From a virus (taxonomy: Duplodnaviria; Caudoviricetes), in IMG/VR virus record IMGVR_UViG_3300049573_000219, positions 64,001-128,000 of that record: a stretch of DNA of 64,000 nt. The stretch is one strand, 5' to 3'. This document shows positions 1 through 64,000 of this stretch, piece by piece. Below the pieces are notes generated by a model. That model was not told the DNA's origin. It ran no database searches and saw nothing but the letters and a program-made list of their open reading frames with translations. Numbering within the stretch: the first letter of the stretch is position 1; the number at the start of each line of letters is the position of its first letter. A program made the translations under genes and the position numbers.

Positions 1-299
1 TGCGCGTCGGTCACGTCCTCCCGGTCGATCCGGCCCTGCGGGAGGTCACCCCAGTCGACGCCGCGCAGGAAGCGCTCGGCGCTGACCAGGTCGGTGAGGT
101 CCCGGTCGACCGGGACGACCCGCAGGATCACGAACTGCCAGTCACCGCCGTCGAAGGCCCGGATGTCCTCCTCGCTGTACCCCTCCAGCAGCAGCGGGCT
201 GGCCGCCCCGTCCCGCTTCAGCTCCACCTTGAAGTCCACGTTCCGCACGCCCCACCGGGCGCCCGGAACCGTCCACCAGTCCAGCAGGTCCGTCGTCAT
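1..299 (-). CDS. hypothetical phage protein (runs off window start)
   Basis: ATG at 299 with upstream GGAAGGG; MTTDLLDWWTVPGARWGVRNVDFKVELK... open to the window edge. Confidence 0.7.
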   Translation of the reverse strand, partial: MTTDLLDWWTVPGARWGVRNVDFKVELKRDGAASPLLLEGYSEEDIRAFDGGDWQFVILRVVPVDRDLTDLVSAERFLRGVDWGDLPQGRIDREDVTDA

Positions 300-381
300 C
301 ACGCTTTTCCCTTCCGTCCGGCCGGTTCTGACACCGACTCCCCGGCTGCCGGACCAGTGGCCCGGCCGCCGGAAGGCTGGA

Positions 382-831
382 TCAGCTCCCGAAGATGAAC
401 GTCCCCGGCTCCCCGGCGGGAACCGGCATCACCACGAAGTGCAGGCCGGTCGTCGGGGTCATGTCGTCGTCGGCGTACGAGCCCCAGTCGAAGCGCTCGA
501 CGCCGCCCGCCCGGTCGAGCGCGTCGTACAGGCGCCCCAGCTCACCGTTGCGGCCGGACTTCAGGTCGTCCTCGGCGTACTCCTTCAGCGCCTCGCCGAC
601 GGTGGCCCCGGAGCCCAGGTAGCTCTCCTCCAGGAAGTCCATGATCTGGTCGGCCGGGATGTCCTCGAACTCGTCCGGCTTGCTCTCGATCAGGGTCGCA
701 GCGGCGAGCACCACCCACTTGCCGTAGCGCTGAATCGCCTCGACGACGTGCCCGGCGGCCTGTCCCGAGCTGTACCGCTTCGCCTCGTGGTCCGTCACCA
801 CGCCTGCGGCGATGTCCTTGAAGTTCTCCAT
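382..831 (-). CDS. ArdA-like antirestriction (DNA-mimic) protein
   Basis: Acidic; FLEESYLG...ALKEYAEDD...FDWGSYADDD...FIF resembles the ArdA C-terminal pattern (by eye). Confidence 0.55.
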   Translation of the reverse strand: MENFKDIAAGVVTDHEAKRYSSGQAAGHVVEAIQRYGKWVVLAAATLIESKPDEFEDIPADQIMDFLEESYLGSGATVGEALKEYAEDDLKSGRNGELGRLYDALDRAGGVERFDWGSYADDDMTPTTGLHFVVMPVPAGEPGTFIFGS

Positions 832-842
832 CGGTGTCCCTC

Positions 843-1118
843 TCACTCTCCGTTGAGCCCGGCGATGCGGGCCTGTTCCTGCATGTCCCGGAAGACCTCG
901 TCGGCCTCCAGGCTGTTGTGCCGCAGCTTCATCTCCTCGACGGAGTCCCGCAGCACGGCCGCCTTCACGGCCCCGGGGACCGGAAGGTCCAGCTCCCGGG
1001 CGTGCAGCCGCAGGATTTCGGCGGCCGTCGCTTCGACGTCGGCCAGCTTCCCGCCGTTCTGCATGTATGCGAGGACGTTGACCGCGTAGCCGATCGCGCT
1101 CTCCCGGCCGTCCGCCAT
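843..1118 (-). CDS. hypothetical protein
   Basis: MADGRESAIG...; start overlaps the upstream stop (TGATG). Confidence 0.75.
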   Translation of the reverse strand: MADGRESAIGYAVNVLAYMQNGGKLADVEATAAEILRLHARELDLPVPGAVKAAVLRDSVEEMKLRHNSLEADEVFRDMQEQARIAGLNGE

Positions 1119-1486
1119 CAGACCTTCGCCCCCTCGGCCCGCCGGTCGACCGAGGCCCAGTAGGCGGCGATCTCCGTCTTCATGCTCCGGTCGAAGTCCA
1201 CCTTGCTGCGCTTGCTCCAGTTCGACCGGGCGCCGGGCATCAGCTCCAGCCAGTCCTCCCGGTGGAAGATCCGGGGCGTGCCGTCGCCGTTGCGCCACAC
1301 GGTGCTCACGTACGCCTGCATGAGGTCGGCCCGGCGCACCCATTCGTCGAGCGTGTCCCGGTTGAGGTTCGGGATGCCGATCCCCATCTCGCTCAGCACC
1401 TCGAACGCGCACTGCACGGGACTCAGCTTCTCGATGCCGGTCTTCGGGGTGCCGTCCGGGTTCAGGAAGGTGTAGCGAACGGTCAT
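1118..1486 (-). CDS. hypothetical protein
   Basis: ORF track, SD GGAG, high GC3. Confidence 0.8.
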   Translation of the reverse strand: MTVRYTFLNPDGTPKTGIEKLSPVQCAFEVLSEMGIGIPNLNRDTLDEWVRRADLMQAYVSTVWRNGDGTPRIFHREDWLELMPGARSNWSKRSKVDFDRSMKTEIAAYWASVDRRAEGAKV

Positions 1487-1578
1487 GCGGTCTTCTCCAA
1501 TCCGTTGCTGACGGAATCGTCAGGGCGGTCCCGTGCCGCCAACCGGGAGCCCTTCCCAGGGGCCCGGTTTCATCCGTG

Positions 1579-1887
1579 TCAGACGGTCCAGTCCAGGCCC
1601 TCGAAGAGGGCGGTGATGGCGTCCTGGGCGTGCTCGGGGACGTGCGTGTCACCGAACACCGGGTAGTCCACGACCGGGATCACGGCGAGGATCCGAGAGG
1701 CGTCGTCCCGGGCCGTGACGAAGGCCCGGCGGCGGCCGTTCAGCTCCTCGTGCGCCGCCTTGACCGCCCGCTCCAGGGCGTGCGGGCCGGAGTACGGCGC
1801 CGACGTCCCGTAGGTGGACTCGGGGAGCGGGTCGACGACCGTGGAGTGGACGATGTAGTGCGTGGTCTTCGGGGTCAGCTCAGACAT
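1579..1887 (-). CDS. hypothetical protein
   Basis: ORF track, coupled to upstream gene. Confidence 0.75.
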   Translation of the reverse strand: MSELTPKTTHYIVHSTVVDPLPESTYGTSAPYSGPHALERAVKAAHEELNGRRRAFVTARDDASRILAVIPVVDYPVFGDTHVPEHAQDAITALFEGLDWTV

Positions 1888-2248
1888 CCGTGTCCTCGGC
1901 TTCCTGGTGGTCGTGCGGGTAGTCCGTCGGAAGCGGGGCGTCGTTGGCGATCAGCTTCGGCGGGTGGACGTAGGACAGGCGGGCGCTGTCGTCGTAGTAC
2001 GACTCGACCCGCATCGCCCGGTCGTACTCGTCCGGACGCTCCGGGTGGTTGGGCTTGTCCAGCTCCAGGTCGGCGTCCGTGACGCCCATCGCGCGCCGGA
2101 GGTCGGCGTTGTAGGCGTTGCGGTACTCGACCGCCCGGCCGTGCCCGATCTCGTCGTTCGGGAACCGGTAGACCGTGTGCTCCATGTCGTAGGCACCGGC
2201 CACGACCTCGACGAACTCGGCGGTACGGCGGTACTCGTCCATCTCCAT
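1880..2248 (-). CDS. hypothetical acidic protein
   Basis: MEMDEYRR...; SD GGAGG. Confidence 0.75.
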   Translation of the reverse strand: MEMDEYRRTAEFVEVVAGAYDMEHTVYRFPNDEIGHGRAVEYRNAYNADLRRAMGVTDADLELDKPNHPERPDEYDRAMRVESYYDDSARLSYVHPPKLIANDAPLPTDYPHDHQEAEDTDV

Positions 2249-2298
2249 GACGTCTCTCCTCCCGAGCCCCAATCCCCTTGGGGCCCTCGAATCTTACT

Positions 2299-2308
2299 GA
2301 CCTAGGCC
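2299..2308. promoter_or_regulatory. GRCCTAGGYC palindrome (operator-like), 2 nt upstream of minus-strand -10 TAAGAT (2291-2296)
   Basis: One of five intergenic copies. Confidence 0.5.
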
Positions 2309-2316
2309 AGCTTCGT

Positions 2317-2661
2317 CTACTTGCGTTCGGCGAACCTGGGGTTGGTTCCCAGCGGCGGGAGCGGCACGTGTGTCTCGCGTTCGACCTCACCGCTGACGAA
2401 CTCCCACGAATCCAGGAAGTTCGTCACCCATCCCTCGGTGCGCCCGGATTCCACCGCCATGCGGCGCACGGTCTCTCCGTCGGGAACGCCCCCCGGGAAC
2501 TCGTCCAGGACGGCGTCAAGCGTCCTGTCGAGCAGATCCAGTACGACATGAATCTCGTGGATCGTCATCCCGAAAAGCGGGGCCAGCCGCTGTTCGATGA
2601 TCTCCTGCCGGGTCCCGGCGACCGACTCGCCGGGACGGCAGGTGCAGCTCAGCTCAGCCAT
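2317..2661 (-). CDS. hypothetical protein
   Basis: ORF track, coupled gene. Confidence 0.75.
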   Translation of the reverse strand: MAELSCTCRPGESVAGTRQEIIEQRLAPLFGMTIHEIHVVLDLLDRTLDAVLDEFPGGVPDGETVRRMAVESGRTEGWVTNFLDSWEFVSGEVERETHVPLPPLGTNPRFAERK

Positions 2662-3172
2662 CCCGGCGCACCACCGTGCAGCCGCAAGGGGCGGCCGTGG
2701 GGTTCGGGCAGATCTGCCGGTCCCGCTCGGCGAGGCTCCAGAAACCGGCCGCCGACGTCCATCCCATCTCGTACACGCCGTACTTGCCGTCCACCCGGTA
2801 GCGGTTGTTCGGGTGGAAGTGACCGGCCGTGGCGTGCACGTAGATGTCCGAGTCGCCGTCCTTCCCCAGCAGGGCGTCCCGGATCAGATCCGGCTCGGCC
2901 TCGCTCAGCCACTCCAGCCGACCGGCGGGCGTCTTGCGTCCCTCGGTCAGCTCCTCGTACAGCTTCTGCACCCGGTCCTCGTTGCCGTGGACGTCGATCC
3001 AGGCCCGGATGCCCCGCTCCCGGTCCTCGGGGAAGACGAACGAGCTGATCATCTCCAGCAGTTCGTCGTCGCCGTACGCGAAGTCGTCCCCCTCGGCGAT
3101 CTCCCGGAGGAAGTCGGCCAGCTCGGGCTCTCCCCAGATCCAGTGGATGATCTTCATCGTGGTCGCGTGCAT
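2654..3172 (-). CDS. hypothetical acidic protein
   Basis: ORF track, SD GAGGGAG. Confidence 0.8.
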   Translation of the reverse strand: MHATTMKIIHWIWGEPELADFLREIAEGDDFAYGDDELLEMISSFVFPEDRERGIRAWIDVHGNEDRVQKLYEELTEGRKTPAGRLEWLSEAEPDLIRDALLGKDGDSDIYVHATAGHFHPNNRYRVDGKYGVYEMGWTSAAGFWSLAERDRQICPNPTAAPCGCTVVRRDG

Positions 3173-3186
3173 CTTCTCCCTCTCCT

Positions 3187-4158
3187 TCAGCCGTTCCTGC
3201 GGCTCTTCTCGACTTCCTTGATGGCCTTGTCCCGAAGCGGCTTGATCGCCGCTTCGATCTGCTCGGCCGTCGGCTCGTCCCCGATCGCCAGGCCGTTCTC
3301 CTTCCAGGCCACAGCCCTGCCCAGGTGCTGGATGTTCCGCTCGTGGGAGCCGTCGCTGTCACCCCAGCAGTACGCGTACCAGCACTCCCGCTTCAGCTCG
3401 GACTTGGCCGTGCGCAGGGTCTTCACGACCGAGCCCCGCTGCCTCCCGTCCTTGCCCATCTCGTCCCGCAGGGGCGTCCCGTCGGGTTGCGTGATCGCGT
3501 TCAGCGCGGCCTTGGCCTTCTTCTCGGCCCGGCGCTTGGCCTCCGCCTCCCTGGCCTGTGCCCGCTCGATCTCCTCGGAGGTCAGCATCACCGACCGGGG
3601 GACCGTCACGTTCTCGCCCTTGTCCCGCCGGGCGACCGGTGCGTCCGGGTAGCAGATGGTGCAGGCCCGTTCCCCGGCAGCCTCGACGATCTCGGCCATG
3701 TCCTTGCCGGAGTAGTCGATCATCCAGGAGAACCGGGTCGGGAACTCTCCCCGGTTGCATGACGAGCAGTGCATCGAGCTGTGCACGTGCCCGTCGGTGA
3801 CCAGGTAGGCCCGGGACCATCCGCCCCGGCGACCGAACTCGTTCTCCAGCTTGGCCAGCACGGTGTTGTCCAGCTCGGCGACGGCGCCCTTCGCCCGGTT
3901 CACCGAGTCGAGCGCCTTGCGCCCCCGCTCGGTCCCGGCCGCCTTCTCCTGTACCTCGGCGTGGCCCATGCGCCACGTCTGCGTGCTGATCCGGCGGTCG
4001 CCGACGGCGTAGTGCACGTCGTTCCAGGCGGCGTACACGTTCATCAGCAGCTCGTACCGCCGGTCCCAGGCGGCGGCGAACAGCTCGTCCACCTGCGGCG
4101 GGGTCATGCCCCGGAGCTGCTGCGGGGTGGCCAACTCGGCGTCCTTGATCGTCTTCAT
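3187..4158 (-). CDS. actinophage-type protein with His/Cys metal-binding motifs
   Basis: GWSRAYLV-GHVHSSMHCSSC...ACTICYPDAP; strong SD. Confidence 0.8.
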   Translation of the reverse strand: MKTIKDAELATPQQLRGMTPPQVDELFAAAWDRRYELLMNVYAAWNDVHYAVGDRRISTQTWRMGHAEVQEKAAGTERGRKALDSVNRAKGAVAELDNTVLAKLENEFGRRGGWSRAYLVTDGHVHSSMHCSSCNRGEFPTRFSWMIDYSGKDMAEIVEAAGERACTICYPDAPVARRDKGENVTVPRSVMLTSEEIERAQAREAEAKRRAEKKAKAALNAITQPDGTPLRDEMGKDGRQRGSVVKTLRTAKSELKRECWYAYCWGDSDGSHERNIQHLGRAVAWKENGLAIGDEPTAEQIEAAIKPLRDKAIKEVEKSRRNG

Positions 4159-4181
4159 GCTTCCTTCTCCTTCCGTCCGAT

Positions 4182-4229
4182 GTGCACTGGACGCCGGGAA
4201 CCCACAGACTCCCGGCGTCCCGAACGCAC
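4182..4229 (-). other. intergenic hairpin family I (TTCG-GGA-stem-loop-TCC-AGTG)
   Basis: 11-bp inverted repeat with conserved flanks shared with 11961, 16287 and 16703. Confidence 0.6.
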
Positions 4230-4233
4230 CGGC

Positions 4234-4674
4234 TCAGAACCTCTTGCCGTCCCAGTTGATGAACTTCTCCGGGTTGTAGGACCGGATCCAGGCGAGGGCC
4301 GCTGCCTCGGCCACGGCCACGCGCTGCTCGTCTGTCCCGGGCCCGATGTACGAGTCCAGCGACTCGTACTTGATCTCCGACCAGGTCGGATCCCACTCGT
4401 CGGCGTCCCCGGCGGCGTCGTCGTCGATCTCGAACCACACCTGCGACTCGATCCCGAGGTTGTCCAGGTTCGGGCCGTAGCCCATGTGGACCTCGATCGA
4501 TCCGACCTTCGCTTCGATCGGCCGCTCGGGGGCGTGGGCGTAGGCGTACACCGTGACCCGGGCGCCGGGACAGTCCGGGTTCACGAACCGGACGCTGGCC
4601 ACCTTCCCGATCTGCGTGTCTCCGCCCACGTCGCCGTCGTCGGACCAGACTTCACCGTGCTGCGTCCATGCCAT
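4234..4674 (-). CDS. hypothetical acidic protein
   Basis: MAWTQHGEVW...; SD AAGGAG. Confidence 0.8.
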   Translation of the reverse strand: MAWTQHGEVWSDDGDVGGDTQIGKVASVRFVNPDCPGARVTVYAYAHAPERPIEAKVGSIEVHMGYGPNLDNLGIESQVWFEIDDDAAGDADEWDPTWSEIKYESLDSYIGPGTDEQRVAVAEAAALAWIRSYNPEKFINWDGKRF

Positions 4675-4700
4675 GTTCTTCTCCTTCTCCGTGGTTCGGG

Positions 4701-4907
4701 TCAGTCCTTGGGGTCGCGCGGGTGCGGGACCTTCGGGATCGCCGGGCCGTTGTCGTCCTCGCCACCGGCCGTCACGCCGGGCTGCGTCAGGCGGGACGAC
4801 GCCGGGCACGGGTTCGGGCACTGCGACGTGCACGAGTGATTCCACTCGGCGCGGATCGTGACCGGGCCGGTGATCTCCGGCTTCGGCTCCTTCGTCAGGG
4901 TGAGCAC
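4701..4907 (-). CDS. small Cys/His-containing protein
   Basis: HSCTSQCPNPC; SD GGAGG. Confidence 0.6.
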   Translation of the reverse strand: MLTLTKEPKPEITGPVTIRAEWNHSCTSQCPNPCPASSRLTQPGVTAGGEDDNGPAIPKVPHPRDPKD

Positions 4908-4944
4908 GTCGACTCCCCTCCTTCCTGGCGAGATCTCCCGCCGG

Positions 4945-5325
4945 TCAGTACTTGCGGACCTTGGACCAGCCGTCCTCGGTCTCCAGGAACGTGCCCTGGG
5001 GCTTCTGGGTGTGCTCGATGGGGGTCCCGTCCGGGAACTCGTACTCCCCGCCCTCGTACAGCTTCCGGGTGATCGTCAGACTGGCCACTTCGACCGGCTG
5101 GCCGGAGTCCATCGTGTGCAGCGTGATCTCTGTGACCAGGGGGTAGTTCTCCTGGCCTCCCGGGATCATGAAGCCGTTCGCCGACCACACGGCCGCCTCC
5201 CGAAGGGCCAGGTTCGCCGACGTCTCGAACGGTGAAACCCACACCCCTTCGTGCCGGTACCCGAAGTCACGGGACCCCTCCTTGTGGCGCCACGTCATCC
5301 GCCACAGGTCCCGAAGCTGATTCAC
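4945..5325 (-). CDS. hypothetical protein
   Basis: ORF track, SD AAGGAG. Confidence 0.8.
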   Translation of the reverse strand: MNQLRDLWRMTWRHKEGSRDFGYRHEGVWVSPFETSANLALREAAVWSANGFMIPGGQENYPLVTEITLHTMDSGQPVEVASLTITRKLYEGGEYEFPDGTPIEHTQKPQGTFLETEDGWSKVRKY

Positions 5326-5387
5326 GCTCTCTCCTTCCGAAGGGGGCGGCCGGTCTCCCGGCCGCCCCGAGCGGCGCCGTCGGCCCG

Positions 5388-5513
5388 CTACTTCTTGTCG
5401 GCGTCCATCTGCTGCGCGTTCTCCGGGGTGACCGCGATGGCCTCCGGGGGCGGGGTGTCGGCCGGGATCGGCACGTTGATCATGTCCGGGGGCTCGGGGG
5501 TCTGCTGCGTCAT
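5388..5513 (-). CDS. small Pro-rich protein (41 aa)
   Basis: MTQQTPEPPDMINVPIPADTPP...; SD AAGGA; below the ORF-track cutoff. Confidence 0.55.
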   Translation of the reverse strand: MTQQTPEPPDMINVPIPADTPPPEAIAVTPENAQQMDADKK

Positions 5514-5683
5514 GTCCTTCTCCGTCTTCCGGGGTCAGTTCCCTGTGCTCACGTGGTGCTCTGCGTGCGTTCGTCCGTACAGGTCAGAGGCCGTACTTCC
5601 GCCTGATCCTCTCGGCCTCCTGGGCGATGTCCTTCCAGTCCTGCATCACGATCACCTCCCTTCCACTCACACCGCTCACGAGC

Positions 5684-5731
5684 GGCGCTCTCGGGCCCCC
5701 GGCCGCAGCCGGTTGCCCTGGGGCGCCTCCC
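5684..5731 (-). other. intergenic hairpin family II (CCYA/GRGA internal loop)
   Basis: GGCGC-CCCA-stem-GAGA-GCGCC. Confidence 0.55.
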
Positions 5732-5732
5732 G

Positions 5733-6080
5733 TCAGGCCGGAGCGGAACCGCTGCGGATCAGGCTGGACACGAAGTCCAGCAGCTCGGCCGCGTCGGTCG
5801 GCAGCTCGCCGCCGGGGGCCAGCTTCTTCAGCAGCTCGACCGTCAGGTGCTCGGCCTGGTCCCGGCGCAGGGCGGTCACCGGGGCCGTGGTCCCGTAGTA
5901 GCCGGGGTACGGGAACGCGAAGTCCCCGCTCCGGCACAGGCCGCCGATGATGATGTCGAAGTTGTGCCCCTGCATGCTCTGCTCATTGCGCCGCCGGACG
6001 TGCTGCTCCGCCGCGTTCAGGTACTCCTCCGGTGTGGCCACCCAGGCACGGCCCTCGTTCAGGCCCTCGCTCGTCAGCAT
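5733..6080 (-). CDS. hypothetical protein
   Basis: ORF track, strong SD. Confidence 0.8.
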   Translation of the reverse strand: MLTSEGLNEGRAWVATPEEYLNAAEQHVRRRNEQSMQGHNFDIIIGGLCRSGDFAFPYPGYYGTTAPVTALRRDQAEHLTVELLKKLAPGGELPTDAAELLDFVSSLIRSGSAPA

Positions 6081-6109
6081 CTTCTCCCTCTCCGTCCGCT
6101 CGTTCGAGC

Positions 6110-6157
6110 GGCACTCCCGGGTGCCCGGCCGGAGCCGGGCACCCTAGGGTGCCTCCC
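6110..6157 (-). other. intergenic hairpin family II
   Basis: GGCAC-CCTA-GGGTGCCCGG..CCGGGCACCC-GGGA-GTGCC. Confidence 0.6.
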
Positions 6158-6159
6158 GT

Positions 6160-6480
6160 TCAGAGGTTCGCGCCGCACAGGTGGCACGCCTTGCCGTCGG
6201 CGTGCGCACCCTGGCCGTGGCCGATCCCGAACCGGCTCACCGTCTTCTTCAGGCGCTCCTCCTTCACGCCATGCAGCGGGTTGTTCCCGACGCTGTAGAG
6301 CGCGTACGCCACCTTGGCCGGGCCGCCGTCCTCGATCACGGCGTCGTAACCGCGCACGTAGCCGCTCAGGAACGGCAGGCGCAGGGCCGACGGGGATCCG
6401 GGGTCGACGTCGATCGTGACGTGGTCGCCGTACTGGAACTTCAGCGGCGTGCCGTCGGGCAGGGTCCAGGCGTCGCTCAC
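6160..6480 (-). CDS. hypothetical protein (SH3-like N-terminus, C-terminal CxxC)
   Basis: GTG start overlapping upstream stop; KFQYGDHVTI...CHLC. Confidence 0.7.
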   Translation of the reverse strand: MSDAWTLPDGTPLKFQYGDHVTIDVDPGSPSALRLPFLSGYVRGYDAVIEDGGPAKVAYALYSVGNNPLHGVKEERLKKTVSRFGIGHGQGAHADGKACHLCGANL

Positions 6481-7067
6481 TTGCCAGCCTCCTTGGCGTA
6501 CGGGGCGAACGCCTCGCGGGCCGCCTCCTCGGCGTACTCCCGGCCGATGTGACCCCAGCAGGAGTCGACGTGCTCCCACTCGCGCGTCTCGTCGTCCAGG
6601 TCGGGGTCCTCCCGGTCCTCCGCGTCCCTCGGGATGCGGGTGACGTCCTTCTCGATGATGAAGCCGTAGACCTCGCCCTCGGCCCACTTGCGGTACTGGT
6701 CGATCTCCAGCTCGATGACCCGCTTCGGCTCCCACGGCGTCTCGGCCGCCTTGTCGGGCATCAGGTACCACAAGGACCAGGCGCCGTCGTGGGGGCGGTC
6801 CTCGATGACCGTGGCGCCGTGGAAGAGCCTGGCCCACCGGGTGAAGACGGGGACCGCGTCCACGTACCGGTCCTCGATCCGCTCCCACCCGTCGGCCAGC
6901 GGGCCGCCGTTCTCGTCAACGTCGATGTACCGCTGACCCTTCGGGGTGATCACGTTCGTCAGGTTGCAGTCCTGATCGGTCCGGGGGTTCGCGCTCTCGC
7001 TCTCCTGCTGGATCTCCAGCCGCACCCGGTACCGGCCCGCCGTCTCCAGGATGTCCATGTCCGTCAT
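6477..7067 (-). CDS. conserved phage acidic protein
   Basis: YRKWAEGEVYG...DSCWG motif; SD GAGGG. Confidence 0.8.
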   Translation of the reverse strand: MTDMDILETAGRYRVRLEIQQESESANPRTDQDCNLTNVITPKGQRYIDVDENGGPLADGWERIEDRYVDAVPVFTRWARLFHGATVIEDRPHDGAWSLWYLMPDKAAETPWEPKRVIELEIDQYRKWAEGEVYGFIIEKDVTRIPRDAEDREDPDLDDETREWEHVDSCWGHIGREYAEEAAREAFAPYAKEAGK

Positions 7068-7110
7068 CTCTTCCCTCTCCTCATCCGTCGTCCGTGTTGC
7101 ACCGCCCGGC

Positions 7111-7159
7111 AACACTCCCGGGCCCCCGGCCTTCCGGCCGGGAACCCTAGGGCGTCTCC
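7111..7159 (-). other. intergenic hairpin family II
   Basis: GACGC-CCTA-12bp stem-GGGA-GTGTT. Confidence 0.6.
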
Positions 7160-7161
7160 GC

Positions 7162-7731
7162 TCAGTTGAAAGGGGTCAGCTCCAGCCGACCGTTCTCCAC
7201 GACCATCGGCCGCAGTGCCTCCCGGTCCTCCTCGGGGTCGTGACCCCTCTCCTCGCACTCGCAGCCGCCGTCGTCGGTGCCGTGCTGGATGAAGTCGCCG
7301 CAGCCGTAGCACCAGATGCAGGTCGACGGCTCGTCCAGCTCCCGCACCGTGATGCGCACCGGCTCCCCGTCGGCGTCGGCCAGGAACCGGTCCCGCTTGA
7401 ACACGTCACCCCGGGGGATGCCGAGACCGAGGTTCAGGATGCGCTCCCGGCACTCGTCGAATCCGCAGAACTCGTACAGCGTGTGCGTGGAGCCGTTGCT
7501 GTAGATCTCGATCTGCTGCGGGCCGTCCGCGTCCGTCACCTGCCGGGTCAGCTCGACCGACTCCCGGTCGACCGGGATCGCGTCGTGCGGGTACCGCCAC
7601 GACGCGCCCTCGGGGTGCAGGTGCACGACCGCACCTCCCAGGTCGTGCTCGACGATCCCGGTCTTCCCGCCGTCGTACTCCACCCGGTCGCCCCGGTCGA
7701 ACATCTGGATCCCGCGCGCCATCTCAGCCAC
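7162..7731 (-). CDS. hypothetical protein with SH3-like start and Cys motifs
   Basis: FDRGDRVEY...CYGCG. Confidence 0.75.
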   Translation of the reverse strand: MAEMARGIQMFDRGDRVEYDGGKTGIVEHDLGGAVVHLHPEGASWRYPHDAIPVDRESVELTRQVTDADGPQQIEIYSNGSTHTLYEFCGFDECRERILNLGLGIPRGDVFKRDRFLADADGEPVRITVRELDEPSTCIWCYGCGDFIQHGTDDGGCECEERGHDPEEDREALRPMVVENGRLELTPFN

Positions 7732-7752
7732 GTCGCTTCTCCCTCTCCGTCG

Positions 7753-8052
7753 CTACCAGCAGATCTCGATCAGGTACTTGCCCGCCGGGACGTTGCCCTC
7801 CCGGATCATCTTGGCCAGCACGACCTCGGGCCTCGGGCTGAAGCCCTCCATCCCGGAGTCCAGCCACTTCTTCAGCTTCCCGGCGTCCCAGTCGTCCAGC
7901 TCGTCACCCGTGGCCTCCGTGGTGTACGAGCTGTCGTTCTCCCCCTCGACCGCCAGGCAGGCGGAGTACGGAAGGCCGCCGTAGAACTCCGAGACGGCCT
8001 CGTTGAACTCCCGCTCGCCGACCTCGTGAATGATCTTCGTGTTGATCTGCAT
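7753..8052 (-). CDS. hypothetical acidic protein
   Basis: ORF track. Confidence 0.75.
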   Translation of the reverse strand: MQINTKIIHEVGEREFNEAVSEFYGGLPYSACLAVEGENDSSYTTEATGDELDDWDAGKLKKWLDSGMEGFSPRPEVVLAKMIREGNVPAGKYLIEICW

Positions 8053-8064
8053 GACGCCCCGCCC

Positions 8065-8415
8065 TCAGTAGCTGTAGCCCTCGATGGTGGCCCTCTCGTA
8101 CGCCCCGCCGTCGCTGCGGGTCCACGCCGACAGCTCCGCCGCCACGTACTCCGAGGGGTCGTCGTACTCCTTGGGGAACCCGTCGCCGTCCAGGTCGCCG
8201 TCCGTGCCGATCACGGCCACGCCACCGGTCTCCCCGGCGCCGTTGCTGAACTCCCGGCCCGCCGTCGCCGCCTCCTTGATCTGCTCGGCGTACCGGTCCC
8301 AGAAGTCGCGCCGGATCACCTCGATGTAAGGGGTGTCCACCGTCCACACGCCCGCCCACGAGTCCGTCAGGGCGACGCCGATCTCGTTCTCACCGTCGGT
8401 GATGTAGCTCCCCAT
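8065..8415 (-). CDS. hypothetical acidic protein
   Basis: MGSYITDGENE... Confidence 0.75.
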   Translation of the reverse strand: MGSYITDGENEIGVALTDSWAGVWTVDTPYIEVIRRDFWDRYAEQIKEAATAGREFSNGAGETGGVAVIGTDGDLDGDGFPKEYDDPSEYVAAELSAWTRSDGGAYERATIEGYSY

Positions 8416-8503
8416 GCTCTTCTCCGTTTCCGTCTCAACGTTCACCGTCCGACACGGCACGTCAGCGGCCGATCCCGGAGGACCGGCCGCTCCCGAACCC
8501 GTC

Positions 8504-8519
8504 GGCCTAGGCCAGGTTA
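8504..8519 (-). promoter_or_regulatory. -10 TAACCT directly followed by GGCCTAGGCC palindrome
   Basis: Intergenic; TANNNT at 8514-8519, palindrome 8504-8513. Confidence 0.5.
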
Positions 8520-8550
8520 GCGGCGCCGGGCATCCGGCGCCAGTCGTGCG

Positions 8551-8835
8551 TCAGCCGCGCCCGGACTCGTACCATCCGAGCACGTTCCGGCTCCCGTCGT
8601 CCTGCTGCGTCTGACTCCAGACGATCGACACGGCGCCGATCTCCCGGCCGCTCGAACCGTCGGAGAGCTGCGCCCGCAGCGGGCCGCCGCGCACGGTCAT
8701 CCCGGCGCTCACGCACGGGGCCAGCTCCGAGGCGATGCGGAGCTGCGTGATGGGCTCCGCCCGGACCTCCCAGTCCTCGTTCAGCTTGTCGTACGACATC
8801 GCCGGGTACCTGTTGCTTCCGTCCGCCATGCTCAT
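8551..8835 (-). CDS. hypothetical protein
   Basis: MSMADGSNRY...; coupled gene. Confidence 0.7.
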   Translation of the reverse strand: MSMADGSNRYPAMSYDKLNEDWEVRAEPITQLRIASELAPCVSAGMTVRGGPLRAQLSDGSSGREIGAVSIVWSQTQQDDGSRNVLGWYESGRG

Positions 8836-9455
8836 CCCTTCCGTCCGAACGTGAGGGTGAGGGAGTTGTCGACTCCCTTGCCGTAGCGCTTCGGCGAAAC
8901 CCGCAGAAAGCGCAGCTTGTTGCCGTCCACCAGGAACTCGTGGGCGTACTGCGGGCCGATCTCCGGCTCCCCGGTGACCGGCCAGTCGCACCGCTTGGTG
9001 ACCCGCCCCTTCCGGTCGGTCATCGAGATCCCGGTGTCGTCCTTCCGGGTGATGACCAGGTCGTCACGGAACTCGTTCGCCCCGTGGCCGAACCAGTTGA
9101 CCGACTGCCCCGTCTCGACGGTCGCGGCCAGCTCCCGCACCGTGGCCATGTCGCTCGGCAGGACCGTCCCGTGGCTGCGGCCGAACAGGCGGAAGTCACG
9201 GTTCGTGCACCCGGCGAGGAAGTTGGGACGGAAGAACTCCGCTCCCGTGAATCGCCCCTCTTCCGGCGTGACGTCCCAGTTCGGGCCCGGCGTGCAGTCC
9301 TCCCATGGCGCCAGGAACGACGTCCCGTCGGCCCGCTCGATCTCGTACGTACCGGCCCACTGGTGACCGTCCAGGTAGCGCACCCGGGCTACCCCGTAGA
9401 CCGTCTCCGCGTCCGTGTCGACGACGACCCGCAGGCCCGTCAGGTTGAGGTTCAC
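8832..9455 (-). CDS. hypothetical protein
   Basis: GTG start (VNLNLTGLRV) overlapping upstream stop. Confidence 0.75.
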   Translation of the reverse strand: MNLNLTGLRVVVDTDAETVYGVARVRYLDGHQWAGTYEIERADGTSFLAPWEDCTPGPNWDVTPEEGRFTGAEFFRPNFLAGCTNRDFRLFGRSHGTVLPSDMATVRELAATVETGQSVNWFGHGANEFRDDLVITRKDDTGISMTDRKGRVTKRCDWPVTGEPEIGPQYAHEFLVDGNKLRFLRVSPKRYGKGVDNSLTLTFGRKG

Positions 9456-10015
9456 GCGCGGTCCCCCTTCAGGATGTCCCGCTCGGCGACGTGGGCGTAC
9501 GTGATGGCCGGGGGCTTGGCGTTGAAGTGCCGGAACAGGTGGTCGTTCGACCGGGCGATGTACGCGTTCAGCGCCCGCTGCTCGTCGAAGGTGTACGTCC
9601 CGTTGCTCACCTCGCCGTACGGGTCGACGGTGTAGACCACGTACTCCCGCTTGTGGTCGGTCCACGCCAGGACCGTGCCGATCCGGCGCTCCCCGCCGCC
9701 CGCACCGTTCGCGTACTGCACGGCCAGCACGATGGAGCCGACGCCGACGATGTCGCCGCACTTGACCGTGCGGTAGCCGTTCTGCGAGTCGAGCACGTCG
9801 ATCAGGTTGTCCCGCTCCTCCGGGGACAGCACCACGTACTCCGTCTGCGTCCACGACGGGTGGTCCCCGTCGGTCACGGTCGCCTTGCCGATGCGCAGCA
9901 CGGCGTTCCCGGCGTTCGACTGCTCGACCGATCCGATCACGCTCGGGTTCGGCGCGTACTCCGACGGGCCGATACCCAGCCCCAGGATTCCCCTCAGCTT
10001 CTTGATCACGTTCAT
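9452..10015 (-). CDS. hypothetical protein
   Basis: MNVIKKLRG...; SD GGAAGGG. Confidence 0.8.
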   Translation of the reverse strand: MNVIKKLRGILGLGIGPSEYAPNPSVIGSVEQSNAGNAVLRIGKATVTDGDHPSWTQTEYVVLSPEERDNLIDVLDSQNGYRTVKCGDIVGVGSIVLAVQYANGAGGGERRIGTVLAWTDHKREYVVYTVDPYGEVSNGTYTFDEQRALNAYIARSNDHLFRHFNAKPPAITYAHVAERDILKGDRA

Positions 10016-10099
10016 CTTCCCTTCCATCTTCCGTACGTCCCACCGTGGGACACAGGCGCGCACGAGCCCCCTCCCGTGCGCCCCTGAATCACGCGGTGA

Positions 10100-10345
10100 T
10101 CACAGGCAGTCCGGGATCTCGATCCCGTTCTCCTCCAGCAGCGCCCGCAGCCCGGCGACCTCCATCCGGTGGTTGCGCTCGACCCGGGCGGCGTTGTCCC
10201 GGGCGTAGATCTGGTGAACCATCTCCGCGATCTCCGGGTCGTAGTCCGGGTCGCTGGTGTCGGGGGTGTAGGCGATCTCTCGCTCCCGGCCGCCGTTCTC
10301 CTCCCGGTACTTCCAGTCCATCGCGTCGTCGTAGTCCATCCGCAT
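10100..10345 (-). CDS. small acidic protein
   Basis: ORF track; SD GAGGTG. Confidence 0.75.
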   Translation of the reverse strand: MRMDYDDAMDWKYREENGGREREIAYTPDTSDPDYDPEIAEMVHQIYARDNAARVERNHRMEVAGLRALLEENGIEIPDCL

Positions 10346-10354
10346 GACGTCACC

Positions 10355-10882
10355 TCACCACTTGAACTTGTCGAACCAGATCAGGGTCCCGCCCTCGCGG
10401 ACCTCACCGCAGACCTCGCCCTCACCCGTGGCGTGGTCGACGTACCACTTCTCGAAGTCCTCGGGTTTGTCGAACCCCTCCCAGTCGGAGAGCGCCGGGT
10501 TCTCGTCGTCCGGGCCGATGTAGTCGGTCTCCGCGTAGTCCCGGGCCAGCTCCTCGAAGTCGGCGAACGACTCGCCCCGGTAGGACGCGATCACCTTGCG
10601 CAGATCGGCCGGGGTCAGCGCCTCCCGGTCCTCCGCGTCCAGCACGGCCAGCGCGCCGTCGATGATCTGCTCCGTGACGACCTCGCCCTTGTCCTCCCGG
10701 TCGTCGTCCGGCTCCACCGGAGCGCCGTACAGCTCGTCACAGAGCCACGCCCCGAGCGCCCCCAGCTCCCCGGCGTTCCACTCCCGGGTGTCGGTGGGGC
10801 AGAAACCGGCGACCTCCGCCACCTCCAGCGCCTCACGCCACAGCTCCAGCGGGTATGCGCTGGTCTCCACGATCTCGATCAT
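10355..10882 (-). CDS. ArdA-like acidic antirestriction/DNA-mimic protein
   Basis: Very D/E-rich; SYRGESFADFEELARDYAE...DFEKWYVD...WF resembles the ArdA C-terminal domain. Confidence 0.5.
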   Translation of the reverse strand: MIEIVETSAYPLELWREALEVAEVAGFCPTDTREWNAGELGALGAWLCDELYGAPVEPDDDREDKGEVVTEQIIDGALAVLDAEDREALTPADLRKVIASYRGESFADFEELARDYAETDYIGPDDENPALSDWEGFDKPEDFEKWYVDHATGEGEVCGEVREGGTLIWFDKFKW

Positions 10883-10961
10883 GTTTTCCGTTCTCCCTTC
10901 CGTCCGTGGTCCACGGTGGGGCACCCGGTCTCCCGGATGCCCGCCCGAAGCACGCGGATGG

Positions 10962-11480
10962 TCAGCCCTTGCACGACCCGTCGCAGTAGGTCGTCTCACC
11001 CATGCCGACGCCGGGGTTCATCAGGTCGGCGTCCTCCCCGTTGTGCCCCTCGCACGGGTTGTGATCGGCGCACCGCTTGACCAGGACGATGTTCCCGGCC
11101 GCGTCCGTGTCGACCTCGCACCCGTTGCCCTCGGCGGAGCACTCCACCCAGTCCCGCATGACGATGTACTCGCCCATCTCGACGTTGAGCACCCAGCCCT
11201 CGGGGAGCTGTTCACCCAGGTACTCGATCGCCTTGTCGGTGATGCCGCCCTGGCCGGTCATCGCCTCCAGCTTGTTCAGCTCGTCGTCCGAGGCGCCCGC
11301 GTCCGACTCTCCCGAGTTGCGGTACCACTCGACGACCGCCGTGTCCTCGGCGTCCAGCTCCATGCCGTGGTGCGTGGCGATGTCGACGATGCGGTACGAG
11401 TTCGTCCATCCGGCCGCCCCGTCCAGCCAGCATCCGGCCTCGACCTGGTTGCCGTTCTCCAGCGTGATGATCTCCGTCAT
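10962..11480 (-). CDS. hypothetical acidic protein with Cys-rich C-terminus
   Basis: MTEIITLENG...CEGH...YCDGSC. Confidence 0.75.
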   Translation of the reverse strand: MTEIITLENGNQVEAGCWLDGAAGWTNSYRIVDIATHHGMELDAEDTAVVEWYRNSGESDAGASDDELNKLEAMTGQGGITDKAIEYLGEQLPEGWVLNVEMGEYIVMRDWVECSAEGNGCEVDTDAAGNIVLVKRCADHNPCEGHNGEDADLMNPGVGMGETTYCDGSCKG

Positions 11481-11518
11481 GCCCTTCTCCTCTTCCGTCA
11501 TGATTCTGCGGATCGGTC

Positions 11519-11911
11519 TTACGCGTCGCCCTCGGCGGCGTTGATCAGCTCCTGCGCCCGCTCGGCGCCGCGCAGCTCCCATCGGCCGTAGTCCTCCCGC
11601 TCGGCCGCCGTGGCGCCGTATCGGGAGTACGCCACCTGAACGGCCAGAAGGAACTCGCCGTCGTCCCCGTTGGGCTCGATGCCCATCAGGGACAGGTACC
11701 GCATGGCGGCCGACGTGTAGAACGCGCACGCCTGCCGGGCTCCCTGCGGTCCGTACCACGTGAGCTGATCCCGCGCGTCGGCGTACGACGTCCCGTGCTC
11801 CGGGTGCGAGCCGACCGGCCCCAGCTTGAACATGCCGTCGGTGATCCGCTCGACCCGGGCCGTCACCTCCCGCACGAACGCCCCCGTGAACTTGATTCGC
11901 TCCGATTCCAC
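11519..11911 (-). CDS. hypothetical protein
   Basis: GTG start after GACGGAAGGGAG. Confidence 0.7.
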   Translation of the reverse strand: MESERIKFTGAFVREVTARVERITDGMFKLGPVGSHPEHGTSYADARDQLTWYGPQGARQACAFYTSAAMRYLSLMGIEPNGDDGEFLLAVQVAYSRYGATAAEREDYGRWELRGAERAQELINAAEGDA

Positions 11912-11960
11912 CCTTGATCTCCCTTCCGTCTGGTTCATGACCATTCGTCCGATCAGGAAC

Positions 11961-12014
11961 ACACTGGAAGATTCGGAACGCGCCCGGAAGCGCCTTCCGA
12001 ATCCTCCCGAATGC
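11961..12014 (-). other. intergenic hairpin family I
   Basis: CATTCG-GGAGGATTCGGAA...TTCCGAATCTTCC-AGTG. Confidence 0.55.
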
Positions 12015-12020
12015 CTCAGA

Positions 12021-12149
12021 TCAGGCGCCGAACGTGCGTCGGTAGGCTTCCCGGGCCTCCCGTGCCGACCGGCGCACCGCCTTCCACTGATGCCGCAGGG
12101 TCACGGCACCGCCCACCACCACGAGACCGGCGACGACGTAGCCGATCAC
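12021..12149 (-). CDS. small single-TM membrane protein (42 aa)
   Basis: MIGYVVAGLVVVGGAVTLRHQWK...; GTGA overlap. Confidence 0.6.
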   Translation of the reverse strand: MIGYVVAGLVVVGGAVTLRHQWKAVRRSAREAREAYRRTFGA

Positions 12150-12418
12150 GCGTCGAACACCAGGAAGACGTCCCGGTCGGGCGTCCCCCGGTCCCACACC
12201 GGCCGCCGCCCCGTGCCCTGTGCCAGCAGCAGCAGACCGGCAACGTGCTCCGTCGCCTCCCGGCCCTCGACCGGGTTCCCGTTGCGCTTGATCGGCAGCG
12301 GGAGCGCCAGGGTGGCGCCCGTGCGCGTGTCCCGGGCCGTCAGGCCCCGCGACTTACTCCCCGCCGGACCGACCTCCGTGCCCCGGACGATGATCTCTCG
12401 CGGCTTCTCCTGCGTCAT
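12146..12418 (-). CDS. hypothetical protein
   Basis: ORF track, SD GAGG. Confidence 0.75.
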   Translation of the reverse strand: MTQEKPREIIVRGTEVGPAGSKSRGLTARDTRTGATLALPLPIKRNGNPVEGREATEHVAGLLLLAQGTGRRPVWDRGTPDRDVFLVFDA

Positions 12419-12450
12419 GCTGCGTTCCTCTCCCTCGTTGCCGGGCCCGT

Positions 12451-12669
12451 TCAGGCCCGGAAGTTGTAGCCCATCAGGCGCTCGTGGATCATCCGCACGG
12501 CGGGCCGGTCGGCCAGCTCCCGCGCGACCTCCGCGTGCGCCTCCATGTCGTCGTCCGGGAGCACGTGACGGGGGCGGCTGAACTCTCCCGCCCCGCCCTC
12601 CGTGATCACGGCCTTGACCTTCTCCGGCTCCGTGGCGGTCGGCGCCACCCGGTACGTCCAGATGATCAC
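12451..12669 (-). CDS. hypothetical protein
   Basis: GTG start overlapping upstream stop. Confidence 0.65.
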   Translation of the reverse strand: MIIWTYRVAPTATEPEKVKAVITEGGAGEFSRPRHVLPDDDMEAHAEVARELADRPAVRMIHERLMGYNFRA

Positions 12670-13154
12670 GCCGTGACCTCCTTGTGGATCAGCGCCCACC
12701 CGTACGCCTGAGACTCGGGGTCGTAGTCGGCGTGTTCGCAGCGCTCCCGCTCCGTCCACTCCTGGCACGGCATCCCGTCCTCCCCGGCGCCGCACGTGGG
12801 CGGGTGCATCTCGACCGAGACGATCGCCCACAGTCCCGGCGTCTCGCGGATGTGGTCCTCCAGGTCCCGCCCGAAGTGCTGCCGTCCCGGGTCGAACGCG
12901 AACAGCGATCCCGCCCCGGCCCACCCGGTGAGCACTCGCCACCCGTTCTCGACCCCGGCGATGGCCGCCCGCTCGTGGTCCTCCAGCACGTCCGGCATCT
13001 CCCAGTCGCCCGACCAGTCGATGTCGATGGACTCCGGCGCGTAGTCCTCCAGCCGCGCGGGCGGGTACGCGGCCGTCTCGAACGTCCCGTCAGGCTTGAC
13101 AAGGATCGGCAACGCGCTCGGCCCGTGCAGCGCCTCATCCAGCGTCTCGGCCAC
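12666..13154 (-). CDS. hypothetical acidic protein
   Basis: ORF track, strong SD. Confidence 0.75.
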   Translation of the reverse strand: MAETLDEALHGPSALPILVKPDGTFETAAYPPARLEDYAPESIDIDWSGDWEMPDVLEDHERAAIAGVENGWRVLTGWAGAGSLFAFDPGRQHFGRDLEDHIRETPGLWAIVSVEMHPPTCGAGEDGMPCQEWTERERCEHADYDPESQAYGWALIHKEVTA

Positions 13155-13241
13155 GGTTCATTTCTCCCTTCCGTCCGGACCGTCCGGCACCACGGACCCG
13201 CACGGAATCGCTCCCGTGCAGGCCCGAAGCACTGCGCTCCG

Positions 13242-13481
13242 TCACCGTTCCCGCAGGTCGTCGCCGTGCGTGTAGCTGAACCTGGTCCCGGCGACGTGTA
13301 TGGAGTATCCGTCGCCGTTCGACACGTCCTCTCCCAGCTCATCGAGCCGGTCCAGAATCCGCTCCAGCTCCCCGTACGCCTCCCGGATCTGCACCCGCGC
13401 CGGGTCGGCCGCCAGTTCGTCACGCTCCCGCTGGAGTCGGGCGATCTGTGCGTCTATCGCCTTCAGCTTGTCGCCGCTCAC
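13242..13481 (-). CDS. small coiled-coil protein
   Basis: ORF track, SD GGAGG. Confidence 0.7.
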   Translation of the reverse strand: MSGDKLKAIDAQIARLQRERDELAADPARVQIREAYGELERILDRLDELGEDVSNGDGYSIHVAGTRFSYTHGDDLRER

Positions 13482-13494
13482 GTGCGCCCCTCCC

Positions 13495-13953
13495 TCACAT
13501 CCACACCGGCACGATCCGGTGCCCCTGGTTGGCGGCCAGGAATGCCATCCGTTCGGCCCGGCTGCTCATCCCCTCCGCGTCCGTCGGCCGGTTCAGGGTC
13601 ATGCGCAGCCGGGACAGGGTGGTCCCCTCCAGGACCGGCGCGTCCCATGTCCACAGGGTGACCAGCCGTACCGTCTCGCTCGCTTCCGCCTCCCGGCTCT
13701 GCGAGACCTCGCAGAGCGATCCCGGGATCATGTAGTGCTTGCCGATGCACACGCGCGGCTCGTCCTCGACCGCCTTGTGCAGCAGCTCTTGCATGTGCCC
13801 GAGGTGATTCGACAGGCCGATGTATCCCTGCCAGTCGGGATCCGTCCCGTCGCCCGTCTCGGGAGACAGGAACAGGTCGGCCGCGCCCGCGCGTCCCGCC
13901 GTCCACAGCCACCGCTTACCGGCCGGGAGCCGGTACAGGTATGTGTGCTTCAC
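13495..13953 (-). CDS. hypothetical protein
   Basis: GTG start overlapping upstream stop. Confidence 0.7.
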   Translation of the reverse strand: MKHTYLYRLPAGKRWLWTAGRAGAADLFLSPETGDGTDPDWQGYIGLSNHLGHMQELLHKAVEDEPRVCIGKHYMIPGSLCEVSQSREAEASETVRLVTLWTWDAPVLEGTTLSRLRMTLNRPTDAEGMSSRAERMAFLAANQGHRIVPVWM

Positions 13954-14195
13954 GCCTGCCTCACCTCGTGCTGCGTGTCGCCGTCCAGTACGACGACCTC
14001 GCCCTTGACCAGCACGTACGGCGTCGAGCCGTTCCCGTAGGCCATCGCGTACACCCGGCGCCACACCCCCAGGTACTCGACCATGTGCGCCGTCGGGATC
14101 TTCCCGCCGTACCCCGTCACGGTCTGCCCGCTCACCGGCACATCCGTGACCTTGACTCCCGTCACGCTGGCCGGTTCCGTGTACTGCACCGTCAT
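13950..14195 (-). CDS. conserved small phage protein
   Basis: GYGGKIPT-HMV-WRRVY-YGNGSTPY motif. Confidence 0.75.
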   Translation of the reverse strand: MTVQYTEPASVTGVKVTDVPVSGQTVTGYGGKIPTAHMVEYLGVWRRVYAMAYGNGSTPYVLVKGEVVVLDGDTQHEVRQA

Positions 14196-14497
14196 GCCGT
14201 CACCTCTCCCATGCCCGGCTCCCGCACCGCTTCCGTCACGCGCGCCAGGAACGCGGCGCTCACCGCCGGGAAGTCGTCCGACGCCATCGCGGCGCGGATC
14301 CTCCCGTCGGTCGTCACGACCCACACGCCGTAGCGCGTGCGGCCGTTGCCTCCCGTGCGCAGGGTCAGCAGCGTCCCCGCGACCCCGTAGCCACCGTGAA
14401 AGACCTTGAACACGTGATGCACGTCAGCCCGCGCATCCGCGATCTCGTCCCCCGGCTGCATGTGCACGCGCACCGGTTCCGTCGTCGTCGCCCTCAC
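14192..14497 (-). CDS. hypothetical protein
   Basis: GTG start after GACGGAAGGGAG. Confidence 0.7.
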   Translation of the reverse strand: MRATTTEPVRVHMQPGDEIADARADVHHVFKVFHGGYGVAGTLLTLRTGGNGRTRYGVWVVTTDGRIRAAMASDDFPAVSAAFLARVTEAVREPGMGEVTA

Positions 14498-14588
14498 GTT
14501 TCCCTCTCCCTTCCGTCGAGCCGTCACCACACGGACGGATGCGGGACCGTGGCCCCGCGCCCGCCCGAACAGCGGCGCCCCGTGAGCG

Positions 14589-15212
14589 TCAGACCGTCGG
14601 CCGGTTGGCCGTGATCAGGTCGAACAGCGGGTGCGGCTCCCACTTCCGGTTGCCGTCGGCGTCCGTGCCCGGGTACGTCGGCCGCTCACCCTTGCACTCC
14701 CGCAGCGTGCGGCGCAGGGTCGCAATGTCGACGTCCGTGTACGCCCGGATCAGAGCCAGGTCGATCTCCGTCTCCAGCATGATCCGGCGCGCGGCCTCCC
14801 GGTTCCCGTTCCGCCGGGCGCTCTCCGCGTGCTCGTCGTTCGTGACCGTGGACAGGGCCAGGGAGTACTCCCAGTACCGCACGGAGTCGTCCACGAGCAT
14901 CGTGTCCATGTCGCCCCCGCGCTTCACCGCGCGCAGGATGCGGGACCGCTCCGTGATCAGGGCCAGGAACTTCCCCCGGTCCATGCCGTCCTCCCACAGG
15001 TCCGACCACGTCGGCCGGATCCCGCGCACGTCAGCGCCGTTCGCGTAGCTGTGCGCCATGTGCGCCATGTGACGCCACATGGTCACCGCGTCCTGCGACT
15101 CCTGCCCCAGGTAGCCGGGCTGTCCCGGACCGGGGCGCCCGTCGTGCTTCCGGCGCGTGTTGATCAGCAGGTCGGCCAGCAGACCATGGAATTCCTCAAC
15201 CGTGCGACCCAT
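14589..15212 (-). CDS. hypothetical protein
   Basis: MGRTVEEFHG...; SD GGGAG. Confidence 0.8.
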   Translation of the reverse strand: MGRTVEEFHGLLADLLINTRRKHDGRPGPGQPGYLGQESQDAVTMWRHMAHMAHSYANGADVRGIRPTWSDLWEDGMDRGKFLALITERSRILRAVKRGGDMDTMLVDDSVRYWEYSLALSTVTNDEHAESARRNGNREAARRIMLETEIDLALIRAYTDVDIATLRRTLRECKGERPTYPGTDADGNRKWEPHPLFDLITANRPTV

Positions 15213-15276
15213 CGCGTTCTCCCTTCCGGCCGGGCCCGTCATGGGCCCGGCATCCGTCCGTCACTTCCGTGCGTTG

Positions 15277-15558
15277 CTACGCGGCGAGACCCATCCGGTA
15301 CGGGTCCGGCGACCACTCCCGCGTCTGCCCGTCGTGGTGCTCGTACGTCACCGTGACGTCGTGAAGGACCAGCTTCCCGCCCTCCGTCGCGTACGTGGTG
15401 TGGATCTCCAGTTGGGTACCGGAGTTCAGGTTGTTGCGCAGCCTCCCCATGATCAGGTCGGCCACCTGCTCATCCGTGGCGAACCGCAAGGGCACATACT
15501 CACCCGTGATGCACTCCGTGCACCCGCAGTCCCACGGGTCAACGGCGATCAGCTTCAC
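15277..15558 (-). CDS. small protein with CGCTEC motif
   Basis: ORF track, coupled gene. Confidence 0.75.
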   Translation of the reverse strand: MKLIAVDPWDCGCTECITGEYVPLRFATDEQVADLIMGRLRNNLNSGTQLEIHTTYATEGGKLVLHDVTVTYEHHDGQTREWSPDPYRMGLAA

Positions 15559-15824
15559 CTACGCCACCGGATCCCTTCCCCGAAGTGGGAGTCACAGGTC
15601 TGCGGGGTGTGGTGCCCCTCTCCCGGACATCCCCGGAACCGGCGCCCGTGCAGCCTCTCCCACAGGGAGTAGGCGCCGTTCGTCACGTTCCTCTTGATCA
15701 GGTCGACGAACGCGTACGACAGCCCGAGGGAGGCCCGGGAGTACAGTTCCTGCCCGTCCGCGTCCCGCAGTACCGCGCGCCCGTCCTCCGTGAGGGAAAC
15801 CGTCATGATGACATGCTCATCCAT
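15555..15824 (-). CDS. hypothetical protein
   Basis: MDEHVIMTV... Confidence 0.7.
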   Translation of the reverse strand: MDEHVIMTVSLTEDGRAVLRDADGQELYSRASLGLSYAFVDLIKRNVTNGAYSLWERLHGRRFRGCPGEGHHTPQTCDSHFGEGIRWRR

Positions 15825-15826
15825 GA

Positions 15827-16264
15827 TCAGATCCCGTTGCTCCGGCGGGGCGCTCCCGTGTTCACGAGACCGATCATTTTCCGGCACGCCCGGCACGTCA
15901 CGCCCGTGAGCGCCGTCCCCGACGACCAGACCGACAGGGAGTTCCCCAGGTTCCGGGACGCCGGGCACAGACCGGCCGGAGGCTGGCCAGGCACGTGGTT
16001 GAGCAGCGCGTGCCCCTGCGTGTCCCTCCCGGGCACCTTGCCGTACTCCTGCGTGCGGAACGTGGCCACGCCGACGACCAGCGTCCCGTCCGCCCCGGGG
16101 AAGTGCCGGTTCCCGTCCGTGTCGTACAGGAACTGTTCCTGCGGCACCCGCCCGTCACGGCTCCCCGGCGTCCAGCCGTCCAGGTCGGCGATCACGAAAC
16201 CGCCCGCCGTCTGGAGCAGCGAACCGCGCCTGATGTCGTCGATCCTCTGTCGCGTCGTGTCCAT
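15827..16264 (-). CDS. hypothetical protein with C-terminal H/C zinc motif
   Basis: HAL...LCPA...VTCRAC. Confidence 0.75.
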   Translation of the reverse strand: MDTTRQRIDDIRRGSLLQTAGGFVIADLDGWTPGSRDGRVPQEQFLYDTDGNRHFPGADGTLVVGVATFRTQEYGKVPGRDTQGHALLNHVPGQPPAGLCPASRNLGNSLSVWSSGTALTGVTCRACRKMIGLVNTGAPRRSNGI

Positions 16265-16286
16265 GCTTCCCGTTCTCCCTTCCGTC

Positions 16287-16337
16287 GGTAATGCACTGGA
16301 CCGCCCGGCCCCCTTCCGGGCAGTCCCGAACGTCACC
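16287..16337 (-). other. intergenic hairpin family I
   Basis: CGTTCG-GGACTGCCCGG-purine loop-CCGGGCGGTCC-AGTGCA. Confidence 0.6.
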
Positions 16338-16339
16338 GC

Positions 16340-16675
16340 TCAGACAGGCCGCTCGACACACAGCAGGTCGACCCGGTGAAGGTAGGTCTCCTCCGTGGTG
16401 CCGTCGTCGTTCTTGAACGTGACCGTGATCGTCCCGGGGTCCGCGTCGCCGCCCGTGCGCACCACGGAAACGATCTCCCGCATCTTGTCGCGGCTCCCGT
16501 ACGCGCGCCACGTGTCCGTGGGCGGGTGCATGTAACCGGCCCGCGTCCGCTCGATCCGGGGCCGGATGTTCTCGGCGTCCATCCCGCGCAGTCCGATGAT
16601 CTTCTCGAAGTCCCGCGCGTGCTCACTCGCCCGTGCGAGCGCTTCCCCGGGCTTCAGGTAGTCGTACGTCGCCAT
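16340..16675 (-). CDS. hypothetical protein
   Basis: MATYDYLKPG...; SD GAGGG. Confidence 0.75.
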   Translation of the reverse strand: MATYDYLKPGEALARASEHARDFEKIIGLRGMDAENIRPRIERTRAGYMHPPTDTWRAYGSRDKMREIVSVVRTGGDADPGTITVTFKNDDGTTEETYLHRVDLLCVERPV

Positions 16676-16702
16676 GTTCTTCCCTCTTTCCGTCGTCCGG
16701 TC

Positions 16703-16745
16703 GTGCACTGGAATGCCGGGCCCCCTCCCGGCACTCCCGAACGCG
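16703..16745 (-). other. intergenic hairpin family I
   Basis: CGTTCG-GGAGTGCCGGG-purine loop-CCCGGCATTCC-AGTGCAC. Confidence 0.6.
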
Positions 16746-16761
16746 GCCGTGCGCCCGTGTG

Positions 16762-17160
16762 TCAGTCCTGCGGCGTCTCGCGGTACGTGCTGAACGACGC
16801 GACCGCCGTGCGGATCTTGTTCATGCCGGTCACGGTCGTCTGCGACTCGGCGTCGAAACCGAGCGTCCCGCGCGCCGGGATCGTCCACGTGCCGTCAGCG
16901 TTGCGCCAGGCGATCGGCGTCTCGTAGCTGAACACCACGTAGGTGGACCGGGCCGCTTCCGCGTGCCACTCCCGCGCGAGTCGGCCGACCTCCGACGGAC
17001 GGGATCCCGCCGACCCCGGGCGCCCGCTCAGGTGGCCGGACGTCTCGAACGGCTTGCCGTCCTTCAGGACCGCCGCGTACGCCTCCCACCGCGCGTCACG
17101 GAGCACCTTGCCGTCGCGCCACGTCGTGACCTTCGCGTTCAGCTTGACCGTCTCACCCAT
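16762..17160 (-). CDS. conserved phage protein
   Basis: YVVFSYETPIAW motif. Confidence 0.8.
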   Translation of the reverse strand: MGETVKLNAKVTTWRDGKVLRDARWEAYAAVLKDGKPFETSGHLSGRPGSAGSRPSEVGRLAREWHAEAARSTYVVFSYETPIAWRNADGTWTIPARGTLGFDAESQTTVTGMNKIRTAVASFSTYRETPQD

Positions 17161-17188
17161 GATCTTCTCCCTCTCCGTATTCCCGTTC

Positions 17189-17212
17189 GGCCTAGGCCGC
17201 TGCCCGATCATA
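17189..17212 (-). promoter_or_regulatory. -10 TATGAT (17207-17212) with downstream GGCCTAGGCC palindrome (17189-17198)
   Basis: Intergenic; repeated motif. Confidence 0.5.
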
Positions 17213-17273
17213 GACCGGCTGGAACGCCCGGAGGACCCGGGCGCTCCCGTCCGCCTACATCGTGACCCGTTCG

Positions 17274-17630
17274 TTACTTCCCGCAGGTCTCGCAGCGCGC
17301 GGGCGGCGTGTCCTTCTTGACCCACACCGCCGGGCCCGTCTCCCGCAGCGCCTCCCGCGCGCCGTTCAGGTCCGTGTCGTACCGGATCATGTCGCGCGTG
17401 TTCGAGATGTCGATCACGTTCGGGTCGTCCGTCTCCCGGATCTGCCAGACGTCCAGGCCGCCCGGCCGCGACTCCACCGCAAGCGCCTTACCGGGGCCCA
17501 TCATCAGCATGACGCCGTACCCGTCCGGCCGCATGACGTGAACCGAGTCCTGGCGCTCACCCTTGAACGGTCCCGTCACGACCGCGCCGAACTCCAGCGA
17601 GAGGTGACCCGCGATCTGCATGAGATCCAC
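17274..17630 (-). CDS. hypothetical protein, C-terminal CxxC
   Basis: ORF track. Confidence 0.75.
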   Translation of the reverse strand: MDLMQIAGHLSLEFGAVVTGPFKGERQDSVHVMRPDGYGVMLMMGPGKALAVESRPGGLDVWQIRETDDPNVIDISNTRDMIRYDTDLNGAREALRETGPAVWVKKDTPPARCETCGK

Positions 17631-17717
17631 TTCCGTACTCCCTTCCGTCCGTTCCCGTGAATCGGGAACCCACGGGGAACGTCCCGCCGCAGCGGAACGC
17701 CCCCGAAGATCACCGGT

Positions 17718-18083
17718 TCAGTCGCCGATCGAGTAGTAGTTCTCCCGGGTGCACGTGGCGCACGTCGTGCGGTCCCCCCACGCTTCCTGTCGCGTGGTGA
17801 CGATCCCGCGCCCGTCCGCGTCCGGGTGCTCCCCGACCTCCGTACGCGTCTCGTACGGCCAGCACGCGGCGCAACGGCGGATCGGTTCGGGCCGGTCGAC
17901 CGGGAACCCCTCGTGCGTCTCGGGGTCCTTCCCGTAGTAGCGGCGGCACGGCTCCCCCTCGTGGGCGAACACGTACTGCGGGAAGCCGTACCGCTTTTCC
18001 GTGCCGACCAGCCGGACCGGCTGACCACACCCCCGCTCCGAACAGCGGAGCTGCCAGACGATCGTCAGGTTGTTGGTGCTCAT
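17718..18083 (-). CDS. small multi-CxxC zinc-binding protein
   Basis: CSERGC, CAAC, CATC. Confidence 0.75.
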   Translation of the reverse strand: MSTNNLTIVWQLRCSERGCGQPVRLVGTEKRYGFPQYVFAHEGEPCRRYYGKDPETHEGFPVDRPEPIRRCAACWPYETRTEVGEHPDADGRGIVTTRQEAWGDRTTCATCTRENYYSIGD

Positions 18084-18117
18084 TCCGTTTCTCCCTCTCC
18101 TCGTTCCCGTCAGCCGG

Positions 18118-18435
18118 TCACCCCTTGCGCTGCTCCATGCGCGGCTTGCGGCCGGTCTCCGTGACCAGCTCCCACCCGCACGCCTGCTGTTCCGCGAGGA
18201 TCGTCCGGCCCCGGGCCGTCAGCCGCAGGTCTTCGAACTCCCGGCCCGCCAGTACGCCCACGTCGATCAGCTTCAGGACCGTATCGGCGCGCGGGTTGGA
18301 CTTCGTCCCGTGGCCCCGCTCCATGGACGCGATGACCGACGGGCTGAACCCGCCGCCCAGCGAGTAACTGACGCGTGCGTGCGGACTGTCGACCAGGAAC
18401 ATCACGAGCCGTCCGGCCGCAGAAAGTTTCGCCAT
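18118..18435 (-). CDS. helix-turn-helix DNA-binding protein (XRE-like/winged)
   Basis: GFSPSVIASMERG...NPRADTVLKL, then LRLTARGR. Confidence 0.6.
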   Translation of the reverse strand: MAKLSAAGRLVMFLVDSPHARVSYSLGGGFSPSVIASMERGHGTKSNPRADTVLKLIDVGVLAGREFEDLRLTARGRTILAEQQACGWELVTETGRKPRMEQRKG

Positions 18436-18527
18436 GATCGTTTCTCCCTCTCCTCGTGTCCATCCGCGATAGACAGGCTGGAGCGCCCCGGCCCCCTTCC
18501 GGGGCGCTCCCGTCCGCCGGTCCCGGA

Positions 18528-18938
18528 CTACTTCTTGATCTTGACCCCCATGGCCTTGCAGTCCATCACGCCGACCGTCCCGGCCACCGACAGAACGAGC
18601 CGGTAGTTCCGGAAGTGGTCATACGCCACGTCGTTCAGCGCGTCGATGATCCCGGCGCGGGTGTGACCCGTGGCCGTGGCGTCCAGGCACAGCGCGCGAC
18701 GCTCCCGCGCGGGGATGACCTTGCCGGTGTCGACGTAGCGGAACCACAGGTTCACGCCGTCCAGCACGGTCCCGCGCGTCAGGCACAGCCGGTCGTACGC
18801 GGGCATCCCCCGGTATCCGGTCTCGCAGACCGACCGGACCGCCGGACGCTTCCCGCCCGCCGGGGCCGCGTCCGCCGGAGCGGAGAACGCGAACAGCGCG
18901 ACGAAACCGGCCAGGATGGTGACGATGGGCTTACGCAT
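18528..18938 (-). CDS. secreted protein
   Basis: Sec signal MRKPIVTILAGFVALFAFSAPADA. Confidence 0.7.
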   Translation of the reverse strand: MRKPIVTILAGFVALFAFSAPADAAPAGGKRPAVRSVCETGYRGMPAYDRLCLTRGTVLDGVNLWFRYVDTGKVIPARERRALCLDATATGHTRAGIIDALNDVAYDHFRNYRLVLSVAGTVGVMDCKAMGVKIKK

Positions 18939-19004
18939 GTGATCTTCCCTCTTTCCGAACCAAACGGACCCGGTCCGACGTGACCGGGTCCCGCAGTGCC
19001 GGGC

Positions 19005-19058
19005 GGCACTCCCGGCGCCCCGGACCCCGTGGGGCCCGGTTCGCCTAGGGCGTCTCCC
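19005..19058 (-). other. intergenic hairpin family II
   Basis: GGAGACGC-CCTA-stem-GGGA-GTGCC. Confidence 0.55.
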
Positions 19059-19063
19059 CGACG

Positions 19064-19447
19064 TCAGAGCGTGTTGATCATGTCCCGGTACCGCGCCACG
19101 TCCTCCGCCGTGAGCCGGTGACCGGCGAACTCCGATTCCAGCAGGCCGCGCGCCGTGTCATGGAACGACTGACGCGAGAGGGAGGCCAGACGCGGGCGCG
19201 GGCGCCCGTCGTGGTCGCGCGTGGTCACGTGGCCGGGCTTCAGGGTCGTGAACCTGTAGACCCTCCCGTCGGTCATCTCCGCGACGCCCCGGGCGATGCA
19301 GTTCGGGTCACCCGGCATCATGTCGAACGTGATCTCCCGCGCGACCGTGTGGCCGCTGACGTCCTCCCCGCGCCCGTACTCGTACCCGTTCGGCCCGTAC
19401 GGCGCCGCCGTGTCCCACCACACCCCGCGCGTCATGGATTCCTGCAT
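19064..19447 (-). CDS. hypothetical protein
   Basis: ORF track, SD. Confidence 0.75.
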   Translation of the reverse strand: MQESMTRGVWWDTAAPYGPNGYEYGRGEDVSGHTVAREITFDMMPGDPNCIARGVAEMTDGRVYRFTTLKPGHVTTRDHDGRPRPRLASLSRQSFHDTARGLLESEFAGHRLTAEDVARYRDMINTL

Positions 19448-19477
19448 GTCCCGTCTCCCTTCCCGTTCTTCCTGTCT

Positions 19478-19498
19478 GGCCTAGGTCACCGGATGTTA
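19478..19498 (-). promoter_or_regulatory. -10 TAACAT (19493-19498) with downstream GACCTAGGCC palindrome (19478-19487)
   Basis: Repeated motif; the TAA also serves as the upstream stop. Confidence 0.45.
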
Positions 19499-19894
19499 GC
19501 GCATCCGGGCAACGCGCTGGAACGTCCCCGACTCCACCGCCAGGCGCAGCCACGCCAGGCGCACGGACTCCATGTCACCGCGCGGGCCGGTCGCGTACTC
19601 GTCCCCGTCCGCCGTGATGACCACGCCCCGGAAGCTGGGCACGGTCTCCGCCGCGTCCCGGAATCCGTCCCGCTCGATGGCCACCGCGACCGCGCGCACG
19701 ACCGCCGGACCGGCGATCTTGACCGACTCCGGCAGGCGCACGCGCATCCCGGCCACCAGGATCAGCGGACCGTTCACCTTGCGCGCGGGCATGTCGCCGA
19801 TGAACTGAACCGCTCCCGTGCCGGAGTTCATGCCCGCACCCGGGTTGATCTCCACTCCCGCAGCGTCCGACGGCTTGACCAGCGTCACGCTCAT
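19496..19894 (-). CDS. hypothetical protein
   Basis: MSVTLVKPS...; SD AAGGA. Confidence 0.7.
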   Translation of the reverse strand: MSVTLVKPSDAAGVEINPGAGMNSGTGAVQFIGDMPARKVNGPLILVAGMRVRLPESVKIAGPAVVRAVAVAIERDGFRDAAETVPSFRGVVITADGDEYATGPRGDMESVRLAWLRLAVESGTFQRVARMR

Positions 19895-19993
19895 GATCGT
19901 TTCCTTCCCTTCCGATGTCTCGCCCCTCACTCCCGGACGATTCGGCCGGGACCCCGGGTCACCCCGGAGCCCGACCGGACCGCACGGCCGTGA

Positions 19994-20647
19994 TCAGTTG
20001 CGCGCGGGGTCGACCGCGCTCCCGTCCTCGAAGAAGTGGACGCCGTACGGGTTCGCGTTCACCTCCCGCAGCACCGCGTCACACTGCGCCGGACCCTCCC
20101 CGCACTCCGTGTACGCCTGCCACGACAGCCACGCCCCCTCGATGATCAGTTCCCGCGCCGCGTCCCGGTCCGGCTCACCGACACCCGCCGGGGCGCCCGT
20201 CACCGTGAGCGGCGCCGCCGGGATCTCCCGCGCGTCCCCGTGCCCGTTGATCAGGAATCCCAGGATCAGCAGCACCGCCGCCACCGCCGCGCCCGTGAGG
20301 ACGCACACCACGCGTTCCGCGACCGTGGGCCGTCCGCTCCCGTCGGTCGGCATCGTGGCCCACGGCTGACGCTCCGCCGCCGGAAGCGGGTATTCCTCCG
20401 GGACGTCCGCACCGCGCCGCAGCTTCGGGTCATTCGCGGTCCCCGCCGCGTCCCGCTCCAGCTCCCGCACGATGCCCGCGAATTCCCGGGCCGCCGGACC
20501 CTCCGAACGGGCCGCCCGGTACCGGGCCGCCGCCGCGCCGAACGCCTCCCAGAAGTGCGCCGTCATGTCCTGCCGGAGCGATTCGAACGGCAGCGTCAGC
20601 CGCTCCCGCGCGTCCTCGATGTCCTGCGAAACCGTGATCGTGCTCAT
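19994..20647 (-). CDS. membrane protein (one central TM)
   Basis: VVCVLTGAAVAAVLLILGFLI. Confidence 0.75.
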   Translation of the reverse strand: MSTITVSQDIEDARERLTLPFESLRQDMTAHFWEAFGAAAARYRAARSEGPAAREFAGIVRELERDAAGTANDPKLRRGADVPEEYPLPAAERQPWATMPTDGSGRPTVAERVVCVLTGAAVAAVLLILGFLINGHGDAREIPAAPLTVTGAPAGVGEPDRDAARELIIEGAWLSWQAYTECGEGPAQCDAVLREVNANPYGVHFFEDGSAVDPARN

Positions 20648-20713
20648 GTCCCGTGTTCCCCTTTCCGATGGGCCCCGGGGATCTCCCGGGGCCCGTGATC
20701 CTGCCGAGTGTGG

Positions 20714-22714
20714 TTACTTGCCAGCCTTGCGCGCGACCCCGTCCAGAGCCTTACGCGCCGTCTCCCGGGTGATCTCCCCCGCCTTCCACCCCGCCGGGCG
20801 CCGCTCACCCTTCGGGGCGAACTCCGGGCGCGGCTCGTGCGAGACGACACCCGCGCACGTCCCCTCGGCGAACGATCCGACCGAAGCGGCCTTACGTCCC
20901 GCCTTGCGCTCCGCCGTGGACGCGATCTCACCCCGCGCGATGGCAGCCGCGCGCTCCGCGTCCCGCTTCGCCTTGCGCTCCCGCAGGATGGTTCCGACGA
21001 TCGTCGAGTGACGACGACGCCACCCGCGCGACTTGCCCTTGTGCGCGATCTCCGGGAGTTCCCCGCACGCCACGCACTCACGGCCGGTCACCTCCGGGTC
21101 AATCCCGGGCCGCACGGTCGCGGGAAGCTGTCCCGTTCCCGCCTTGCCGATCCACCCCTTCGGCTGCACGGGCGCCATGTTCTGAGAACCGGTGTTCGCC
21201 GCGCCGTCCACCGAACCGTGCCCGCGCGACAGTGCCAGCCGCGCCGACACCTTCCCGCGCGTCACGGTCGCGCCGACGTCCGCACCCTCACCCCGGGGCG
21301 TGACGTCCCGGACGTCACCGCCCCCGACGTGCTTGACCGACTCACCCGCGCGGACGTGCTCCGGGATCACGTAGACCGTGCCCTTTTTCCGCTTGACCGC
21401 CTTCAACTCGACCGGCCGCGCGCACCCCGGGCATTCGACCGTCCCGGGAGTCTTGCGCCCGCTCAGCACCTTGCGCGACCGCGTGCAACGGGACTCCGTC
21501 GCGCGCCGCTTGTCCGCCGTCGCGGTGTCCCCCGGGGTGCTCCCGTGCTCCACCGTTTCGATCATGCGCGAGACCAGCCGCTTACCGGCGGGAAGCTGCG
21601 GAGTAGCCACGCCCCCGACGTTGTGCGTGCCGATTTTGTCCGGGCATTCTCCCGCATTTTCCTGCATTTCCACGCCGTTGTGCCGACGCATCACGCCGTC
21701 CCGCGATACCGCGATCACCCGGGCGCACGTCCCGCACGGGGCGGACGTCTTGCCGTTGTAGTCGTCCGCCACGCTCACCGTGTGGTCATCGCGGAGAACG
21801 CGCGTCCCGGGCGCCGGAGCACTCCCGACACCCGCGCAAGCGATCTTGGAAACCTTCGGGCCGGATTCCTTGCGCTCCCGTTCCGGCAGGAGCGGGATGT
21901 ACGCGGAGCACCCGGGGCACTTCCCGTGCGTCCGCTCCATGTTCAGTTTGGACACCGGGCCCGTGTACTCACACGGGATCACCGCCGGGACCGGACCGCC
22001 CGCCGCCCCCGTCATGTCCCGCGCGGGACGCTCCCCGGTCCCGGGCGCCGGGAGCGTGGCAACCTCCGCCGGAACCTCCCCACCGTCCGCGTAGTAAGCG
22101 GCGACGCGCGCCCGCATCTCACCGAACGTGCGCCCGGTCGACGCGCAAACCTCCCCGTCCCACGATTGGGGAGTGTTCGCAGCCTTGACAGCAGCGTCCC
22201 GCGCGTCACGGGCCGCACGGCGCGCGTCAATCTCCGCGATCCCGTCCGTTCCGGGCGAGTCGACCGCCGCAATGCGACCGGTCACCGGGTCGTTTTCGAT
22301 CTTGACCGGTTCGACCGGAACCGGGGCGGAGTCCTCCCGCGCGTCGCTCCCGTCCGCCGTGACGTTCACGACGTCGTCAAGCGTGATCAGGGTGAACTCA
22401 CCCATGATGGACGCGAGACCGGGCCCGTTTTCGTCGGCCCACTTGTCCTGTCGCGCGGCCTCAAGATCGTTCTTACCGCCGTCCGACTCAAGCCACTTGA
22501 CGCACCGGGCGCACCGCTTGTCACCCGTGAACTTTTCGGCGAGTCGCGCACTGTCCAGCGGCTTACCGTCGCACGCTTTTTCGACCGACTCGCAAGCGAG
22601 CGGGTCACTGTGCATCCCGGACGGGATGAGCACGACGTGACCGACTCCCCGCGCTCCCAAACCGTAGAACCGCGCGTCACCGTCAATGTTCAGCGCAACG
22701 AACGTGTTTCCCAT
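20714..22714 (-). CDS. large multi-zinc-ribbon basic protein (666 aa)
   Basis: CARC, CPGC x2, CGTC, CVAC; SD GGAAGGGG. Confidence 0.75.
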   Translation of the reverse strand: MGNTFVALNIDGDARFYGLGARGVGHVVLIPSGMHSDPLACESVEKACDGKPLDSARLAEKFTGDKRCARCVKWLESDGGKNDLEAARQDKWADENGPGLASIMGEFTLITLDDVVNVTADGSDAREDSAPVPVEPVKIENDPVTGRIAAVDSPGTDGIAEIDARRAARDARDAAVKAANTPQSWDGEVCASTGRTFGEMRARVAAYYADGGEVPAEVATLPAPGTGERPARDMTGAAGGPVPAVIPCEYTGPVSKLNMERTHGKCPGCSAYIPLLPERERKESGPKVSKIACAGVGSAPAPGTRVLRDDHTVSVADDYNGKTSAPCGTCARVIAVSRDGVMRRHNGVEMQENAGECPDKIGTHNVGGVATPQLPAGKRLVSRMIETVEHGSTPGDTATADKRRATESRCTRSRKVLSGRKTPGTVECPGCARPVELKAVKRKKGTVYVIPEHVRAGESVKHVGGGDVRDVTPRGEGADVGATVTRGKVSARLALSRGHGSVDGAANTGSQNMAPVQPKGWIGKAGTGQLPATVRPGIDPEVTGRECVACGELPEIAHKGKSRGWRRRHSTIVGTILRERKAKRDAERAAAIARGEIASTAERKAGRKAASVGSFAEGTCAGVVSHEPRPEFAPKGERRPAGWKAGEITRETARKALDGVARKAGK

Positions 22715-22765
22715 GATTTCCCCTTCCCGCGTCGCATCCCCGAATGGTGCGACGTCAGACAGAGT

Positions 22766-22948
22766 TCACGCCTTACGCGACGTGAACAGAACTCCCGCAT
22801 TACCGGACGTCACGGATTCCAGCCATTCGACCGTTTCCGCGTAGCTACCGCGTCCCGGCATCCATGCCGTTTCACGGTCCCGCCGGTATTCAACGCTCCC
22901 GGATTCCGTGACTGTCACGGTTCCGCCGTTGTCAAGCCTGATAACCAT
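22766..22948 (-). CDS. small hypothetical protein
   Basis: MVIRLDNGG...; SD GAAAGGG. Confidence 0.55.
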   Translation of the reverse strand: MVIRLDNGGTVTVTESGSVEYRRDRETAWMPGRGSYAETVEWLESVTSGNAGVLFTSRKA

Positions 22949-22949
22949 T

Positions 22950-24060
22950 GCTGGCACCCTTTCCGAACCTCCGTGCGGAGGGCGAAACGGACAGAATTCA
23001 CCCGTCATAGGTTGCACGGCCCTTTACCGTTGCCTAAGCGGACGCGAATTATGTTGTCCGTTCGTGCTCACCGCACGGTAAGCACATTGGGAGCGGACCG
23101 CGTATCGTCGCGTGCGCGCCGTTTCCGGTGCGTCCCGCGCGTCACGTCGTTGTGTCCGCTCCCCGCCGGGGGACGAATGCACGAACATCCGTCCCCCTTG
23201 TCTTGCAACACATGTGCGGAGCGCTACGCGACTACCGCACGTCACGGGCAAGGGTTCCGACACCCCCGGTATCCCGCCATTCGGTCGCACGTCACCCGAC
23301 GGTTTCCCGTCCGTCGAGAGTGCGTGATCATTCCGCGCCCGTTTCCGCGCGGTGCGTTGTTCCGATAGGTCACACCGTCAAACCGGCCAATCGGGGAGTG
23401 TCCCGGATTGGTTCTGACGCTCCGGCCCCGCATTGAATCGGGACCCACACGCGTCTTACGTGATTCGGCCGGGGGTTATCGCGCTTGCACTGTCCGGACC
23501 GGCTGACTACCTGACATCCCGTCGGTAGTGCTTCGCAACCTCAGTTTTCGCGGTATTCCCGTTCCCCCGTGCGCTTAGGTTGCGCCTGTAAGGGGACCGA
23601 CTAGTGACCGGTAATCGCTGGTGGGTCAAGACAGACAGCACAAGGGTTTGAATCGCTCGCCCCGTTGTGGCCTATCGGGTGCCGTTTTTTCCGGGTGCCG
23701 TCCCAAACATCAGAACGACCGGCTACCGCTTGCGCCCGCGCTCCCTTCCCAGGGTTGCCGCGCTAGGCTCCGAAAATCTCAAAGAACCGCATCGCGGGAG
23801 TGTGACCGTTACGGCTGGCCACCGTTCCCGTTCCGCCGCATCGCGCCCGTTCGTGCTGGCCGCTGTCCCGCCCGACGTCGCCGGTTGCCCGTGCGTCAGT
23901 GCTTCGGATGCGCGCTCCCCGGTCACCCCCCGCGCTAAGCGGAGGAACACCCGGGGGCGTGTGTCCGGGGATGGAACCCGGACGCTTGCACTCGCCCCGC
24001 GCCGCGTCCCGCCGGAGCGGGCGCCGCGTCGTGGCGACACCCAGATCAGACCAGATTCAT
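22950..24060. ncRNA. candidate large structured RNA or long early leader (minus strand favoured)
   Basis: No convincing ORF; many hairpins, several with GAAA loops on the minus strand. Confidence 0.3.
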
Positions 24061-24115
24061 GGCTGCCATTGCAAGTGTGTGGTTGCTGACACGGCATCAG
24101 GTGATCAAGGAACAT

Positions 24116-24838
24116 GCAGGTCAGAGCGCTACCGGAGTTCACGACGGTGTGAGTGTGACGCAGCTCACAATGTGCTCTGACCTGCGGAAACGACGAGTTC
24201 AAGATTTTTCTCAAAAAAGTCTCTGTCACCTCTTGTACCTGCGACGATGCGACAGACGAATCTGTTTGTGCAGGTCAGAGGCATGGAGAACGTACCGGAC
24301 TACACGACACGAAACGGACATGTAACTCATATGGATCAGAAATTTACAGTGAGCAAACGCCAGAGCAAATCGGTAGGTGTAGCAAGCATCGATGGTCAAA
24401 CTAGGACAGACCAGTACCAAATTTCATGATCGGGGAAGGTTCCGAGTACGAGAAAGGCAGGGGAATGTGTGGGCATAGCTCCCACATGTCCGGTTCATAC
24501 ACGTACGCGCACGTCAGCGCTGCGACCTGCGACGTATATACAGAGAGTGAGAAGCAAGTAGATGTCAACCACTCTTAGTTACTTATGTGAGCGGGAGCGC
24601 TCCGCTTTGTCGCACTCGAAACCGGTACAACGGTTTGTTGAAATCGCAGGTCAGAGCGGGTGTCCCAGATGTCGGAATTTGCAGCGACAGGGTGTCTGAC
24701 CTGCGGAAACGTGATGTTCGGCGCAGCGTGCGCGCGTCTCCCGGACGTCCTCACAGTGCACGGTGTGTGTAGCTATGTCCGATTGTGGGGTGAATGGTTG
24801 GGTGTGGGAGGAATGTGAAGGCAGGGGGTGTGACCTGC
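24116..24838. repeat. array of TGACCTGC/GCAGGTCA motifs including two inverted pairs
   Basis: Copies at 24116, 24178, 24270, 24646, 24697, 24831; variants at 24235, 24523. Confidence 0.7.
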
Positions 24839-25650
24839 ACGAATGAGCACACGTGAGCGCATGTGAGCAACGGGGAGCGGGAGCACGTGAGCACGCACGG
24901 GAGCGCACGGAACGGGGGAGCGGTGCGGGAGTGCGGGAACGTGCGTGTTCGCCCCGTAGGGACGCGCGCACGCTGTCTGTCGCGCACGGTTCGGGAGTCT
25001 CGCCACTCACCCGGTACGGGAGCACGTGAGCACGTGAGGGAACGGGAGTGCGCGCGGTGCGGGTTGCTCGGGTGCGGGAGTGGTGCGCGCCATGGGTGAG
25101 CACGTGAACGGGTGCGGTGCGGGAGCGGGAAGCAAGGGGAATGCAACGCACTCGAATGCAAGGGAATTCCGCGCACTCGGTTTCCGATATTCGCATTACT
25201 TGTTTCGCCTATTCACACCACACATACACACACGAGAAAACACAAGGAATGCAAGCAAGTGCGGAGGAAAGCAAGCGAGGAAAGCACGGGGAATAGGTCT
25301 CGATTCTGTGCCAGTCATTCGCGTTTCTCGTGTGTGCCATTCGCAGCAATCGCAGGAATGCACGGAACATGAATGCAAGGGGAATGCAGCGGAAGAAAGC
25401 ACGGGGAATCGAGCGGGAAAGTCAGCAGGTATTCAGCAGCAATCAAAGGAATACCCACTAGCTCTATATCTCACGTCAATGCACACACACATACACACAC
25501 AATGCAAAGGGATATGCACTGGAATGCAAGCGGGTGCGAGTGCGAGCGATGCCAGAGAAAATCAGCGGAGAAATTCGGAGGAAATTCGACAGGAATTCTG
25601 TCACGGCAGAAAACCAATTGCGGAATTGAATTTGAATTTGGGTCCCGGGT
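24780..25650. repeat. purine-skewed degenerate repeat region (possible genome terminus/terminal repeat)
   Basis: GAGCACGTGAG/GTGCGGGAG repeats, then GAATGCAAG repeats, CACACATACACACAC x2, GAAAGCACGGGGAAT x2. Confidence 0.6.
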
Positions 25651-25683
25651 TTAGGTCGTCTATCCGTTAGAACCTTTTGGCCT

Positions 25684-25854
25684 TCAGCCGTTTCGTCCGT
25701 TTCCCTTGAGCCAGCTCCGGTGTGTTCCGATCACACACTCCATCGAGCAGAACGGCTCTCCGGTCACCGTCCAGTACACGGGTCCCTCGCCGGTCGCGTC
25801 ATCCTCTTCGGGGATCGCGTCGCCGCACCTGGGGCATTCAGTAGTAGTACTCAT
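25684..25854 (-). CDS. small zinc-finger protein (56 aa)
   Basis: CPRC...FCSMEC. Confidence 0.6.
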   Translation of the reverse strand: MSTTTECPRCGDAIPEEDDATGEGPVYWTVTGEPFCSMECVIGTHRSWLKGNGRNG

Positions 25855-25960
25855 CGCACATCCCCAGTTTTCTCAGGAGCCAGTGCAGCGGTGATCTCAG
25901 CCGCAGGCAGTTCGGGCACACGAGCGCATTCCCCAGAAACCTCTTCACGCGCTCTTTCAC
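25838..25960 (-). CDS. small hypothetical protein (40 aa)
   Basis: GTGA overlap with lipoprotein stop; CPNC. Confidence 0.4.
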   Translation of the reverse strand: MKERVKRFLGNALVCPNCLRLRSPLHWLLRKLGMCDEYYY

Positions 25961-26283
25961 CTGCACTCGTTCAGCGCGTAGGGGATCATCGCCGCCGCCT
26001 CCTGCTGCGAGAACCCGGCATCCTCGATCGCGTTCAGCATCCCCTTGTAGTCCTTCACGTCCCCGGTGGAGTAGCCGCCCACCTCACCCTCCCCCGGGAG
26101 CGGCCCGGAAGCCGCCGTGCACACAGCCTCCTGCTCCTCACCGGTCATGCTGCTCCAGCGCTTCTCCACCGAGGGGAGGTCCGCCGTCGCGGTCACCGCG
26201 CCCCTCTCGGGTTCCCCGGTGTCCGATCCGCAGCCTGCGAGGGCCAGCAGGAGTGCCGGTACGGCCAGAACGGACCTCTTCAT
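25957..26283 (-). CDS. lipoprotein
   Basis: MKRSVLAVPALLLALAG-C lipobox. Confidence 0.75.
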   Translation of the reverse strand: MKRSVLAVPALLLALAGCGSDTGEPERGAVTATADLPSVEKRWSSMTGEEQEAVCTAASGPLPGEGEVGGYSTGDVKDYKGMLNAIEDAGFSQQEAAAMIPYALNECR

Positions 26284-26455
26284 GGGGTGCTCCTCGCTCG
26301 GGAAAACCATCCGGGATACCTGGAATCGTAAATCCTGACCCTGGAAAAATCTCGCCGCCCCATCCCTATGGGGCCGAACACCAGTTCGACACCTGCCCCG
26401 GGAACACCGCTCCGACGGTGCTGTCCGCTGCCCCGAACCGGGGAGCCCGGAGAGC

Positions 26456-26752
26456 CTAGGAGCCTTCGCAGCGCTCGGGTGTCTCCAGCGGGGAGGGCCC
26501 GGTGCCCAGGAAGCCGATGCCTGCGCCGCAGGTGTAGACGACGTCGATGTCCGAGCCCTCGCGGCCCGGCAGGGCCAGCCGGGTGTTCACCGCCTCGGCG
26601 GCCGTCAGGCGCAGCTCCTGGTCGTGCGAGTCGAGGAAGCCGCCCCAGACGTAGAGGCCCCTGCTGGCCGAGGAGTCGATGAACGCCGTCACGCCGACGG
26701 TCAGGCTGTCGAGGGTGAGCACCGCAGGTCCCACGTAGAAGTCCATCGCCAC
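26456..26752 (-). CDS. DUF4873-like small beta protein
   Basis: YVGPAVL...WGGFL...GTGPSP pattern. Confidence 0.5.
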   Translation of the reverse strand: MAMDFYVGPAVLTLDSLTVGVTAFIDSSASRGLYVWGGFLDSHDQELRLTAAEAVNTRLALPGREGSDIDVVYTCGAGIGFLGTGPSPLETPERCEGS

Positions 26753-26844
26753 GTCTCGATCATGCACCACACCTTGCGCCTTCCCTCGCGGACTCAGGAG
26801 GAAAGGCGCAAGGCTTTCACAGTGCCGCTTCGGACCAGAGGCAC

Positions 26845-27159
26845 TTATTCGGTTGTTCCGGTCTTCTTGCCGCCCGGGTCCGGGATCATGCGGATCTGCC
26901 CCGGCGCCCGGCCGAGACCGGCGATCCTCACGACGGGGGACTCCAGGTTCGTGCGGCGCGGGGAGAACGCGTGCGGGTTCTCCGTGTCGAAGGTCAGGAA
27001 GCGCTCGTTGTGGTGCGCATCCATGACCAGCTCGGCGCCCGCAGTCGACCGCATCGTCAGAAAGCCGCCCCAGAAGCCGGACTCCTCCAGCAGGTGCGCC
27101 TTCGCGTTCAGCAAGGCGTCGCCAGCGACGACCAGCACCTCACCCTCGTAGATCCTCAC
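26845..27159 (-). CDS. DUF4873-like small beta protein (paralog)
   Basis: YEGEVLV...WGGFL...IAGLGRAP. Confidence 0.5.
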   Translation of the reverse strand: MRIYEGEVLVVAGDALLNAKAHLLEESGFWGGFLTMRSTAGAELVMDAHHNERFLTFDTENPHAFSPRRTNLESPVVRIAGLGRAPGQIRMIPDPGGKKTGTTE

Positions 27160-27293
27160 AGGTCCCCCAGGGTTTCCCTGCGGTAGCGCGCCCGCTCGTG
27201 AGCGCGGATGGCCTTCTCGCTGAGCAGCGAGGAAACGACGCCGGATGCCGCGCCGATCGCGCAGGCCAGCAGCAGGAGCAGCCAGGGACTCAC
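27156..27293 (-). CDS. small membrane protein
   Basis: WLLLLLACAIGAASGVVSSLL; coupled to thyX. Confidence 0.6.
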   Translation of the reverse strand: MSPWLLLLLACAIGAASGVVSSLLSEKAIRAHERARYRRETLGDL

Positions 27294-28072
27294 ACCTTCC
27301 TCCAGCCCGGGATCCACTCGCCCGCGTCGTTGACCTCGTAGTCGCCGAACAGCAGCGGGCACTCCTGGCGCATGATCCGGCCGATCTGGTCGAAGACGAT
27401 CCTGATCTCCTCCTCGGCCCCGGCCGCCGTGCGGGTCTCGATGGTGTGCCGCAGGGTGCGGATGTTCGCGCTCCAGACCATGCCGGTGGCCACACCCTCC
27501 GGTGCGAACCGGCGCATGAAGGAGGTCTTCGCCTTCTTCTCGGCGAACGGAACGCCGGGCTCGTCGAGACCGAAACGTCCGGCCATCCAGTTCTGGAACT
27601 GCTCCATTTCGGCCAGCAGGCCCATCGCGCGGTGCATCAGCTCGTCGTCCTCATGCGCCCACTCGGGGAACCAGAACGGGATGTCGTCCAGACGCACGAA
27701 GCGCAGGGACTCCTGGGAGATGGCCGTGCCGACGCGGTGCCGCACCTGCTCGTGCGTGAAGACCCTCGACACGTGATGCAGGGCGAAGGTGAACTGCGCA
27801 TGCTCCAGGACCGAGCCGTGCCGGGAGGCCAGCAGGTTCTCCATGTACTTCGCCTGGTCGGTCCGGATCCTCGTCACGTTCGGGTTCAGCCCGGGTTCCC
27901 AGCTCCGGTAACAGAACCGCCCCGCGAACTCGACCAGGTTCTGCGGATCGTCGTCCTCGTCGATCCGCTCCAGCCAGCTCTCGCCGCCGACGTCCTTCAG
28001 GTACTGCTCGATCGCCTCGTAGTCCAGGGCCGGTGCGCTCACCAGGAACACCTTGGGCTCCACGTCCTGCAC
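27290..28072 (-). CDS. thyX: flavin-dependent thymidylate synthase
   Basis: AGRFCYRS, HGSVLEH, SRVFTHEQVRHR..SQESLRF, NIRTLRH. Confidence 0.93.
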   Translation of the reverse strand: MQDVEPKVFLVSAPALDYEAIEQYLKDVGGESWLERIDEDDDPQNLVEFAGRFCYRSWEPGLNPNVTRIRTDQAKYMENLLASRHGSVLEHAQFTFALHHVSRVFTHEQVRHRVGTAISQESLRFVRLDDIPFWFPEWAHEDDELMHRAMGLLAEMEQFQNWMAGRFGLDEPGVPFAEKKAKTSFMRRFAPEGVATGMVWSANIRTLRHTIETRTAAGAEEEIRIVFDQIGRIMRQECPLLFGDYEVNDAGEWIPGWRKV

Positions 28073-28162
28073 GTCTTCTCCTCCTGCCGTCCCGCCCGGT
28101 TCTGTCCGGGCGGTGGAACGCGTACACTTCCATCCTCTCATCCGGCAGGAAACCGTACGTTC

Positions 28163-28885
28163 TCAGTGAGAGGTTTTCACGCCCCACACCATGACGTTCG
28201 TCAGTGCCGGAGTCGCCGCGACGGGGTCGCTGCGCCAGTCCTCCAGGTCGGCCTGCTCGATCTGCGGCCACGGGGCGCCCGCACGCAGGGCCGCTTCCAG
28301 CAGGTCATGGAAGGGCCTGACGGAGGGAAGCTCGTGGCGGACCCCCACATGGAGCAGCCCATGGCGCACCAGACGGCCCGGGAGGGCCACGGAGAGGGCG
28401 ACGTCCAGACGGTCGCAGACGGCCTCCGAGACGGCCTGGTAGGGGCCGCGCGGGAGGTTGCGGGCCGGGTAGTCGTCGGGTGCTTCCAGCAGGAGCACGC
28501 CGCCGGGCCGCAGCCAGCGCACTAGGTTGGGCACCACGCTCCCGGCGAAACCGGTCCAGCGGGCGTGCACCAGGCCGAAACGTCCGGGGGGGAAGACCAG
28601 GGGGTCCTCCGGACCGGCCACGCGTACCTCGACGCCCTCCTCGCGCACCCCGTTGAAGGGATCGCCGAAAGGGTCGCGGTCGGCCAGGATGGTCCTTCCG
28701 TACATACTCAGGGTCCGGGCCGCGCCGGGCGCCCCGAAGGTGAGGTAAGGGGACTCGGGGGCGAAGTAGTCCATCAGGTGGTCGATGACGGGCGCGGTCG
28801 CCTCGTCGAGCGCTGCGGAGAGCGCGGCGGAGTCGAAAGTCTTCACATCCTGCGGGTGCCCGGTCTGCGCTGCGTCGCCCATCAC
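28163..28885 (-). CDS. class I SAM-dependent methyltransferase-like protein (degenerate motif I)
   Basis: FGLVHAR...LRPGGVLLLE. Confidence 0.6.
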   Translation of the reverse strand: MMGDAAQTGHPQDVKTFDSAALSAALDEATAPVIDHLMDYFAPESPYLTFGAPGAARTLSMYGRTILADRDPFGDPFNGVREEGVEVRVAGPEDPLVFPPGRFGLVHARWTGFAGSVVPNLVRWLRPGGVLLLEAPDDYPARNLPRGPYQAVSEAVCDRLDVALSVALPGRLVRHGLLHVGVRHELPSVRPFHDLLEAALRAGAPWPQIEQADLEDWRSDPVAATPALTNVMVWGVKTSH

Positions 28886-28923
28886 GGAAAGCCTCTTCTC
28901 TGGAGACGGATCTCGACCGGCCT

Positions 28924-28929
28924 TAGACT
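28924..28929 (+). promoter_or_regulatory. -10 TAGACT, 6 nt before ATG (leaderless)
   Basis: No SD upstream. Confidence 0.5.
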
Positions 28930-28935
28930 GCCGAC

Positions 28936-29835
28936 ATGATCTGCACTTTCATTCCCCCGCACATGTCGAAGAAAGTAGCCGAGACCGACAAGTCTTTCAG
29001 GTCCGGCATCAAGGTCGACACCACGCTGCGGGCGGCGCGCGAGAGCGCCGTCCCTCCGGCCGGTCCGATCCGCGTCTACACCGCCGCCAACAGGACCGCC
29101 ATTCCGGGCTCACTCGTCCAGCACGGAGACGACGAGGCAGCCGAACGCATCCGTGGCTACTCCTACCTGATGCAGCAGCTCTTCGGCACCGACGAGTTCC
29201 CCGACGGAGTCGTGCACTACGGCCGTGGCTACGCCAACGCCTTCTTCAACGGCTCCTACCTGGTCTTCGGCGAAGGCGACGGGGAGATCTTCGGGGACTT
29301 CACGAGCGCCCTGGACATCACCGCCCACGAACTGGGGCACGCCTTCGTGTCGCTGGGCCCGAAGCTGATCTACTCAGGCGAGCACGGGGCGCTCAACGAG
29401 CACCTGGCCGACGTCTTCGGCGTGACCGTCCAGCAGTGGGCCAAGGACGACCCGAAGGACTGGCGGATCGGCGAGGAGATCCTGCTCGACGGAGCCTCTG
29501 CGGTCCGGCACATGCTGAACCCGGGCACCGCCTACGACAACGACGTGCTCGGGCGCGACCCGCAGCCCGGCCACATGGACCAGTACAAGAAGATCCGGGC
29601 CGACAACGGCGGCGTGCACATCAACTCCGGCATTCCGAACCGGGCCTTCGCACTGCTCTGCGAGATCACCGGGGAACCGAGCTGGGGGCGCCCGCTGGCC
29701 ATGTGGCGGCGCTCGATGGAAGACCTCGGTCCGCGATCGACCTTCCGCGAACTGGCGCAGGCGACCTGGCGGCACTCGGGCGGCCTGAACCCCGCCGTCA
29801 AGGAGGCGTGGGCCGGGGTCGGCATCTCGATCTGA
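28936..29835 (+). CDS. M4 family (protealysin-like) zinc metalloprotease
   Basis: N-terminal CTFIPP, NAFFNG, HELGH, GALNEHLAD, DNGGVHINSGIPN. Confidence 0.92.
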   Translation: MICTFIPPHMSKKVAETDKSFRSGIKVDTTLRAARESAVPPAGPIRVYTAANRTAIPGSLVQHGDDEAAERIRGYSYLMQQLFGTDEFPDGVVHYGRGYANAFFNGSYLVFGEGDGEIFGDFTSALDITAHELGHAFVSLGPKLIYSGEHGALNEHLADVFGVTVQQWAKDDPKDWRIGEEILLDGASAVRHMLNPGTAYDNDVLGRDPQPGHMDQYKKIRADNGGVHINSGIPNRAFALLCEITGEPSWGRPLAMWRRSMEDLGPRSTFRELAQATWRHSGGLNPAVKEAWAGVGISI

Positions 29836-29914
29836 CCGGTCCGGTTTCCCGGGGCCGGACCGAACAACTTCCGTTGGCGCGTGGAACGGCGCGGCAACAG
29901 GACGGGGCGTTGCG

Positions 29915-30196
29915 TTGCAGTGGTGGAGCTGGGTGCTGACGGCCGTCGGCGTCTTCGGCCTGTGGCTGGCCGGAAGGAAGAGCCCCTGGGGATGGGCGGT
30001 GGGCCTGGGGGCGCAGATGCTGTGGCTGGCGTACGCCGTCAGCACGGACCAGTACGGCTTCATCGTCTCGGCCGGTGCGTACTTCTGGGTGTACCTCAAG
30101 AACTTCCGCGCGTGGCGGAAGCCGGTTTCTCCTGAATCCGGGGAAGTCCGTGATGGGCTGGATCCATGCCGGAAACCCGAGAGATCATCATCGTGA
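29915..30196 (+). CDS. half-size PnuC-like membrane protein
   Basis: 3 TM; WLAGRK-WGW...KNFRAW pattern. Confidence 0.65.
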   Translation: MQWWSWVLTAVGVFGLWLAGRKSPWGWAVGLGAQMLWLAYAVSTDQYGFIVSAGAYFWVYLKNFRAWRKPVSPESGEVRDGLDPCRKPERSSS

Positions 30197-30312
30197 TGGA
30201 CCTGGAGAAGGAGGCCGTCAGGCTCTGGTTCGAGAAGATCCTCAGCCAGGCCAGGCACCCTCAGTACCGAGGCGGCATCCGGATCATCGGACCCGTCGAA
30301 GCCGAGGAGTAG
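30166..30312 (+). CDS. small hypothetical protein (48 aa)
   Basis: MPETREIIIVMDLEKE... Confidence 0.5.
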   Translation: MPETREIIIVMDLEKEAVRLWFEKILSQARHPQYRGGIRIIGPVEAEE

Positions 30313-30355
30313 CGCCCCGGGCAGGGCGTTCATCAGACGTTCAGGGGATGAGGGT

Positions 30356-30940
30356 ATGAGCCAGCACGACTCGCTCGCGCAGGTGATGGTGGACTATGCC
30401 GCCCAGGGCATGACGCTCGCGCAGATCGCCGCCCGGACCGGGATGGAGATCGAGGCCGTCCATGAGCGGATGAACGCCTTCCTGGAGAACCAGGCGACGA
30501 GCATGTCCATCGTGCAGATGCGCATGCTTCAGCTCGCCCGCCTGGAGAGGATTCTGGGCGCCCTGTGGGAGCAGGTGATGGCCGGAGACCTGCTCACCCA
30601 GGGGCGCAACGCCAAGAACCTGATCGAGACGGTCCGCGAGATCACCGAACTGATGGACCTGAAGAAGGACCGGCTGCGCGATGAGCAGATCCGGCTGACC
30701 CAGGCGCAGACGCAGCTCGTCACCACGGCGATCGAGGCCATCCAGGTGGGCATGCTGGAGAAGGTGGTCGAGCTGCTGCCCGAGGAGTCGCGCGAGGCCG
30801 TCGAGCAGATGTGGGGCGAGGTCTTCCCTGCCATGGCGGCCGACGCCATCGCCAGGAACAAGGCCGCCATCGTGAAGATGGGGGGCTCCTCCACGGATGG
30901 GCCGGTCGAGCTGGAGCCCGTCATGGAGGAGTTCGACTGA
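30356..30940 (+). CDS. probable terminase small subunit
   Basis: N-terminal HTH (GMTLAQIAARTG), helical LQLARLERIL segment, upstream of terL. Confidence 0.6.
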   Translation: MSQHDSLAQVMVDYAAQGMTLAQIAARTGMEIEAVHERMNAFLENQATSMSIVQMRMLQLARLERILGALWEQVMAGDLLTQGRNAKNLIETVREITELMDLKKDRLRDEQIRLTQAQTQLVTTAIEAIQVGMLEKVVELLPEESREAVEQMWGEVFPAMAADAIARNKAAIVKMGGSSTDGPVELEPVMEEFD

Positions 30941-31308
30941 TGCCCCTCGACCCTTACGTGCGGCACTGGACGCAGGATCCGGAGGGCGGCGGCGTCTTCA
31001 CCGGGCAGCGCGACCTGATTCTCAAGCACGACCAGGACTGCCCGTCACTGAAGGACGCGTGGCTGCCGCGCCGGAAGGGGGTGTCGTGCCCCAGCGATCT
31101 GATGGAGTGCGAGCTGTGCGGGATCACGTTCTTCTGGGAGGGGCTGACCGGTCTCTACGACGACTGCCCGGAGTCGTTCTGGTACTTCTGCCGGTGCTGC
31201 GCGAAGAGGACGACCGCATGCCCCTGCTGCGGCGACTGCGTCAAGGAGCCGAACGGCGCGGGAGGCGGCGACGCGGAAGCGGCTCGCCGGACTCCAGGCG
31301 CCTCTTGA
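30940..31308 (+). CDS. Cys-rich protein
   Basis: CELC, CRCC, CPCC; TGATG overlap. Confidence 0.6.
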   Translation: MPLDPYVRHWTQDPEGGGVFTGQRDLILKHDQDCPSLKDAWLPRRKGVSCPSDLMECELCGITFFWEGLTGLYDDCPESFWYFCRCCAKRTTACPCCGDCVKEPNGAGGGDAEAARRTPGAS

Positions 31309-31417
31309 GCGCGAGACCGAAGCCCTGCCACAGTTCCCAGCACTTGCAGAACTGGCCGTGTCCCTGTCGGTAGTGCCGGGATTTCAGGCGCATCTGCTTG
31401 CGGTACCGCTTGTTCAC
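31241..31417 (-). CDS. small basic protein
   Basis: SD AAGGAGGAG, GTG start. Confidence 0.45.
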   Translation of the reverse strand: MNKRYRKQMRLKSRHYRQGHGQFCKCWELWQGFGLALKRRLESGEPLPRRRLPRRSAP

Positions 31418-31475
31418 GACTCTCCTCCTTCGTTGGGGTCTGCTCGATTTGACGGCCCTCGGGTACCATCTTCCC

Positions 31476-32036
31476 GTGACGACCATCGGTGACATCATCT
31501 ATGAAGAACTGCCCGCTTTCATGGAGCGGACCGGGAAGAAAAAGCTCAGGGTCCTGGAGGTCGGCGTTCTGCGGAATCTGGACCAGGAGCACCTGAAGGG
31601 GGACGGCCACTCCACCCTCGCCTTCGCCCGGCTGCTCAAGCAGCACCCCGGAAGCTCCTACGTCGGTATCGACCTCGACCCGTGGGAGGCCCGCCGGGCG
31701 GTCGACGCGGAAGGACTCGGCGGGATCTGCGAGTTCTACGAGGGCGACTCCGTCGGAACCATGACCGAGCTGAAGATCGACGGCGAGAAGTTCGACGTCA
31801 TCTACCTCGACGCCGACAACGACGGCGCCTCCACCTTCCGTGAGTACCTGCTGGCGCTCGATCTCGTCGAGCGGCCCGGCCTCATCATGGGCGACGACAT
31901 GAACACCGACCACCCCGAAGTGCGCAAGGGTCGGGTCCTCATCCCCTTCCTCAAGGAGGACGGCGCCAGTTTCAAGCTGCGCCAGAGGAACACCCCGTGG
32001 GACGTGCGGGACATCCTCGTCCAGGAGGTCTCGTGA
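31476..32036 (+). CDS. class I SAM methyltransferase (Methyltransf_24-like)
   Basis: VLEVG, VGIDLD, EGDS, FDVIYLDAD, PGLIMGDD; TACCAT-N6-GTG start. Confidence 0.8.
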   Translation: MTTIGDIIYEELPAFMERTGKKKLRVLEVGVLRNLDQEHLKGDGHSTLAFARLLKQHPGSSYVGIDLDPWEARRAVDAEGLGGICEFYEGDSVGTMTELKIDGEKFDVIYLDADNDGASTFREYLLALDLVERPGLIMGDDMNTDHPEVRKGRVLIPFLKEDGASFKLRQRNTPWDVRDILVQEVS

Positions 32037-32338
32037 GCAAGGACGTCATCTCGGTCGGCCGCATCGTGCACTACACCTCGCTGGGCTCGGCCCCGCAGGA
32101 CGGCGTCCAGCAGTATCCGTCGCAGTGCCGGGCCGCCATCGTGACCGCCGTGACCAGCGTCAGTCAGGGGATCGTGTCGCTGACGGTCTTCAACCCGGAG
32201 GGCTTGCAGTTCGCCCACGGGGTTCCCTTCGACACCGAGAAGCTGGCCCTGAACGGATCGGCGACACCGGGATCCTGGCACTGGCCGGAAAGGGCGACGG
32301 CCCCACTGGTGAGCGGGGCCGAAGCGAAGGAGCTGTGA
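32033..32338 (+). CDS. conserved actinophage protein
   Basis: SVGRIVHY...CRAAIVT...GSWHWPER. Confidence 0.8.
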   Translation: MSKDVISVGRIVHYTSLGSAPQDGVQQYPSQCRAAIVTAVTSVSQGIVSLTVFNPEGLQFAHGVPFDTEKLALNGSATPGSWHWPERATAPLVSGAEAKEL

Positions 32339-32435
32339 TGTGGGAGATGACGCGCTGGCGGTGCGTCTGCGGGCGGTATCACGCGCCGTGGTGGCGCACC
32401 GTCCAGGCACCGTCATGCACGGCGAAGCGGCCGGA

Positions 32436-32660
32436 TCAGAAGGCCACGTAGAGGATCCGGACCCCGTCACCGGTCCGCTCGAAGTCCAGCTCGACCCCGC
32501 AGGGCAGCTCGACCATGAGCACGTTCATCGACCGGTGGACGGCCGAGGCCGGAACCGAGTCGGCGAACATCACCGGAATCTCGGATTCGATCCGGCCTCG
32601 GATCGCGGGGTCGGAGTCCTCCACGGCCCGCCAGGCTGGCGCCATCCAGGTGACCCGCAC
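32436..32660 (-). CDS. small hypothetical protein
   Basis: ORF track. Confidence 0.6.
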   Translation of the reverse strand: MRVTWMAPAWRAVEDSDPAIRGRIESEIPVMFADSVPASAVHRSMNVLMVELPCGVELDFERTGDGVRILYVAF

Positions 32661-32663
32661 GGG

Positions 32664-33095
32664 TCAGTCGAACATGGACGGGATCTGGGTGTACTTCACC
32701 GGGATCCAGCCCTTGTAGATGGTGCCGTAGCCGGACTGGACGACCGTGGGGCTGTCGTGCTTCGTCTCCTGGCGCACCAGGATGAGGACGCCGTCGCCGT
32801 TCTTGCCCTGCTTCTTTTTGCCCAGGTACTCGAACGAGTTGGCCGGGTAGAAGCCGGAGCCGGTCTTGTTGCCGTCCTCGTCGCGGAAGTCGACGCCGAC
32901 CGCCGGGGTGACGAAGGAGCGGATACCGGTGGGCTTGCCCTGCTCGCCCTTGATCTCGCCGGTCACGTCGCCGCAGCCGTAGGCGGTCTGCACCTGGCCG
33001 GGCTTGCAGGAGTCGGCGGCGGCGGTGCCGCCCAGGGCGATGGTTCCGGCGAGAGCTGCGGCGGCTGCACCGGCCGCAATGGTCTTCTTGTTCAT
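32664..33095 (-). CDS. secreted protein (possibly SH3b-like)
   Basis: Signal peptide MNKKTIAAGAAAAALAG...; C-terminal KGWIPVKY. Confidence 0.7.
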   Translation of the reverse strand: MNKKTIAAGAAAAALAGTIALGGTAAADSCKPGQVQTAYGCGDVTGEIKGEQGKPTGIRSFVTPAVGVDFRDEDGNKTGSGFYPANSFEYLGKKKQGKNGDGVLILVRQETKHDSPTVVQSGYGTIYKGWIPVKYTQIPSMFD

Positions 33096-33149
33096 CCTGC
33101 TCTTCTTCCCTTCCGAAGGGGGTGGGCTTCTTCTTCCATCAGATCACAC

Positions 33150-33159
33150 GACCTAGGCC
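33150..33159. promoter_or_regulatory. GACCTAGGCC palindrome between divergent genes
   Basis: Fifth intergenic copy. Confidence 0.45.
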
Positions 33160-33190
33160 AATTTCAAGTCCAACGGAAACGGAGAAACTG

Positions 33191-33388
33191 ATGGACATCG
33201 CTCTTCCCGGAACCATCTCGATCGCGCGGGCATGCGGTGACGTCCCCTGTGGGCAGTGCGAACCCTGCCGCAGGAAGGTCATGCTGAACCTCGCCTCCTA
33301 CGCCCTGCGGTCCTCGGAAACGCAGGAGGAGGACGACCCGAAGGGTGTCCTCCTCGACCTGCTGGACAAGCTGGGGCTGCCCTCCTAG
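33191..33388 (+). CDS. small Cys-containing protein
   Basis: CGDVPCGQCEPC; SD GGAG. Confidence 0.55.
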   Translation: MDIALPGTISIARACGDVPCGQCEPCRRKVMLNLASYALRSSETQEEDDPKGVLLDLLDKLGLPS

Positions 33389-33756
33389 CAGCGCGTCCCC
33401 TCCTCGGAGAGGTGGTACGTCAGGATCTCCTCGACCTGGAGACGGTCGAGGTCGCTGAACGCCGGGGCCCGCAGGATGATCTTTTCGCAGCTCTCACGGC
33501 TGGTCCATCCGGTGCGCATGAGTGCGGCGAGACCGTTCAGGGCCTCGGTGATGTCGTCGGCGGTGGAGCCCTTGTGGCGCAGCATCCTGGTGATGCGACG
33601 AGCGTACGCCTGAGCGTGCCCGTGGCGGATCCTGCTCTTCGGGCAGACGTCATGCGTGACGGTCCAGCCGGATGCGTGCGACCCCTGGACGTTGCCCTCT
33701 CCGGCCGGTACCCGTCCCTGGCAGATGCCACATGGTTTCGGGAACCTATTCCTCAT
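33385..33756 (-). CDS. hypothetical protein with N-terminal zinc motif
   Basis: NRFPKPCGIC...HDVC. Confidence 0.6.
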   Translation of the reverse strand: MRNRFPKPCGICQGRVPAGEGNVQGSHASGWTVTHDVCPKSRIRHGHAQAYARRITRMLRHKGSTADDITEALNGLAALMRTGWTSRESCEKIILRAPAFSDLDRLQVEEILTYHLSEEGTRC

Positions 33757-34011
33757 GTTTTTGAGGATGGCACACAGTGCCCGAAAAGGAAAGCCGGATT
33801 GAGATCAGGCAGTTCAGGGAACTCGTCACTCCCCGCGCACCCGTCGTTCCACGGCATGGGCCGCAGCATTCCATGCCTGCTTCAGGCGGTCGTTCTGCTC
33901 ACCCCAAGAGGGCATCTTTTCGCCGGAGAAAGTGGTCCAGTCGACGCTGTCCCCGTACGCCTCGTAGGCAACGCGCCCCAGGTCGTCCATGGCAAACCCC
34001 CTCAATGAAGA

Positions 34012-34038
34012 GGGACCCGGCGTTCAAGCCGGGTCCCC
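34012..34038. terminator. stem-loop GGGACCCGG/CCGGGTCCC
   Basis: Perfect inverted repeat in an intergenic region. Confidence 0.4.
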
Positions 34039-34164
34039 GCGAGTCCTCAGCCCCGTGGAAGTGGAGTCCGCGCTGCACTGTGCTGCACGGCTGGGGCATC
34101 ACAAGGTTACCTAAAACGTTCCCCCGTGAGGAATGCTGTACGCGTCGCAGCAGAAAGGAACGGC

Positions 34165-36534
34165 ATGTCCTCACAGGAAGACCGGATCGCCTCCGAGGCT
34201 GAGGCGTATTTCCGGAACCAGGCGCGACAGGCCGGATGGGTGAACGATCCGGTCGGCTGGGCGAAGGACGTTCTCGGCGTCCACCTCTGGAGCAAGCAGC
34301 AGGAGATCTGCCAGTCACTGATCCAGAACAAGCGAACGGTCGTCGCCTCGTGTCACGGCACCGGAAAGGCACTCGGGCTGGACGAGCTTGTGCACACGCC
34401 GTCCGGGCCGGTGCGCATGGGGGACATCTCGCCCGGCATGAAGGTACTGGGGTCCGACGGCTCCACGGTCGAGGTCGTTGCCACCACGGGCGAGCACAAG
34501 GCCGACAGCTATCGCGTGCGCCTGGAGCGCGGGGGAGCCTGCGAAGAGATCATCGCATCCGGCGATCACGTGTGGCCCGTTCTGGATCTCCAGTCCCAGG
34601 CGGATATCCAGCTCCGGTCCGACCGGGCCGGAGTGCCCGTGGAGACGGGCCTGTGGATGCACAAGGCGAAGATGCTCAGCACGAGGCAGATCGCCGCGAT
34701 GCGCAGGGGCTCGGCCGTCGTTCCCGGCCGGATGCCGGAGATCCTTCTCCGTGGATCCGCATGGGAGCCAGACGAGGAAGTACTTCAGCAGATCAGGGAG
34801 CGCGGCTGCCTCGATCCCTCCGGCCGCACGTCACTCCTGTGGAGGACCCGCAACGGCGAGCCGGAAGGTCTCGCCGAGATCCGCGCCAAACTGACCGGTG
34901 CCGGGGTGCACACGATCCTGCATCGCAGGAAGGACCACGGGATCACTTCGCACCACCTGGCCCTGATGGGTTCTCACGCGCCCACTCTGCTGCCCGACGC
35001 GAATCAGCGCGCTCTCGCACTCTCGCACCTGCTGCTGACGCAGGGCTCCTGGGGTGACGACGGCTGGCGCATCACTGCCGTGACGCCCGTCGGGGAGCGC
35101 GACGTCCAGTGCATCCAGGTCGACTCGCCCGACCATCTCTACCTGTGCGGAGAGCGGGGCATCCCCACCCACAACTCGATGATCGCCTCGGTGCTCGCCT
35201 GCTGGTGGGTGTCGACGAAGCCGCCCGGCCAGGCGATCGTCGTATCGACGGCGCCGACCTACGCCCAGGTGAACAAGATCCTCTGGGAGGAGATCCGCAA
35301 GCACCACTCGAACGCCTCACGCGGGCAGTACCCGATGCCGGGGCGCGTGACTCAGGCCGACGAATGGAAGCTGGGGGACGGTCAGATCGTCGGCTTCGGC
35401 CGGAAGCCCGCAAAGGGTGACCGCCACTCCTTCCACGGCATCCACCGCCGGTACGTGCTGGCCCTCCTGGACGAGGCGTGCGGTGTGCCGGAGGAGATCT
35501 GGACCGGCGTCGAGGCCATCACCACGAACATCGGCTGCCGGATCCTGGCCATCGGGAACCCCGACGACCGCAACACCGACTTCGGGAAGAACTTCACCGA
35601 ACCGAAGACCTCTCACCTCTGGCACAGGATCTCCATCCCGGCGTCTTCCACGCCGAACTTCACCGGGGAGCCCGTGCCCCGTCTGCTGAACGAAGTCCTG
35701 GTCTCCCGGGACTGGGTCGCGGAGCGGAAGGACGACTGGGGCGAGAAGGACCCCCGCTACATCTCGAAGGTGCTGGCCGAGTTCCCCGAGCAGAGCATGT
35801 CGTCGCTGTTCTCTCCTTCACTGGTGGCCGACGCCGTGGACGAGCCGCCGACCCCTTCCCTGTATTCGGTCCTGCGGCTGGGTGTCGACGTCGCGCGCTT
35901 CGGTTCAGACAAAACGGTGGTCGCCTCGTACTCCGGGGTGACCGCGCAGATCGAGGAGAGCTGGTCGGGCACCGACACTGTGTCCTCGGCACACAAGGTG
36001 CTCCAGATCGCGGAGCGCCTGAAGGACGAGCGCAAGGCACCCTGGGTGGAGATCCGCGTGGACGCCGTCGGTCTGGGTGCCGGTGTCGTCGACACCCTCA
36101 ACGCCCGCGCGATGCTTCTGCCGGAGCCCTGGTTCACGGTCTACGAGATGCACGGTTCAGCCACTCCTCCGGCCGACGTCGGCGGTTCGGTCTACGGCTT
36201 CTACAACGCCCGCGCGTACTGGTTCGAGCAGCTTCGCCAGAAGATGCGCAACGGCTCGGTGAAGCTGGTGGACGAGGACGAGCTGATCTCCGACGACCTG
36301 AAGATGGTCTTCTACTCGATCAAGAACGGCCGCCTGCTCATCGCCTCCAAGGAGGACATGCGCAAGGAGTACGGCAAGTCACCCGACTTCGCCGACGCCA
36401 TCGCCTACGCGGTCGCCCCGGTGGCCGAAGGTCTCAGGCAGGGAGACGTGCTCAGCGAGAGCGCCGAGACCCTGGCCGGTTCCCTCGTCGAGGACGACGA
36501 GTACCTGATGGAAGAGATGATCTCGCCCTACTGA
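34165..36534 (+). CDS. terL: terminase large subunit (intein-containing)
   Basis: Walker A CHGTGK|S, Walker B LLDEA, IGNP, nuclease LGVDVARFGSD, SPDFADA. Confidence 0.95.
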   Translation: MSSQEDRIASEAEAYFRNQARQAGWVNDPVGWAKDVLGVHLWSKQQEICQSLIQNKRTVVASCHGTGKALGLDELVHTPSGPVRMGDISPGMKVLGSDGSTVEVVATTGEHKADSYRVRLERGGACEEIIASGDHVWPVLDLQSQADIQLRSDRAGVPVETGLWMHKAKMLSTRQIAAMRRGSAVVPGRMPEILLRGSAWEPDEEVLQQIRERGCLDPSGRTSLLWRTRNGEPEGLAEIRAKLTGAGVHTILHRRKDHGITSHHLALMGSHAPTLLPDANQRALALSHLLLTQGSWGDDGWRITAVTPVGERDVQCIQVDSPDHLYLCGERGIPTHNSMIASVLACWWVSTKPPGQAIVVSTAPTYAQVNKILWEEIRKHHSNASRGQYPMPGRVTQADEWKLGDGQIVGFGRKPAKGDRHSFHGIHRRYVLALLDEACGVPEEIWTGVEAITTNIGCRILAIGNPDDRNTDFGKNFTEPKTSHLWHRISIPASSTPNFTGEPVPRLLNEVLVSRDWVAERKDDWGEKDPRYISKVLAEFPEQSMSSLFSPSLVADAVDEPPTPSLYSVLRLGVDVARFGSDKTVVASYSGVTAQIEESWSGTDTVSSAHKVLQIAERLKDERKAPWVEIRVDAVGLGAGVVDTLNARAMLLPEPWFTVYEMHGSATPPADVGGSVYGFYNARAYWFEQLRQKMRNGSVKLVDEDELISDDLKMVFYSIKNGRLLIASKEDMRKEYGKSPDFADAIAYAVAPVAEGLRQGDVLSESAETLAGSLVEDDEYLMEEMISPY
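34369..35175 (+). mobile_element. class 3 intein (269 aa) inserted in TerL Walker A
   Basis: Starts ALGLDELV, block B DHVW, block F VQCIQV, ends IPTHN|S. Confidence 0.9.
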
Positions 36535-36547
36535 CGGAATCCTCAAC

Positions 36548-36847
36548 GTGAGCTGTAGTTCCAGGTGCAGCGTGTGCACGGAACTGAAGGAGGCGGCTGT
36601 GTACGACCATGCGGAGGCGGCACGCCGCAGGATCGTCATGCGCGCGGCGGAGGGCGGGATCCTGGGCCGGAAGTACGTGGAACTCGCGAACATGCTGATG
36701 TCCGGGCCGGATTCACCTCTTCGCACGTCAGCGCTGAAGAAGTTGGCGGACTCCTGCGACAATGCCATCGCCCTGGCGGAAAGGGTGCGCCAATCCAGAG
36801 GCAACTCCTCGCGCAACCCCAGGTCGCCAGGTCAAACGAACGGTTAA
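36548..36847 (+). CDS. hypothetical protein
   Basis: Fills the terL-portal gap; CSVC. Confidence 0.45.
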   Translation: MSCSSRCSVCTELKEAAVYDHAEAARRRIVMRAAEGGILGRKYVELANMLMSGPDSPLRTSALKKLADSCDNAIALAERVRQSRGNSSRNPRSPGQTNG

Positions 36848-36856
36848 GGTGATCGC

Positions 36857-38596
36857 ATGTCGATGCAGAAGCCCCTCGAAGAGATGACGCTCACGGAAAT
36901 GCACACTCTCGTGAGCAATCTCGAAGCTCGGAACGAAGAGCTGATGGGTGTCGTCTCGGACGAAATGCGGGAAGCTGGCGAGTTCGGCCGCGCCCAGCTC
37001 GCTCTGGAGGACATCGGCTGGCGCCCACTGATGGGGCTCTCCGACAGCGCCAACTCCTTCACTCTCGACGCCCTGCATCATGCGAGCGAGCTGTGCAGGG
37101 CCGTCGCCACCGTGAACCCGCTCGTCGGCAGGGGCCTGCGCGTGCGCACCGGCTACGTGTGGGGTTCCGGCGTCTCCGTGGTGCCGAAGGAGTTCATCCA
37201 GGGCCCGGGGCGCCCGAGGACGGTGAACCTGGAGCCGGAGCTTCCCGACGGAATCAACGAGGTTCTGACCGGCACGCTGGCCCAGCTCGAACTGGAACGC
37301 ACCTCGGGCACTGACGGCAACCTCTTCTTCCTCGTCGACCGGAGGACCAAGGAGGTGCTGCGGGTCCCCTTCGAGGAGATCACCGAAGGTGTGAGCCAGA
37401 AGGGGAACCGGGAACGCCTGCTCTACATCCGGCGCACCTGGAACGACTGGGATCTGGAGCTGGACTTCGAGGCGAACATCGAGCTGAATCCCATCAGTGC
37501 ACCGAAAGCTGCGGCACGCGGGCGCACCTGGATGCGATCGGACCGGGAAGGCGCATCCGGCGGTTCCACCCGGGCGGGGTTCTCGTTCCGCGACGTCTGG
37601 TACCCGACCCCTGCCGGAGTCCGGGCATTGGGAAGGAGTCGTGGCGCGGCGCAGATCGCCGGAGACCAGGTGGACCACACGAAGGTGATGGTCCATGTCC
37701 CCTTCAACCGGCTGACCGGATGGCGCTGGGGCATCCCCGACGTACTGCCCGCCGTCTGGTGGACCAAGGCGTACAAGGAGTACCTGGAGAACTGCTCCAC
37801 GCTGACCAAGGCGTACGCCCGCTTCGCCTGGAAGGTCACATCGGACCGCTCGCGTTCCGTGCGACGCACTGCTGCCGCCATGGCGCAGGCTCCGCGCACC
37901 GACCCGGCCACGGGGCAGCCTCTGAACGTCGGCGCTTCCGCCGTTCTGGGCGCCGGTCAGGATCTGTCGGCCGTCGGCGGCAACACGAAGGTCGACTTCG
38001 ACGCTGGGCGCCCTCTCGCGGCGATGATCGCGGCGGCGCTCGACGTACCTCTTCCGGCGCTTCTGGAGGACCCGTCGATCGCGAACAACGCGGCAGCCAC
38101 ATCCCTGGACACCTCCACGGTCCTCGTCATGCAGGCGAGGCAGAAGGTCATGGACGAGATGTTCCGGGAGATCTTCAAGACGCTGGGCCTGAAGGTGCGC
38201 CTTCGATGGCCCGAAATCTCCGAGGAGCCGGTGCACCGACGCCTCCAGGCACTCGACATGGCGATCCGGCTCGGCCTGTTCTCCGCCGACGAGGCGAGGG
38301 CGATGGTGGTCGACGCATGGGGCGACAAGTGGCAGGACTTCGACCGCGAAGCGCCCGACGTCGAAGACCTTCCCTACGTGACGGGAGGAAATGGCCAGGG
38401 AGAGCAGCCGAACGCACCGGCTTCTAACTCCTCGGAAACCTCCGGTAATTCCGGGGAAAATGGCATGACAGGAACCGGTGGTCCTGGGGCCCCCGCACCT
38501 TTGAAGGCGGGAAACTCGCGCTCAACCATGGCGCCGAAGCAGCCGGAACCCATGTCCTACGGCGACCACGAACTGCGCGACGAATCAACTTCATAG
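36857..38596 (+). CDS. portal protein
   Basis: Position after terL; NPLVGRG, DGNLF, WGIPDV motifs; TAAGGT-N6-ATG start. Confidence 0.88.
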   Translation: MSMQKPLEEMTLTEMHTLVSNLEARNEELMGVVSDEMREAGEFGRAQLALEDIGWRPLMGLSDSANSFTLDALHHASELCRAVATVNPLVGRGLRVRTGYVWGSGVSVVPKEFIQGPGRPRTVNLEPELPDGINEVLTGTLAQLELERTSGTDGNLFFLVDRRTKEVLRVPFEEITEGVSQKGNRERLLYIRRTWNDWDLELDFEANIELNPISAPKAAARGRTWMRSDREGASGGSTRAGFSFRDVWYPTPAGVRALGRSRGAAQIAGDQVDHTKVMVHVPFNRLTGWRWGIPDVLPAVWWTKAYKEYLENCSTLTKAYARFAWKVTSDRSRSVRRTAAAMAQAPRTDPATGQPLNVGASAVLGAGQDLSAVGGNTKVDFDAGRPLAAMIAAALDVPLPALLEDPSIANNAAATSLDTSTVLVMQARQKVMDEMFREIFKTLGLKVRLRWPEISEEPVHRRLQALDMAIRLGLFSADEARAMVVDAWGDKWQDFDREAPDVEDLPYVTGGNGQGEQPNAPASNSSETSGNSGENGMTGTGGPGAPAPLKAGNSRSTMAPKQPEPMSYGDHELRDESTS

Positions 38597-38664
38597 CACC
38601 TCACCGGGACTTTTGACCCCGGATGCTATTACGCTGTGCTCATCGTTGATCAGTGAGGGGGCTC

Positions 38665-39750
38665 ATGTCCAAGGAAACGCTGCGGGAATCCGCAGTCCTC
38701 TCCGCAGACCAGCAGTCCTCCGAGAAGGGCATCTGGCGGGCCCTCCTCATCGCTGCCGACGTCCAGGGGTCCAGCGGGTACTATCCCGCTGATGTGCTCA
38801 AGCGGGACGGCGCTCGCGCTTTTCCTGCCGGAACACACATCTACTTCGACCACCCCTCGGGGACCGAGGAGATGGACCTTCCGGAGCGCAGCGTCCTCAA
38901 AATCGCCGGATACCTTCTCGACGACGCGACCTTCGAAGAGACATCTGAGGGACGCGGGCTCTTCTCCCGGATCCAGTTCACGGAGAAGGCCAAGCCGATC
39001 GCGAAGGAACTGCACAGCGTGATCGGACTTTCGATCCGCGCCGCAGGCCAGATCGAAGAGACCGCTTCGGGGCAGCGTATTGTGCGCAGCATCGAACAGG
39101 GCCTCTCTGTTGACCTCGTCACCCGCGCTGGAGCGGGAGGAAGGCTCGTCACCATGACCGAGTCGGCCACGCCGGAGTCCCCTCCGGCCGAGCAGACCGC
39201 GAGCACCGCCGCCCCGGCCGCGAGTGCAGCCGCGATTCCGTCCACCATCGGCACGGGCGCCCTCCTCAGCGAGGTGGCCGCCCTCAAGGACACCCTCTCC
39301 GACCGCGTCGAGCAGCTTTCCGTCGACGTGGCCCGCATGGCGCAGCAGCTCCAGGAAGCGCGCCGCGAGACGGAGAAGCAGACCCGCGAGAACGCGAAGC
39401 TCCAGGAAGCGATCACCTTCCTGCGCGACCGCGCCGAGACCGCCGACAAGGCGCTCAAGGAGAGCAAGACGACCGGTGACGTCCTCACCGAACTTCTGGA
39501 GGCGAAGCTGCCGCTTCCCTCCATGATCCGCATCGCGCAGTCCTACCGTCCGGACCAGGACCTGCACGAGGCGATCACCCACGAGCGCGAGTACCTGAAG
39601 CAGCTCAGGCGGGAGACCGAGCGCGGCGCGCTCACCGAGAACCGTGACACCTCCGGCCTCGGCCTGACGGAGTCCTCGGTCCTCTCCTCCACGTCGGCCG
39701 ACAGCGATCTCGCCGAGATCCGCAGCCTGCTGGGCGGAGGTTCCTACTGA
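38665..39750 (+). CDS. capsid maturation protease/scaffold fusion
   Basis: GSSGYY, YFDHP, IGLSI, SVDLVTRAGAGG, then coiled coil. Confidence 0.82.
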   Translation: MSKETLRESAVLSADQQSSEKGIWRALLIAADVQGSSGYYPADVLKRDGARAFPAGTHIYFDHPSGTEEMDLPERSVLKIAGYLLDDATFEETSEGRGLFSRIQFTEKAKPIAKELHSVIGLSIRAAGQIEETASGQRIVRSIEQGLSVDLVTRAGAGGRLVTMTESATPESPPAEQTASTAAPAASAAAIPSTIGTGALLSEVAALKDTLSDRVEQLSVDVARMAQQLQEARRETEKQTRENAKLQEAITFLRDRAETADKALKESKTTGDVLTELLEAKLPLPSMIRIAQSYRPDQDLHEAITHEREYLKQLRRETERGALTENRDTSGLGLTESSVLSSTSADSDLAEIRSLLGGGSY

Positions 39751-40235
39751 TGGCCACCAACGAGATCTTCAAGTACGCGGACTGGATCTCCCTTCCGCTG
39801 CCGCTCCGGGGAAGCGACCCGGCGGTCAACGACGACCCGACGCTGGCCGGTGACCCGGTCAAGATCGGCTCCATCGTCGGCTTCGCGCAGGAGGTCGGCG
39901 GCAAGCCGGTCTCCTACACGATCGGCTCGACCACGGTCACGCAGACCAGCAACCGCGCCAACTCCCTGGAGCCCGGCTGGGCCTCGGTCGCCCTCACGGG
40001 CGCCTTCGCCTTCCCGGTCACCGGCTGGGACGCGGAGACCATGGGCTCCGGCACGCCGGTCTTCATCGTTCCGGCGGTCGGCACCACGCGCGCCTCGCTG
40101 ACGACGGCGGCGAACTCCGACCCGTTCGGAGTCATCGTCGGCCAGACCACCGCAGGCGTTCCCATCGTCCGAGTCGTCCAGCCCGTGCCGGGCGACACCA
40201 ACGCCGTGGCCGACAAGACGGCCACCGGTTCCTGA
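39750..40235 (+). CDS. capsid decoration/cement protein (DUF2190-like)
   Basis: GDPVKIGSIVG...GAFAF; between scaffold and MCP; ends TGS. Confidence 0.75.
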   Translation: MATNEIFKYADWISLPLPLRGSDPAVNDDPTLAGDPVKIGSIVGFAQEVGGKPVSYTIGSTTVTQTSNRANSLEPGWASVALTGAFAFPVTGWDAETMGSGTPVFIVPAVGTTRASLTTAANSDPFGVIVGQTTAGVPIVRVVQPVPGDTNAVADKTATGS

Positions 40236-40252
40236 AGGGAGGAATCTGAGAC

Positions 40253-41566
40253 ATGAGCGCGATCACCCTCCTCGACGGAATCAAGGCGACCACGAACTCC
40301 GAGTTCGAGCGCATCGCCGAGGCCCACAGCAAGCGTCGCGTCGCGATCCGCGAGAACGCCGACGCCCGTCTGCTGAAGATGAACAAGGCCGTCGAGTTCC
40401 TGCGCCTCAAGCGCGAGGCGGAGTTCGGCTCGCCGGTCGCGATGGGCCGACTGCGCGAGGCCGTCTCCAGCGGCGACTTCCCGCTGCTGTTCCAGTCGAT
40501 CTCGCAGGCGTCCATGCTCGGCCAGTACGCCGAGCTGCCGCAGCAGTGGCCGACGTTCTCGGTGCGCACCACCGTTCCGGACTTCCGTCCGGCCCGCATG
40601 GTCCGCTGGGACACGGTCGGCGGTCAGTCGCAGACGACCGACTACAACGGCGGCGCCGAGCGTCACGTCCGGGCCCTGCCCCGCATCCCGGAGCTGACCG
40701 AGTACCCGACGTTCAACCTGACCACGGAAGGGATGGACTACTTCGTCAACAAGTACGGAGCCAGGTTCCCCTTCTCGTGGGAGGCGTTCATGAACGACGA
40801 GCTGCGGGTCCTCTCGCAGCTCCCCACGGAGATGGCGCGCTGGGCGCGTGACACCGAGGACGTGCTGACGACCGGCGTTCTGGCCACCTCGACCGGCCCG
40901 AACCCCGACTTCTTCAACACGACCGAGGACTTCGGCGGCCAGGCCCCTGCGGGCAACTACGTCCCCGGCAACCCGCCGCTGACGCTGGACGCCCTGGAGC
41001 ACGCGATCAACTACATCGGGATGCGGCAGGTCAACGGCCGCCAGGTCCGGGTGCAGAACTTCGTGCTCCTGGTGCCGCCCGCCCTCGCGCTCACGGCGCA
41101 GGAGATCGCCCAGGGCACCACGTACCTGCGGGTGCGCTCGCTGCCCGACGGCACGGAGATGCGCCAGAACGTCTCCTCGCCGGTCGCGGGTCGCTTCACG
41201 GTCGTGGAGTCCCCGTGGCTGCCGCTCATCGACACCTCGGCGAACGCCGCGACGACCTGGTACCTGGTTCCGGCCGGTGGCCAGACGGAGCGTGGCCCGG
41301 CCATCGTGACCGCGTTCCTGCGCGGGCACGAGACCCCCGAGGTCCGCGTGATGGGTGACACGGGCCGTGCGCTCGGCGGCGGCGAGATCAACGCCTTCGA
41401 GGGCTCGTTCTCCCACGACGACATCCAGTACCGCGTTCGCTCGATCATCGGCGCCGCCGGTATCGACGCGTCGGCGGTCGCGGTGTCGAACGGCACGGGC
41501 CAGGAGGCGGCGCTGTCCATGGCCTCCATCGGCGGCGGCGCGGTGGCGGGACCCTCGGGTTCCTGA
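40253..41566 (+). CDS. major capsid protein (Mu gpT-like, HK97 fold)
   Basis: VPDFRP, KYGARFPFSWEAFMNDE, LLVPPAL, WYLV; ends SGS. Confidence 0.92.
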   Translation: MSAITLLDGIKATTNSEFERIAEAHSKRRVAIRENADARLLKMNKAVEFLRLKREAEFGSPVAMGRLREAVSSGDFPLLFQSISQASMLGQYAELPQQWPTFSVRTTVPDFRPARMVRWDTVGGQSQTTDYNGGAERHVRALPRIPELTEYPTFNLTTEGMDYFVNKYGARFPFSWEAFMNDELRVLSQLPTEMARWARDTEDVLTTGVLATSTGPNPDFFNTTEDFGGQAPAGNYVPGNPPLTLDALEHAINYIGMRQVNGRQVRVQNFVLLVPPALALTAQEIAQGTTYLRVRSLPDGTEMRQNVSSPVAGRFTVVESPWLPLIDTSANAATTWYLVPAGGQTERGPAIVTAFLRGHETPEVRVMGDTGRALGGGEINAFEGSFSHDDIQYRVRSIIGAAGIDASAVAVSNGTGQEAALSMASIGGGAVAGPSGS

Positions 41567-41644
41567 ACCGGTGAAGCCGGGCGGCGGGTGACCCGGGATT
41601 GATCCCGACCGCCCCCTGCCCGGTCTCCGTTCCTGCCGGGCAGC

Positions 41645-41681
41645 GAGAGGGTCCCCCGATGTGCGACCGGGGGGCCCTCTT
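41645..41681 (+). terminator. terminator-like hairpin after MCP
   Basis: GAGAGGGTCCCCC...GGGGGGCCCTCTT. Confidence 0.6.
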
Positions 41682-41825
41682 CGCGTTGTGCAACCCGGCG
41701 CGCTGGCGCAATGCCTGGTAGGTCAGGTATCTTAGAGGCGTGGCGAGGACTCATCCTCCCCGCCCAAGAAGGAACCGTCCTTGTGCGAGTCCCCGGACTC
41801 CGTCACGGCCACGTTTCTTCTCCTT

Positions 41826-41866
41826 TCCGAAGAGCCCCCGCCCCGGCGGGGGCTTCCGGATTTTCT
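41826..41866. terminator. hairpin with T-tract between convergent blocks
   Basis: AGCCCCCG-loop-CGGGGGCT then TTTT. Confidence 0.55.
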
Positions 41867-41893
41867 GGGCCCATCGACACCGCGCGGCGCAGG

Positions 41894-42121
41894 CTACCCG
41901 TCGCCCTCTTCCTGGAAGTCGATCTCCACCGTGAAGTCGCGGTGCCCGAGGAGCAGGGACAGCATGTCCACGGTCATGTCCTCGGCTTCGGTCCTACTGT
42001 GCCCCTGCGTCACGGCCGGGCCGTCGACAGGGACGTCATGAACGGTGACCGCCCACCACTGGCCACTCTTCACCGCAGTGGCCTTGTACTTCTCCACGAA
42101 TTTCCCTTCAATTCTGATCAT
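41894..42121 (-). CDS. HicB-like protein (N-terminal domain only)
   Basis: YKATAVKSGQWWAVTVHDVP...TQGHSRTEAEDM. Confidence 0.65.
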   Translation of the reverse strand: MIRIEGKFVEKYKATAVKSGQWWAVTVHDVPVDGPAVTQGHSRTEAEDMTVDMLSLLLGHRDFTVEIDFQEEGDG

Positions 42122-42500
42122 AGAAGTGAGCGATTATCTCACTCCAGGCTTTGTCGATCTCTTCTCGCTCTTCTTTCGAGATCGGCCTTGGTCTTCCATA
42201 TCTGTAGCGAGTGCACTTCTGCTCATCGTGCAGAAATCCAGTCTCGCCAAACTCAACACAGCAGGGATTCAGAGGGTCCTGTTCGACACCATCCTTCGCC
42301 CTGCGCCACCACTCAACTTCGCGCCGAATCCGCTCATGCCTTTTCAGGTTTCGGAATCCGGACCACAGGAAGAACATGGCGGAGTAGAGCGCCAGGAACG
42401 ACATGAGCCACAACGAGACGGCACCGAAGAAGACGCCCACGACAACGCAGCCGAGAGCTGAACAGAAGCGCATGAGCGCCTTCTTCTGGTGACCTGTCAC
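42108..42500 (-). CDS. membrane protein (2 TM)
   Basis: Hydrophobic N-terminal half; lower GC. Confidence 0.65.
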   Translation of the reverse strand: MTGHQKKALMRFCSALGCVVVGVFFGAVSLWLMSFLALYSAMFFLWSGFRNLKRHERIRREVEWWRRAKDGVEQDPLNPCCVEFGETGFLHDEQKCTRYRYGRPRPISKEEREEIDKAWSEIIAHFYDQN

Positions 42501-42512
42501 GCGTCACGTCCT

Positions 42513-42863
42513 TCAGTCCTGCGCCGCAGCGCCCTTGCAGGTGACCTCGGAACCGTCGAGCGAGATGCGTTCCGTCAGGGGGAGGTCGATGGGGCTCCGG
42601 TGGCAGCACGGCGTCAGCCCGCTGCCGTCGGGCGGGCAGCCGTGAACGACCGAGTCGTCATCACCGGCCACCAGCTTCTCCAGACGCTGGAACTCGGAGA
42701 CCAGGACGCTGATGACCCTGCCGACCGATTCGAGCGCCGACCTGACGTCGGCGAGAGCCAGTTCGGCCTCCTCCATGGTGCCCTTCTCGTCGACCGGAAG
42801 GGGCACCTCGGCGGTCTCCTCAGAGTCCGTCTCCGACGCTTCGCTCTTTTCCTCTTCGATCAC
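42513..42863 (-). CDS. protein with H-CC-VTC motif
   Basis: VHGCPP...TPCC...EVTC. Confidence 0.7.
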   Translation of the reverse strand: MIEEEKSEASETDSEETAEVPLPVDEKGTMEEAELALADVRSALESVGRVISVLVSEFQRLEKLVAGDDDSVVHGCPPDGSGLTPCCHRSPIDLPLTERISLDGSEVTCKGAAAQD

Positions 42864-43147
42864 AGATCCCACTCCATCGGAAGTTCGGCTCGAAGCCATT
42901 TCTCTGCTGCCTCGTATCCGTCCTCCTCCGGCTGGAAGCTCTCCGGGAAGTACGGGTAGAGTTCGGAAATCCGGTGCCTGTGAATCGCGGCGACGATCTC
43001 GGCATCCAGAAGACGTACCGCCTCGACGAGCTGACGGAAATCCACCAGATCAAGGCCGTTGACGAACAGGGCCGTCCTCAGTTCGGCCAGCCCGCGACGC
43101 GCCTCCGCCAGCTCGTCCGTCTCCTCGATCTCCGGCAGGTCACTCAT
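42860..43147 (-). CDS. hypothetical protein
   Basis: Coupled gene. Confidence 0.7.
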   Translation of the reverse strand: MSDLPEIEETDELAEARRGLAELRTALFVNGLDLVDFRQLVEAVRLLDAEIVAAIHRHRISELYPYFPESFQPEEDGYEAAEKWLRAELPMEWDL

Positions 43148-43412
43148 CCCCCACCTCGATCTCGGAACCCGTCTCGCCGTCGAGCGCGTACTCTCCGCGC
43201 ACTGCCACATCAGCGAGGATGCGGAGATCGCCGAGGGTCAGCGGAGCGTCGGGAACGAAGACGCCAGGCATGGTCAGCACCGCCTCGTCCAGCCGCTTCG
43301 AGACGACCGTCGAATCGGGCTCCTCGCTGAAGACGTCCAGGAGGTAGAGGAGCCGGTCCCGGGTGCAGTCCGGCTTTACGGGCCACTTCCGGTCGAGTTC
43401 ATCGTTGTCCAT
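43140..43412 (-). CDS. hypothetical protein
   Basis: ORF track. Confidence 0.7.
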   Translation of the reverse strand: MDNDELDRKWPVKPDCTRDRLLYLLDVFSEEPDSTVVSKRLDEAVLTMPGVFVPDAPLTLGDLRILADVAVRGEYALDGETGSEIEVGDE

Positions 43413-43659
43413 CAGCCTGCTCCTTCTCCACTCCGCGCCGTATCAGCTCGTTCACGTGGCTTCCGTCGTACGACATCCGGTCGAGACCGGCCACACCCAG
43501 TGAGGTGACCATCCGGTCCACCTCGTGCAGCGCGGCGGCGGCAAGCCGGGGGTTGCTCATCTCGCCCGTGCTGTGCAGCTCCTCGTAGGCCACGGCCAGA
43601 ACCTCGAAGGCGACCTTGAGCTGGCGCACCTCGACCTGAAGTCTCCGCTGGTCATTCAT
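43399..43659 (-). CDS. hypothetical protein
   Basis: MNDQRRLQV... Confidence 0.65.
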   Translation of the reverse strand: MNDQRRLQVEVRQLKVAFEVLAVAYEELHSTGEMSNPRLAAAALHEVDRMVTSLGVAGLDRMSYDGSHVNELIRRGVEKEQADGQR

Positions 43660-43993
43660 CCTCATCACCCGGTTCCGGCATGCGGTATCCCTTGCGGCCG
43701 AGCTGGTACGCGAGGCGGGCGACCGCGTCACTGTCGGCGGGCTCCCCGTCGGCCCACTCGGCGATCACCCTGAGCACTTCCGCAGCGGCCTTGTCGGTGG
43801 GCAGGAACCTCACCCAGTCGATCTTCCGGCCGTTGTGGTCCTTCATGCTGTCGAGGTCGCCAGGGCTGTAGAACCGCCCCTGCATGTTGGCCACCGGCAC
43901 GAACCACGGACCGTTCCCCGGGTCGTAGAAGGCCATCGTGTAGCCGTCGTCGGAGAGGCGGAATTCCCACCCCGTCGTGCGCGGGAGGATCAT
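43652..43993 (-). CDS. hypothetical protein
   Basis: ORF track, TGATG overlap. Confidence 0.7.
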   Translation of the reverse strand: MILPRTTGWEFRLSDDGYTMAFYDPGNGPWFVPVANMQGRFYSPGDLDSMKDHNGRKIDWVRFLPTDKAAAEVLRVIAEWADGEPADSDAVARLAYQLGRKGYRMPEPGDEDE

Positions 43994-44685
43994 CAGCTCA
44001 GCCCCCAGTCCGCGCGGCGCACCCGGAGAAGCCAGCGCTCGACGGCCGCCACGTCGGGATCGCCGATGATGGCGGCCTTCGCCGAGTCGAAGCGGGCCTC
44101 CGCCCGGCGCATGTACTCCTCCGCCCGCGAGGGGTCGTCCGCGATCTGCCTGCCCATCTGGAACACCCAGTCCGGGTCGATCTCGCTGGCGTTGCTGCGC
44201 AGATTCACGATCAGCTCGCCGGAGCGGTACAGGTGGAAACCCTGCTCGACCAGACGCACCAGATGCCTGGCGTGCTTCTCCGTCCTCTTGCGAGTGTCGG
44301 CCGAGAAGCTGCCGTCGCCACGGTTCTTCAGGCGCTCGAACTGGCTGGTGGCGTACCCGAGGTAGGAGTCGCGCACCTTCTTGGCCGACAGGAACGAGCG
44401 GCGCAGCCCGGTCAGCTCGTCACCGAGTGGCGAGATCGCCTCGTACGCGTCGAGCCACAGGAGTTCGGAGACCGACGGGTTGCCGTTCAGGCAGAGCGTG
44501 ACGAACTTCTTCGCCTCGTGCATCGTCGTGTCGGGGTCCTTCGTGACCACCGATTCCTGGATCTTTCCGAGGCCCAGAACCTCGTTGGTGGGTGCCGCGA
44601 AAACACCCATGTAGTCCACGTCGGAACTGTCGTGGTTCAGCCCGTAGGCCGTGGAGCCCACGACGCCCTTCAGGAGCACGTTCAC
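43993..44685 (-). CDS. DNA polymerase beta-superfamily nucleotidyltransferase
   Basis: GSTAYGLN..SDVDYMG, NGNP..ELLW, KHARHLVRL. Confidence 0.88.
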   Translation of the reverse strand: MNVLLKGVVGSTAYGLNHDSSDVDYMGVFAAPTNEVLGLGKIQESVVTKDPDTTMHEAKKFVTLCLNGNPSVSELLWLDAYEAISPLGDELTGLRRSFLSAKKVRDSYLGYATSQFERLKNRGDGSFSADTRKRTEKHARHLVRLVEQGFHLYRSGELIVNLRSNASEIDPDWVFQMGRQIADDPSRAEEYMRRAEARFDSAKAAIIGDPDVAAVERWLLRVRRADWGLS

Positions 44686-44746
44686 TTCCTTCTCCTTTCC
44701 TGTTTCTCTCAGTAGGTGTAGCCGCACTGGGGACCGTACGCGTCGA

Positions 44747-45460
44747 TCACTCCATGGCTTCCTTGCGGAGGCTGTAGGCGACGGACTTGCCGACGCTGTA
44801 CCTCTCCTTGATCTGCTTGATCGAGAGGTTGCCATCGCGGATCTCCTGCACTCGCGCAGCGCGCGACCTTGGGGCGGGCTTGATAAAGCCGGAACCGTCA
44901 GGGGGAGCCGGGAAGCCCATCCGCTCCAGGGTCCAGCCCAGGTCGCCCGTGTCGTACCCGGCTCCGTCGTTCACGTCGGCGATCCACTTCCAGACCGCCT
45001 TCACCAGGTCGTCGCGCTCGGTCTCGGCCTTCATCCGAGCCTGGTGCGGAGTCAGCTTCCCGGGCTCGTCGCGCTGGACGGTGACGATGTAGCGCTCGCG
45101 CGGCTCCTCAGCCAGCTTGACGCCCATCTCCACCTTCGAGCCGACCTTCGGCAGGAGGTCCATGGCGGTCTCCGAGTAGTTCGGCCCGTCCTGGATCAGC
45201 CCACGGCAGACGCCCACCCAGATCGCCACGAAGTCCCGTGCGGGCTCCAGGTCCATCGACGCGCCGTTACGGAAATCGGCGGCCTTGATCTTGATCTGGG
45301 CGACCTGCTCGGCCAGCCACTGCTCCGTCGCCGCGTCCTGGAGGAGATCCGAGACGACCTTCTCCGCCTGGTCCAGGTTCAGGTGCCGGGCGCTCTTCGG
45401 GGACGCCTGCTTCAGCAGCCCCATGAACTCCTCGGCAAGATGCTCCATCGCCTCGTTCAC
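44747..45460 (-). CDS. hypothetical protein with C-terminal HTH-like segment
   Basis: LSIKQIKERYSVGKSVAYSL. Confidence 0.7.
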   Translation of the reverse strand: MNEAMEHLAEEFMGLLKQASPKSARHLNLDQAEKVVSDLLQDAATEQWLAEQVAQIKIKAADFRNGASMDLEPARDFVAIWVGVCRGLIQDGPNYSETAMDLLPKVGSKVEMGVKLAEEPRERYIVTVQRDEPGKLTPHQARMKAETERDDLVKAVWKWIADVNDGAGYDTGDLGWTLERMGFPAPPDGSGFIKPAPRSRAARVQEIRDGNLSIKQIKERYSVGKSVAYSLRKEAME

Positions 45461-45768
45461 TCCGCCACCTTCTCCAGTCTGATCATCGAATCGATTCCGA
45501 CCCTCACGCGGAAATCGTGCGCGCAGGGATCGACTTTCATGAACACGGCCGCCTCGCCGACGCCGAAGTGCGGCGGTTCGGTCCTCATGCCGAGATAGCC
45601 CGCCTCGCCCTTGCAGTCGGGACAGCGGGGCACACGGAGGTCGCACGTGACGATCTCGGGGTGCTCGGTGAGCAGGTCCCCGGAGGGAACGGAGAGGGAC
45701 GGGACGCCGCAGCACTCCGTCACCTCTCCGCCCTCACGGATCTCGTGGATCTTCACGTCACCAGCCAC
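45457..45768 (-). CDS. protein with H-CC-VTC and CxxC motifs
   Basis: IHE...TECC...IVTC...CPDC. Confidence 0.65.
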   Translation of the reverse strand: MAGDVKIHEIREGGEVTECCGVPSLSVPSGDLLTEHPEIVTCDLRVPRCPDCKGEAGYLGMRTEPPHFGVGEAAVFMKVDPCAHDFRVRVGIDSMIRLEKVAE

Positions 45769-46027
45769 CCGGAACGGTGAGCCCCACCGGCCTCTTCTCC
45801 ACCGGGCACTCGTCCTCCGGGCAGGTGTCCTCGTCGCGGACCATGATGAGGTGCCGCAGACTCCTCTCGCCGCTGGCGAACGACACGTCACCGTCGGCGT
45901 CACGGGCTACGATCCAGTCGGTTCCGGCCGCCTCGATCTTCACGCAGTCGTAGTGGTCGCGCCCGAAGGCGCCCTGGGCGAATCCGTGGATGACGTCGCC
46001 GACCTTCAGCGGCTCCGGGCTGCTCAC
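45758..46027 (-). CDS. hypothetical protein
   Basis: LKVGDVIHGF...FGRDHY. Confidence 0.7.
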   Translation of the reverse strand: MSSPEPLKVGDVIHGFAQGAFGRDHYDCVKIEAAGTDWIVARDADGDVSFASGERSLRHLIMVRDEDTCPEDECPVEKRPVGLTVPGGW

Positions 46028-46377
46028 TTCTTCTCCTCGTTGATCTTCCGTGCGATGCCCGCGATCTTCTCGATCAGCGGGTCGCTTTCCCCGAGACGGT
46101 CGATGCTGTACTCGGCGATGTCGAGCAGGTCGACGACGGTCTTCGCGAACGCCGGATCCATCAGCGCGATGAACTCCGCGTCTTCGTCCTGGATCCAGTT
46201 CTCGGAATTCCCGACGCAGTCGCCCATGACCAGTTCGTCGTTCTCGTCGACCACGCCGATCACGAGATCGTCCTCGGGTGTCTTCTCGACGGCGACCGAC
46301 CAGTTCGTTCCGCTGGCCCTCCGGTACGCCCGGCGCAGCTTCAGCCCGGCCCGCCGGATCTCCTCCGCCGCACCCAT
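46024..46377 (-). CDS. Ead/Ea22-like protein
   Basis: DAEFIALMDP..VVDLLD motif. Confidence 0.6.
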   Translation of the reverse strand: MGAAEEIRRAGLKLRRAYRRASGTNWSVAVEKTPEDDLVIGVVDENDELVMGDCVGNSENWIQDEDAEFIALMDPAFAKTVVDLLDIAEYSIDRLGESDPLIEKIAGIARKINEEKK

Positions 46378-46715
46378 CAGTTGTCCAGGTCCGCGATGAT
46401 CCGGAAACCGATCGCGTTGATCGCGGGGATCTCGGCCTGCCGCATGAAGCGCTGGATCTGGCCGCGCCACACCGCCATCTGCTCCTCGGTGAAGTCGGCC
46501 ACGTCGACCGGCTTGGGCTCCAGGGGCTCCGCGCTCTCGCAGTACGTGGTGATGAACAGCTCCTGGTTGCCGTAGCTGCCCGCCTCCAGGTAGCCGAGGT
46601 CGGCGCCGGTCTCCGCGTTGTACTCGCGCAGCGCGCCCTTCTCCTCCAGGAGTTCCTTGAAGTGGCTGCCGACCTTCACGCAGAAGGCCAGGTAACCCCT
46701 CGCGTACTGCCTCAC
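46377..46715 (-). CDS. hypothetical protein
   Basis: Coupled gene. Confidence 0.65.
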   Translation of the reverse strand: MRQYARGYLAFCVKVGSHFKELLEEKGALREYNAETGADLGYLEAGSYGNQELFITTYCESAEPLEPKPVDVADFTEEQMAVWRGQIQRFMRQAEIPAINAIGFRIIADLDN

Positions 46716-47212
46716 GAAATCCACTCCTCTTGGCGGGGTGCGATGTTCAGGACTTGGGCGCTCATGCAGGGCCAGGAGACACGTCGGCCCATGCGGTACA
46801 TCTCGTCGGACCCGGTGTCCTGGTTGCGGACCTTGACCCACTTCCAGTCGACACACCGGGCGCAGACCATCCGGCTCACGTTGGCCCGGTTCGCTCCGTA
46901 CTCGTCGACCGGCCGGTGGCCGAAGTCGTCGTCGGAGACGAGCTGGACCGCGATCTCCTGGAATCGCGGGTAGCAGACGGCGCAGGGCTCCAGGTCGCGG
47001 ATCGCCGCCATGTCGATCGAGATCGCCTCGGCGGCCGGAGGCTTCTCTCCGGCGCAGCCGCAGTACGGGTCGCCGCACCGGCACGCGAAGATCATGTGGC
47101 CAGCCCCACGGGCCGGGCACTCCGGGTCCTCGTGGAAGCGCCGGGCCCTGCGGGACACGTAGACCGTGTTCGACCCCTCCGTGAGGGACATCAGTGCGAC
47201 GGCCAGCTTCAT
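46712..47212 (-). CDS. Cys-rich zinc-binding protein
   Basis: FHEDPEC, CRCGDPYC, CAVC, CARC, WPC. Confidence 0.7.
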   Translation of the reverse strand: MKLAVALMSLTEGSNTVYVSRRARRFHEDPECPARGAGHMIFACRCGDPYCGCAGEKPPAAEAISIDMAAIRDLEPCAVCYPRFQEIAVQLVSDDDFGHRPVDEYGANRANVSRMVCARCVDWKWVKVRNQDTGSDEMYRMGRRVSWPCMSAQVLNIAPRQEEWIS

Positions 47213-47463
47213 TCCGACCCCGCCTCGGCGTCGACCTCGGCCTTCAGCGGGTACCGCTCGAAGGTCATCCACCGGCCCGCCGCCGCGTCCCACTGGAAGG
47301 CGGTGGCCCGCACCACCCGGCTGGAGCCCTCGCGGATCAGGTCGCGCTCACCGTTGATCGCCCGGTGCATCGCCGCCTGGGACCGGAACTTCTTCTCCGG
47401 GAGCGGCGCTGCGGCCGTGAAGAACACGACCTTCCAGGGCTGGCTCGGCTTCTTCGCAGCCAC
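47209..47463 (-). CDS. hypothetical protein
   Basis: ORF track, SD AAGGAG. Confidence 0.7.
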   Translation of the reverse strand: MAAKKPSQPWKVVFFTAAAPLPEKKFRSQAAMHRAINGERDLIREGSSRVVRATAFQWDAAAGRWMTFERYPLKAEVDAEAGSE

Positions 47464-47489
47464 GTCTCTTCTCCTTCTCCGATGCCGTC

Positions 47490-47654
47490 CTACTCGGACG
47501 GCTCCTCACGCATCTTCGCCAGCAGCTCCTCCATCGAGCCGACCGGCGGAGTGCGGCCGTCCCCCATGTGGACGGCCCTCCATGCCCTGTACTGGTCGAG
47601 GGCCCACTGACCGGGGTCAACGCCCTCTGGTGGACCTTCGGTTTCCGTGCACAT
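47490..47654 (-). CDS. small hypothetical protein (54 aa)
   Basis: MCTETEGPPEG...; SD GGAAGGG. Confidence 0.5.
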   Translation of the reverse strand: MCTETEGPPEGVDPGQWALDQYRAWRAVHMGDGRTPPVGSMEELLAKMREEPSE

Positions 47655-47761
47655 GCGCTTCCATCCCTTCCGGTCCGGCGGACCGGACCCGGAGGAGAAT
47701 AGCGCACGATTCGAACAGAACTTTCCTGCGTAACAAGAACGTTCGATGTGACAAGCGCGAC

Positions 47762-48109
47762 CTACTGCGAGTTCGCGACGGATGCCACCGACACCCCGGC
47801 CGGTTCGCTCGGAGCCAGAACGCGCACCAGAACCGGCATCCTGGGTTCGGTGCGGTGGATCGCCGCCCTGGTCTCCAGCAGGTTGTGTCGGCGCAGCGCC
47901 GCCACCTGCTTGATCACGGTGGTGGCCCCGGCACCCCGACCGGCGATGCCCGGATGCAGAGCCATCAGACCCTCAAGGGTCACCGGGAAGTACTCGTTCT
48001 CGGCGTTGGCCTCGTGGGAGGCGGCGTCGAGGATGGCGTAGAGCCGGAAGGCCCCGTGAGGAAGTCCCGGCATGAGTGCCGCTGCGAGGACACGGTCGGT
48101 CGGCTGCAT
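47762..48109 (-). CDS. winged-helix DNA-binding protein
   Basis: LPHGAFRLYAIL...TTVIKQVAALRRHNLL. Confidence 0.65.
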   Translation of the reverse strand: MQPTDRVLAAALMPGLPHGAFRLYAILDAASHEANAENEYFPVTLEGLMALHPGIAGRGAGATTVIKQVAALRRHNLLETRAAIHRTEPRMPVLVRVLAPSEPAGVSVASVANSQ

Positions 48110-48165
48110 GTGCTTCTCCTTTCCTGGAACCACAGTACACCATTTCTGCCCAGTCAGCGCAAGGG

Positions 48166-48537
48166 CTAACGAGAAGGCCCCCTGCGGGTGATCACGTTGG
48201 CGGCGGAGGCCGCGATCTGCTCCCGAGTGACGCCCGGATCGTCACCGCCGTCGTCGAGGCGCACCTGGAGCGACACCTTCGACCACTTCGGCCCCGTCAC
48301 CTCGATCAGACCCTCGGCCTGGAGTTCACGAAGGCTCTCGCGGAGGGAGCCGTCGCTGAGCGGCTTGCCCTTCACGCCGGGAACGGTCCTCTTCAGAACC
48401 GGGACGGAAACCTCCGTCGCCGTTTTCTCGATGCGCCCCTTCAGGAGAACCACCAGAGCGCAGTACAGCCGGAACGAGCTGTGAGTGAGGTTGCGGTTCA
48501 GCACGGCCGCGCAGATGCGGCTTTCCATGGGATCCAT
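48166..48537 (-). CDS. winged-helix DNA-binding protein (paralog)
   Basis: LTHSSFRLYCAL...SLRESLRELQAEGLIEV. Confidence 0.7.
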   Translation of the reverse strand: MDPMESRICAAVLNRNLTHSSFRLYCALVVLLKGRIEKTATEVSVPVLKRTVPGVKGKPLSDGSLRESLRELQAEGLIEVTGPKWSKVSLQVRLDDGGDDPGVTREQIAASAANVITRRGPSR

Positions 48538-48859
48538 GTCTCCTCCTTCCGAGGCGACAGTATCAGAATCCTGATACATCACGTTCCTCCCCAGCCCGAA
48601 GCGACCAGAGGCCGCCTGACGGCCTCAGCCACCCTCCGGCGGCCGTGCACCCGCACCGACCCCTGCGCGAGCCCTGGCGCGGCGCTCAGCCACCCTGGCG
48701 CCGCACCCTGACGACAACCCCAGCCCCCACCCCTTTGAGCGAAGCGAAGTCCGTCCCTCCTCCGCCGCGTGCGGGCGGGCGCAGCCCGGCCGTGAGCGGC
48801 CACGGGGGTACAGGTACATACAAGACGACGGAGGTTTTGTATCTGTTCTTAGGAGAGGG

Positions 48860-49270
48860 TGGTTCCGCAGGTCAGGGCATAAGTGGGGGGTTCGACTCGT
48901 TCGTTTTTCCGCACGAGAATGTCGAAAAAATAGTATGACATCTAGGGCGAATCGGTCATGGATACCCCTCCCTGGTCACAGATGACCAGGGGTGCATGTC
49001 GACATTTCACCCCTTGGCCTCCAGTGAGCATGGGACGCCCGTGACCAGGAAGAATGCCGACCGACAACTTTTGACCCTCGCTCACCAGTGACCATGGGTC
49101 GGATTCCAAGTCTGATTCGATCTTCCAATCGGGCGAATCGGGCAGAGAATCCGCAGGTCAGCGTCTACATACCCACCTGGGGTATCAATTCGGACTTATG
49201 GTGAGTTAATCCTCATTTAAGGCACGACTCGACGCGTCCATGTCAACTTCGCACCATGAATCGGGCATCT
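48860..49270. promoter_or_regulatory. divergent non-coding control region with TGACCWGS and GAATCGG repeats
   Basis: GCAGGTCA at 48867 and 49153; CCTGGTCA-N4-TGACCAGG at 48971-48990; lower GC. Confidence 0.5.
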
Positions 49271-49400
49271 TGGGAGAATGTTCGTACCTCTACACCGGAC
49301 ATCCTGGGAGGAAGTTCGCACCTTCGCGACTCGCTGACCTGCCGCTACGAGTGCGCGGCACCCGTACGATGCTGCTATCACCGACCGGACCCGGAGGCAC

Positions 49401-49892
49401 GTGATGGCAGCAGTAGGAACCTCGGCGGCGCTCGACGTGTACCCGCCCGACTTCGGATCCGTGATCGGTCAGATCCGTGCCCTGGTGCCCGACGTGGAGC
49501 AGGTCGACTACTCCGACAACGGCACCCCCGAGTACATGTTCTCGGACGCCCACCTGCGCGGGCTCTACAACATCGCCATGGGCGAGGGGAGTGCCAAGAT
49601 CTACCGCGCGGCGGCCTCCGCCCTGCGCGCCCTGGCTGTATCCGAGGGCCTGATCCAGAAGGTCATCCGCACCGAAGACCTCCAGACCGACGGCGCCAAG
49701 CTGGCCGGTGCCCTCCTGTCGGGCGCGAAGCAGCTCGAAGACCAGGCGAACGCGGCGGACGAGGACTCGGAGATCATGATGGTCGTCGACTTCCAGCCCG
49801 TTCCGCAGGACGGCTTCCCGCTGACGCTTCACGGCTTCCCGACTGAGTGGACCATCGGGAGTGCGGGGTCCATCACCTCACGCTGGCTCTGA
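49401..49892 (+). CDS. head-to-tail adaptor
   Basis: GQIRALVPD...FSDAHL...AAASALRALA. Confidence 0.75.
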   Translation: MMAAVGTSAALDVYPPDFGSVIGQIRALVPDVEQVDYSDNGTPEYMFSDAHLRGLYNIAMGEGSAKIYRAAASALRALAVSEGLIQKVIRTEDLQTDGAKLAGALLSGAKQLEDQANAADEDSEIMMVVDFQPVPQDGFPLTLHGFPTEWTIGSAGSITSRWL

Positions 49893-49992
49893 AGAGCTGG
49901 CGACCCGATCGGGCGAAAATCCCGAACCATGGATCCTACTAATTAGTAGGCGGGTAAGTTCCGTGGATCTATCGTCAATGGGGACGAGGGCC

Positions 49993-50184
49993 ATGGAAAA
50001 CAAGAAGAAGTACCCACCCCCGATCATCGTCACCGAGGGTGAAGGAAAGATCCACATTTCCTACGACCAGGTCGAAGTGGACTTCCCGGAAGAGGGTCCG
50101 GCACCCGAGGACGCTCCGCCCCTCGCGTGCCGCATCTTCAAGGCGCTGATGAGCGATCTTCCTGGCCGTTTGCGTGCAGAATAG
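49993..50184 (+). CDS. small hypothetical protein
   Basis: MENKKKYPPP...; SD GAGG. Confidence 0.55.
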   Translation: MENKKKYPPPIIVTEGEGKIHISYDQVEVDFPEEGPAPEDAPPLACRIFKALMSDLPGRLRAE

Positions 50185-50189
50185 GCTGC

Positions 50190-50759
50190 ATGGCCTCACT
50201 CAACAGGCGCTCTGCGCTGGATCCGCGCTGGCCGTGGCATCAGCGCTCGGTTCCGATCGGTCACATGAACGCGGCGGTCGAGATCTTCCGGCGGCCGTCG
50301 CGCGGTGGTGAATACGGGTACGACCCGGTTACCGGCGGCCTGACGATTCCCGACGGGTCGGGCGGGGAGAAGTTCCCCGAGTTGATCCTGCTGTACAGGG
50401 GGCCAGGCCGCATCGCCAACAACAAGGACTGGCGTGCCCGCGTGCGCACCCAGCGCGGCGACATGGGTACGGACCACGCGATGCGTGTCCAGGTGCCCAT
50501 CCGGACGTGCCCGCCCGTTCACGCGAACGACCTGGTCAGGGCTGTCGAACCAGATCCGGACGACCCGGATCTCGGGCATCTCGTCCTCGGAGATCCCGAG
50601 CTGACCCATTACATTTTCCACGTACGCAATCCGCTCATGTCGTCCAACGCATGGCTGAGGAACATCCTCTGCGACGTGGACGCGGCGCACCCGCAGACAC
50701 TGCCGCCGCCGTTCTCGATGGAACCCGTCGCCATGAACTACGGCGTGACGGGCCCGTGA
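50190..50759 (+). CDS. head-to-tail stopper (DUF6093-like)
   Basis: MNAAVEIFR, YDPVTG, LLYRGPGRI; synteny. Confidence 0.7.
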   Translation: MASLNRRSALDPRWPWHQRSVPIGHMNAAVEIFRRPSRGGEYGYDPVTGGLTIPDGSGGEKFPELILLYRGPGRIANNKDWRARVRTQRGDMGTDHAMRVQVPIRTCPPVHANDLVRAVEPDPDDPDLGHLVLGDPELTHYIFHVRNPLMSSNAWLRNILCDVDAAHPQTLPPPFSMEPVAMNYGVTGP

Positions 50760-50778
50760 CCAGGGGAGAGGGAAGTAC

Positions 50779-51693
50779 GTGGGCCTGAAGATCGCTCTGA
50801 TCAGCCGAGACAACGGGGTGGGTCTCTCCCTCGACGCGAACCTGCTGAAGGGTATGTTCGAGTCGGCCGGGCACGAAGCGAGGTTCTTCGACTGGCAGGA
50901 GCAGTCGATGCCGCGAGCGGATGTCGCGTTTCATCTGGAACTCGTCAGCAGGAACCTCGCGCAGCACTCCGAGAAGAACATCGCGATCCTGAATCTCGAA
51001 TGGTTCCCGGCGGAGTGGATGAAATACCTTCCGGCGTTCGATCAGATCTGGGCGAAAAGCGGTTACGCACTTCGCTTCTGCCGCAATCGCGGCGGGAAGA
51101 ACGTTCAGTTCACCGGGTTCCTCGGGCTCGATCTCTACGACCCGAAGGTGACGCGTGAGCTGAAGTGCATGCACCTGCGTGGCAAGTCGGGGATGAAGGG
51201 GACCGAGCAGGTCATCGGCGCCTGGCAGAAGGACGACACCCTGCCCCCGCTGACGATCGTCTCGAAGGACCCCATCCCGCTGCCCGCCGGACTGGAGAAG
51301 CGCGTCAAGGTCGTCGTGTCGCCCGACGACACGGAACGCAACCGCCTCATGAACGAGGCGGAGATCCACGTGTGCCCGTCCATCGCCGAAGGGTGGGGGC
51401 ACTACATCACCGAAGCGATGTCGGTGGGTGCCGTGGTGGTGACGACCGACGCGTCACCGATGAACGAGCACATCCGCCCCGAGTGGGGCTACCTGGTCGG
51501 GGTCACCTCGACACGCAACCATCATCAGGCGGTGCTCACCTACACGACTCCGACCCTGATCGCGGAGGCCGTCCGGCGCGCGGCGGCGCTGAGTCCGGAG
51601 AGGCGCCGCGAGGTGGGCATGATGGCCCGGGAGAGATTCCTCAAGAGGAATGCCGAATTCAAGGAAGTAGCACTGAGGTTGGTGGAGCGGTGA
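50779..51693 (+). CDS. glycosyltransferase, GT-B fold (GT4-like)
   Basis: KG..VI.AW, HVCPSIAEGWGHYITEAMSVGAVVVTTD. Confidence 0.88.
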   Translation: MGLKIALISRDNGVGLSLDANLLKGMFESAGHEARFFDWQEQSMPRADVAFHLELVSRNLAQHSEKNIAILNLEWFPAEWMKYLPAFDQIWAKSGYALRFCRNRGGKNVQFTGFLGLDLYDPKVTRELKCMHLRGKSGMKGTEQVIGAWQKDDTLPPLTIVSKDPIPLPAGLEKRVKVVVSPDDTERNRLMNEAEIHVCPSIAEGWGHYITEAMSVGAVVVTTDASPMNEHIRPEWGYLVGVTSTRNHHQAVLTYTTPTLIAEAVRRAAALSPERRREVGMMARERFLKRNAEFKEVALRLVER

Positions 51694-52523
51694 AGCACAC
51701 GGTACTGGTTCCGGCGTGGCGCAGGCCGGACATGCTGCATGCCTGTCTGACCAGGCTGTCGAAGGCGGCCACCGACGACGTGCATGTGATCGTCAGCCTC
51801 GACCGCAAGGGCACTCTGGAGTGCCGTCAGGTCGCCGAGTCCTTCTCGACGGCCTTCGCCGACATCTACCTCCGGGTGATGCACCACCACCAGTTCCACG
51901 GGAACTCCTACAACGTCCTCTCCGGTCTCGGTGACGCCCTGAAGGTGGGCGGCGATCTGATTCACGTGGTGGAGGACGACATCATGGTCTCCCTCGGATA
52001 CTTCGCTTTTCACGAGGAAGCCCACCTCGCCGCCCCGGACGCCTTCGCGGTGAGCGCGTGCAAGAACCAGAACCTCCAGGGTGAGCCACCGGCTGCCGCC
52101 TACCGCCATCCGTCGTACCAGTCTCTCGGCGTGTCGATGCGCCCGGAGAACGTCGAGAAGGCGGTGGCGCACAACAAGCCGGTCTACTACGGCGACATGG
52201 TCAACTACTGCAAGAGGAACTTCCCCGGGAGCCTGATTCCGCCCGGCCATGCAGAGCAAGACGGTCTGATCAACCGGGTCCGCGAGCGGGAGAGGGGTGT
52301 GACGGTCTACCCGGCGCAGCCCCGCGCCTTCCACGCCGGGTTCTACGGGTACAACAGGACCGGGACGAAGCTCGGCGGCTCCATCGAGCGGAGGTCGGCC
52401 AAGATTCTCTCGATGACCAGCGAGGAAATGAACGCCATGGCCGGTCTGATGAAGGACCATGAGGTCATCGACCTGGAGGAGAATCTTCCTGCCGGTCCGG
52501 TGCGAGAGGCGCTTGCCTCGTAG
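51690..52523 (+). CDS. glycosyltransferase, GT-A fold (GT2-like)
   Basis: VLVPAWRRPDML, VSLD, HVVEDD; GTGA overlap. Confidence 0.82.
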   Translation: MKHTVLVPAWRRPDMLHACLTRLSKAATDDVHVIVSLDRKGTLECRQVAESFSTAFADIYLRVMHHHQFHGNSYNVLSGLGDALKVGGDLIHVVEDDIMVSLGYFAFHEEAHLAAPDAFAVSACKNQNLQGEPPAAAYRHPSYQSLGVSMRPENVEKAVAHNKPVYYGDMVNYCKRNFPGSLIPPGHAEQDGLINRVRERERGVTVYPAQPRAFHAGFYGYNRTGTKLGGSIERRSAKILSMTSEEMNAMAGLMKDHEVIDLEENLPAGPVREALAS

Positions 52524-52529
52524 GAGGAG

Positions 52530-52952
52530 GTGGTTCAGATCGCCTACATCGGGATCAAGTACAACTACAGGTTCGGCGGCGCCCAGCGGTACTACGGCGG
52601 CGGCACCCCGAGCGGCGCCTTCGACATCGGCCTCTCCGCGTTCGTGATCGACCACCTGAACAAGTCGCGCCAGACCCTGGTCCTCGACATGTCGAACGCG
52701 CGGCGCCGGGGTGAGGGCCTGGTGAGGGCGAAGTCCCGCGTGGACACCGGGAAGATGAAGTCCTCCGTCACGGGAACCGGCGATTTCGGCACGGACATCC
52801 TGAAGATTTCCTTCGGATGGGAGAGCTTCAATCCGTACTACGCGCCCTTCCAGGAGTTCGGTACGCGTACCGGAATCACCCCGATGATGGCCGTGCTCGA
52901 TGCCTTCAACCAGGTGACGGGCGAACTTCAGGCGAGGATCGGGGGCCGCTGA
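52530..52952 (+). CDS. HK97 gp10-like tail completion protein
   Basis: RVDTGKMKSS...YAPFQEFGT. Confidence 0.8.
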   Translation: MVQIAYIGIKYNYRFGGAQRYYGGGTPSGAFDIGLSAFVIDHLNKSRQTLVLDMSNARRRGEGLVRAKSRVDTGKMKSSVTGTGDFGTDILKISFGWESFNPYYAPFQEFGTRTGITPMMAVLDAFNQVTGELQARIGGR

Positions 52953-53437
52953 TGGTGTCGCTCCTCGACTGGCAGCTCGACATCTACGAACGGCTGGACA
53001 CCGGCCTGCCGAACACGCCGGTCTTCCTGGAGGGTGTGCCCGAGAACACCGACATCGTCAAGGATCCGTCCGGCTTCTACAAGCCGAGCCTGATCCTGTG
53101 GTTCGGCCAGGCGTTCGACCTCTCAGGGTTCGGTGGCCGGATCTCCGTGGCCGATCTATGCGGTCTTTCCGGGGAGGACAAGGGCATCACGAAGCAGGCT
53201 GGCTTCATCGTGGAATCGGTCGCCCCGTCCGGCCTTTCGCTTCTCCAGCTCGCGCAGGCGGCAAGGGATCTCCTCGTCGGGTACGCACCGCTGGAGCAGG
53301 GGGAAATCTCGGAGGCCGGTTCCGGAACAGTCCGTGATCCCTACCCGGTTGGCGTCGGAGATACGTTGCGCTTCTACCTGGCGATCGGATTCCGGGGCAT
53401 CGTCAACGTCAGTCAGCACACGGGCGCCGGTTCCTGA
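52952..53437 (+). CDS. tail terminator
   Basis: Synteny before the major tail gene; ends AGS. Confidence 0.7.
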   Translation: MVSLLDWQLDIYERLDTGLPNTPVFLEGVPENTDIVKDPSGFYKPSLILWFGQAFDLSGFGGRISVADLCGLSGEDKGITKQAGFIVESVAPSGLSLLQLAQAARDLLVGYAPLEQGEISEAGSGTVRDPYPVGVGDTLRFYLAIGFRGIVNVSQHTGAGS

Positions 53438-53531
53438 CTGAATTCGTTCCTGGGTACCGGCGTCCCGGGAATGGCCTTTCGCGGTTAGACTCCGGTCAGG
53501 CACGATCATGCCTTCGGCCGGAGGTACAAGA

Positions 53532-54098
53532 ATGGCAGCAGTCAAGGCTCTCCCGCCGTCGCTCACCATCTGGTGGGTCGACGAGTCGGATCAGACGTCC
53601 CTCGGGTACGAGGGCGTGCACGGCGCTGGGTTCGCGGACATCGACCACCCGACCGCCGCCGAGATCAACGCGGGCATCAACATCAGTTGTGCCCTGACGA
53701 CGGACCTCACGCTCGGCTGGACCGACCGTGACACCGACGACACGCGTGGCCTCTGCGACGACTCGAACGTGGCGACCCCGACCGCGAAGAACTACGAAGG
53801 TCAGCTCAACATCTTCCTGGACCGGGACCCGAACAAGCTCGACCCGTCGGTCTACAACGACGTGATGCGCCTGTTCAAGAAGCCGCTCCGCAGCGGTTTC
53901 CTGGTCCAGCGGATCTCGAAGCACCCGGTCCGCGACCCGCTCGCGGTCGACGACGACTGGGTGACGATCTTCAAGTTCCTCTCGGGTGACCCGAACGTCA
54001 TCAACGACGCGACGGCGCCGCTCCAGCTCCAGCCCACCTTCTACGCGCAGGGCCAGTCCTCGGACGGCCTGGTGCAGGTGGGCAGCACCGGAAGCTGA
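53532..54098 (+). CDS. major tail (tube) protein
   Basis: PTAAEINAGINISCAL, LCD, GFLVQR; ends TGS. Confidence 0.88.
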   Translation: MAAVKALPPSLTIWWVDESDQTSLGYEGVHGAGFADIDHPTAAEINAGINISCALTTDLTLGWTDRDTDDTRGLCDDSNVATPTAKNYEGQLNIFLDRDPNKLDPSVYNDVMRLFKKPLRSGFLVQRISKHPVRDPLAVDDDWVTIFKFLSGDPNVINDATAPLQLQPTFYAQGQSSDGLVQVGSTGS

Positions 54099-54127
54099 CA
54101 ACTCGCACGACCGAAGGAACGGACAGC

Positions 54128-54928
54128 ATGACGCAGAACACGACGGTGCCGGGCAACCCGGAGCCCGGCCCCGACAACTTCAGCTTCGAGGACTACCTGG
54201 AAGGCAAGTCGACCTTCCCCGTCTTCGAGCACACCGCCTACCTCGACCAGCGCAGCGGTGCCGAGCTTGGCGCCGTCTACGAGGAGCTGGAGGAGCTTGT
54301 CTCCCGGCTCACCTCGATCGAGGCGCAGATCCGCAAGAGGTCCGAGACCTCCGCGAACGCTTTCGTGGACTCGGTGCGCGACGACCTCAACGACCAGCGG
54401 GCCGACCTCGAAGAGCAGATCACCAAGCTCTCGACCCGCCGCGACGAACTCCAGAAGAAGATCGTCGAGTCCAGCATCACGCTCGTCTTCCAGGTCAAGA
54501 CGCCGGAGGAGCTGGGCACGGTCACCCGCGAGGCGAGCCGCCAGTTCCACAAGGAGAACCCCAACTACAAGGGGGCGAGCGAGGACGACCTGGACTACAT
54601 CACGGCCCGCAGCCGGTACACCCTGACCGCGCAGATCGCACACTTCTGCATCGAGGTCAAGCTGCCGGACGGGCGCGTGGTGCCGCCCCCGACCAGGCAC
54701 GGAGCCGACCTCCTGCTGAAGAAGCTCATCTCCTCGGAGACGATGCGCCTGATGGAGTCCGTGGGCACCGGCCTGTCTGCCTCGCGCGACTGGGCCGACA
54801 AGCTCGATGCCGGGTTTCCTGGCGGAGGCTCTGACGTGGAGGAAATCAGCATGGGTGCGGCCCCTGCTGAAGACGGCGAGGTCGTGGTCCGTGCCCCCGC
54901 TGACCATGCTGACGGGGCAGCCCTCTGA
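54128..54928 (+). CDS. tail assembly chaperone (G-like)
   Basis: Between major tail and tape measure genes. Confidence 0.8.
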   Translation: MTQNTTVPGNPEPGPDNFSFEDYLEGKSTFPVFEHTAYLDQRSGAELGAVYEELEELVSRLTSIEAQIRKRSETSANAFVDSVRDDLNDQRADLEEQITKLSTRRDELQKKIVESSITLVFQVKTPEELGTVTREASRQFHKENPNYKGASEDDLDYITARSRYTLTAQIAHFCIEVKLPDGRVVPPPTRHGADLLLKKLISSETMRLMESVGTGLSASRDWADKLDAGFPGGGSDVEEISMGAAPAEDGEVVVRAPADHADGAAL

Positions 54929-55241
54929 GTGGTCCGACGAACGCAACCGGAAGCTGGCCATGGCCCTGACGATCCTGGAGGAGGAGACGTGCAAACAGTG
55001 CGGCACCCCCGCCTGGGTCGGCATGTCCACCAACAACGAGATCGTCTTCGACCTGAAGAGCGCCGTCTGCTACGGGTGCGCGGAGGTCGAGAAGGACCGC
55101 GAGGACAGCGAGAAGAAGCGCGGCAGGATCCGCCAGAAGGGGGAGACCAGGTACGTCTCGCCCCGTAACGTGTGGGGCGCGGACCACCCGCTCCCTTCCC
55201 GGGCGCACTCCTATCAGCACGACATGCCGGATGGCGATTGA
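54812..55241 (+). CDS. tail assembly chaperone extension (T-like), probably reached by frameshift at GGG TTT C
   Basis: Overlapping +1-frame ORF with W..E...ALTIL...CKQCG...CYGC. Confidence 0.7.
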
Positions 55242-55254
55242 CGCGGAGGTCTAG

Positions 55255-58200
55255 GTGGCAACGGGCTTCGATGCTACGGCTCGCATCAACCTGGACATTC
55301 GCTCTTTTGCCCAGGGGGCTCAGGCTGTCACCAAGTCCGGCGGCGAAATGGAGAAGGTTTTCACCAACCTCAACTCCGTTCTCAGCAAAGTCGCACTCGT
55401 AGAAAGTGGACTTGCCGCAAAGCTCCGCACTTCTCTCACCGTCTACAACCAGATCACCACAGCCACGAAGAACTACGCTTCTGCGGTTCAGGCGCTTCAG
55501 AAGAATGAAGCCGCTGGGGCCAACGGCGCAAAGCTGATGACGCAGGCTTTCCAGCAGCTTCGATCGGCTCTTGCCTCGGTTCAGGGTCTGAGCGAAAAGG
55601 AATACCAGCGCCTGAACCGCACGGTGACGCTGTACCAGAAGCTGGCCGCCGTCATCAACACGCTGGCGAACGCCCAGAAGTCGATGTCGCAGATCACGCA
55701 GAATGCGATCACTGCACAGCAGAAGGAAGAACAGGCCAAGCAGAAGGCGATCGAGACGTCTCGCCGCCTGGCCCTCGAAGAGCAGAAGCTGGCCATCCAG
55801 CGGGAGAAGCTGGCGCAGTCCGCGCAGCGCATCGCCCAGCAGGAGCAGGCCCTGGCCAACGCGCGGGCCCGCACCGCCCAGGCGACCCAGAGTGCCCACC
55901 AGTCCACGGTCTCCTACTCGGGCTCCACGTTCGCCCTGCGCAACACCGTGGGCGAGCTGGAGGGCGCCTTCCAGTCGCTCTTCAACGTGCTCTCCAAGGT
56001 GCCCACGGCCATGGCCGCAGCCGCGATCTCCCAGGAGCAGGCGTTCGCACAGGTCGCCCGAGTGATCGGCGAGACGGAAGCCGCTTCCGTCGGCCTGCTG
56101 GAGAGCTTCCAGAAGATCGCGCAGAACGCGCCGATCTCCTTCGAGGAGGTCGCCCGTATCGGTCAGCTCGGTGCCGCGATCGGTATCTCCGAGCAGAACC
56201 TTGCCGGTTTCACCGACACCATCGTGAAGTTCTCGCTGACCACGGGTGTGGCCAGCGAGGAGGCCACGATCCTCCTCGGCCGTATCGCGCAGATGGAGGA
56301 GGTGCCGATCTCGTCCATGGAACAGCTCGGCTCCGCCATCCTGGCCCTGGGTACCGCGTCGGCTGCCACCGACCAGGAGATCCTGCGCGTCAACGCCTCC
56401 ATCGCCACGGTCTCCAACCTCTTCGGCCTCACAGCCCAGGAGACCGCCGGTCTGTCGGCGGCCCTGGCGACCCTCCAGGTGCGGCCCGAACTCTCCCGTG
56501 GTGCCCTCACCCGCGTCTTCAACGAGCTGGCCATAGCCGTCAGCAACGGTGGCACTGAGGTGGAAAAACTCGGCGAGGTCATGGGTATGACCGACACCGA
56601 GGTCACCAAGCTCTTCAACAACCCGGCCACGCGAGGCGACTTCCTGCTCGCCTTCATCGACGGCCTGAGCCGCGCGGCCGGAGCGGGTGGCGACGTCCAG
56701 GGTGTCCTGCGGGAACTCGGCGTCAACGCGGTCCGCGACATCGACGTCTTCTCGCGTCTGGCCAACAACGTGGACGTGGTCCGCGAGTCCTTCGACCGGG
56801 CCAACCTGGAGTTCGCCCGTGGCACCGAGCTGAACAAGCAGTCCAAGGGCATCTACGAGACCACGGCGGCGGAACTCCAGAACCTCTCCGACGCCTTCAA
56901 GACGCTGCTCGCCACGCTCGGCGGTCCGCTCGCCACGGCGATCGGCGACATCGCCTCGGGCCTGTCGGAAGTGATCGAGGGGATCGCCCACTTCGGCCCG
57001 ATCGTTCCCATCGTCGGCACCCTGGCCGCCATTGCCGTCACGGCCGCCGCTGGCTGGGCCATCTACCAGGTGGCCCTGGCCAAGACGATCCAGTCGCTGA
57101 TCGCCGTACGCGAACTCCAGGAGCGTCTGGGTGTCAGCACCCTGAAGGCGAGCACGGCCTGGAACATCTACCGGAACGGCTTCCAGGGCACCACGGCGGC
57201 GCAGGCTGCCACGGCCAACTCGCAGCGTCAGCTCACCGGCACCACCGAGGCTCTGACGGCTTCCCTGATCGCGTCCTCCAGGACCCTCCAGGCGTACTCC
57301 GCGACGGCCGCCACGTCGGCGCAGGGGATCAACGCCCTGAGCGTGGCCAGCGGCAACGCGGTGCGCGGGCAGGAAGCCCTGTTCGCCTCGACGTTCGCCA
57401 CGCAGAACGCGATGCGGCAGCTCAGCGCCCAGGCGACGGCCTCCGCGCTGGCCATGGCCAACGTCGCCAACGTGAATCGCAACCTGGCCCTCACGCAGAC
57501 GCAGATCGCCAACTCCTCCCGGGTCTTCGCCGGGCAGACGGCCATTGCCGCCGCTGCGGTCAACGGCCTGAACACCTCCACGGCGCGCACGGTTCCGGCA
57601 ACGAACCTGATGTCGGCCTCGATGCGCAACGCGGCAACCGCCGGAGCCCAGATGGGCGCGGGTATGAACGTCGCGGCCATCTCCAGCACGACTGCGGCGG
57701 GCGCCTTCACCCGGGCCACCACCGGCATCACGGCGGCCGGTCTGGCGGCGAGGACGGCCGCCTTCGCCTTCGGCCCGTGGGGTATCGCCATCGCGACGGC
57801 GGGCATCCTCCTCGGTCCGCTCATCGGCAAGATGTTCGACTTCCGTTCGGAGTCCGAGAAGATCGCCAGCGCGGCCTTCGAGGCAACCGGTGGCACCCAG
57901 GCCCTGGCCAACGCCATCAAGGCGGACACCGACGCCGCGATCAAGGCCGCTGGCGGCCTGAAGCAGTACAACGCGGCCGTCAGGGACGGCTCGCAGGCTT
58001 CCCTGGGCGCCATTGGTGTCTACCGCACGATCACCACCCAGAAGAGCGACCTGGCCGACCAGGACGTGCGCTCGGCCGAGGCGGCGCGCTCCGAGGCCCG
58101 TGAGCGCCTGCGGGCGATCGAGGCGACCAAGGGATCGAAGGAGGCTCTGGAGCAGCAGGCGAAGGGGCACGGAACGGGCGCTCAGGCGGCGCAGCGCTAC

Positions 58201-60477
58201 CTCCGCGAGATGGCCAAGGCGGAGGCGGTCATCGACCAGACGACCGACGCGCTCGGCGAGAACACGGTGGCGCTCGGCGAGAACACCCGGCAGTGGCTGC
58301 TGGATACCGCGCAGGCGGCGATCGAGACGTCGAAGCTGGCCGACGGCAGCGAGATCAGCCGGGACGCCCTGGAACAGCTTGGCCAGACGGGTGTGGACGT
58401 CGGTGAGCTGCTGGAGCTTTCGCTCTCGAATCCCGACAAGGCGCTCAAGCAGCTCGACGCGGCGCTGAAGGAAGTCGGGAAGACTGCCGACAACTACGCT
58501 CCGGCTGGCACGGGCAGCAAGCTGGCCGACCAGATCAACAGTGAGGCGGCTGCGGCGATCCGGCTGGAGAACTTCCTGGAGGCTCTGCGCACGACGATCT
58601 CCGCCGAGGACAGCGCGGCCACCAAGCTGGCGATCACCAAGGGCCTTCTGGCTGACGCCCTGGACGAGAGCGGCGAGTCCGCCAGTTCGGCCAGCGGCAA
58701 GATCAAGCTGACCAAGGCGGCCCTGGAGGATCTGGACACGACCGGCCAGGAAGCCCAGGAGGCGATCGACGGCCTTGCCACGACCTTCGAGAAGTTCGGC
58801 ACTCCGCTCGACGCCTTCAAGACGGCCGCCGAATCCGCCTTCGGCAAGGCTGAAGACGCGATCGAGAAGTTCTCCCTGAAGAGCAAGGGCGGACTCGATG
58901 CGTACATCAAGGAACTGGAGAAGATCGCCAAGGCGCAGCGCGAGTGGTCGGCCAACCTGATCAAGATCTCCGCAACCCTCGGTCCGGACATCGCGGAGCA
59001 GTTCCGCAAGCTCGGCCCGGAGGCCGCGCCCGCCGTCGCCGAGCTGGCCGACCTGTCGGCCAAGGAGCTGGAGAAGCTGGGCCCGCGCCTCGCGGAGATC
59101 GGCGGTGACGCCACAAGCAACCTCGCGGCGGCCATCATCCAGAACTCCGGAAAGATCGAGAACGCCACGCTCCAGGCCAGGACCGTCATCGCCGACGTCT
59201 TCGGCAACCTGATCGACAAGGCCAAGACGAGCGAGGACTTCGCCGACATCTCGAACCAGTACTCCGCGCTGGTCACCAAGCTCAGCCAGCTCAAGGGCGT
59301 GAAGATCGACATCTCGGCCGATGACGCGAAGGCGTTCAAGTCGCTCAACGACCTGAGCCTCTACATCGACCTCATCAGCAAGAAGAAGGTCAAGCCCGAG
59401 GTCGCCATCGACATCATCAAGGCGCAGGGCGACATCGCCAAGCTCCAGGAACTGCTGAAGAATGCGGACCTGAACAAGGAGGGCAAGGCGACCATCAACA
59501 CCCTGCTCTTCCAGGCGCAGCTCGCCCAGCTCACCACCTACGTGGACGGCCTGGAGGCCGAAGGCAAGCTGGACGCCAAGGGCAAGGGCGAGCTGAGCGA
59601 CGCCGAGTACCGGGCGAAGGTGCTCGCGATGACCGAGTTCCTGGCCTCCACGGAAGGGCAGGGGCTGCTCAACCCGAAGGGCAAGGCGCAGCTCGACGAC
59701 AAGGGGTACCGCGCCCAGATGCAGGCCCTCGCCAACCTGATCCTCGGCGAGGAAGCGGCGGGCAAGTTCGACGCCAACGGTGACGGAAAGCTCTCGACCG
59801 GGGAGTTCAAGGCCCTCCTCGAAGCCCTGAAGCGCGCCGTTGCCGACGCCAACCGGGGCAAGCTGAGCCCGAAGGGCACGGTCGTCCTCGCGGGCGTCAG
59901 CAACTTCAACCGTCAGCTCGGCGGTATCGTCCAGGCGGCCTGGCGCTCCGGCAGCTCCATCCAGCAGGCCCTCACTCGGTCGGCGACCGTCTCGGTCGGC
60001 TACTACTACTACGCGAAGAACTCACCCCCGAAGGTCGCCCAGGTGGCCACGGGTGGCTGGATCAACGGACCCGGCGGCCCGACGTCGGACTCGATTCCGG
60101 CCATGCTGTCGAACGGTGAGTTCGTGGTGAACGCCGCTGCGGCCCGCAGGTTCGGTGCCCTGCTGGAGGTCATCAACCGCTCTGGCGGCCGTGGCTTCTC
60201 CGGCGTGGTCAGCAGGCTGATGAACGACTTCGGCCCGACCGGCGCCAGCCAGGTGAAGCTGCGGCGCTCGGGTGCCTCGAACACCATGCTGGGCGGCAGC
60301 TCGGCCATCAACCAGATGCCGCCGGAGTCGGCCGCCGCCTTCTCCGCGACCCTCGCGGTGCAGCAGCAGGGACCGACGAACGTCTTCAACATCAACAACC
60401 AGTACCCGCAGGCAGAGCCCACGTCGACTACGATCAACCGGTCGCTGGCGTATGCGGCGACGATCAGCGGGGTGTGA
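55255..60477 (+). CDS. tape measure protein (1740 aa)
   Basis: Length, Ala-rich helical, TP901-like core, ATGGWINGPG..SDSIPAMLSNGEFVVNA. Confidence 0.95.
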   Translation: MATGFDATARINLDIRSFAQGAQAVTKSGGEMEKVFTNLNSVLSKVALVESGLAAKLRTSLTVYNQITTATKNYASAVQALQKNEAAGANGAKLMTQAFQQLRSALASVQGLSEKEYQRLNRTVTLYQKLAAVINTLANAQKSMSQITQNAITAQQKEEQAKQKAIETSRRLALEEQKLAIQREKLAQSAQRIAQQEQALANARARTAQATQSAHQSTVSYSGSTFALRNTVGELEGAFQSLFNVLSKVPTAMAAAAISQEQAFAQVARVIGETEAASVGLLESFQKIAQNAPISFEEVARIGQLGAAIGISEQNLAGFTDTIVKFSLTTGVASEEATILLGRIAQMEEVPISSMEQLGSAILALGTASAATDQEILRVNASIATVSNLFGLTAQETAGLSAALATLQVRPELSRGALTRVFNELAIAVSNGGTEVEKLGEVMGMTDTEVTKLFNNPATRGDFLLAFIDGLSRAAGAGGDVQGVLRELGVNAVRDIDVFSRLANNVDVVRESFDRANLEFARGTELNKQSKGIYETTAAELQNLSDAFKTLLATLGGPLATAIGDIASGLSEVIEGIAHFGPIVPIVGTLAAIAVTAAAGWAIYQVALAKTIQSLIAVRELQERLGVSTLKASTAWNIYRNGFQGTTAAQAATANSQRQLTGTTEALTASLIASSRTLQAYSATAATSAQGINALSVASGNAVRGQEALFASTFATQNAMRQLSAQATASALAMANVANVNRNLALTQTQIANSSRVFAGQTAIAAAAVNGLNTSTARTVPATNLMSASMRNAATAGAQMGAGMNVAAISSTTAAGAFTRATTGITAAGLAARTAAFAFGPWGIAIATAGILLGPLIGKMFDFRSESEKIASAAFEATGGTQALANAIKADTDAAIKAAGGLKQYNAAVRDGSQASLGAIGVYRTITTQKSDLADQDVRSAEAARSEARERLRAIEATKGSKEALEQQAKGHGTGAQAAQRYLREMAKAEAVIDQTTDALGENTVALGENTRQWLLDTAQAAIETSKLADGSEISRDALEQLGQTGVDVGELLELSLSNPDKALKQLDAALKEVGKTADNYAPAGTGSKLADQINSEAAAAIRLENFLEALRTTISAEDSAATKLAITKGLLADALDESGESASSASGKIKLTKAALEDLDTTGQEAQEAIDGLATTFEKFGTPLDAFKTAAESAFGKAEDAIEKFSLKSKGGLDAYIKELEKIAKAQREWSANLIKISATLGPDIAEQFRKLGPEAAPAVAELADLSAKELEKLGPRLAEIGGDATSNLAAAIIQNSGKIENATLQARTVIADVFGNLIDKAKTSEDFADISNQYSALVTKLSQLKGVKIDISADDAKAFKSLNDLSLYIDLISKKKVKPEVAIDIIKAQGDIAKLQELLKNADLNKEGKATINTLLFQAQLAQLTTYVDGLEAEGKLDAKGKGELSDAEYRAKVLAMTEFLASTEGQGLLNPKGKAQLDDKGYRAQMQALANLILGEEAAGKFDANGDGKLSTGEFKALLEALKRAVADANRGKLSPKGTVVLAGVSNFNRQLGGIVQAAWRSGSSIQQALTRSATVSVGYYYYAKNSPPKVAQVATGGWINGPGGPTSDSIPAMLSNGEFVVNAAAARRFGALLEVINRSGGRGFSGVVSRLMNDFGPTGASQVKLRRSGASNTMLGGSSAINQMPPESAAAFSATLAVQQQGPTNVFNINNQYPQAEPTSTTINRSLAYAATISGV

Positions 60478-60480
60478 TTC

Positions 60481-61323
60481 ATGGCGACGGCATACAAGAT
60501 CAACGGGTTCACGATCGGCGGCAACGCCGTGAACGCGGGTATCTACCTCCTGGAGGGCACCGAGTACGCCCCAGCCTTGGCGCCGCGCCGCGCGGTCATC
60601 GAGATCCCCGGCGTCCACTACGCGATCCCGCAGTGGAATGACCCGCTGTCGCAGATCACGGTGTCCTTGAGGGTCAGAGTGGTGGACGGCGACGCGGAGT
60701 CGCTGGCGTCCCGCTGGAACACCCTGATGGGCCTGCTCGGGATGGGCACCAACCAGCCCATCACGCTCACGCGGGTGCGCGGCACGATCGAGGAGACGGC
60801 GGACGCCCAGCTCGTTTCGATGAACACCCCGGACTTCTCCTGCCCCGGCAGCAGGGCCGACGCGACGCTCATCTTCAGCATCCCCGGGGGCGCCTGGCGC
60901 GGGGCTGAGACCACCGTCACCTTCTTCAACAGCGCCTCGAACACCTTGGCCAACGCGCTCGCCTCGACGGTTCCGATCGCCGACGCCCTCCTGCTGCTGA
61001 AGGGTCCGGCCACTTCCCTGACGGTCACCGACAACACCTCAACGACCACGATCTTCTGGGGGGACGGGTCCTCCTCGGTCAGCGCGGCGCAGTGGCTGCT
61101 GATCGATCCCCGCTACATGCGGGCCCGGCTCCAGTCCTCGGAAACATGGAGTTTCACCACGGGAACCAACGTGACCGGCGCCCTGGAATTCCGTGGAAAC
61201 GGCCCCCTGACTTTCACGTCTCGTGGCTCCGGTGCTTTCGGGAACAGGACCGGCACATTTACCGTTACAACTGCCGGAGGGAACAACGGAGTGCAGGTTC
61301 GATCACGGTATGCGGTGGTGTAG
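60481..61323 (+). CDS. minor tail protein (distal tail-like)
   Basis: Directly follows the tape measure gene. Confidence 0.78.
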   Translation: MATAYKINGFTIGGNAVNAGIYLLEGTEYAPALAPRRAVIEIPGVHYAIPQWNDPLSQITVSLRVRVVDGDAESLASRWNTLMGLLGMGTNQPITLTRVRGTIEETADAQLVSMNTPDFSCPGSRADATLIFSIPGGAWRGAETTVTFFNSASNTLANALASTVPIADALLLLKGPATSLTVTDNTSTTTIFWGDGSSSVSAAQWLLIDPRYMRARLQSSETWSFTTGTNVTGALEFRGNGPLTFTSRGSGAFGNRTGTFTVTTAGGNNGVQVRSRYAVV

Positions 61324-61326
61324 CAC

Positions 61327-64000
61327 ATGGCCCTGGTGAATACCCTGGTCGTCCGGTTCCGGGCATACGAGGCGAACGGGTCGCCGATCGGAGTCCTGCC
61401 GCATCCGCTCTCCTGGGAAGCGGGCATCCCGCTGAACGACATGCCGTCGCTCACGATGACCTACCCGGACGGCTCCGACGCGGCCAACCTCCTGAAGACG
61501 CCCTGCGAAGTCGCGCTTGAGCTGCGGGATCCGGTCACGGGCACCTTCACCGAGCACCCCGGGTGCCGGTTCATGAACATCCGCCGGTCCTTCGACCTGG
61601 CGGCCCGCCCCCGCATTCTCTCCTTCACGATGCCGTCGTACGGCTGGCAGCTCAAGAAGGTCCGCTGGATGGACCCCGACCTGCCGCGCCTGAACAAGGA
61701 CGGACAGGTCGCCTACAAGACGGCCGTCTCGCCAGCTCTGCCGATCAAGGAGATCATCGACTACGCCAAGAACCGGGGCAACATCCCGGGTCTGACCTAC
61801 TCCTTCACCGGAAGCGTGGACTCGGCGGGGACCGCGTGGGGTGTCACGATGAAGGGCAACTTCGACTACGGGCAGGATGCCTGGTCGATGATCGACGCCC
61901 TCTCCCGTCAGGGGTTCTTCGACTGGCGGATGAACGGCCGGGCCCTTCAGCTCTACAAGGCCGACACGACTCTGCGCAGGCAGCTCGACTCGGACACGGG
62001 CGTGCACATCCACAGCATGCTCGGAACCACCGAGGAGCCGGTCGAACGCACATGGGAAGACCTCGCCGGGTTCATCGTCGCGATCGGTGACCAGCAGCTC
62101 ATCTCCGGCATGGTCGAGGCGCCGGACTCGGTCGACTACCCGTGGGGCAAGTGGGACGAGGCGATCTCCGCATCCGGCGTGACGGACGTGCAGACGCTTG
62201 CACAGATCACCGACAATCTGCTGCTCACGAAGTACAAAAGCCGCACCCAGTACACGAAGAAGTTCGTGTGGACCGAGGGCGCCCCGGTGCCCCTGGTGGA
62301 CTACCGGCCGGGCGACTTCATCCGGGCCATGAGCGATGCGACGACAGGCGCCCAGAAGGCGTCCATGCGCGTCTACCAGGTCACGCTCTCCGGCACCGAT
62401 CCGTACGGCGTGAACATCTCTCTCACGCTGAACGACCGCTTCACGGACCGCGCACTTCAGACGGAGCGGTGGGTTGCCCGCGTCTCGGGCGGCGGCGGCT
62501 CGGTCGGAGGGGGAGGCACGGGCGCGGGCACCAAGCCCCAGAAGCCCGCACCGATCGACTCCACGCCGCCGAAGGCGCCCATCCTGAACACGGTCGTCAA
62601 CGAGCCGTACTTCTCCGAACTGGGTGACCCGGTCTCGATGGCCGATGTCGCATTCCAGGTGGTGACCCAGGACGTCGAGAACCGGACGATCGAGATCCTG
62701 CGGTACAACGTTGCGGCCCGCCGCTCGGACTTCAACTGGCAGCAGGCGTTCACCGTTCAGGTGACCCAGCCCGACTCGCCTTCAACCGGTCAGGTCATTC
62801 ACGCGAAGGTGCCACTGCTGGACTCGGGTTACAGCTACGAGTTCCGCGTTCAGGCGATCCGTGATTCCGGCTACGCATCCGCCTGGTCGAATGCCATCGT
62901 GCAGACGATGGGATACCCGACAACGGCTCCGGAAATCCCCTCTGCTCCGATCCTCTCCTCGAAGCTCAGCACGGTGAAGGCGGAGTGGGACGGGCTGGAC
63001 GAGGTCGGCAACGGCTACCCGCCTGAGTTCCGCGAGATCCAGGTCGAGGTCTCTGTGGACAACTCGAACTGGTACCACGCGGGAGAGATCTTCTCCCCCG
63101 GCGCCTCGATCATCATGAGCGGCAAGGGTGGCATCCCAACGTGGAACGTCGGGGACACGGTCTACGTGCGCTACAAGGCGATGAACAGCGCCTCGGTCAT
63201 CTCGCCCGCTTCGGCCGTTTCATCGATCGTTGTTCTCGGTGTCGTCGGTCCTGACATCGCGGCCAACACCATCACGGCGAACAACATCGCCGCAGGAACG
63301 ATCACCGCCGAGGAGATCAAGGCGCACAGCCTTTCGGTGGAGACGCTTTCCGTCGGCGATCCCAACAACCTGGTGATCGACCCGACTTTCTCCTCGGCCG
63401 AGCTGAACACGGCGCGCATCACGCAGGCTAACGACTCCTCGGCTTCCGGCGTCCTGTGGTCCATCACGTCCGCTGGCGCCGTGCGCATCGACAACAACAC
63501 GACCGCCAACTCGTTCAACCGGTTCGGCCTGACCAACAACACCCTGGTCAACTACCCTCTCCAGACCTTCCCGGGTCCTGGCCTGTCCAGCAACGAGCTG
63601 GCCATCCCCTACACGCTGCCTGCCAACGCCTCGGGTGGCAGTGGCGCCATCAGGGCGCGCTTCGTGGTGACCGCGACCGGCATCCCGGCGAGCCCCGGCG
63701 CAGCGACGATCAACATCGCGATGCTGGCCCGCCAGTTCCAGCGCAGCGGTGCAGGTATCGGCTCATCGGGAACAGTCATCGCCGATTTCAGCATCACGGC
63801 GAATGGCACCTACACGGTTCAGTCCGTCAATGGGTGGACGCCAGCCGCTGGCACGGTCAGCTACATCCCCTACATCTACGTGAAGTTCGAGAACGGGGTT
63901 TCCGCAGATGTCGCCCTGGAGGTCACGCAGATCGAGGTGTGGCAGGAATCCTCGGTGTTCATCGGGAACGGTTTGATCAAGGCGCCCTTGATCGATGCGA
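61327..64000 (+). CDS. large minor tail/hub protein with FN3-like domains (runs off window end)
   Basis: MALVNTLVVRF...; YEFRVQA..SAWSN; ITANNIAAGTITAEEI repeat. Confidence 0.82.
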   Translation, partial: MALVNTLVVRFRAYEANGSPIGVLPHPLSWEAGIPLNDMPSLTMTYPDGSDAANLLKTPCEVALELRDPVTGTFTEHPGCRFMNIRRSFDLAARPRILSFTMPSYGWQLKKVRWMDPDLPRLNKDGQVAYKTAVSPALPIKEIIDYAKNRGNIPGLTYSFTGSVDSAGTAWGVTMKGNFDYGQDAWSMIDALSRQGFFDWRMNGRALQLYKADTTLRRQLDSDTGVHIHSMLGTTEEPVERTWEDLAGFIVAIGDQQLISGMVEAPDSVDYPWGKWDEAISASGVTDVQTLAQITDNLLLTKYKSRTQYTKKFVWTEGAPVPLVDYRPGDFIRAMSDATTGAQKASMRVYQVTLSGTDPYGVNISLTLNDRFTDRALQTERWVARVSGGGGSVGGGGTGAGTKPQKPAPIDSTPPKAPILNTVVNEPYFSELGDPVSMADVAFQVVTQDVENRTIEILRYNVAARRSDFNWQQAFTVQVTQPDSPSTGQVIHAKVPLLDSGYSYEFRVQAIRDSGYASAWSNAIVQTMGYPTTAPEIPSAPILSSKLSTVKAEWDGLDEVGNGYPPEFREIQVEVSVDNSNWYHAGEIFSPGASIIMSGKGGIPTWNVGDTVYVRYKAMNSASVISPASAVSSIVVLGVVGPDIAANTITANNIAAGTITAEEIKAHSLSVETLSVGDPNNLVIDPTFSSAELNTARITQANDSSASGVLWSITSAGAVRIDNNTTANSFNRFGLTNNTLVNYPLQTFPGPGLSSNELAIPYTLPANASGGSGAIRARFVVTATGIPASPGAATINIAMLARQFQRSGAGIGSSGTVIADFSITANGTYTVQSVNGWTPAAGTVSYIPYIYVKFENGVSADVALEVTQIEVWQESSVFIGNGLIKAPLIDA

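Follow-up and report, generated by a model that had tools for sequence, protein, structure and literature searches.

A family of hairpins built around an invariant mismatch core lies between the genes of the long, same-strand small-gene arm of this phage, and these hairpins most likely mark the spots at which a factor binds the long transcript or at which this transcript is cut or protected. The DNA analysed is a stretch of 64,000 nucleotides from the virus record IMGVR_UViG_3300049573_000219 (positions 64,001 to 128,000; hereafter, the window, from whose first letter coordinates are counted). The motif is a new and well-supported cis-regulatory RNA that is not represented in Rfam and for which a usable covariance model is now available. 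It spans a clade of 100–260-kb Streptomyces phages, in a small-gene arm where everything else is annotated as 'hypothetical'.

Hairpin sites and classes

The preliminary description had listed 11 minus-strand hairpins, each placed after a stop codon and before the following Shine–Dalgarno (SD) sequence, and all 11 sites read as described: every one has a stop codon 0–12 nt upstream and the next SD block downstream. The family is confirmed as genuine. The strict flank pattern of class Ia, with a gap of 18–46 nt, has four occurrences in the window, where shuffles predict 0.02. The sites were divided into classes Ia (four sites), Ib (five of the listed sites plus one new candidate) and Ic (two sites). 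When window positions 1–29000 of the minus strand were ranked with the covariance model R1, with filters off, all 11 listed sites were among the top matches, scoring 59–78 bits in class Ia, 23–24 in Ic and 11–23 in Ib.

All elements given below are on the minus strand. The highest-scoring class Ia element (4170..4236; 78.4 bits, E 2e-19) displays the outer helix, the invariant mismatch core and the upper stem-loop; its outer helix is directly abutted by the stop codon, and an SD follows. A long upper stem of 19 positions characterizes the element at 11947..12023 (59.5 bits), which has orthologues with altered stems in Satis, Frankenweenie and the genome G002. The remaining class Ia elements carry purine-rich loops of 7 nt (16279..16342; 74.3 bits) and 6 nt (16693..16753; 65.6 bits), and the upper stem of the latter recurs at a neighbouring site in G002.

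Class Ib elements have a U.G/U.U/C-G core that lacks the G.A opposition. They include 8442..8509 (22.9 bits), with orthologues in G002, Frankenweenie and Satis; 10897..10961 (19.1 bits), with a GNRA-type tetraloop; 13180..13238 (17.3 bits), which differs from its orthologue in the genome G001 by compensatory changes; 14518..14581, which scored 11 bits over 14530–14569 and whose fold, at −29 kcal/mol, closes the core pairs; and 17656..17719 (15.1 bits). The elements at 10897, 14518 and 17656 form part of the RNAalifold consensus of this class. A candidate Ib-like variant absent from the earlier list was detected at 10037..10099 (16.5 bits, E 0.013), where it is the hairpin of the gap 10028–10099, and an additional Ib copy lies beyond the window (G000:C1:52232-52268). 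The class Ic elements at 17219..17249 (23.5 bits) and 18478..18512 (24.3 bits) keep the C-G/G.A/GGA-UCC step within other outer flanks, and both match R1 locally, over model positions 15–50.

The helices are directly followed by a conserved, purine-rich ribosome-binding block of 16 nt, one copy of which lies at 16273..16288 on the minus strand. With up to three mismatches allowed, the window contains 11 copies of this block, compared with an expectation of 1.2, and 10 of the 11 immediately precede start codons on the minus strand. The distance from the hairpin to the downstream start codon is not fixed: it is 16–24 nt, reaching about 50 nt in some members.

Architecture, covariation and strand

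Class Ia elements combine three parts: a 6-bp outer helix, the invariant core (C.A, G-C, U.G, U.U, C-G, G.A) and an upper stem-loop that varies. Class Ib retains only U.G/U.U/C-G from this core, and class Ic only the C-G/G.A step. Among 22 distinct elements, the arms are 22–31 positions long (mean 25.7), equivalent to two or more helical turns. The upper stem has between 10 and 19 positions, which leaves the spacing between core and loop variable. What had been taken for a small bulge between the stems turned out to be a run of symmetric non-Watson–Crick oppositions (C.A, U.G, U.U, G.A) within a continuous helix. The extent of the elements also needed revision, as the covarying outer 6-bp helix fell outside the earlier coordinates.

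The core positions are unchanged in 20–22 of the 22 sequences, and the invariant C.A, U.U and G.A oppositions sit between helices that covary. In the class Ia alignment, 95.9% of the cells are paired, a level reached by none of 500 shuffles and compared with 35–50% in slid controls. Double changes occur in 18 of its 20 pairs, bearing out the earlier claim that the stems vary while keeping their pairing, and the GGA/UCC pairs are altered by double substitution only. Both the flank pattern and the pairing stood apart from shuffled sequences. The same structure was recovered by RNAalifold on an independent MAFFT alignment, and class Ib is built in the same way, compensatory changes affecting 15 of its 20 pairs.

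Oppositions of the G.U type outnumber those of the A.C type by 61 to 6, indicating that the fold is read in mRNA. The minimum free energy is −38.8 kcal/mol for the sense strand versus −31.2 kcal/mol for the antisense strand, the sense fold being the more stable in 22 out of 22 elements, and R1 scores on the plus strand are much lower than those on the minus strand. These data support the conclusion that selection acts on the elements as structures of the mRNA-sense strand.

Distribution and gene-arm context

Searches of other phages with the covariance model, which the preliminary description had proposed, yielded three to five copies above 45 bits, without exception on the gene strand, in each of the seven relatives checked (Frankenweenie, Satis and five IMG/VR contigs). 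The elements occupy orthologous places across these relatives, and their flanks are unchanged between phages that are 73–88% identical, with the intervening stems replaced. The motif is confined to one phage clade. In bacterial genomes, the strict 21-nt pattern gave four matches in unrelated MAGs, none of which forms the hairpin; with the strict motif missing from these genomes, no use by hosts is seen. A looser 16-nt pattern matched viral contigs mostly by chance, so filtering by folding is needed. No Rfam 15 family matched in the window at the gathering score, and a search of positions 4000–19200 with E-values up to 5 returned three chance-level matches, none overlapping an element.

The arm is approximately 50 kb long and contains about 45 hairpins, with one in nearly every gap; other hairpin classes in it either have another internal loop that is conserved or lack one. 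Between positions 3500 and 23000, terminator-like sites numbered 5 against 5.7 expected, none of them at the hairpins, and promoter-like sites numbered 2 against 0.8 expected, with no promoter excess. The absence of U-tracts reported earlier holds throughout, as the longest T run after any element is 2 and none has the U-tract of an intrinsic terminator. A Pfam search of ten of the larger arm proteins returned no domains, and sigma-70 region 2 (PF04542) was not found in the phage.

Several other readings of the flanks were considered and rejected. An upstream ORF starting at the GTG in the 3′ flank is contradicted by a frame and stop that vary among members. Translational bypass (PMC10732093), here running from the final sense codon to the TTC in the 5′ flank, is not consistent with codons that match in the orthologues of one site only. 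Against a promoter split over both flanks stands a spacing that varies, within the window, between 22 and 36 nt (up to 36 nt in relatives), with no promoter excess in the region. For pairing of the core in trans with another phage RNA, complementary 8-mers are at chance level, and none was found in a known non-coding RNA.

Candidate functions and comparison with known systems

Intercistronic phage RNA signals for processing or binding are already a familiar kind, and this family is a new case. The preliminary description had suggested processing or stabilizing sites, or binding sites for an RNA-binding or antitermination protein. The presence of two-turn, intercistronic, mRNA-sense structures without promoter or terminator excess agrees with this, although the core is stricter than RNase III is known to need. 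The anatomy fits either T7-type RNase III signals or a protein-binding operator, the earlier view as a whole being partly supported; an antitermination factor has nothing in its favour except the position of the sites.

The reading that we tentatively prefer, at slightly short of an even chance, is a T7-like system of intercistronic processing and stabilization, in which an RNase III-type enzyme would cut an irregular helix on polycistronic mRNA and the core would serve for recognition. We infer that the small-gene arm is transcribed as a single unit, giving a long polycistronic transcript in which the elements would act in cis. A double-strand-specific endoribonuclease, with the host RNase III (AbsB) as top candidate, would recognize the irregular two-turn helix and cut at or beside the mismatch core. 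The upstream message would keep a 3′ hairpin blocking 3′ exonucleases, and the downstream message would start just before the strong ribosome-binding block, which may protect it against RNase J, a 5′ exonuclease. The early transcript of T7 carries the RNase III signals R0.3, R0.5, R1, R1.1 and R1.3. These signals and the hairpins described here are intercistronic, irregular and about two turns long, with a conserved interruption between the upper and lower stems. The T7 signals are repeated in one early message made by the host RNA polymerase and leave hairpin-ended upstream RNAs, and the same may apply here. The context here is instead that of a GC-rich actinophage, with no sequence likeness to T7, the cutting enzyme would be Streptomyces AbsB, and the interruption is a symmetric run of mismatches rather than an asymmetric internal loop.

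RNase III recognition is usually less sequence-specific than the invariant core found here, and an invariance exceeding its usual sequence demand speaks against the processing view, as does the unfixed distance between core and loop. The phage itself lacks a gene for RNase III (PF14622 was not found), and the strict motif is missing from bacterial genomes, which also weigh against it. The hairpin classes of the arm differ in their cores, so a single generic nuclease fails to explain the class-by-class conservation. In Streptomyces, RNase III cuts mRNA hairpins and RNase J is also present (PMC4681348; PMC2936110), and nuclease cleavage has been proposed for 3′ ends at hairpins lacking U-tracts (PMC3993855). 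According to an account in PMC7509114, processed 5′ ends are stabilized by a purine-rich ribosome-binding site in SP82 and in mycobacterial katG. The same account cites Hue et al. 1995 for the early RNA of the Bacillus phage SP82, which has Bs-RNase III sites and a polypurine 5′ stabilizer. Judged from the layout, the likeness would lie in a processing hairpin with a purine-rich ribosome-binding sequence after it, in a host that possesses RNase J.

A non-Watson–Crick core that stays constant while both flanking helices covary, with GGA/UCC pairs changing by double substitution only and an SD block close by, would also be expected of an operator, at which a phage (or host) RNA-binding protein controls the translation or decay of the downstream cistron. 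Its restriction to a phage clade and absence from bacterial genomes, and the existence of separate hairpin classes with separate cores in one arm, point the same way. The operator nevertheless appears a doubtful reading, because no candidate protein was found (ten of the larger arm proteins lack Pfam domains), the distance to the start codon varies up to about 50 nt, and classes Ib and Ic each miss part of the core. It would make about a dozen arm genes one post-transcriptional regulon, resembling that of T4 RegA for early messages. It is similarly conceivable, if unlikely, that the core is a dock for a dedicated phage RNA-binding protein or nuclease rather than for host RNase III. If so, a dozen arm cistrons would form a structure-specific post-transcriptional regulon and, together with the second hairpin class with its own fixed internal loop, a two-channel system for early-gene timing. 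In a bolder variant, the hairpin-ended early RNAs would be substrates of the phage's own Ro60/Y-RNA module.

Reportedly, Ingham, Hunter and Smith described U-tract-less terminators in the early region of phiC31 in 1995. That region resembles the present one in belonging to a Streptomyces phage and having GC hairpins after genes without poly-U, and its hairpins were described as terminators; we know of no conserved mismatch core in them. This precedent and the very stable GC hairpins directly after stop codons would suit pause, attenuation or factor-dependent termination sites that grade transcription along the arm. We consider this improbable, as about 45 such hairpins in an arm of about 50 kb with no promoter-like sites inside it would leave the distal genes starved, the U-tract is missing, and the invariant mismatches at the stem base would be left unexplained. 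Moreover, purified actinobacterial RNA polymerase does not terminate at hairpins without U-tracts, the mycobacterial enzyme reading past such sites with NusA or NusG (PMC3993855). GC hairpins of this kind after stop codons are a test bed for separating termination from processing in actinobacteria and their phages. The flanks could also be shared through common descent and gene conversion among generic stabilizing hairpins with no recognition factor, as suggested by identical upper stems at two neighbouring G002 sites, a one-gene indel flanked by elements and some hairpin in nearly all arm gaps. Neutral descent should erode flanks and stems equally, however, yet the flanks are constant among phages 73–88% identical with the stems between them swapped, and mismatches stay mismatches without drifting to pairs, making this account quite improbable. 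Less credible still are DNA-level sites, either for recombination of a folded single strand, as with integron cassettes, or as hot spots of cassette exchange. Conserved ends, a variable centre and placement after small genes do resemble attC arrays, and a 323-aa gene lying between two elements in G001 is missing from Satis, an indel bounded by elements. However, the genome has no match to a tyrosine recombinase (PF00589; a control matched in 14 of 14 genomes), the flanks do not match by inspection the attC R″/R′ core consensus, the abundant G.U pairs point to RNA, and the elements remain at orthologous places. Clean point mutants (G.A to G-C, U.U to U-A) can be made in the mismatch core itself, which also offers a bait for its reader.

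Cluster K mycobacteriophages have start-associated sequences (SAS) at the translation starts of a subset of non-structural genes, and upstream of about half of these lie inverted repeats whose spacer varies (PMC3203893). These extended elements (ESAS) have conserved 17-bp arms, and their authors find little support for an mRNA hairpin (PMC3203893). The Cluster K 13-bp SAS and 17-bp arms were not found here, the block being a different 16-nt sequence. Both systems share an asymmetric, conserved block where translation begins, but the arms of the ESAS are conserved, whereas those of the present elements vary and covary and are fixed only at the base of the stem.

Arm setting and hairpin architecture

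The virus record is 187,033 bp long with direct terminal repeats, and the window covers its bases 64001-128000. Its named relatives are Streptomyces phage Frankenweenie (87.5% identity across aligned segments) and the Streptomyces phages Satis, Quantum, EhyElimayoE and Kradal (~79% identity; 73% in a more sensitive search). In a GC3-based gene model, ~110 small minus-strand genes form an arm from about window -23,200 to 28,900, broken at 22,715-25,837 by 3.1 kb that lack genes and are lower in GC; all genes of the matching arm in Frankenweenie and Satis are annotated as hypothetical. No tRNA genes and no Rfam matches were found in the window. Of the 48 co-directional arm gaps of 35-200 nt, 40 fold better in the sense orientation, and pattern classification assigned 4 of the 48 to class Ia, 7 to Ib-like, 2 to Ic and 4 to a second hairpin class. 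Of the 13 gaps from 8,416 to 18,527, 11 hold a member of family I, the hairpin family made up of classes Ia, Ib and Ic.

All 11 hairpin sites of the preliminary description read as listed, on the minus strand, and the shared flanks UUCGGGA ... UCCAGUG do surround unrelated stems at four of them (4170..4236, 11947..12023, 16279..16342 and 16693..16753), against 0.02 occurrences expected from shuffles. The shared sequence extends outward into a further helix absent from that list. When these four class Ia sites were aligned (MAFFT) with five copies from other viral contigs, the layout resolved into an outer 6-bp helix, then a core, then an upper stem-loop. What had been described as a small bulge is instead a run of symmetric mismatches within a continuous helix, the core oppositions being C.A, G-C, U.G, U.U, C-G and G.A, followed by GGA/UCC. 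The Ia helix arm spans 22-31 positions (mean 25.7), and 8 of the 22 members close with a tetraloop, another 8 with a purine-rich 6-8-mer. The family falls into three grades: the tight class Ia, with four copies; Ib, retaining only U.G/U.U/C-G; and Ic, retaining only C-G/G.A/GGA-UCC.

Selection on RNA structure and distribution of the family

The structure is under selection, and in RNA. Among 22 distinct Ia sequences from five genomes, aligned to the class Ia covariance model R1 (67 positions, 20 pairs), standard pairs fill 95.9% of cells and 18 of the 20 pairs have changed on both sides; the stems vary while staying paired, as had been proposed. None of 500 shuffles reached any of five measures, and sliding the 3' partners by 1-3 columns lowered pairing to 35-50%. 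Since this alignment was fitted to the model, 17 members were aligned independently with MAFFT as a check; from that alignment RNAalifold derived an identical structure, in which 15 pairs are compensated. The GGA/UCC pairs adjoining the core are altered by double substitution only, and the unpaired core letters are retained in 20-22 of the 22 sequences. G.U cells number 61 versus 6 A.C cells, the sense strand is the more stable in all 22 elements (mean -38.8 versus -31.2 kcal/mol antisense), and R1 scores far lower on the reverse strand. Class Ib, aligned separately from four phages, has the same architecture: U.G, U.U and C-G are invariant, and 15 of its 20 pairs show compensation. Orthologous sites across phages carry wholly different stems and identical cores.

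Over its own genome, R1 recovered the four Ia sites with scores of 59-78 bits, and no other match exceeded 25 bits. Rescanning window 1-29000 with filters off gave, as the next minus-strand matches, two Ic sites (GACGGGA ... UCCAGCC, 23-24 bits); five Ib sites (UUCGG ... CCGUG) scored 11-23 bits on the same strand, and a previously unlisted candidate element emerged at 10037-10099 (minus). A further Ib-type element lies outside the window at G000:C1:52232-52268 in record numbering (window -11768 to -11732), with orthologues in a relative's genome (G002), Frankenweenie and Satis. The covariance search proposed earlier found 3-5 strong copies (>45 bits) in relatives, namely Frankenweenie, Satis and five IMG/VR contigs of 102-260 kb, always on the same strand as the small genes. 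A strict 21-nt pattern, scanned against 185,579 bacterial and archaeal species at one genome per species, gave four matches, all in unrelated MAGs and none in Streptomyces; none of the four folds into the hairpin. The motif is well supported, and no Rfam family matches it.

Position in the message and possible roles

Between the upstream stop codon and the outer helix lie 0-12 nt, and the two often adjoin directly; within a few nt 3' of the helix comes a conserved purine-rich block, CGGACGGAAGGGAGAA, and the start codon is usually 16-24 nt past the helix. The purine-rich 16-nt block occurs 11 times versus 1.2 expected, and 10 of these copies, on the minus strand, sit where translation of arm genes begins; minus-strand copies include 305-320, 8832-8847, 10891-10906, 11917-11932, 13162-13177, 14504-14519, 15217-15232, 16273-16288 and 17636-17651. 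The block is reminiscent of start-associated sequences of Cluster K mycobacteriophages, whose SAS/ESAS pair is the nearest actinophage parallel in layout. In the Cluster K ESAS it is the sequence of the repeat arms that is conserved, and its authors considered a hairpin unlikely (PMC3203893).

These elements point to cis-acting parts of mRNA. Canonical termination is excluded, because U-tracts are indeed absent (the longest T run 3' of any element is 2) and purified actinobacterial RNA polymerase does not stop at U-less hairpins, whether NusA and NusG are present or not; in that study nucleases were proposed to explain such U-less 3' ends (PMC3993855). Terminator-like sites in 3500-23000 show no excess (5 versus 5.7 expected), and promoter-like sites number 2 versus 0.8 expected. 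Termination or pausing sites are among the less likely readings, as are shared descent without any reader of the hairpins and recombination sites acting at the DNA level, the last opposed by the lack of a tyrosine recombinase in the genome.

In anatomy, family I fits the RNase III signals of T7 early transcripts: both are helices of two turns, interrupted centrally by a conserved irregularity, and both recur from one intercistronic gap to the next. The arm would be read as a long message, probably by the host polymerase; no sigma factor was found in the phage genome. Streptomyces has an RNase III (AbsB) that cleaves hairpins in mRNA, and it also has RNase J, a 5' exonuclease (PMC4681348, PMC2936110). 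Shielding of processed 5' ends by purine-rich ribosome-binding sequences has precedents in RNA of phage SP82 and in mycobacterial katG (PMC7509114). Given the T7-like anatomy, these host nucleases and the precedent for shielding, we tentatively favour cut-and-protect punctuation of the message, a possibility somewhat short of even: AbsB would cut at the hairpins in a host that also has RNase J, and the purine-rich ribosome-binding block would shield the processed 5' end. RNase III is not known to need sequence specificity as high as that of the invariant core, and the arm also contains a second hairpin class, with a fixed internal loop of its own; a dedicated RNA-binding protein reading the core, though rather unlikely, therefore stays a serious rival.

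Neighbouring features in the arm and its relatives

The second hairpin class (5680-5732, 6081-6159, 7068-7161 and 18939-19063, minus) shares the three-part design of family I, with a covarying outer helix, a variable upper stem and a fixed symmetric internal loop carrying CCYAGG on its 5' side. A 10-bp palindrome centred on CCTAGG recurs in the longer gaps, beside hairpins (17161-17273, 8416-8550, 19448-19495 and 2249-2316). At 25514-25524 (minus), among TTGCATTCC-like repeats in the low-GC gene-free stretch, 11 nt match the Ia 3' flank, probably by chance, because no hairpin surrounds them. The hairpin at 5268-5315 (minus) has Ib-type flanks, AGGAGG within its 3'-side bulge and, in its 3' flank, a GTG that could plausibly start gene 4945-5298; the hairpin would be an element sequestering its own ribosome-binding site.

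In IMG/VR contig 3300049571_000380 (L144), the neighbouring elements L144:1501-1563 and L144:1915-1975 have identical upper stems, whereas those of the orthologous window pair (16279-16342 and 16693-16753) differ, which suggests conversion between copies. The 323-aa gene at window 3187-4158, downstream of element 4170-4236, is missing from Satis, where one element directly joins the two flanking genes; a 260-kb relative (3300049141_000098) has this gene with an element on each side. The gene indel is bounded by the elements.

Follow-up and report, generated by a model that had tools for sequence, protein, structure and literature searches.

Predicted phage-encoded O-glycosylation of virion proteins with C-terminal Gly-Ser ends in a Streptomyces siphophage

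The window analysed here, a stretch of 64 kb, is part of the 187-kb genome of a Streptomyces siphophage of the Satis/Frankenweenie group. Its late head-tail operon, in which stops and starts overlap or nearly abut, includes genes for a GT-B and a GT-A glycosyltransferase, flanked by genes for a DUF6093 protein and a gp10-like protein (Table 1). The two glycosyltransferase genes are translationally coupled, the GTG start of the second overlapping the stop of the first as GTGA. In relatives without glycosyltransferases the DUF6093 homologue is followed directly by the gp10-like gene; therefore, the pair has been inserted at this junction. Four proteins encoded in the window end in Gly-Ser, and the proteins on either side of the pair are untagged. 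A first-pass annotation had placed all of these elements where they were found in the sequence or very near, and its account of a coupled pair between the stopper and gp10-like genes is confirmed by the coordinates, the Pfam matches and the GTGA overlap.

Table 1. Genes of the predicted glycosylation system and neighbours of the glycosyltransferase pair (coordinates are those of the window)
Feature	Coordinates	Strand	Length	C-terminal end	Basis
SAM-dependent O-methyltransferase (Methyltransf_24 / cation-dependent O-MT type)	31476..32036	+			Pfam Methyltransf_24 2e-12, Methyltransf_3 5e-5
Head decoration / head fibre protein	39750..40235	+	161 aa	KTATGS	Position and homologue annotation
Major capsid protein, HK97 type	40253..41566	+	437 aa	GPSGS	Pfam Phage_capsid_4 1.8e-33
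DUF6093 head-tail joining protein (stopper-like)	50190..50759	+		GVTGP	Pfam DUF6093 1.1e-19; adjoins the glycosyltransferase pair upstream
GT-B glycosyltransferase, GT4-like (retaining type)	50779..51693	+	304 aa		Pfam Glycos_transf_1 3.5e-10
GT-A glycosyltransferase, GnT-I/POMGnT1-like (GT13-like)	51690..52523	+	277 aa		Pfam Glyco_tranf_2_3 4.3e-6 (right at the cut-off)
gp10-like tail completion / Neck1 protein	52530..52952	+		RIGGR	PHROG 5 (tail completion or Neck1), 1.6e-5; adjoins the pair downstream
Tail-terminator-like protein	52952..53437	+	161 aa	TGAGS	Directly 5' of the tube gene; Commonplace homologue
Major tail (tube) protein	53532..54098	+	188 aa	GSTGS	Pfam Phage_TTP_16 1.1e-25

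The GT-B protein was modelled with high confidence (pLDDT 95.6), and its top PDB matches in Foldseek are the GT4 enzymes PimA (2gej), BshA, MshA and GtfA (5e9t), with TM-scores of 0.72-0.78 against PimA and BshA. It has the two-Rossmann GT-B fold and the C-terminal-domain EX7E motif expected of CAZy GT4 (retaining GT-B), and the two glutamates of the motif, E204 and E212, are invariant among 35 homologues. The model of the GT-A protein is also of high confidence (pLDDT 96.6). Its best Foldseek matches (E-values from 7e-12 to 3e-10) are GnT-I (1foa, 7e-12) and POMGnT1 (5ggi), at TM-scores of only 0.51-0.58 and 17-20% identity, and two of its homologues carry a precomputed match to PF03071; the modelled fold suggests a likeness to the GT13 enzymes, not membership of their family. 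Residues E95 and D97 of its EDD metal-binding motif are invariant in 61 homologues.

Among these fold neighbours are enzymes that act on protein. GtfA, a GT4 enzyme, starts cytoplasmic protein O-glycosylation, and GtfA/GtfB (5e9t, 4pqg) carry out O-GlcNAcylation of serine-rich repeat adhesins; POMGnT1 extends O-linked mannose on protein. However, the window enzymes share only 13-20% identity with GtfA/GtfB and GnT-I/POMGnT1, the GT-B is shorter than those GT4 enzymes, and those enzymes act on internal Ser/Thr repeats or on N-glycan/O-mannose cores instead of a C-terminal Gly-Ser.

Beyond the window, among replication genes, the genome encodes a third glycosyltransferase (genome positions 139472-140179), a GT-A of the family of Che8 gp109, to which it aligns over its full length at 2e-4 with shared motifs; profile matches in sister phages range from 1e-61 to 5e-73. 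The methyltransferase gene lies within the window, its longest orf beginning at 31398 and alignment with homologues favouring a start at 31476. In 12 other viral contigs, homologues with 28-37% identity occupy the place between a GT-B and a GT-A gene, a neighbourhood that supports the earlier proposal that this enzyme belongs to the glycan system; it is predicted from these contexts to methylate the glycan. Also encoded in the window is a thermolysin-type M4 peptidase (28936-29835).

The decoration gene is flanked by the protease/scaffold gene and the capsid gene, and homologues of its product are listed as head fiber proteins in Frankenweenie and Commonplace and as a head decoration protein in Amigo. 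The terminator-like protein drew nothing from Pfam or PDB profile searches, and its homologue in Commonplace (27% identity) is annotated as a tail terminator, in siphophages a hexameric ring protein that caps the tube; the names of both proteins rest on gene position and curated homologue annotation. A start at 52817 for the terminator-like gene was rejected, 52952 being most likely, with a product of a length that matches relatives; the start of the tube gene is most likely as tabulated. Read directly, the Gly-Ser ends of the decoration, capsid, terminator-like and tube proteins had in fact been understated, for a fifth protein of 156 aa, encoded just beyond the end of the window and closing the tail gene block, is tagged in the same way; we infer that it has a place in the virion.

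The C-terminal extensions that carry the tags are specific to the lineage and have no counterpart in glycosyltransferase-free homologues: 7 aa in the decoration protein, and in the capsid protein a Gly/Ala/Ser-rich extension of ~21 aa that Amigo, Molivia and Commonplace lack. The decoration protein ends in xTGS or xSGS in 7 lineages, and related capsid proteins end in PSGS, PAGS, KSGS or PKSS, tube proteins in STGS, STAS or ALAS, and terminator-like proteins in GTGS, GAGS, DVGS, EVGS, EPGS or AGNS, with Ser invariant and the preceding residues variable. In each of the five protein families the last residue is Ser without exception across 6-8 lineages, whose identity falls as low as 33%. The conserved part of the -GS tag proposed by the first-pass annotation is therefore the Ser; Gly at position -2 is common and not obligatory, as the ends STAS, AGNS, ALAS and PKSS attest. 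In this phage three ends are encoded by GGT TCC and that of the tube by GGA AGC, and the codons found at the tag across lineages are GGT TCC, GGA TCC, GGC TCC, GGT TCG, GGA TCG, GGA AGC, GCG AGC and AGC TCC. That codons vary synonymously and flanking residues vary while Ser stays points to selection at the protein level, with which the first-pass annotation had called the difference in codons consistent.

In a genome of high GC content proteins often carry Gly and Ser at the C-terminus, and chance might account for four or five Gly-Ser ends. By a crude gene call across the whole 187-kb genome, Ser is the last residue of 10.7% of proteins and Gly occupies position -2 in 13.8%, and there are chance cases: two non-structural orfs and the capsid protein of Molivia. 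Even so, coincidence is very improbable. By the same gene call, about 1.2-1.5% of proteins genome-wide end in Gly-Ser, but the virion module accounts for 5 such ends in ~16 proteins against 3 in ~243 elsewhere (Fisher p = 2e-5), and at an expected frequency of about 1.5% the chance of at least five in 16 is about 1e-6 to 3e-6. Lineage-wide conservation of the ends is found only in virion-module proteins; the two non-structural orfs lose theirs in relatives.

The distribution of the ends was compared with that of the enzymes. All eight metagenomic loci with the glycosyltransferase pair encode a Ser-ended tube protein and a GS-ended terminator-like protein, and among ~52 tube-homologue loci without the pair, a Ser end occurs only in L040 and two sister contigs; the latter two have a GT4 and GT-A fusion, or a GT-A gene, adjoining the portal gene. 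Counted by the absence of these glycosyltransferases, one of about 52 loci has a tube protein with a terminal Ser. A gp109-type gene was not found in Amigo, Molivia, Commonplace and 12 further relatives, nor were GT2 and GT4 genes in Amigo, Molivia, Commonplace and G003-G005, the genomes covered by that search. The closest glycosyltransferase-free relatives have neither GS ends nor extensions, except that the Molivia capsid protein ends in STGS despite no glycosyltransferase having been found. In a tree of tube proteins the sequences that end in Ser and come with glycosyltransferases fall into a single clade, so that within this lineage the association counts as one evolutionary event. In another lineage (L095-L103) a homologous cassette of GT-B, methyltransferase and GT-A lies in the head module, where the ends GGS/LGS and GGS/GVS occur on two proteins from other families.

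These patterns bear on whether the substrate of the pair is the virion at all. GT4 and GT-A folds are generic, and the structural neighbours include PimA, BshA, MshA, TarS and SpsA, which are lipid, thiol-precursor and polysaccharide enzymes; the pair and the methyltransferase might instead act on phage DNA, on a host cell-wall polymer or lipid, or on a small molecule, the GS ends being flexible tails that have nothing to do with them and are retained for the sake of assembly or stability. The position of the gp109-type gene among replication genes agrees with this, as does the finding of no excess of GS ends near the genes of GT-A relatives with 25-38% identity, and -GS ends persist in F1 phages that have no gp109-type gene. 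We nevertheless regard a substrate other than the virion as unlikely: the coupled pair has been inserted in the late head-tail operon, Ser ends track glycosyltransferases in its own lineage as one event, the pairing is seen again in several further phage groups whose capsid and tube families are unrelated, and five unrelated proteins that share and keep one terminal dipeptide amid drifting neighbours would be left unexplained.

The F1 phages concerned are Llij and DotProduct, close relatives of Che8 that retain identical -GS ends; DotProduct gave no gp109-type match, so tag and enzyme can uncouple at short distances. The co-occurrence of -GS ends with glycosyltransferases, which the first-pass annotation had proposed to examine, holds within the lineage of the window. 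Because close relatives of Che8 keep -GS without a gp109-type gene, such ends in glycosyltransferase-free relatives weigh less against the virion as substrate than that annotation had supposed.

Capsid and tube proteins end in Ser, mostly Gly-Ser, in the glycosyltransferase-encoding phages Che8 (NKTGS and YSDGS, that is, KTGS and SDGS), Corndog (LVGS and KGDS), Marvin (PQGS and FGGS) and Brujita (ETAS and EAGS); in Baka (APSF and VGLS) the capsid end is not Ser. Glycosylation of the virion has been reported for Che8, Corndog and Myrna (Freeman et al. 2023, Cell Host Microbe 31:1216, as cited in PMC12363180, PMC11600133 and PMC11256854), and, in what these citing papers say of that study, phage glycosyltransferases modify capsid and tail tube in Che8 and Corndog and the GT25/gp110 type is essential in both. 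Che8, the precedent named in the first-pass annotation, has a reportedly glycosylated capsid and tube that end in Gly-Ser like the window proteins.

Several features of a Che8-type system are found here: phage-encoded glycosyltransferases (from Pfam, models and fold searches), with a gp109-family GT-A outside the window; a capsid and a tail tube ending in Gly-Ser; and an associated Methyltransf_24/TylF-type O-methyltransferase, paralleled by Che8 gp108 (a GT2-methyltransferase fusion) and Corndog gp35 (TylF-like, beside glycosyltransferases). In contrast to Che8, the window enzymes belong to the GT4 and GnT-I-like types and do not specifically resemble Che8 gp108-110 or Corndog gp36; no GT25/gp110-type gene was found; the methyltransferase has a gene of its own 19 kb from the pair and is not fused to GT2; the pair lies in the head-tail module, not at the right end of the genome; and five proteins are tagged instead of two. 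As in the window, cassettes lie within the structural module in Corndog (cluster O, gp35-gp38, between portal and protease) and Baka (cluster J, gp11-gp20, between capsid and connector genes), but their enzymes are GT2, GT25 and a TylF methyltransferase, and capsid and tube alone are reported as substrates. The Baka cassette also includes a kinase-annotated gene.

Conservation at the protein level would also be expected if the GS end were a tag for a process independent of glycosyltransferases, read by a protease, chaperone or assembly factor or serving for Ser phosphorylation or acylation. The M4 peptidase of the window, the kinase-annotated gene of Baka and the persistence of tags in F1 phages without a gp109-type gene could be cited for such a process, but no candidate reader follows the tag in its distribution, as glycosyltransferases do, and the capsid and tube of Che8 and Corndog are, according to the citing papers, modified by phage glycosyltransferases; a reader of this kind is quite improbable.

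A phage-encoded system for O-glycosylation of the virion is the probable explanation of this locus, having survived all comparative tests that were run. Virion O-glycosylation by a variant of the Che8-type systems is a well-supported prediction, its support being comparative and the glycans themselves predicted. The operon would co-express two soluble glycosyltransferases, a GT4-type retaining GT-B and an inverting GT-A that resembles GnT-I/POMGnT1 and has an EDD metal site, with the structural proteins late in infection. Working in the cytoplasm from nucleotide sugars, and possibly helped by the gp109-type GT-A, they would assemble an O-linked glycan on a Ser at or near the end of short flexible C-terminal extensions; in Che8 and Corndog, Freeman and co-workers reportedly located the glycan at the capsid and tube C-terminus. 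We infer the attachment of a glycan and the terminal Ser as its site, and likewise which enzyme starts the chain and with which sugars; our guess, from the modelled folds, is that a hexose added by the GT4 enzyme is extended by GnT-I-like HexNAc transfer. The predicted acceptors are the decoration, capsid, terminator-like and tube proteins, joined by the 156-aa protein; for the terminator-like protein an exposed C-terminus is assumed. The separately encoded O-methyltransferase would then methylate sugars of the glycan, and head and tail would both end up coated in glycan, as has been reported for Che8 and Corndog.

We tentatively propose, with rather less confidence than we would place in an even chance, that a Ser at the C-terminus of a short flexible extension, usually as part of Gly-Ser, is a portable glyco-tag read by unrelated sets of glycosyltransferases across actinobacteriophages, and that in the Satis/Frankenweenie group it has extended beyond capsid and tube to the decoration, terminator-like and 156-aa proteins. 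Its readers may be GT2 and GT25 enzymes in Che8 and Corndog, and GT4 with a GnT-I-like GT-A here. If so, the virion would be almost fully coated with glycan, and the tag, appended to any virion protein, could direct its glycosylation.

A megablast search with 39750-54098 matched five Streptomyces phages, namely Frankenweenie (83% identity), Satis, Quantum, EhyElimayoE and Kradal, the genomes of the last four all being 186-200 kb. The window comprises bases 64001-128000 of a virus record of 187,033 bp that has terminal repeats; it belongs to the large genome of a siphophage and not to a prophage. Isolates of this phage group on record include Satis, Frankenweenie and others, and the abstract of the Satis genome announcement describes prolate heads and genomes of more than 180 kb. 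The structural and packaging genes and the other genes discussed here are listed in the table.

Features of the phage genome (window coordinates unless prefixed G000:C1, the whole genome of the record, or L013, a locus from the same genome in alternative coordinates)
Feature	Position	Strand	Remarks
M4 metallopeptidase, thermolysin-type	28936-29835	+	Peptidase_M4_C 1.7e-31; upstream of packaging genes
Methyltransf_24 protein	31398/31476-32036
Large terminase	34126-36534	+	first of the structural/packaging order
Portal	36857-38596	+
Protease/scaffold	38653-39750	+
Decoration or head-fibre protein	39750-40235	+
Major capsid protein	40253-41566	+	Phage_capsid_4
Block of small leftward genes	41890-48600	-	about 6.7 kb, between capsid and adaptor genes
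RlaP-type nucleotidyltransferase	43993-44835		PF10127 5.8e-22; within the leftward block
Adaptor-like protein	49401-49892	+
DUF6093 stopper-like protein	ends 50759	+
GT-B	50779-51693	+
GT-A	51690-52523	+
gp10-like/Neck1 protein	52530-52952	+
Terminator-like protein	52952-53437	+
Tube protein	53532-54098	+	Phage_TTP_16
Chaperones, then tape measure protein	downstream of tube gene	+
156-aa protein	G000:C1:129570-130040 (L013:5571-6041)	+	about 1.6 kb past the window end
Third glycosyltransferase	G000:C1:139472-140179 (L013:15473-16180)	-	among replication genes

The first-pass annotation had described two translationally coupled glycosyltransferase genes between the stopper and gp10-like genes, and both the gene order and the coupling were confirmed: GT-B and GT-A overlap by GTGA, a Shine-Dalgarno-like run lies upstream of GT-B, and the gp10-like and terminator-like genes overlap by TGATG. 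Homologues of the DUF6093 and gp10-like genes adjoin each other in the glycosyltransferase-free relatives Amigo, Molivia and Commonplace and in two related contigs (G001 and G002); therefore, the glycosyltransferase pair is an insertion into the head-tail joining operon. The leftward block differs in gene content among the window phage, Satis and Frankenweenie. The large terminase orf encodes 802 aa compared to about 500 aa in Amigo; its middle part resembles an intein-type insert (a stretch ending THNS), and the whole orf has no Pfam match at E<0.01. The M4 metallopeptidase is unusual phage cargo.

The C-terminal ends that led to the proposal of virion O-glycosylation were found exactly as first reported, KTATGS (decoration protein), GPSGS (capsid protein), TGAGS (terminator-like protein) and GSTGS (tube protein), as was the difference in codons, GGT TCC in three and GGA AGC in the tube gene. 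That such ends arose by chance was weighed against a background obtained by calling genes over the entire genome with a crude method based on GC3. In this set the last residue is serine in 10.7% of proteins, glycine precedes the last residue in 13.8%, and GS ends make up about 1.2-1.5%. The virion module has GS ends in 5 of about 16 proteins, compared to 3 of about 243 in the rest of the genome (Fisher p = 2e-5; binomial approximately 1e-6). Each tagged family was then traced in Frankenweenie and Satis as well as in five to six metagenomic genomes (180-260 kb) from their group. The ends were ATGS and ASGS for the decoration protein; PSGS, PAGS, KSGS and PKSS for the capsid protein; GAGS, GTGS, DVGS, EVGS, EPGS and AGNS for the terminator-like protein; STGS, STAS and ALAS for the tube protein; and GYGS, GEGS, LEGS, LDGS, RDGS and TPGS for a 156-aa protein with identity down to 33%. 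The final residue is serine without exception in all five families. Glycine usually precedes it but is not required, the positions ahead of the glycine are drifting, and the ends are encoded by eight different codon pairs. Two non-structural GS-ended orfs of the same genome served as the control; in their relatives, the ends are VDG, FED, VFR, FEG and YGL for one and AGA, WSG and LGV for the other. Since the terminal serine is constant in the virion-module families and lost in the control orfs, selection keeps these ends only in virion-module proteins. A nucleotide-level signal (GGTTCCTGA) as the cause of the shared end was rejected because seven other codon pairs occur in relatives.

When the tagged families were aligned with their closest glycosyltransferase-free homologues (24-43% identity) from the Arthrobacter phages Amigo and Molivia and the Curtobacterium phage Commonplace, the window capsid protein was found to have about 21 extra C-terminal residues, rich in glycine, alanine and serine; the extras are 7 residues in the decoration protein, 4-8 in the tube protein and a few in the terminator-like protein. 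The 156-aa protein, which ends EGYGS and is predicted to be a fifth glycan acceptor, is encoded by the gene that closes the rightward tail block (GC3 very high, 0.96) and has an xGS end in six of six lineages examined (33-63% identity). It and the minor tail proteins have no Pfam or PHROG family, and a search of the ESM Atlas gave only sub-threshold matches. PDB sequence searches with GT-A, the terminator-like protein and the decoration protein gave nothing useful.

The GT-B model, built from 35 homologues (pLDDT 95.6), has as its nearest folds the GT4 retaining enzymes PimA, BshA, MshA, methylmannose-polysaccharide mannosyltransferase and GtfA, the last being the enzyme that adds O-GlcNAc to serine-rich adhesins in the cytoplasm. 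GT-B has an EX7E motif, both of whose glutamates are invariant. The nearest folds to the GT-A model, from 61 homologues (pLDDT 96.6), are GnT-I and POMGnT1, which extend mannose on glycoproteins; GT-A has an EDD motif whose residues E95 and D97 are invariant, and GnT-I likewise has an EDD variant of the DxD motif. These folds include enzymes with protein-linked and with other acceptors, and the alternative that the glycosyltransferases act on another substrate must be set against the location of the pair within the head-tail operon. BLASTP and hhalign comparisons of GT-A, GT-B and the methyltransferase with the enzymes of the mycobacteriophages Che8 and Corndog detected only the generic DxD region; judged by sequence, neither GT-B nor GT-A is specifically related to Che8 gp108-110 or Corndog gp36. 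A second GT-A paralogue (33-36% identical) is located far from the structural module in several sister genomes (loci L113, L115, L123 and L125), and the window genome does not have it.

A third glycosyltransferase, of the Che8 gp109/Corndog gp37 family and without a Pfam match, can be aligned with Che8 gp109 from end to end and has the same motifs. Its gene has been retained by Satis, Frankenweenie and a pair of metagenomic sisters; 15 glycosyltransferase-free relatives lack it. A GT25/gp110-type gene was sought and not found. The adjoining gene, encoding 234 aa, has a faint similarity to Corndog gp38 (40 residues at 7e-5 in pairwise comparison), too weak for it to be called a homologue, and none to Che8 gp110.

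Scanning with the GT-A alignment yielded 74 viral loci; about 45 of these have, on the same strand, an upstream GT-B homologue. GT-B and GT-A are separated in 12 loci by a homologue of the window methyltransferase (28-37% identity, E 1e-12 to 1e-29), and this ties the distant methyltransferase gene of the window to the pair. The linkage has parallels in Che8, where a GT2 domain is fused to a methyltransferase, and in Corndog, where a TylF-like gene adjoins the glycosyltransferases. The three-gene cassette is conserved in many uncultured viral contigs (IMG/VR loci L096-L101, L106, L109-L111 and L131). In the lineage of L095-L103, the cassette is located between head morphogenesis genes and the major head protein gene. 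There, GGS or LGS is the end of the protein that follows the capsid gene (PHROG 779), and GGS or GVS that of a PHROG 810 protein that follows the adaptor; this is a further set of unrelated proteins sharing the end. The number of GS ends counted across the 74 loci is indicative only, since the gene caller was a crude one based on GC3 and some overlapping genes escaped it.

Co-occurrence of the ends with the pair, which the first-pass annotation had proposed to check, was examined by scanning IMG/VR with the tube-protein alignment (62 loci). All eight loci with homologues of the pair have a serine-ended tube protein and a GS-ended terminator-like protein. Among the remaining loci, the tube protein is serine-ended only in L025, L026 and L040. 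The contig of L026 encodes a 626-aa GT4+GT-A fusion divergent from the portal gene, with a capsid protein ending NTDS and a tube protein ending VVAS; that of L025 has, upstream of its portal gene, a gene for a GT-A (Glyco_transf_7C), and the corresponding ends are GLDS and VDAS. No gp109-type gene was found in Amigo, Molivia, Commonplace or 12 further relatives (seven of the 12 rated 90-100% complete), and neither GT2 nor GT4 in the genomes searched for both (Amigo, Molivia, Commonplace and contigs G003-G005). One exception is the Molivia capsid protein (L007, 5595-6710), which ends STGS without a detectable glycosyltransferase. In the tube-protein tree, the serine-ended, glycosyltransferase-bearing sequences form one clade; therefore, the link within this lineage counts as one evolutionary event, and independent support must come from other lineages.

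Five phages of independent lineages, all encoding Che8-gp109-type glycosyltransferases and with capsid and tube families that mostly differ from those of the window, were compared. Their capsid and tube ends are, respectively, NKTGS and YSDGS in Che8, LVGS and KGDS in Corndog, PQGS and FGGS in Marvin, ETAS and EAGS in Brujita, and APSF and VGLS in Baka. Together with the window and the two sister contigs (those of L025 and L026), 15 of 16 capsid and tube proteins of glycosyltransferase-bearing phages have a terminal serine, compared to a background of about 10%. Freeman and colleagues reportedly found glycans in O-linkage at the C-terminal end of the capsid and tube subunits, and are said to have noted putative glycosyltransferases in some Gordonia and Streptomyces phages. 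According to the passages of later papers that cite that work (Freeman 2023, as cited in PMC12363180, PMC11600133 and PMC11256854), proteins of Che8, Corndog and Myrna are glycosylated, capsid proteins and tail tube proteins are the targets of the phage enzymes, and Che8 gp110 and Corndog gp38 are essential.

Cluster F1 adds a caveat. Capsid proteins with at least 95% identity to that of Che8 occur in about 272 of its records, and gp109 with an identity of 80% or above in only about 33. Llij and DotProduct (L181/L182) of this cluster have KTGS and SDGS ends identical to those of Che8, and DotProduct has no gp109-type match; therefore, tag and enzyme are separable among very close relatives. 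In the more distant, glycosyltransferase-free Brevibacterium phage AGM3 (52% capsid identity), the ends are TAV and AGV.

The simplest account of these observations is a virion O-glycosylation system that works like that of Che8, differing from it in being built largely from other enzyme families and in having a wider set of predicted acceptors. We infer glycan attachment and its site, as well as the sugars and the order in which the enzymes act. Less likely alternatives are a different substrate for the enzymes, a different role for the tag, and chance. That phage particles are glycosylated was reportedly first described in 2023, in a few mycobacteriophages only, where the glycosylation is said to act as a shield against antibodies. 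If the account is true, virion glycosylation extends to large Streptomyces phages with different enzyme families; a terminal serine, usually Gly-Ser, together with phage glycosyltransferases would be a rule by which glycosylated virion proteins could be recognized from the genome alone; and the GT-B/methyltransferase/GT-A cassette would be a candidate virion-modifying module in dozens of uncultured viral contigs. Antibody evasion cannot explain a coat on soil phages. If a case were confirmed, one would therefore have to ask what the coat does in nature, and particle stability, adhesion to mycelium or soil, and protection from proteases would be the roles to consider.
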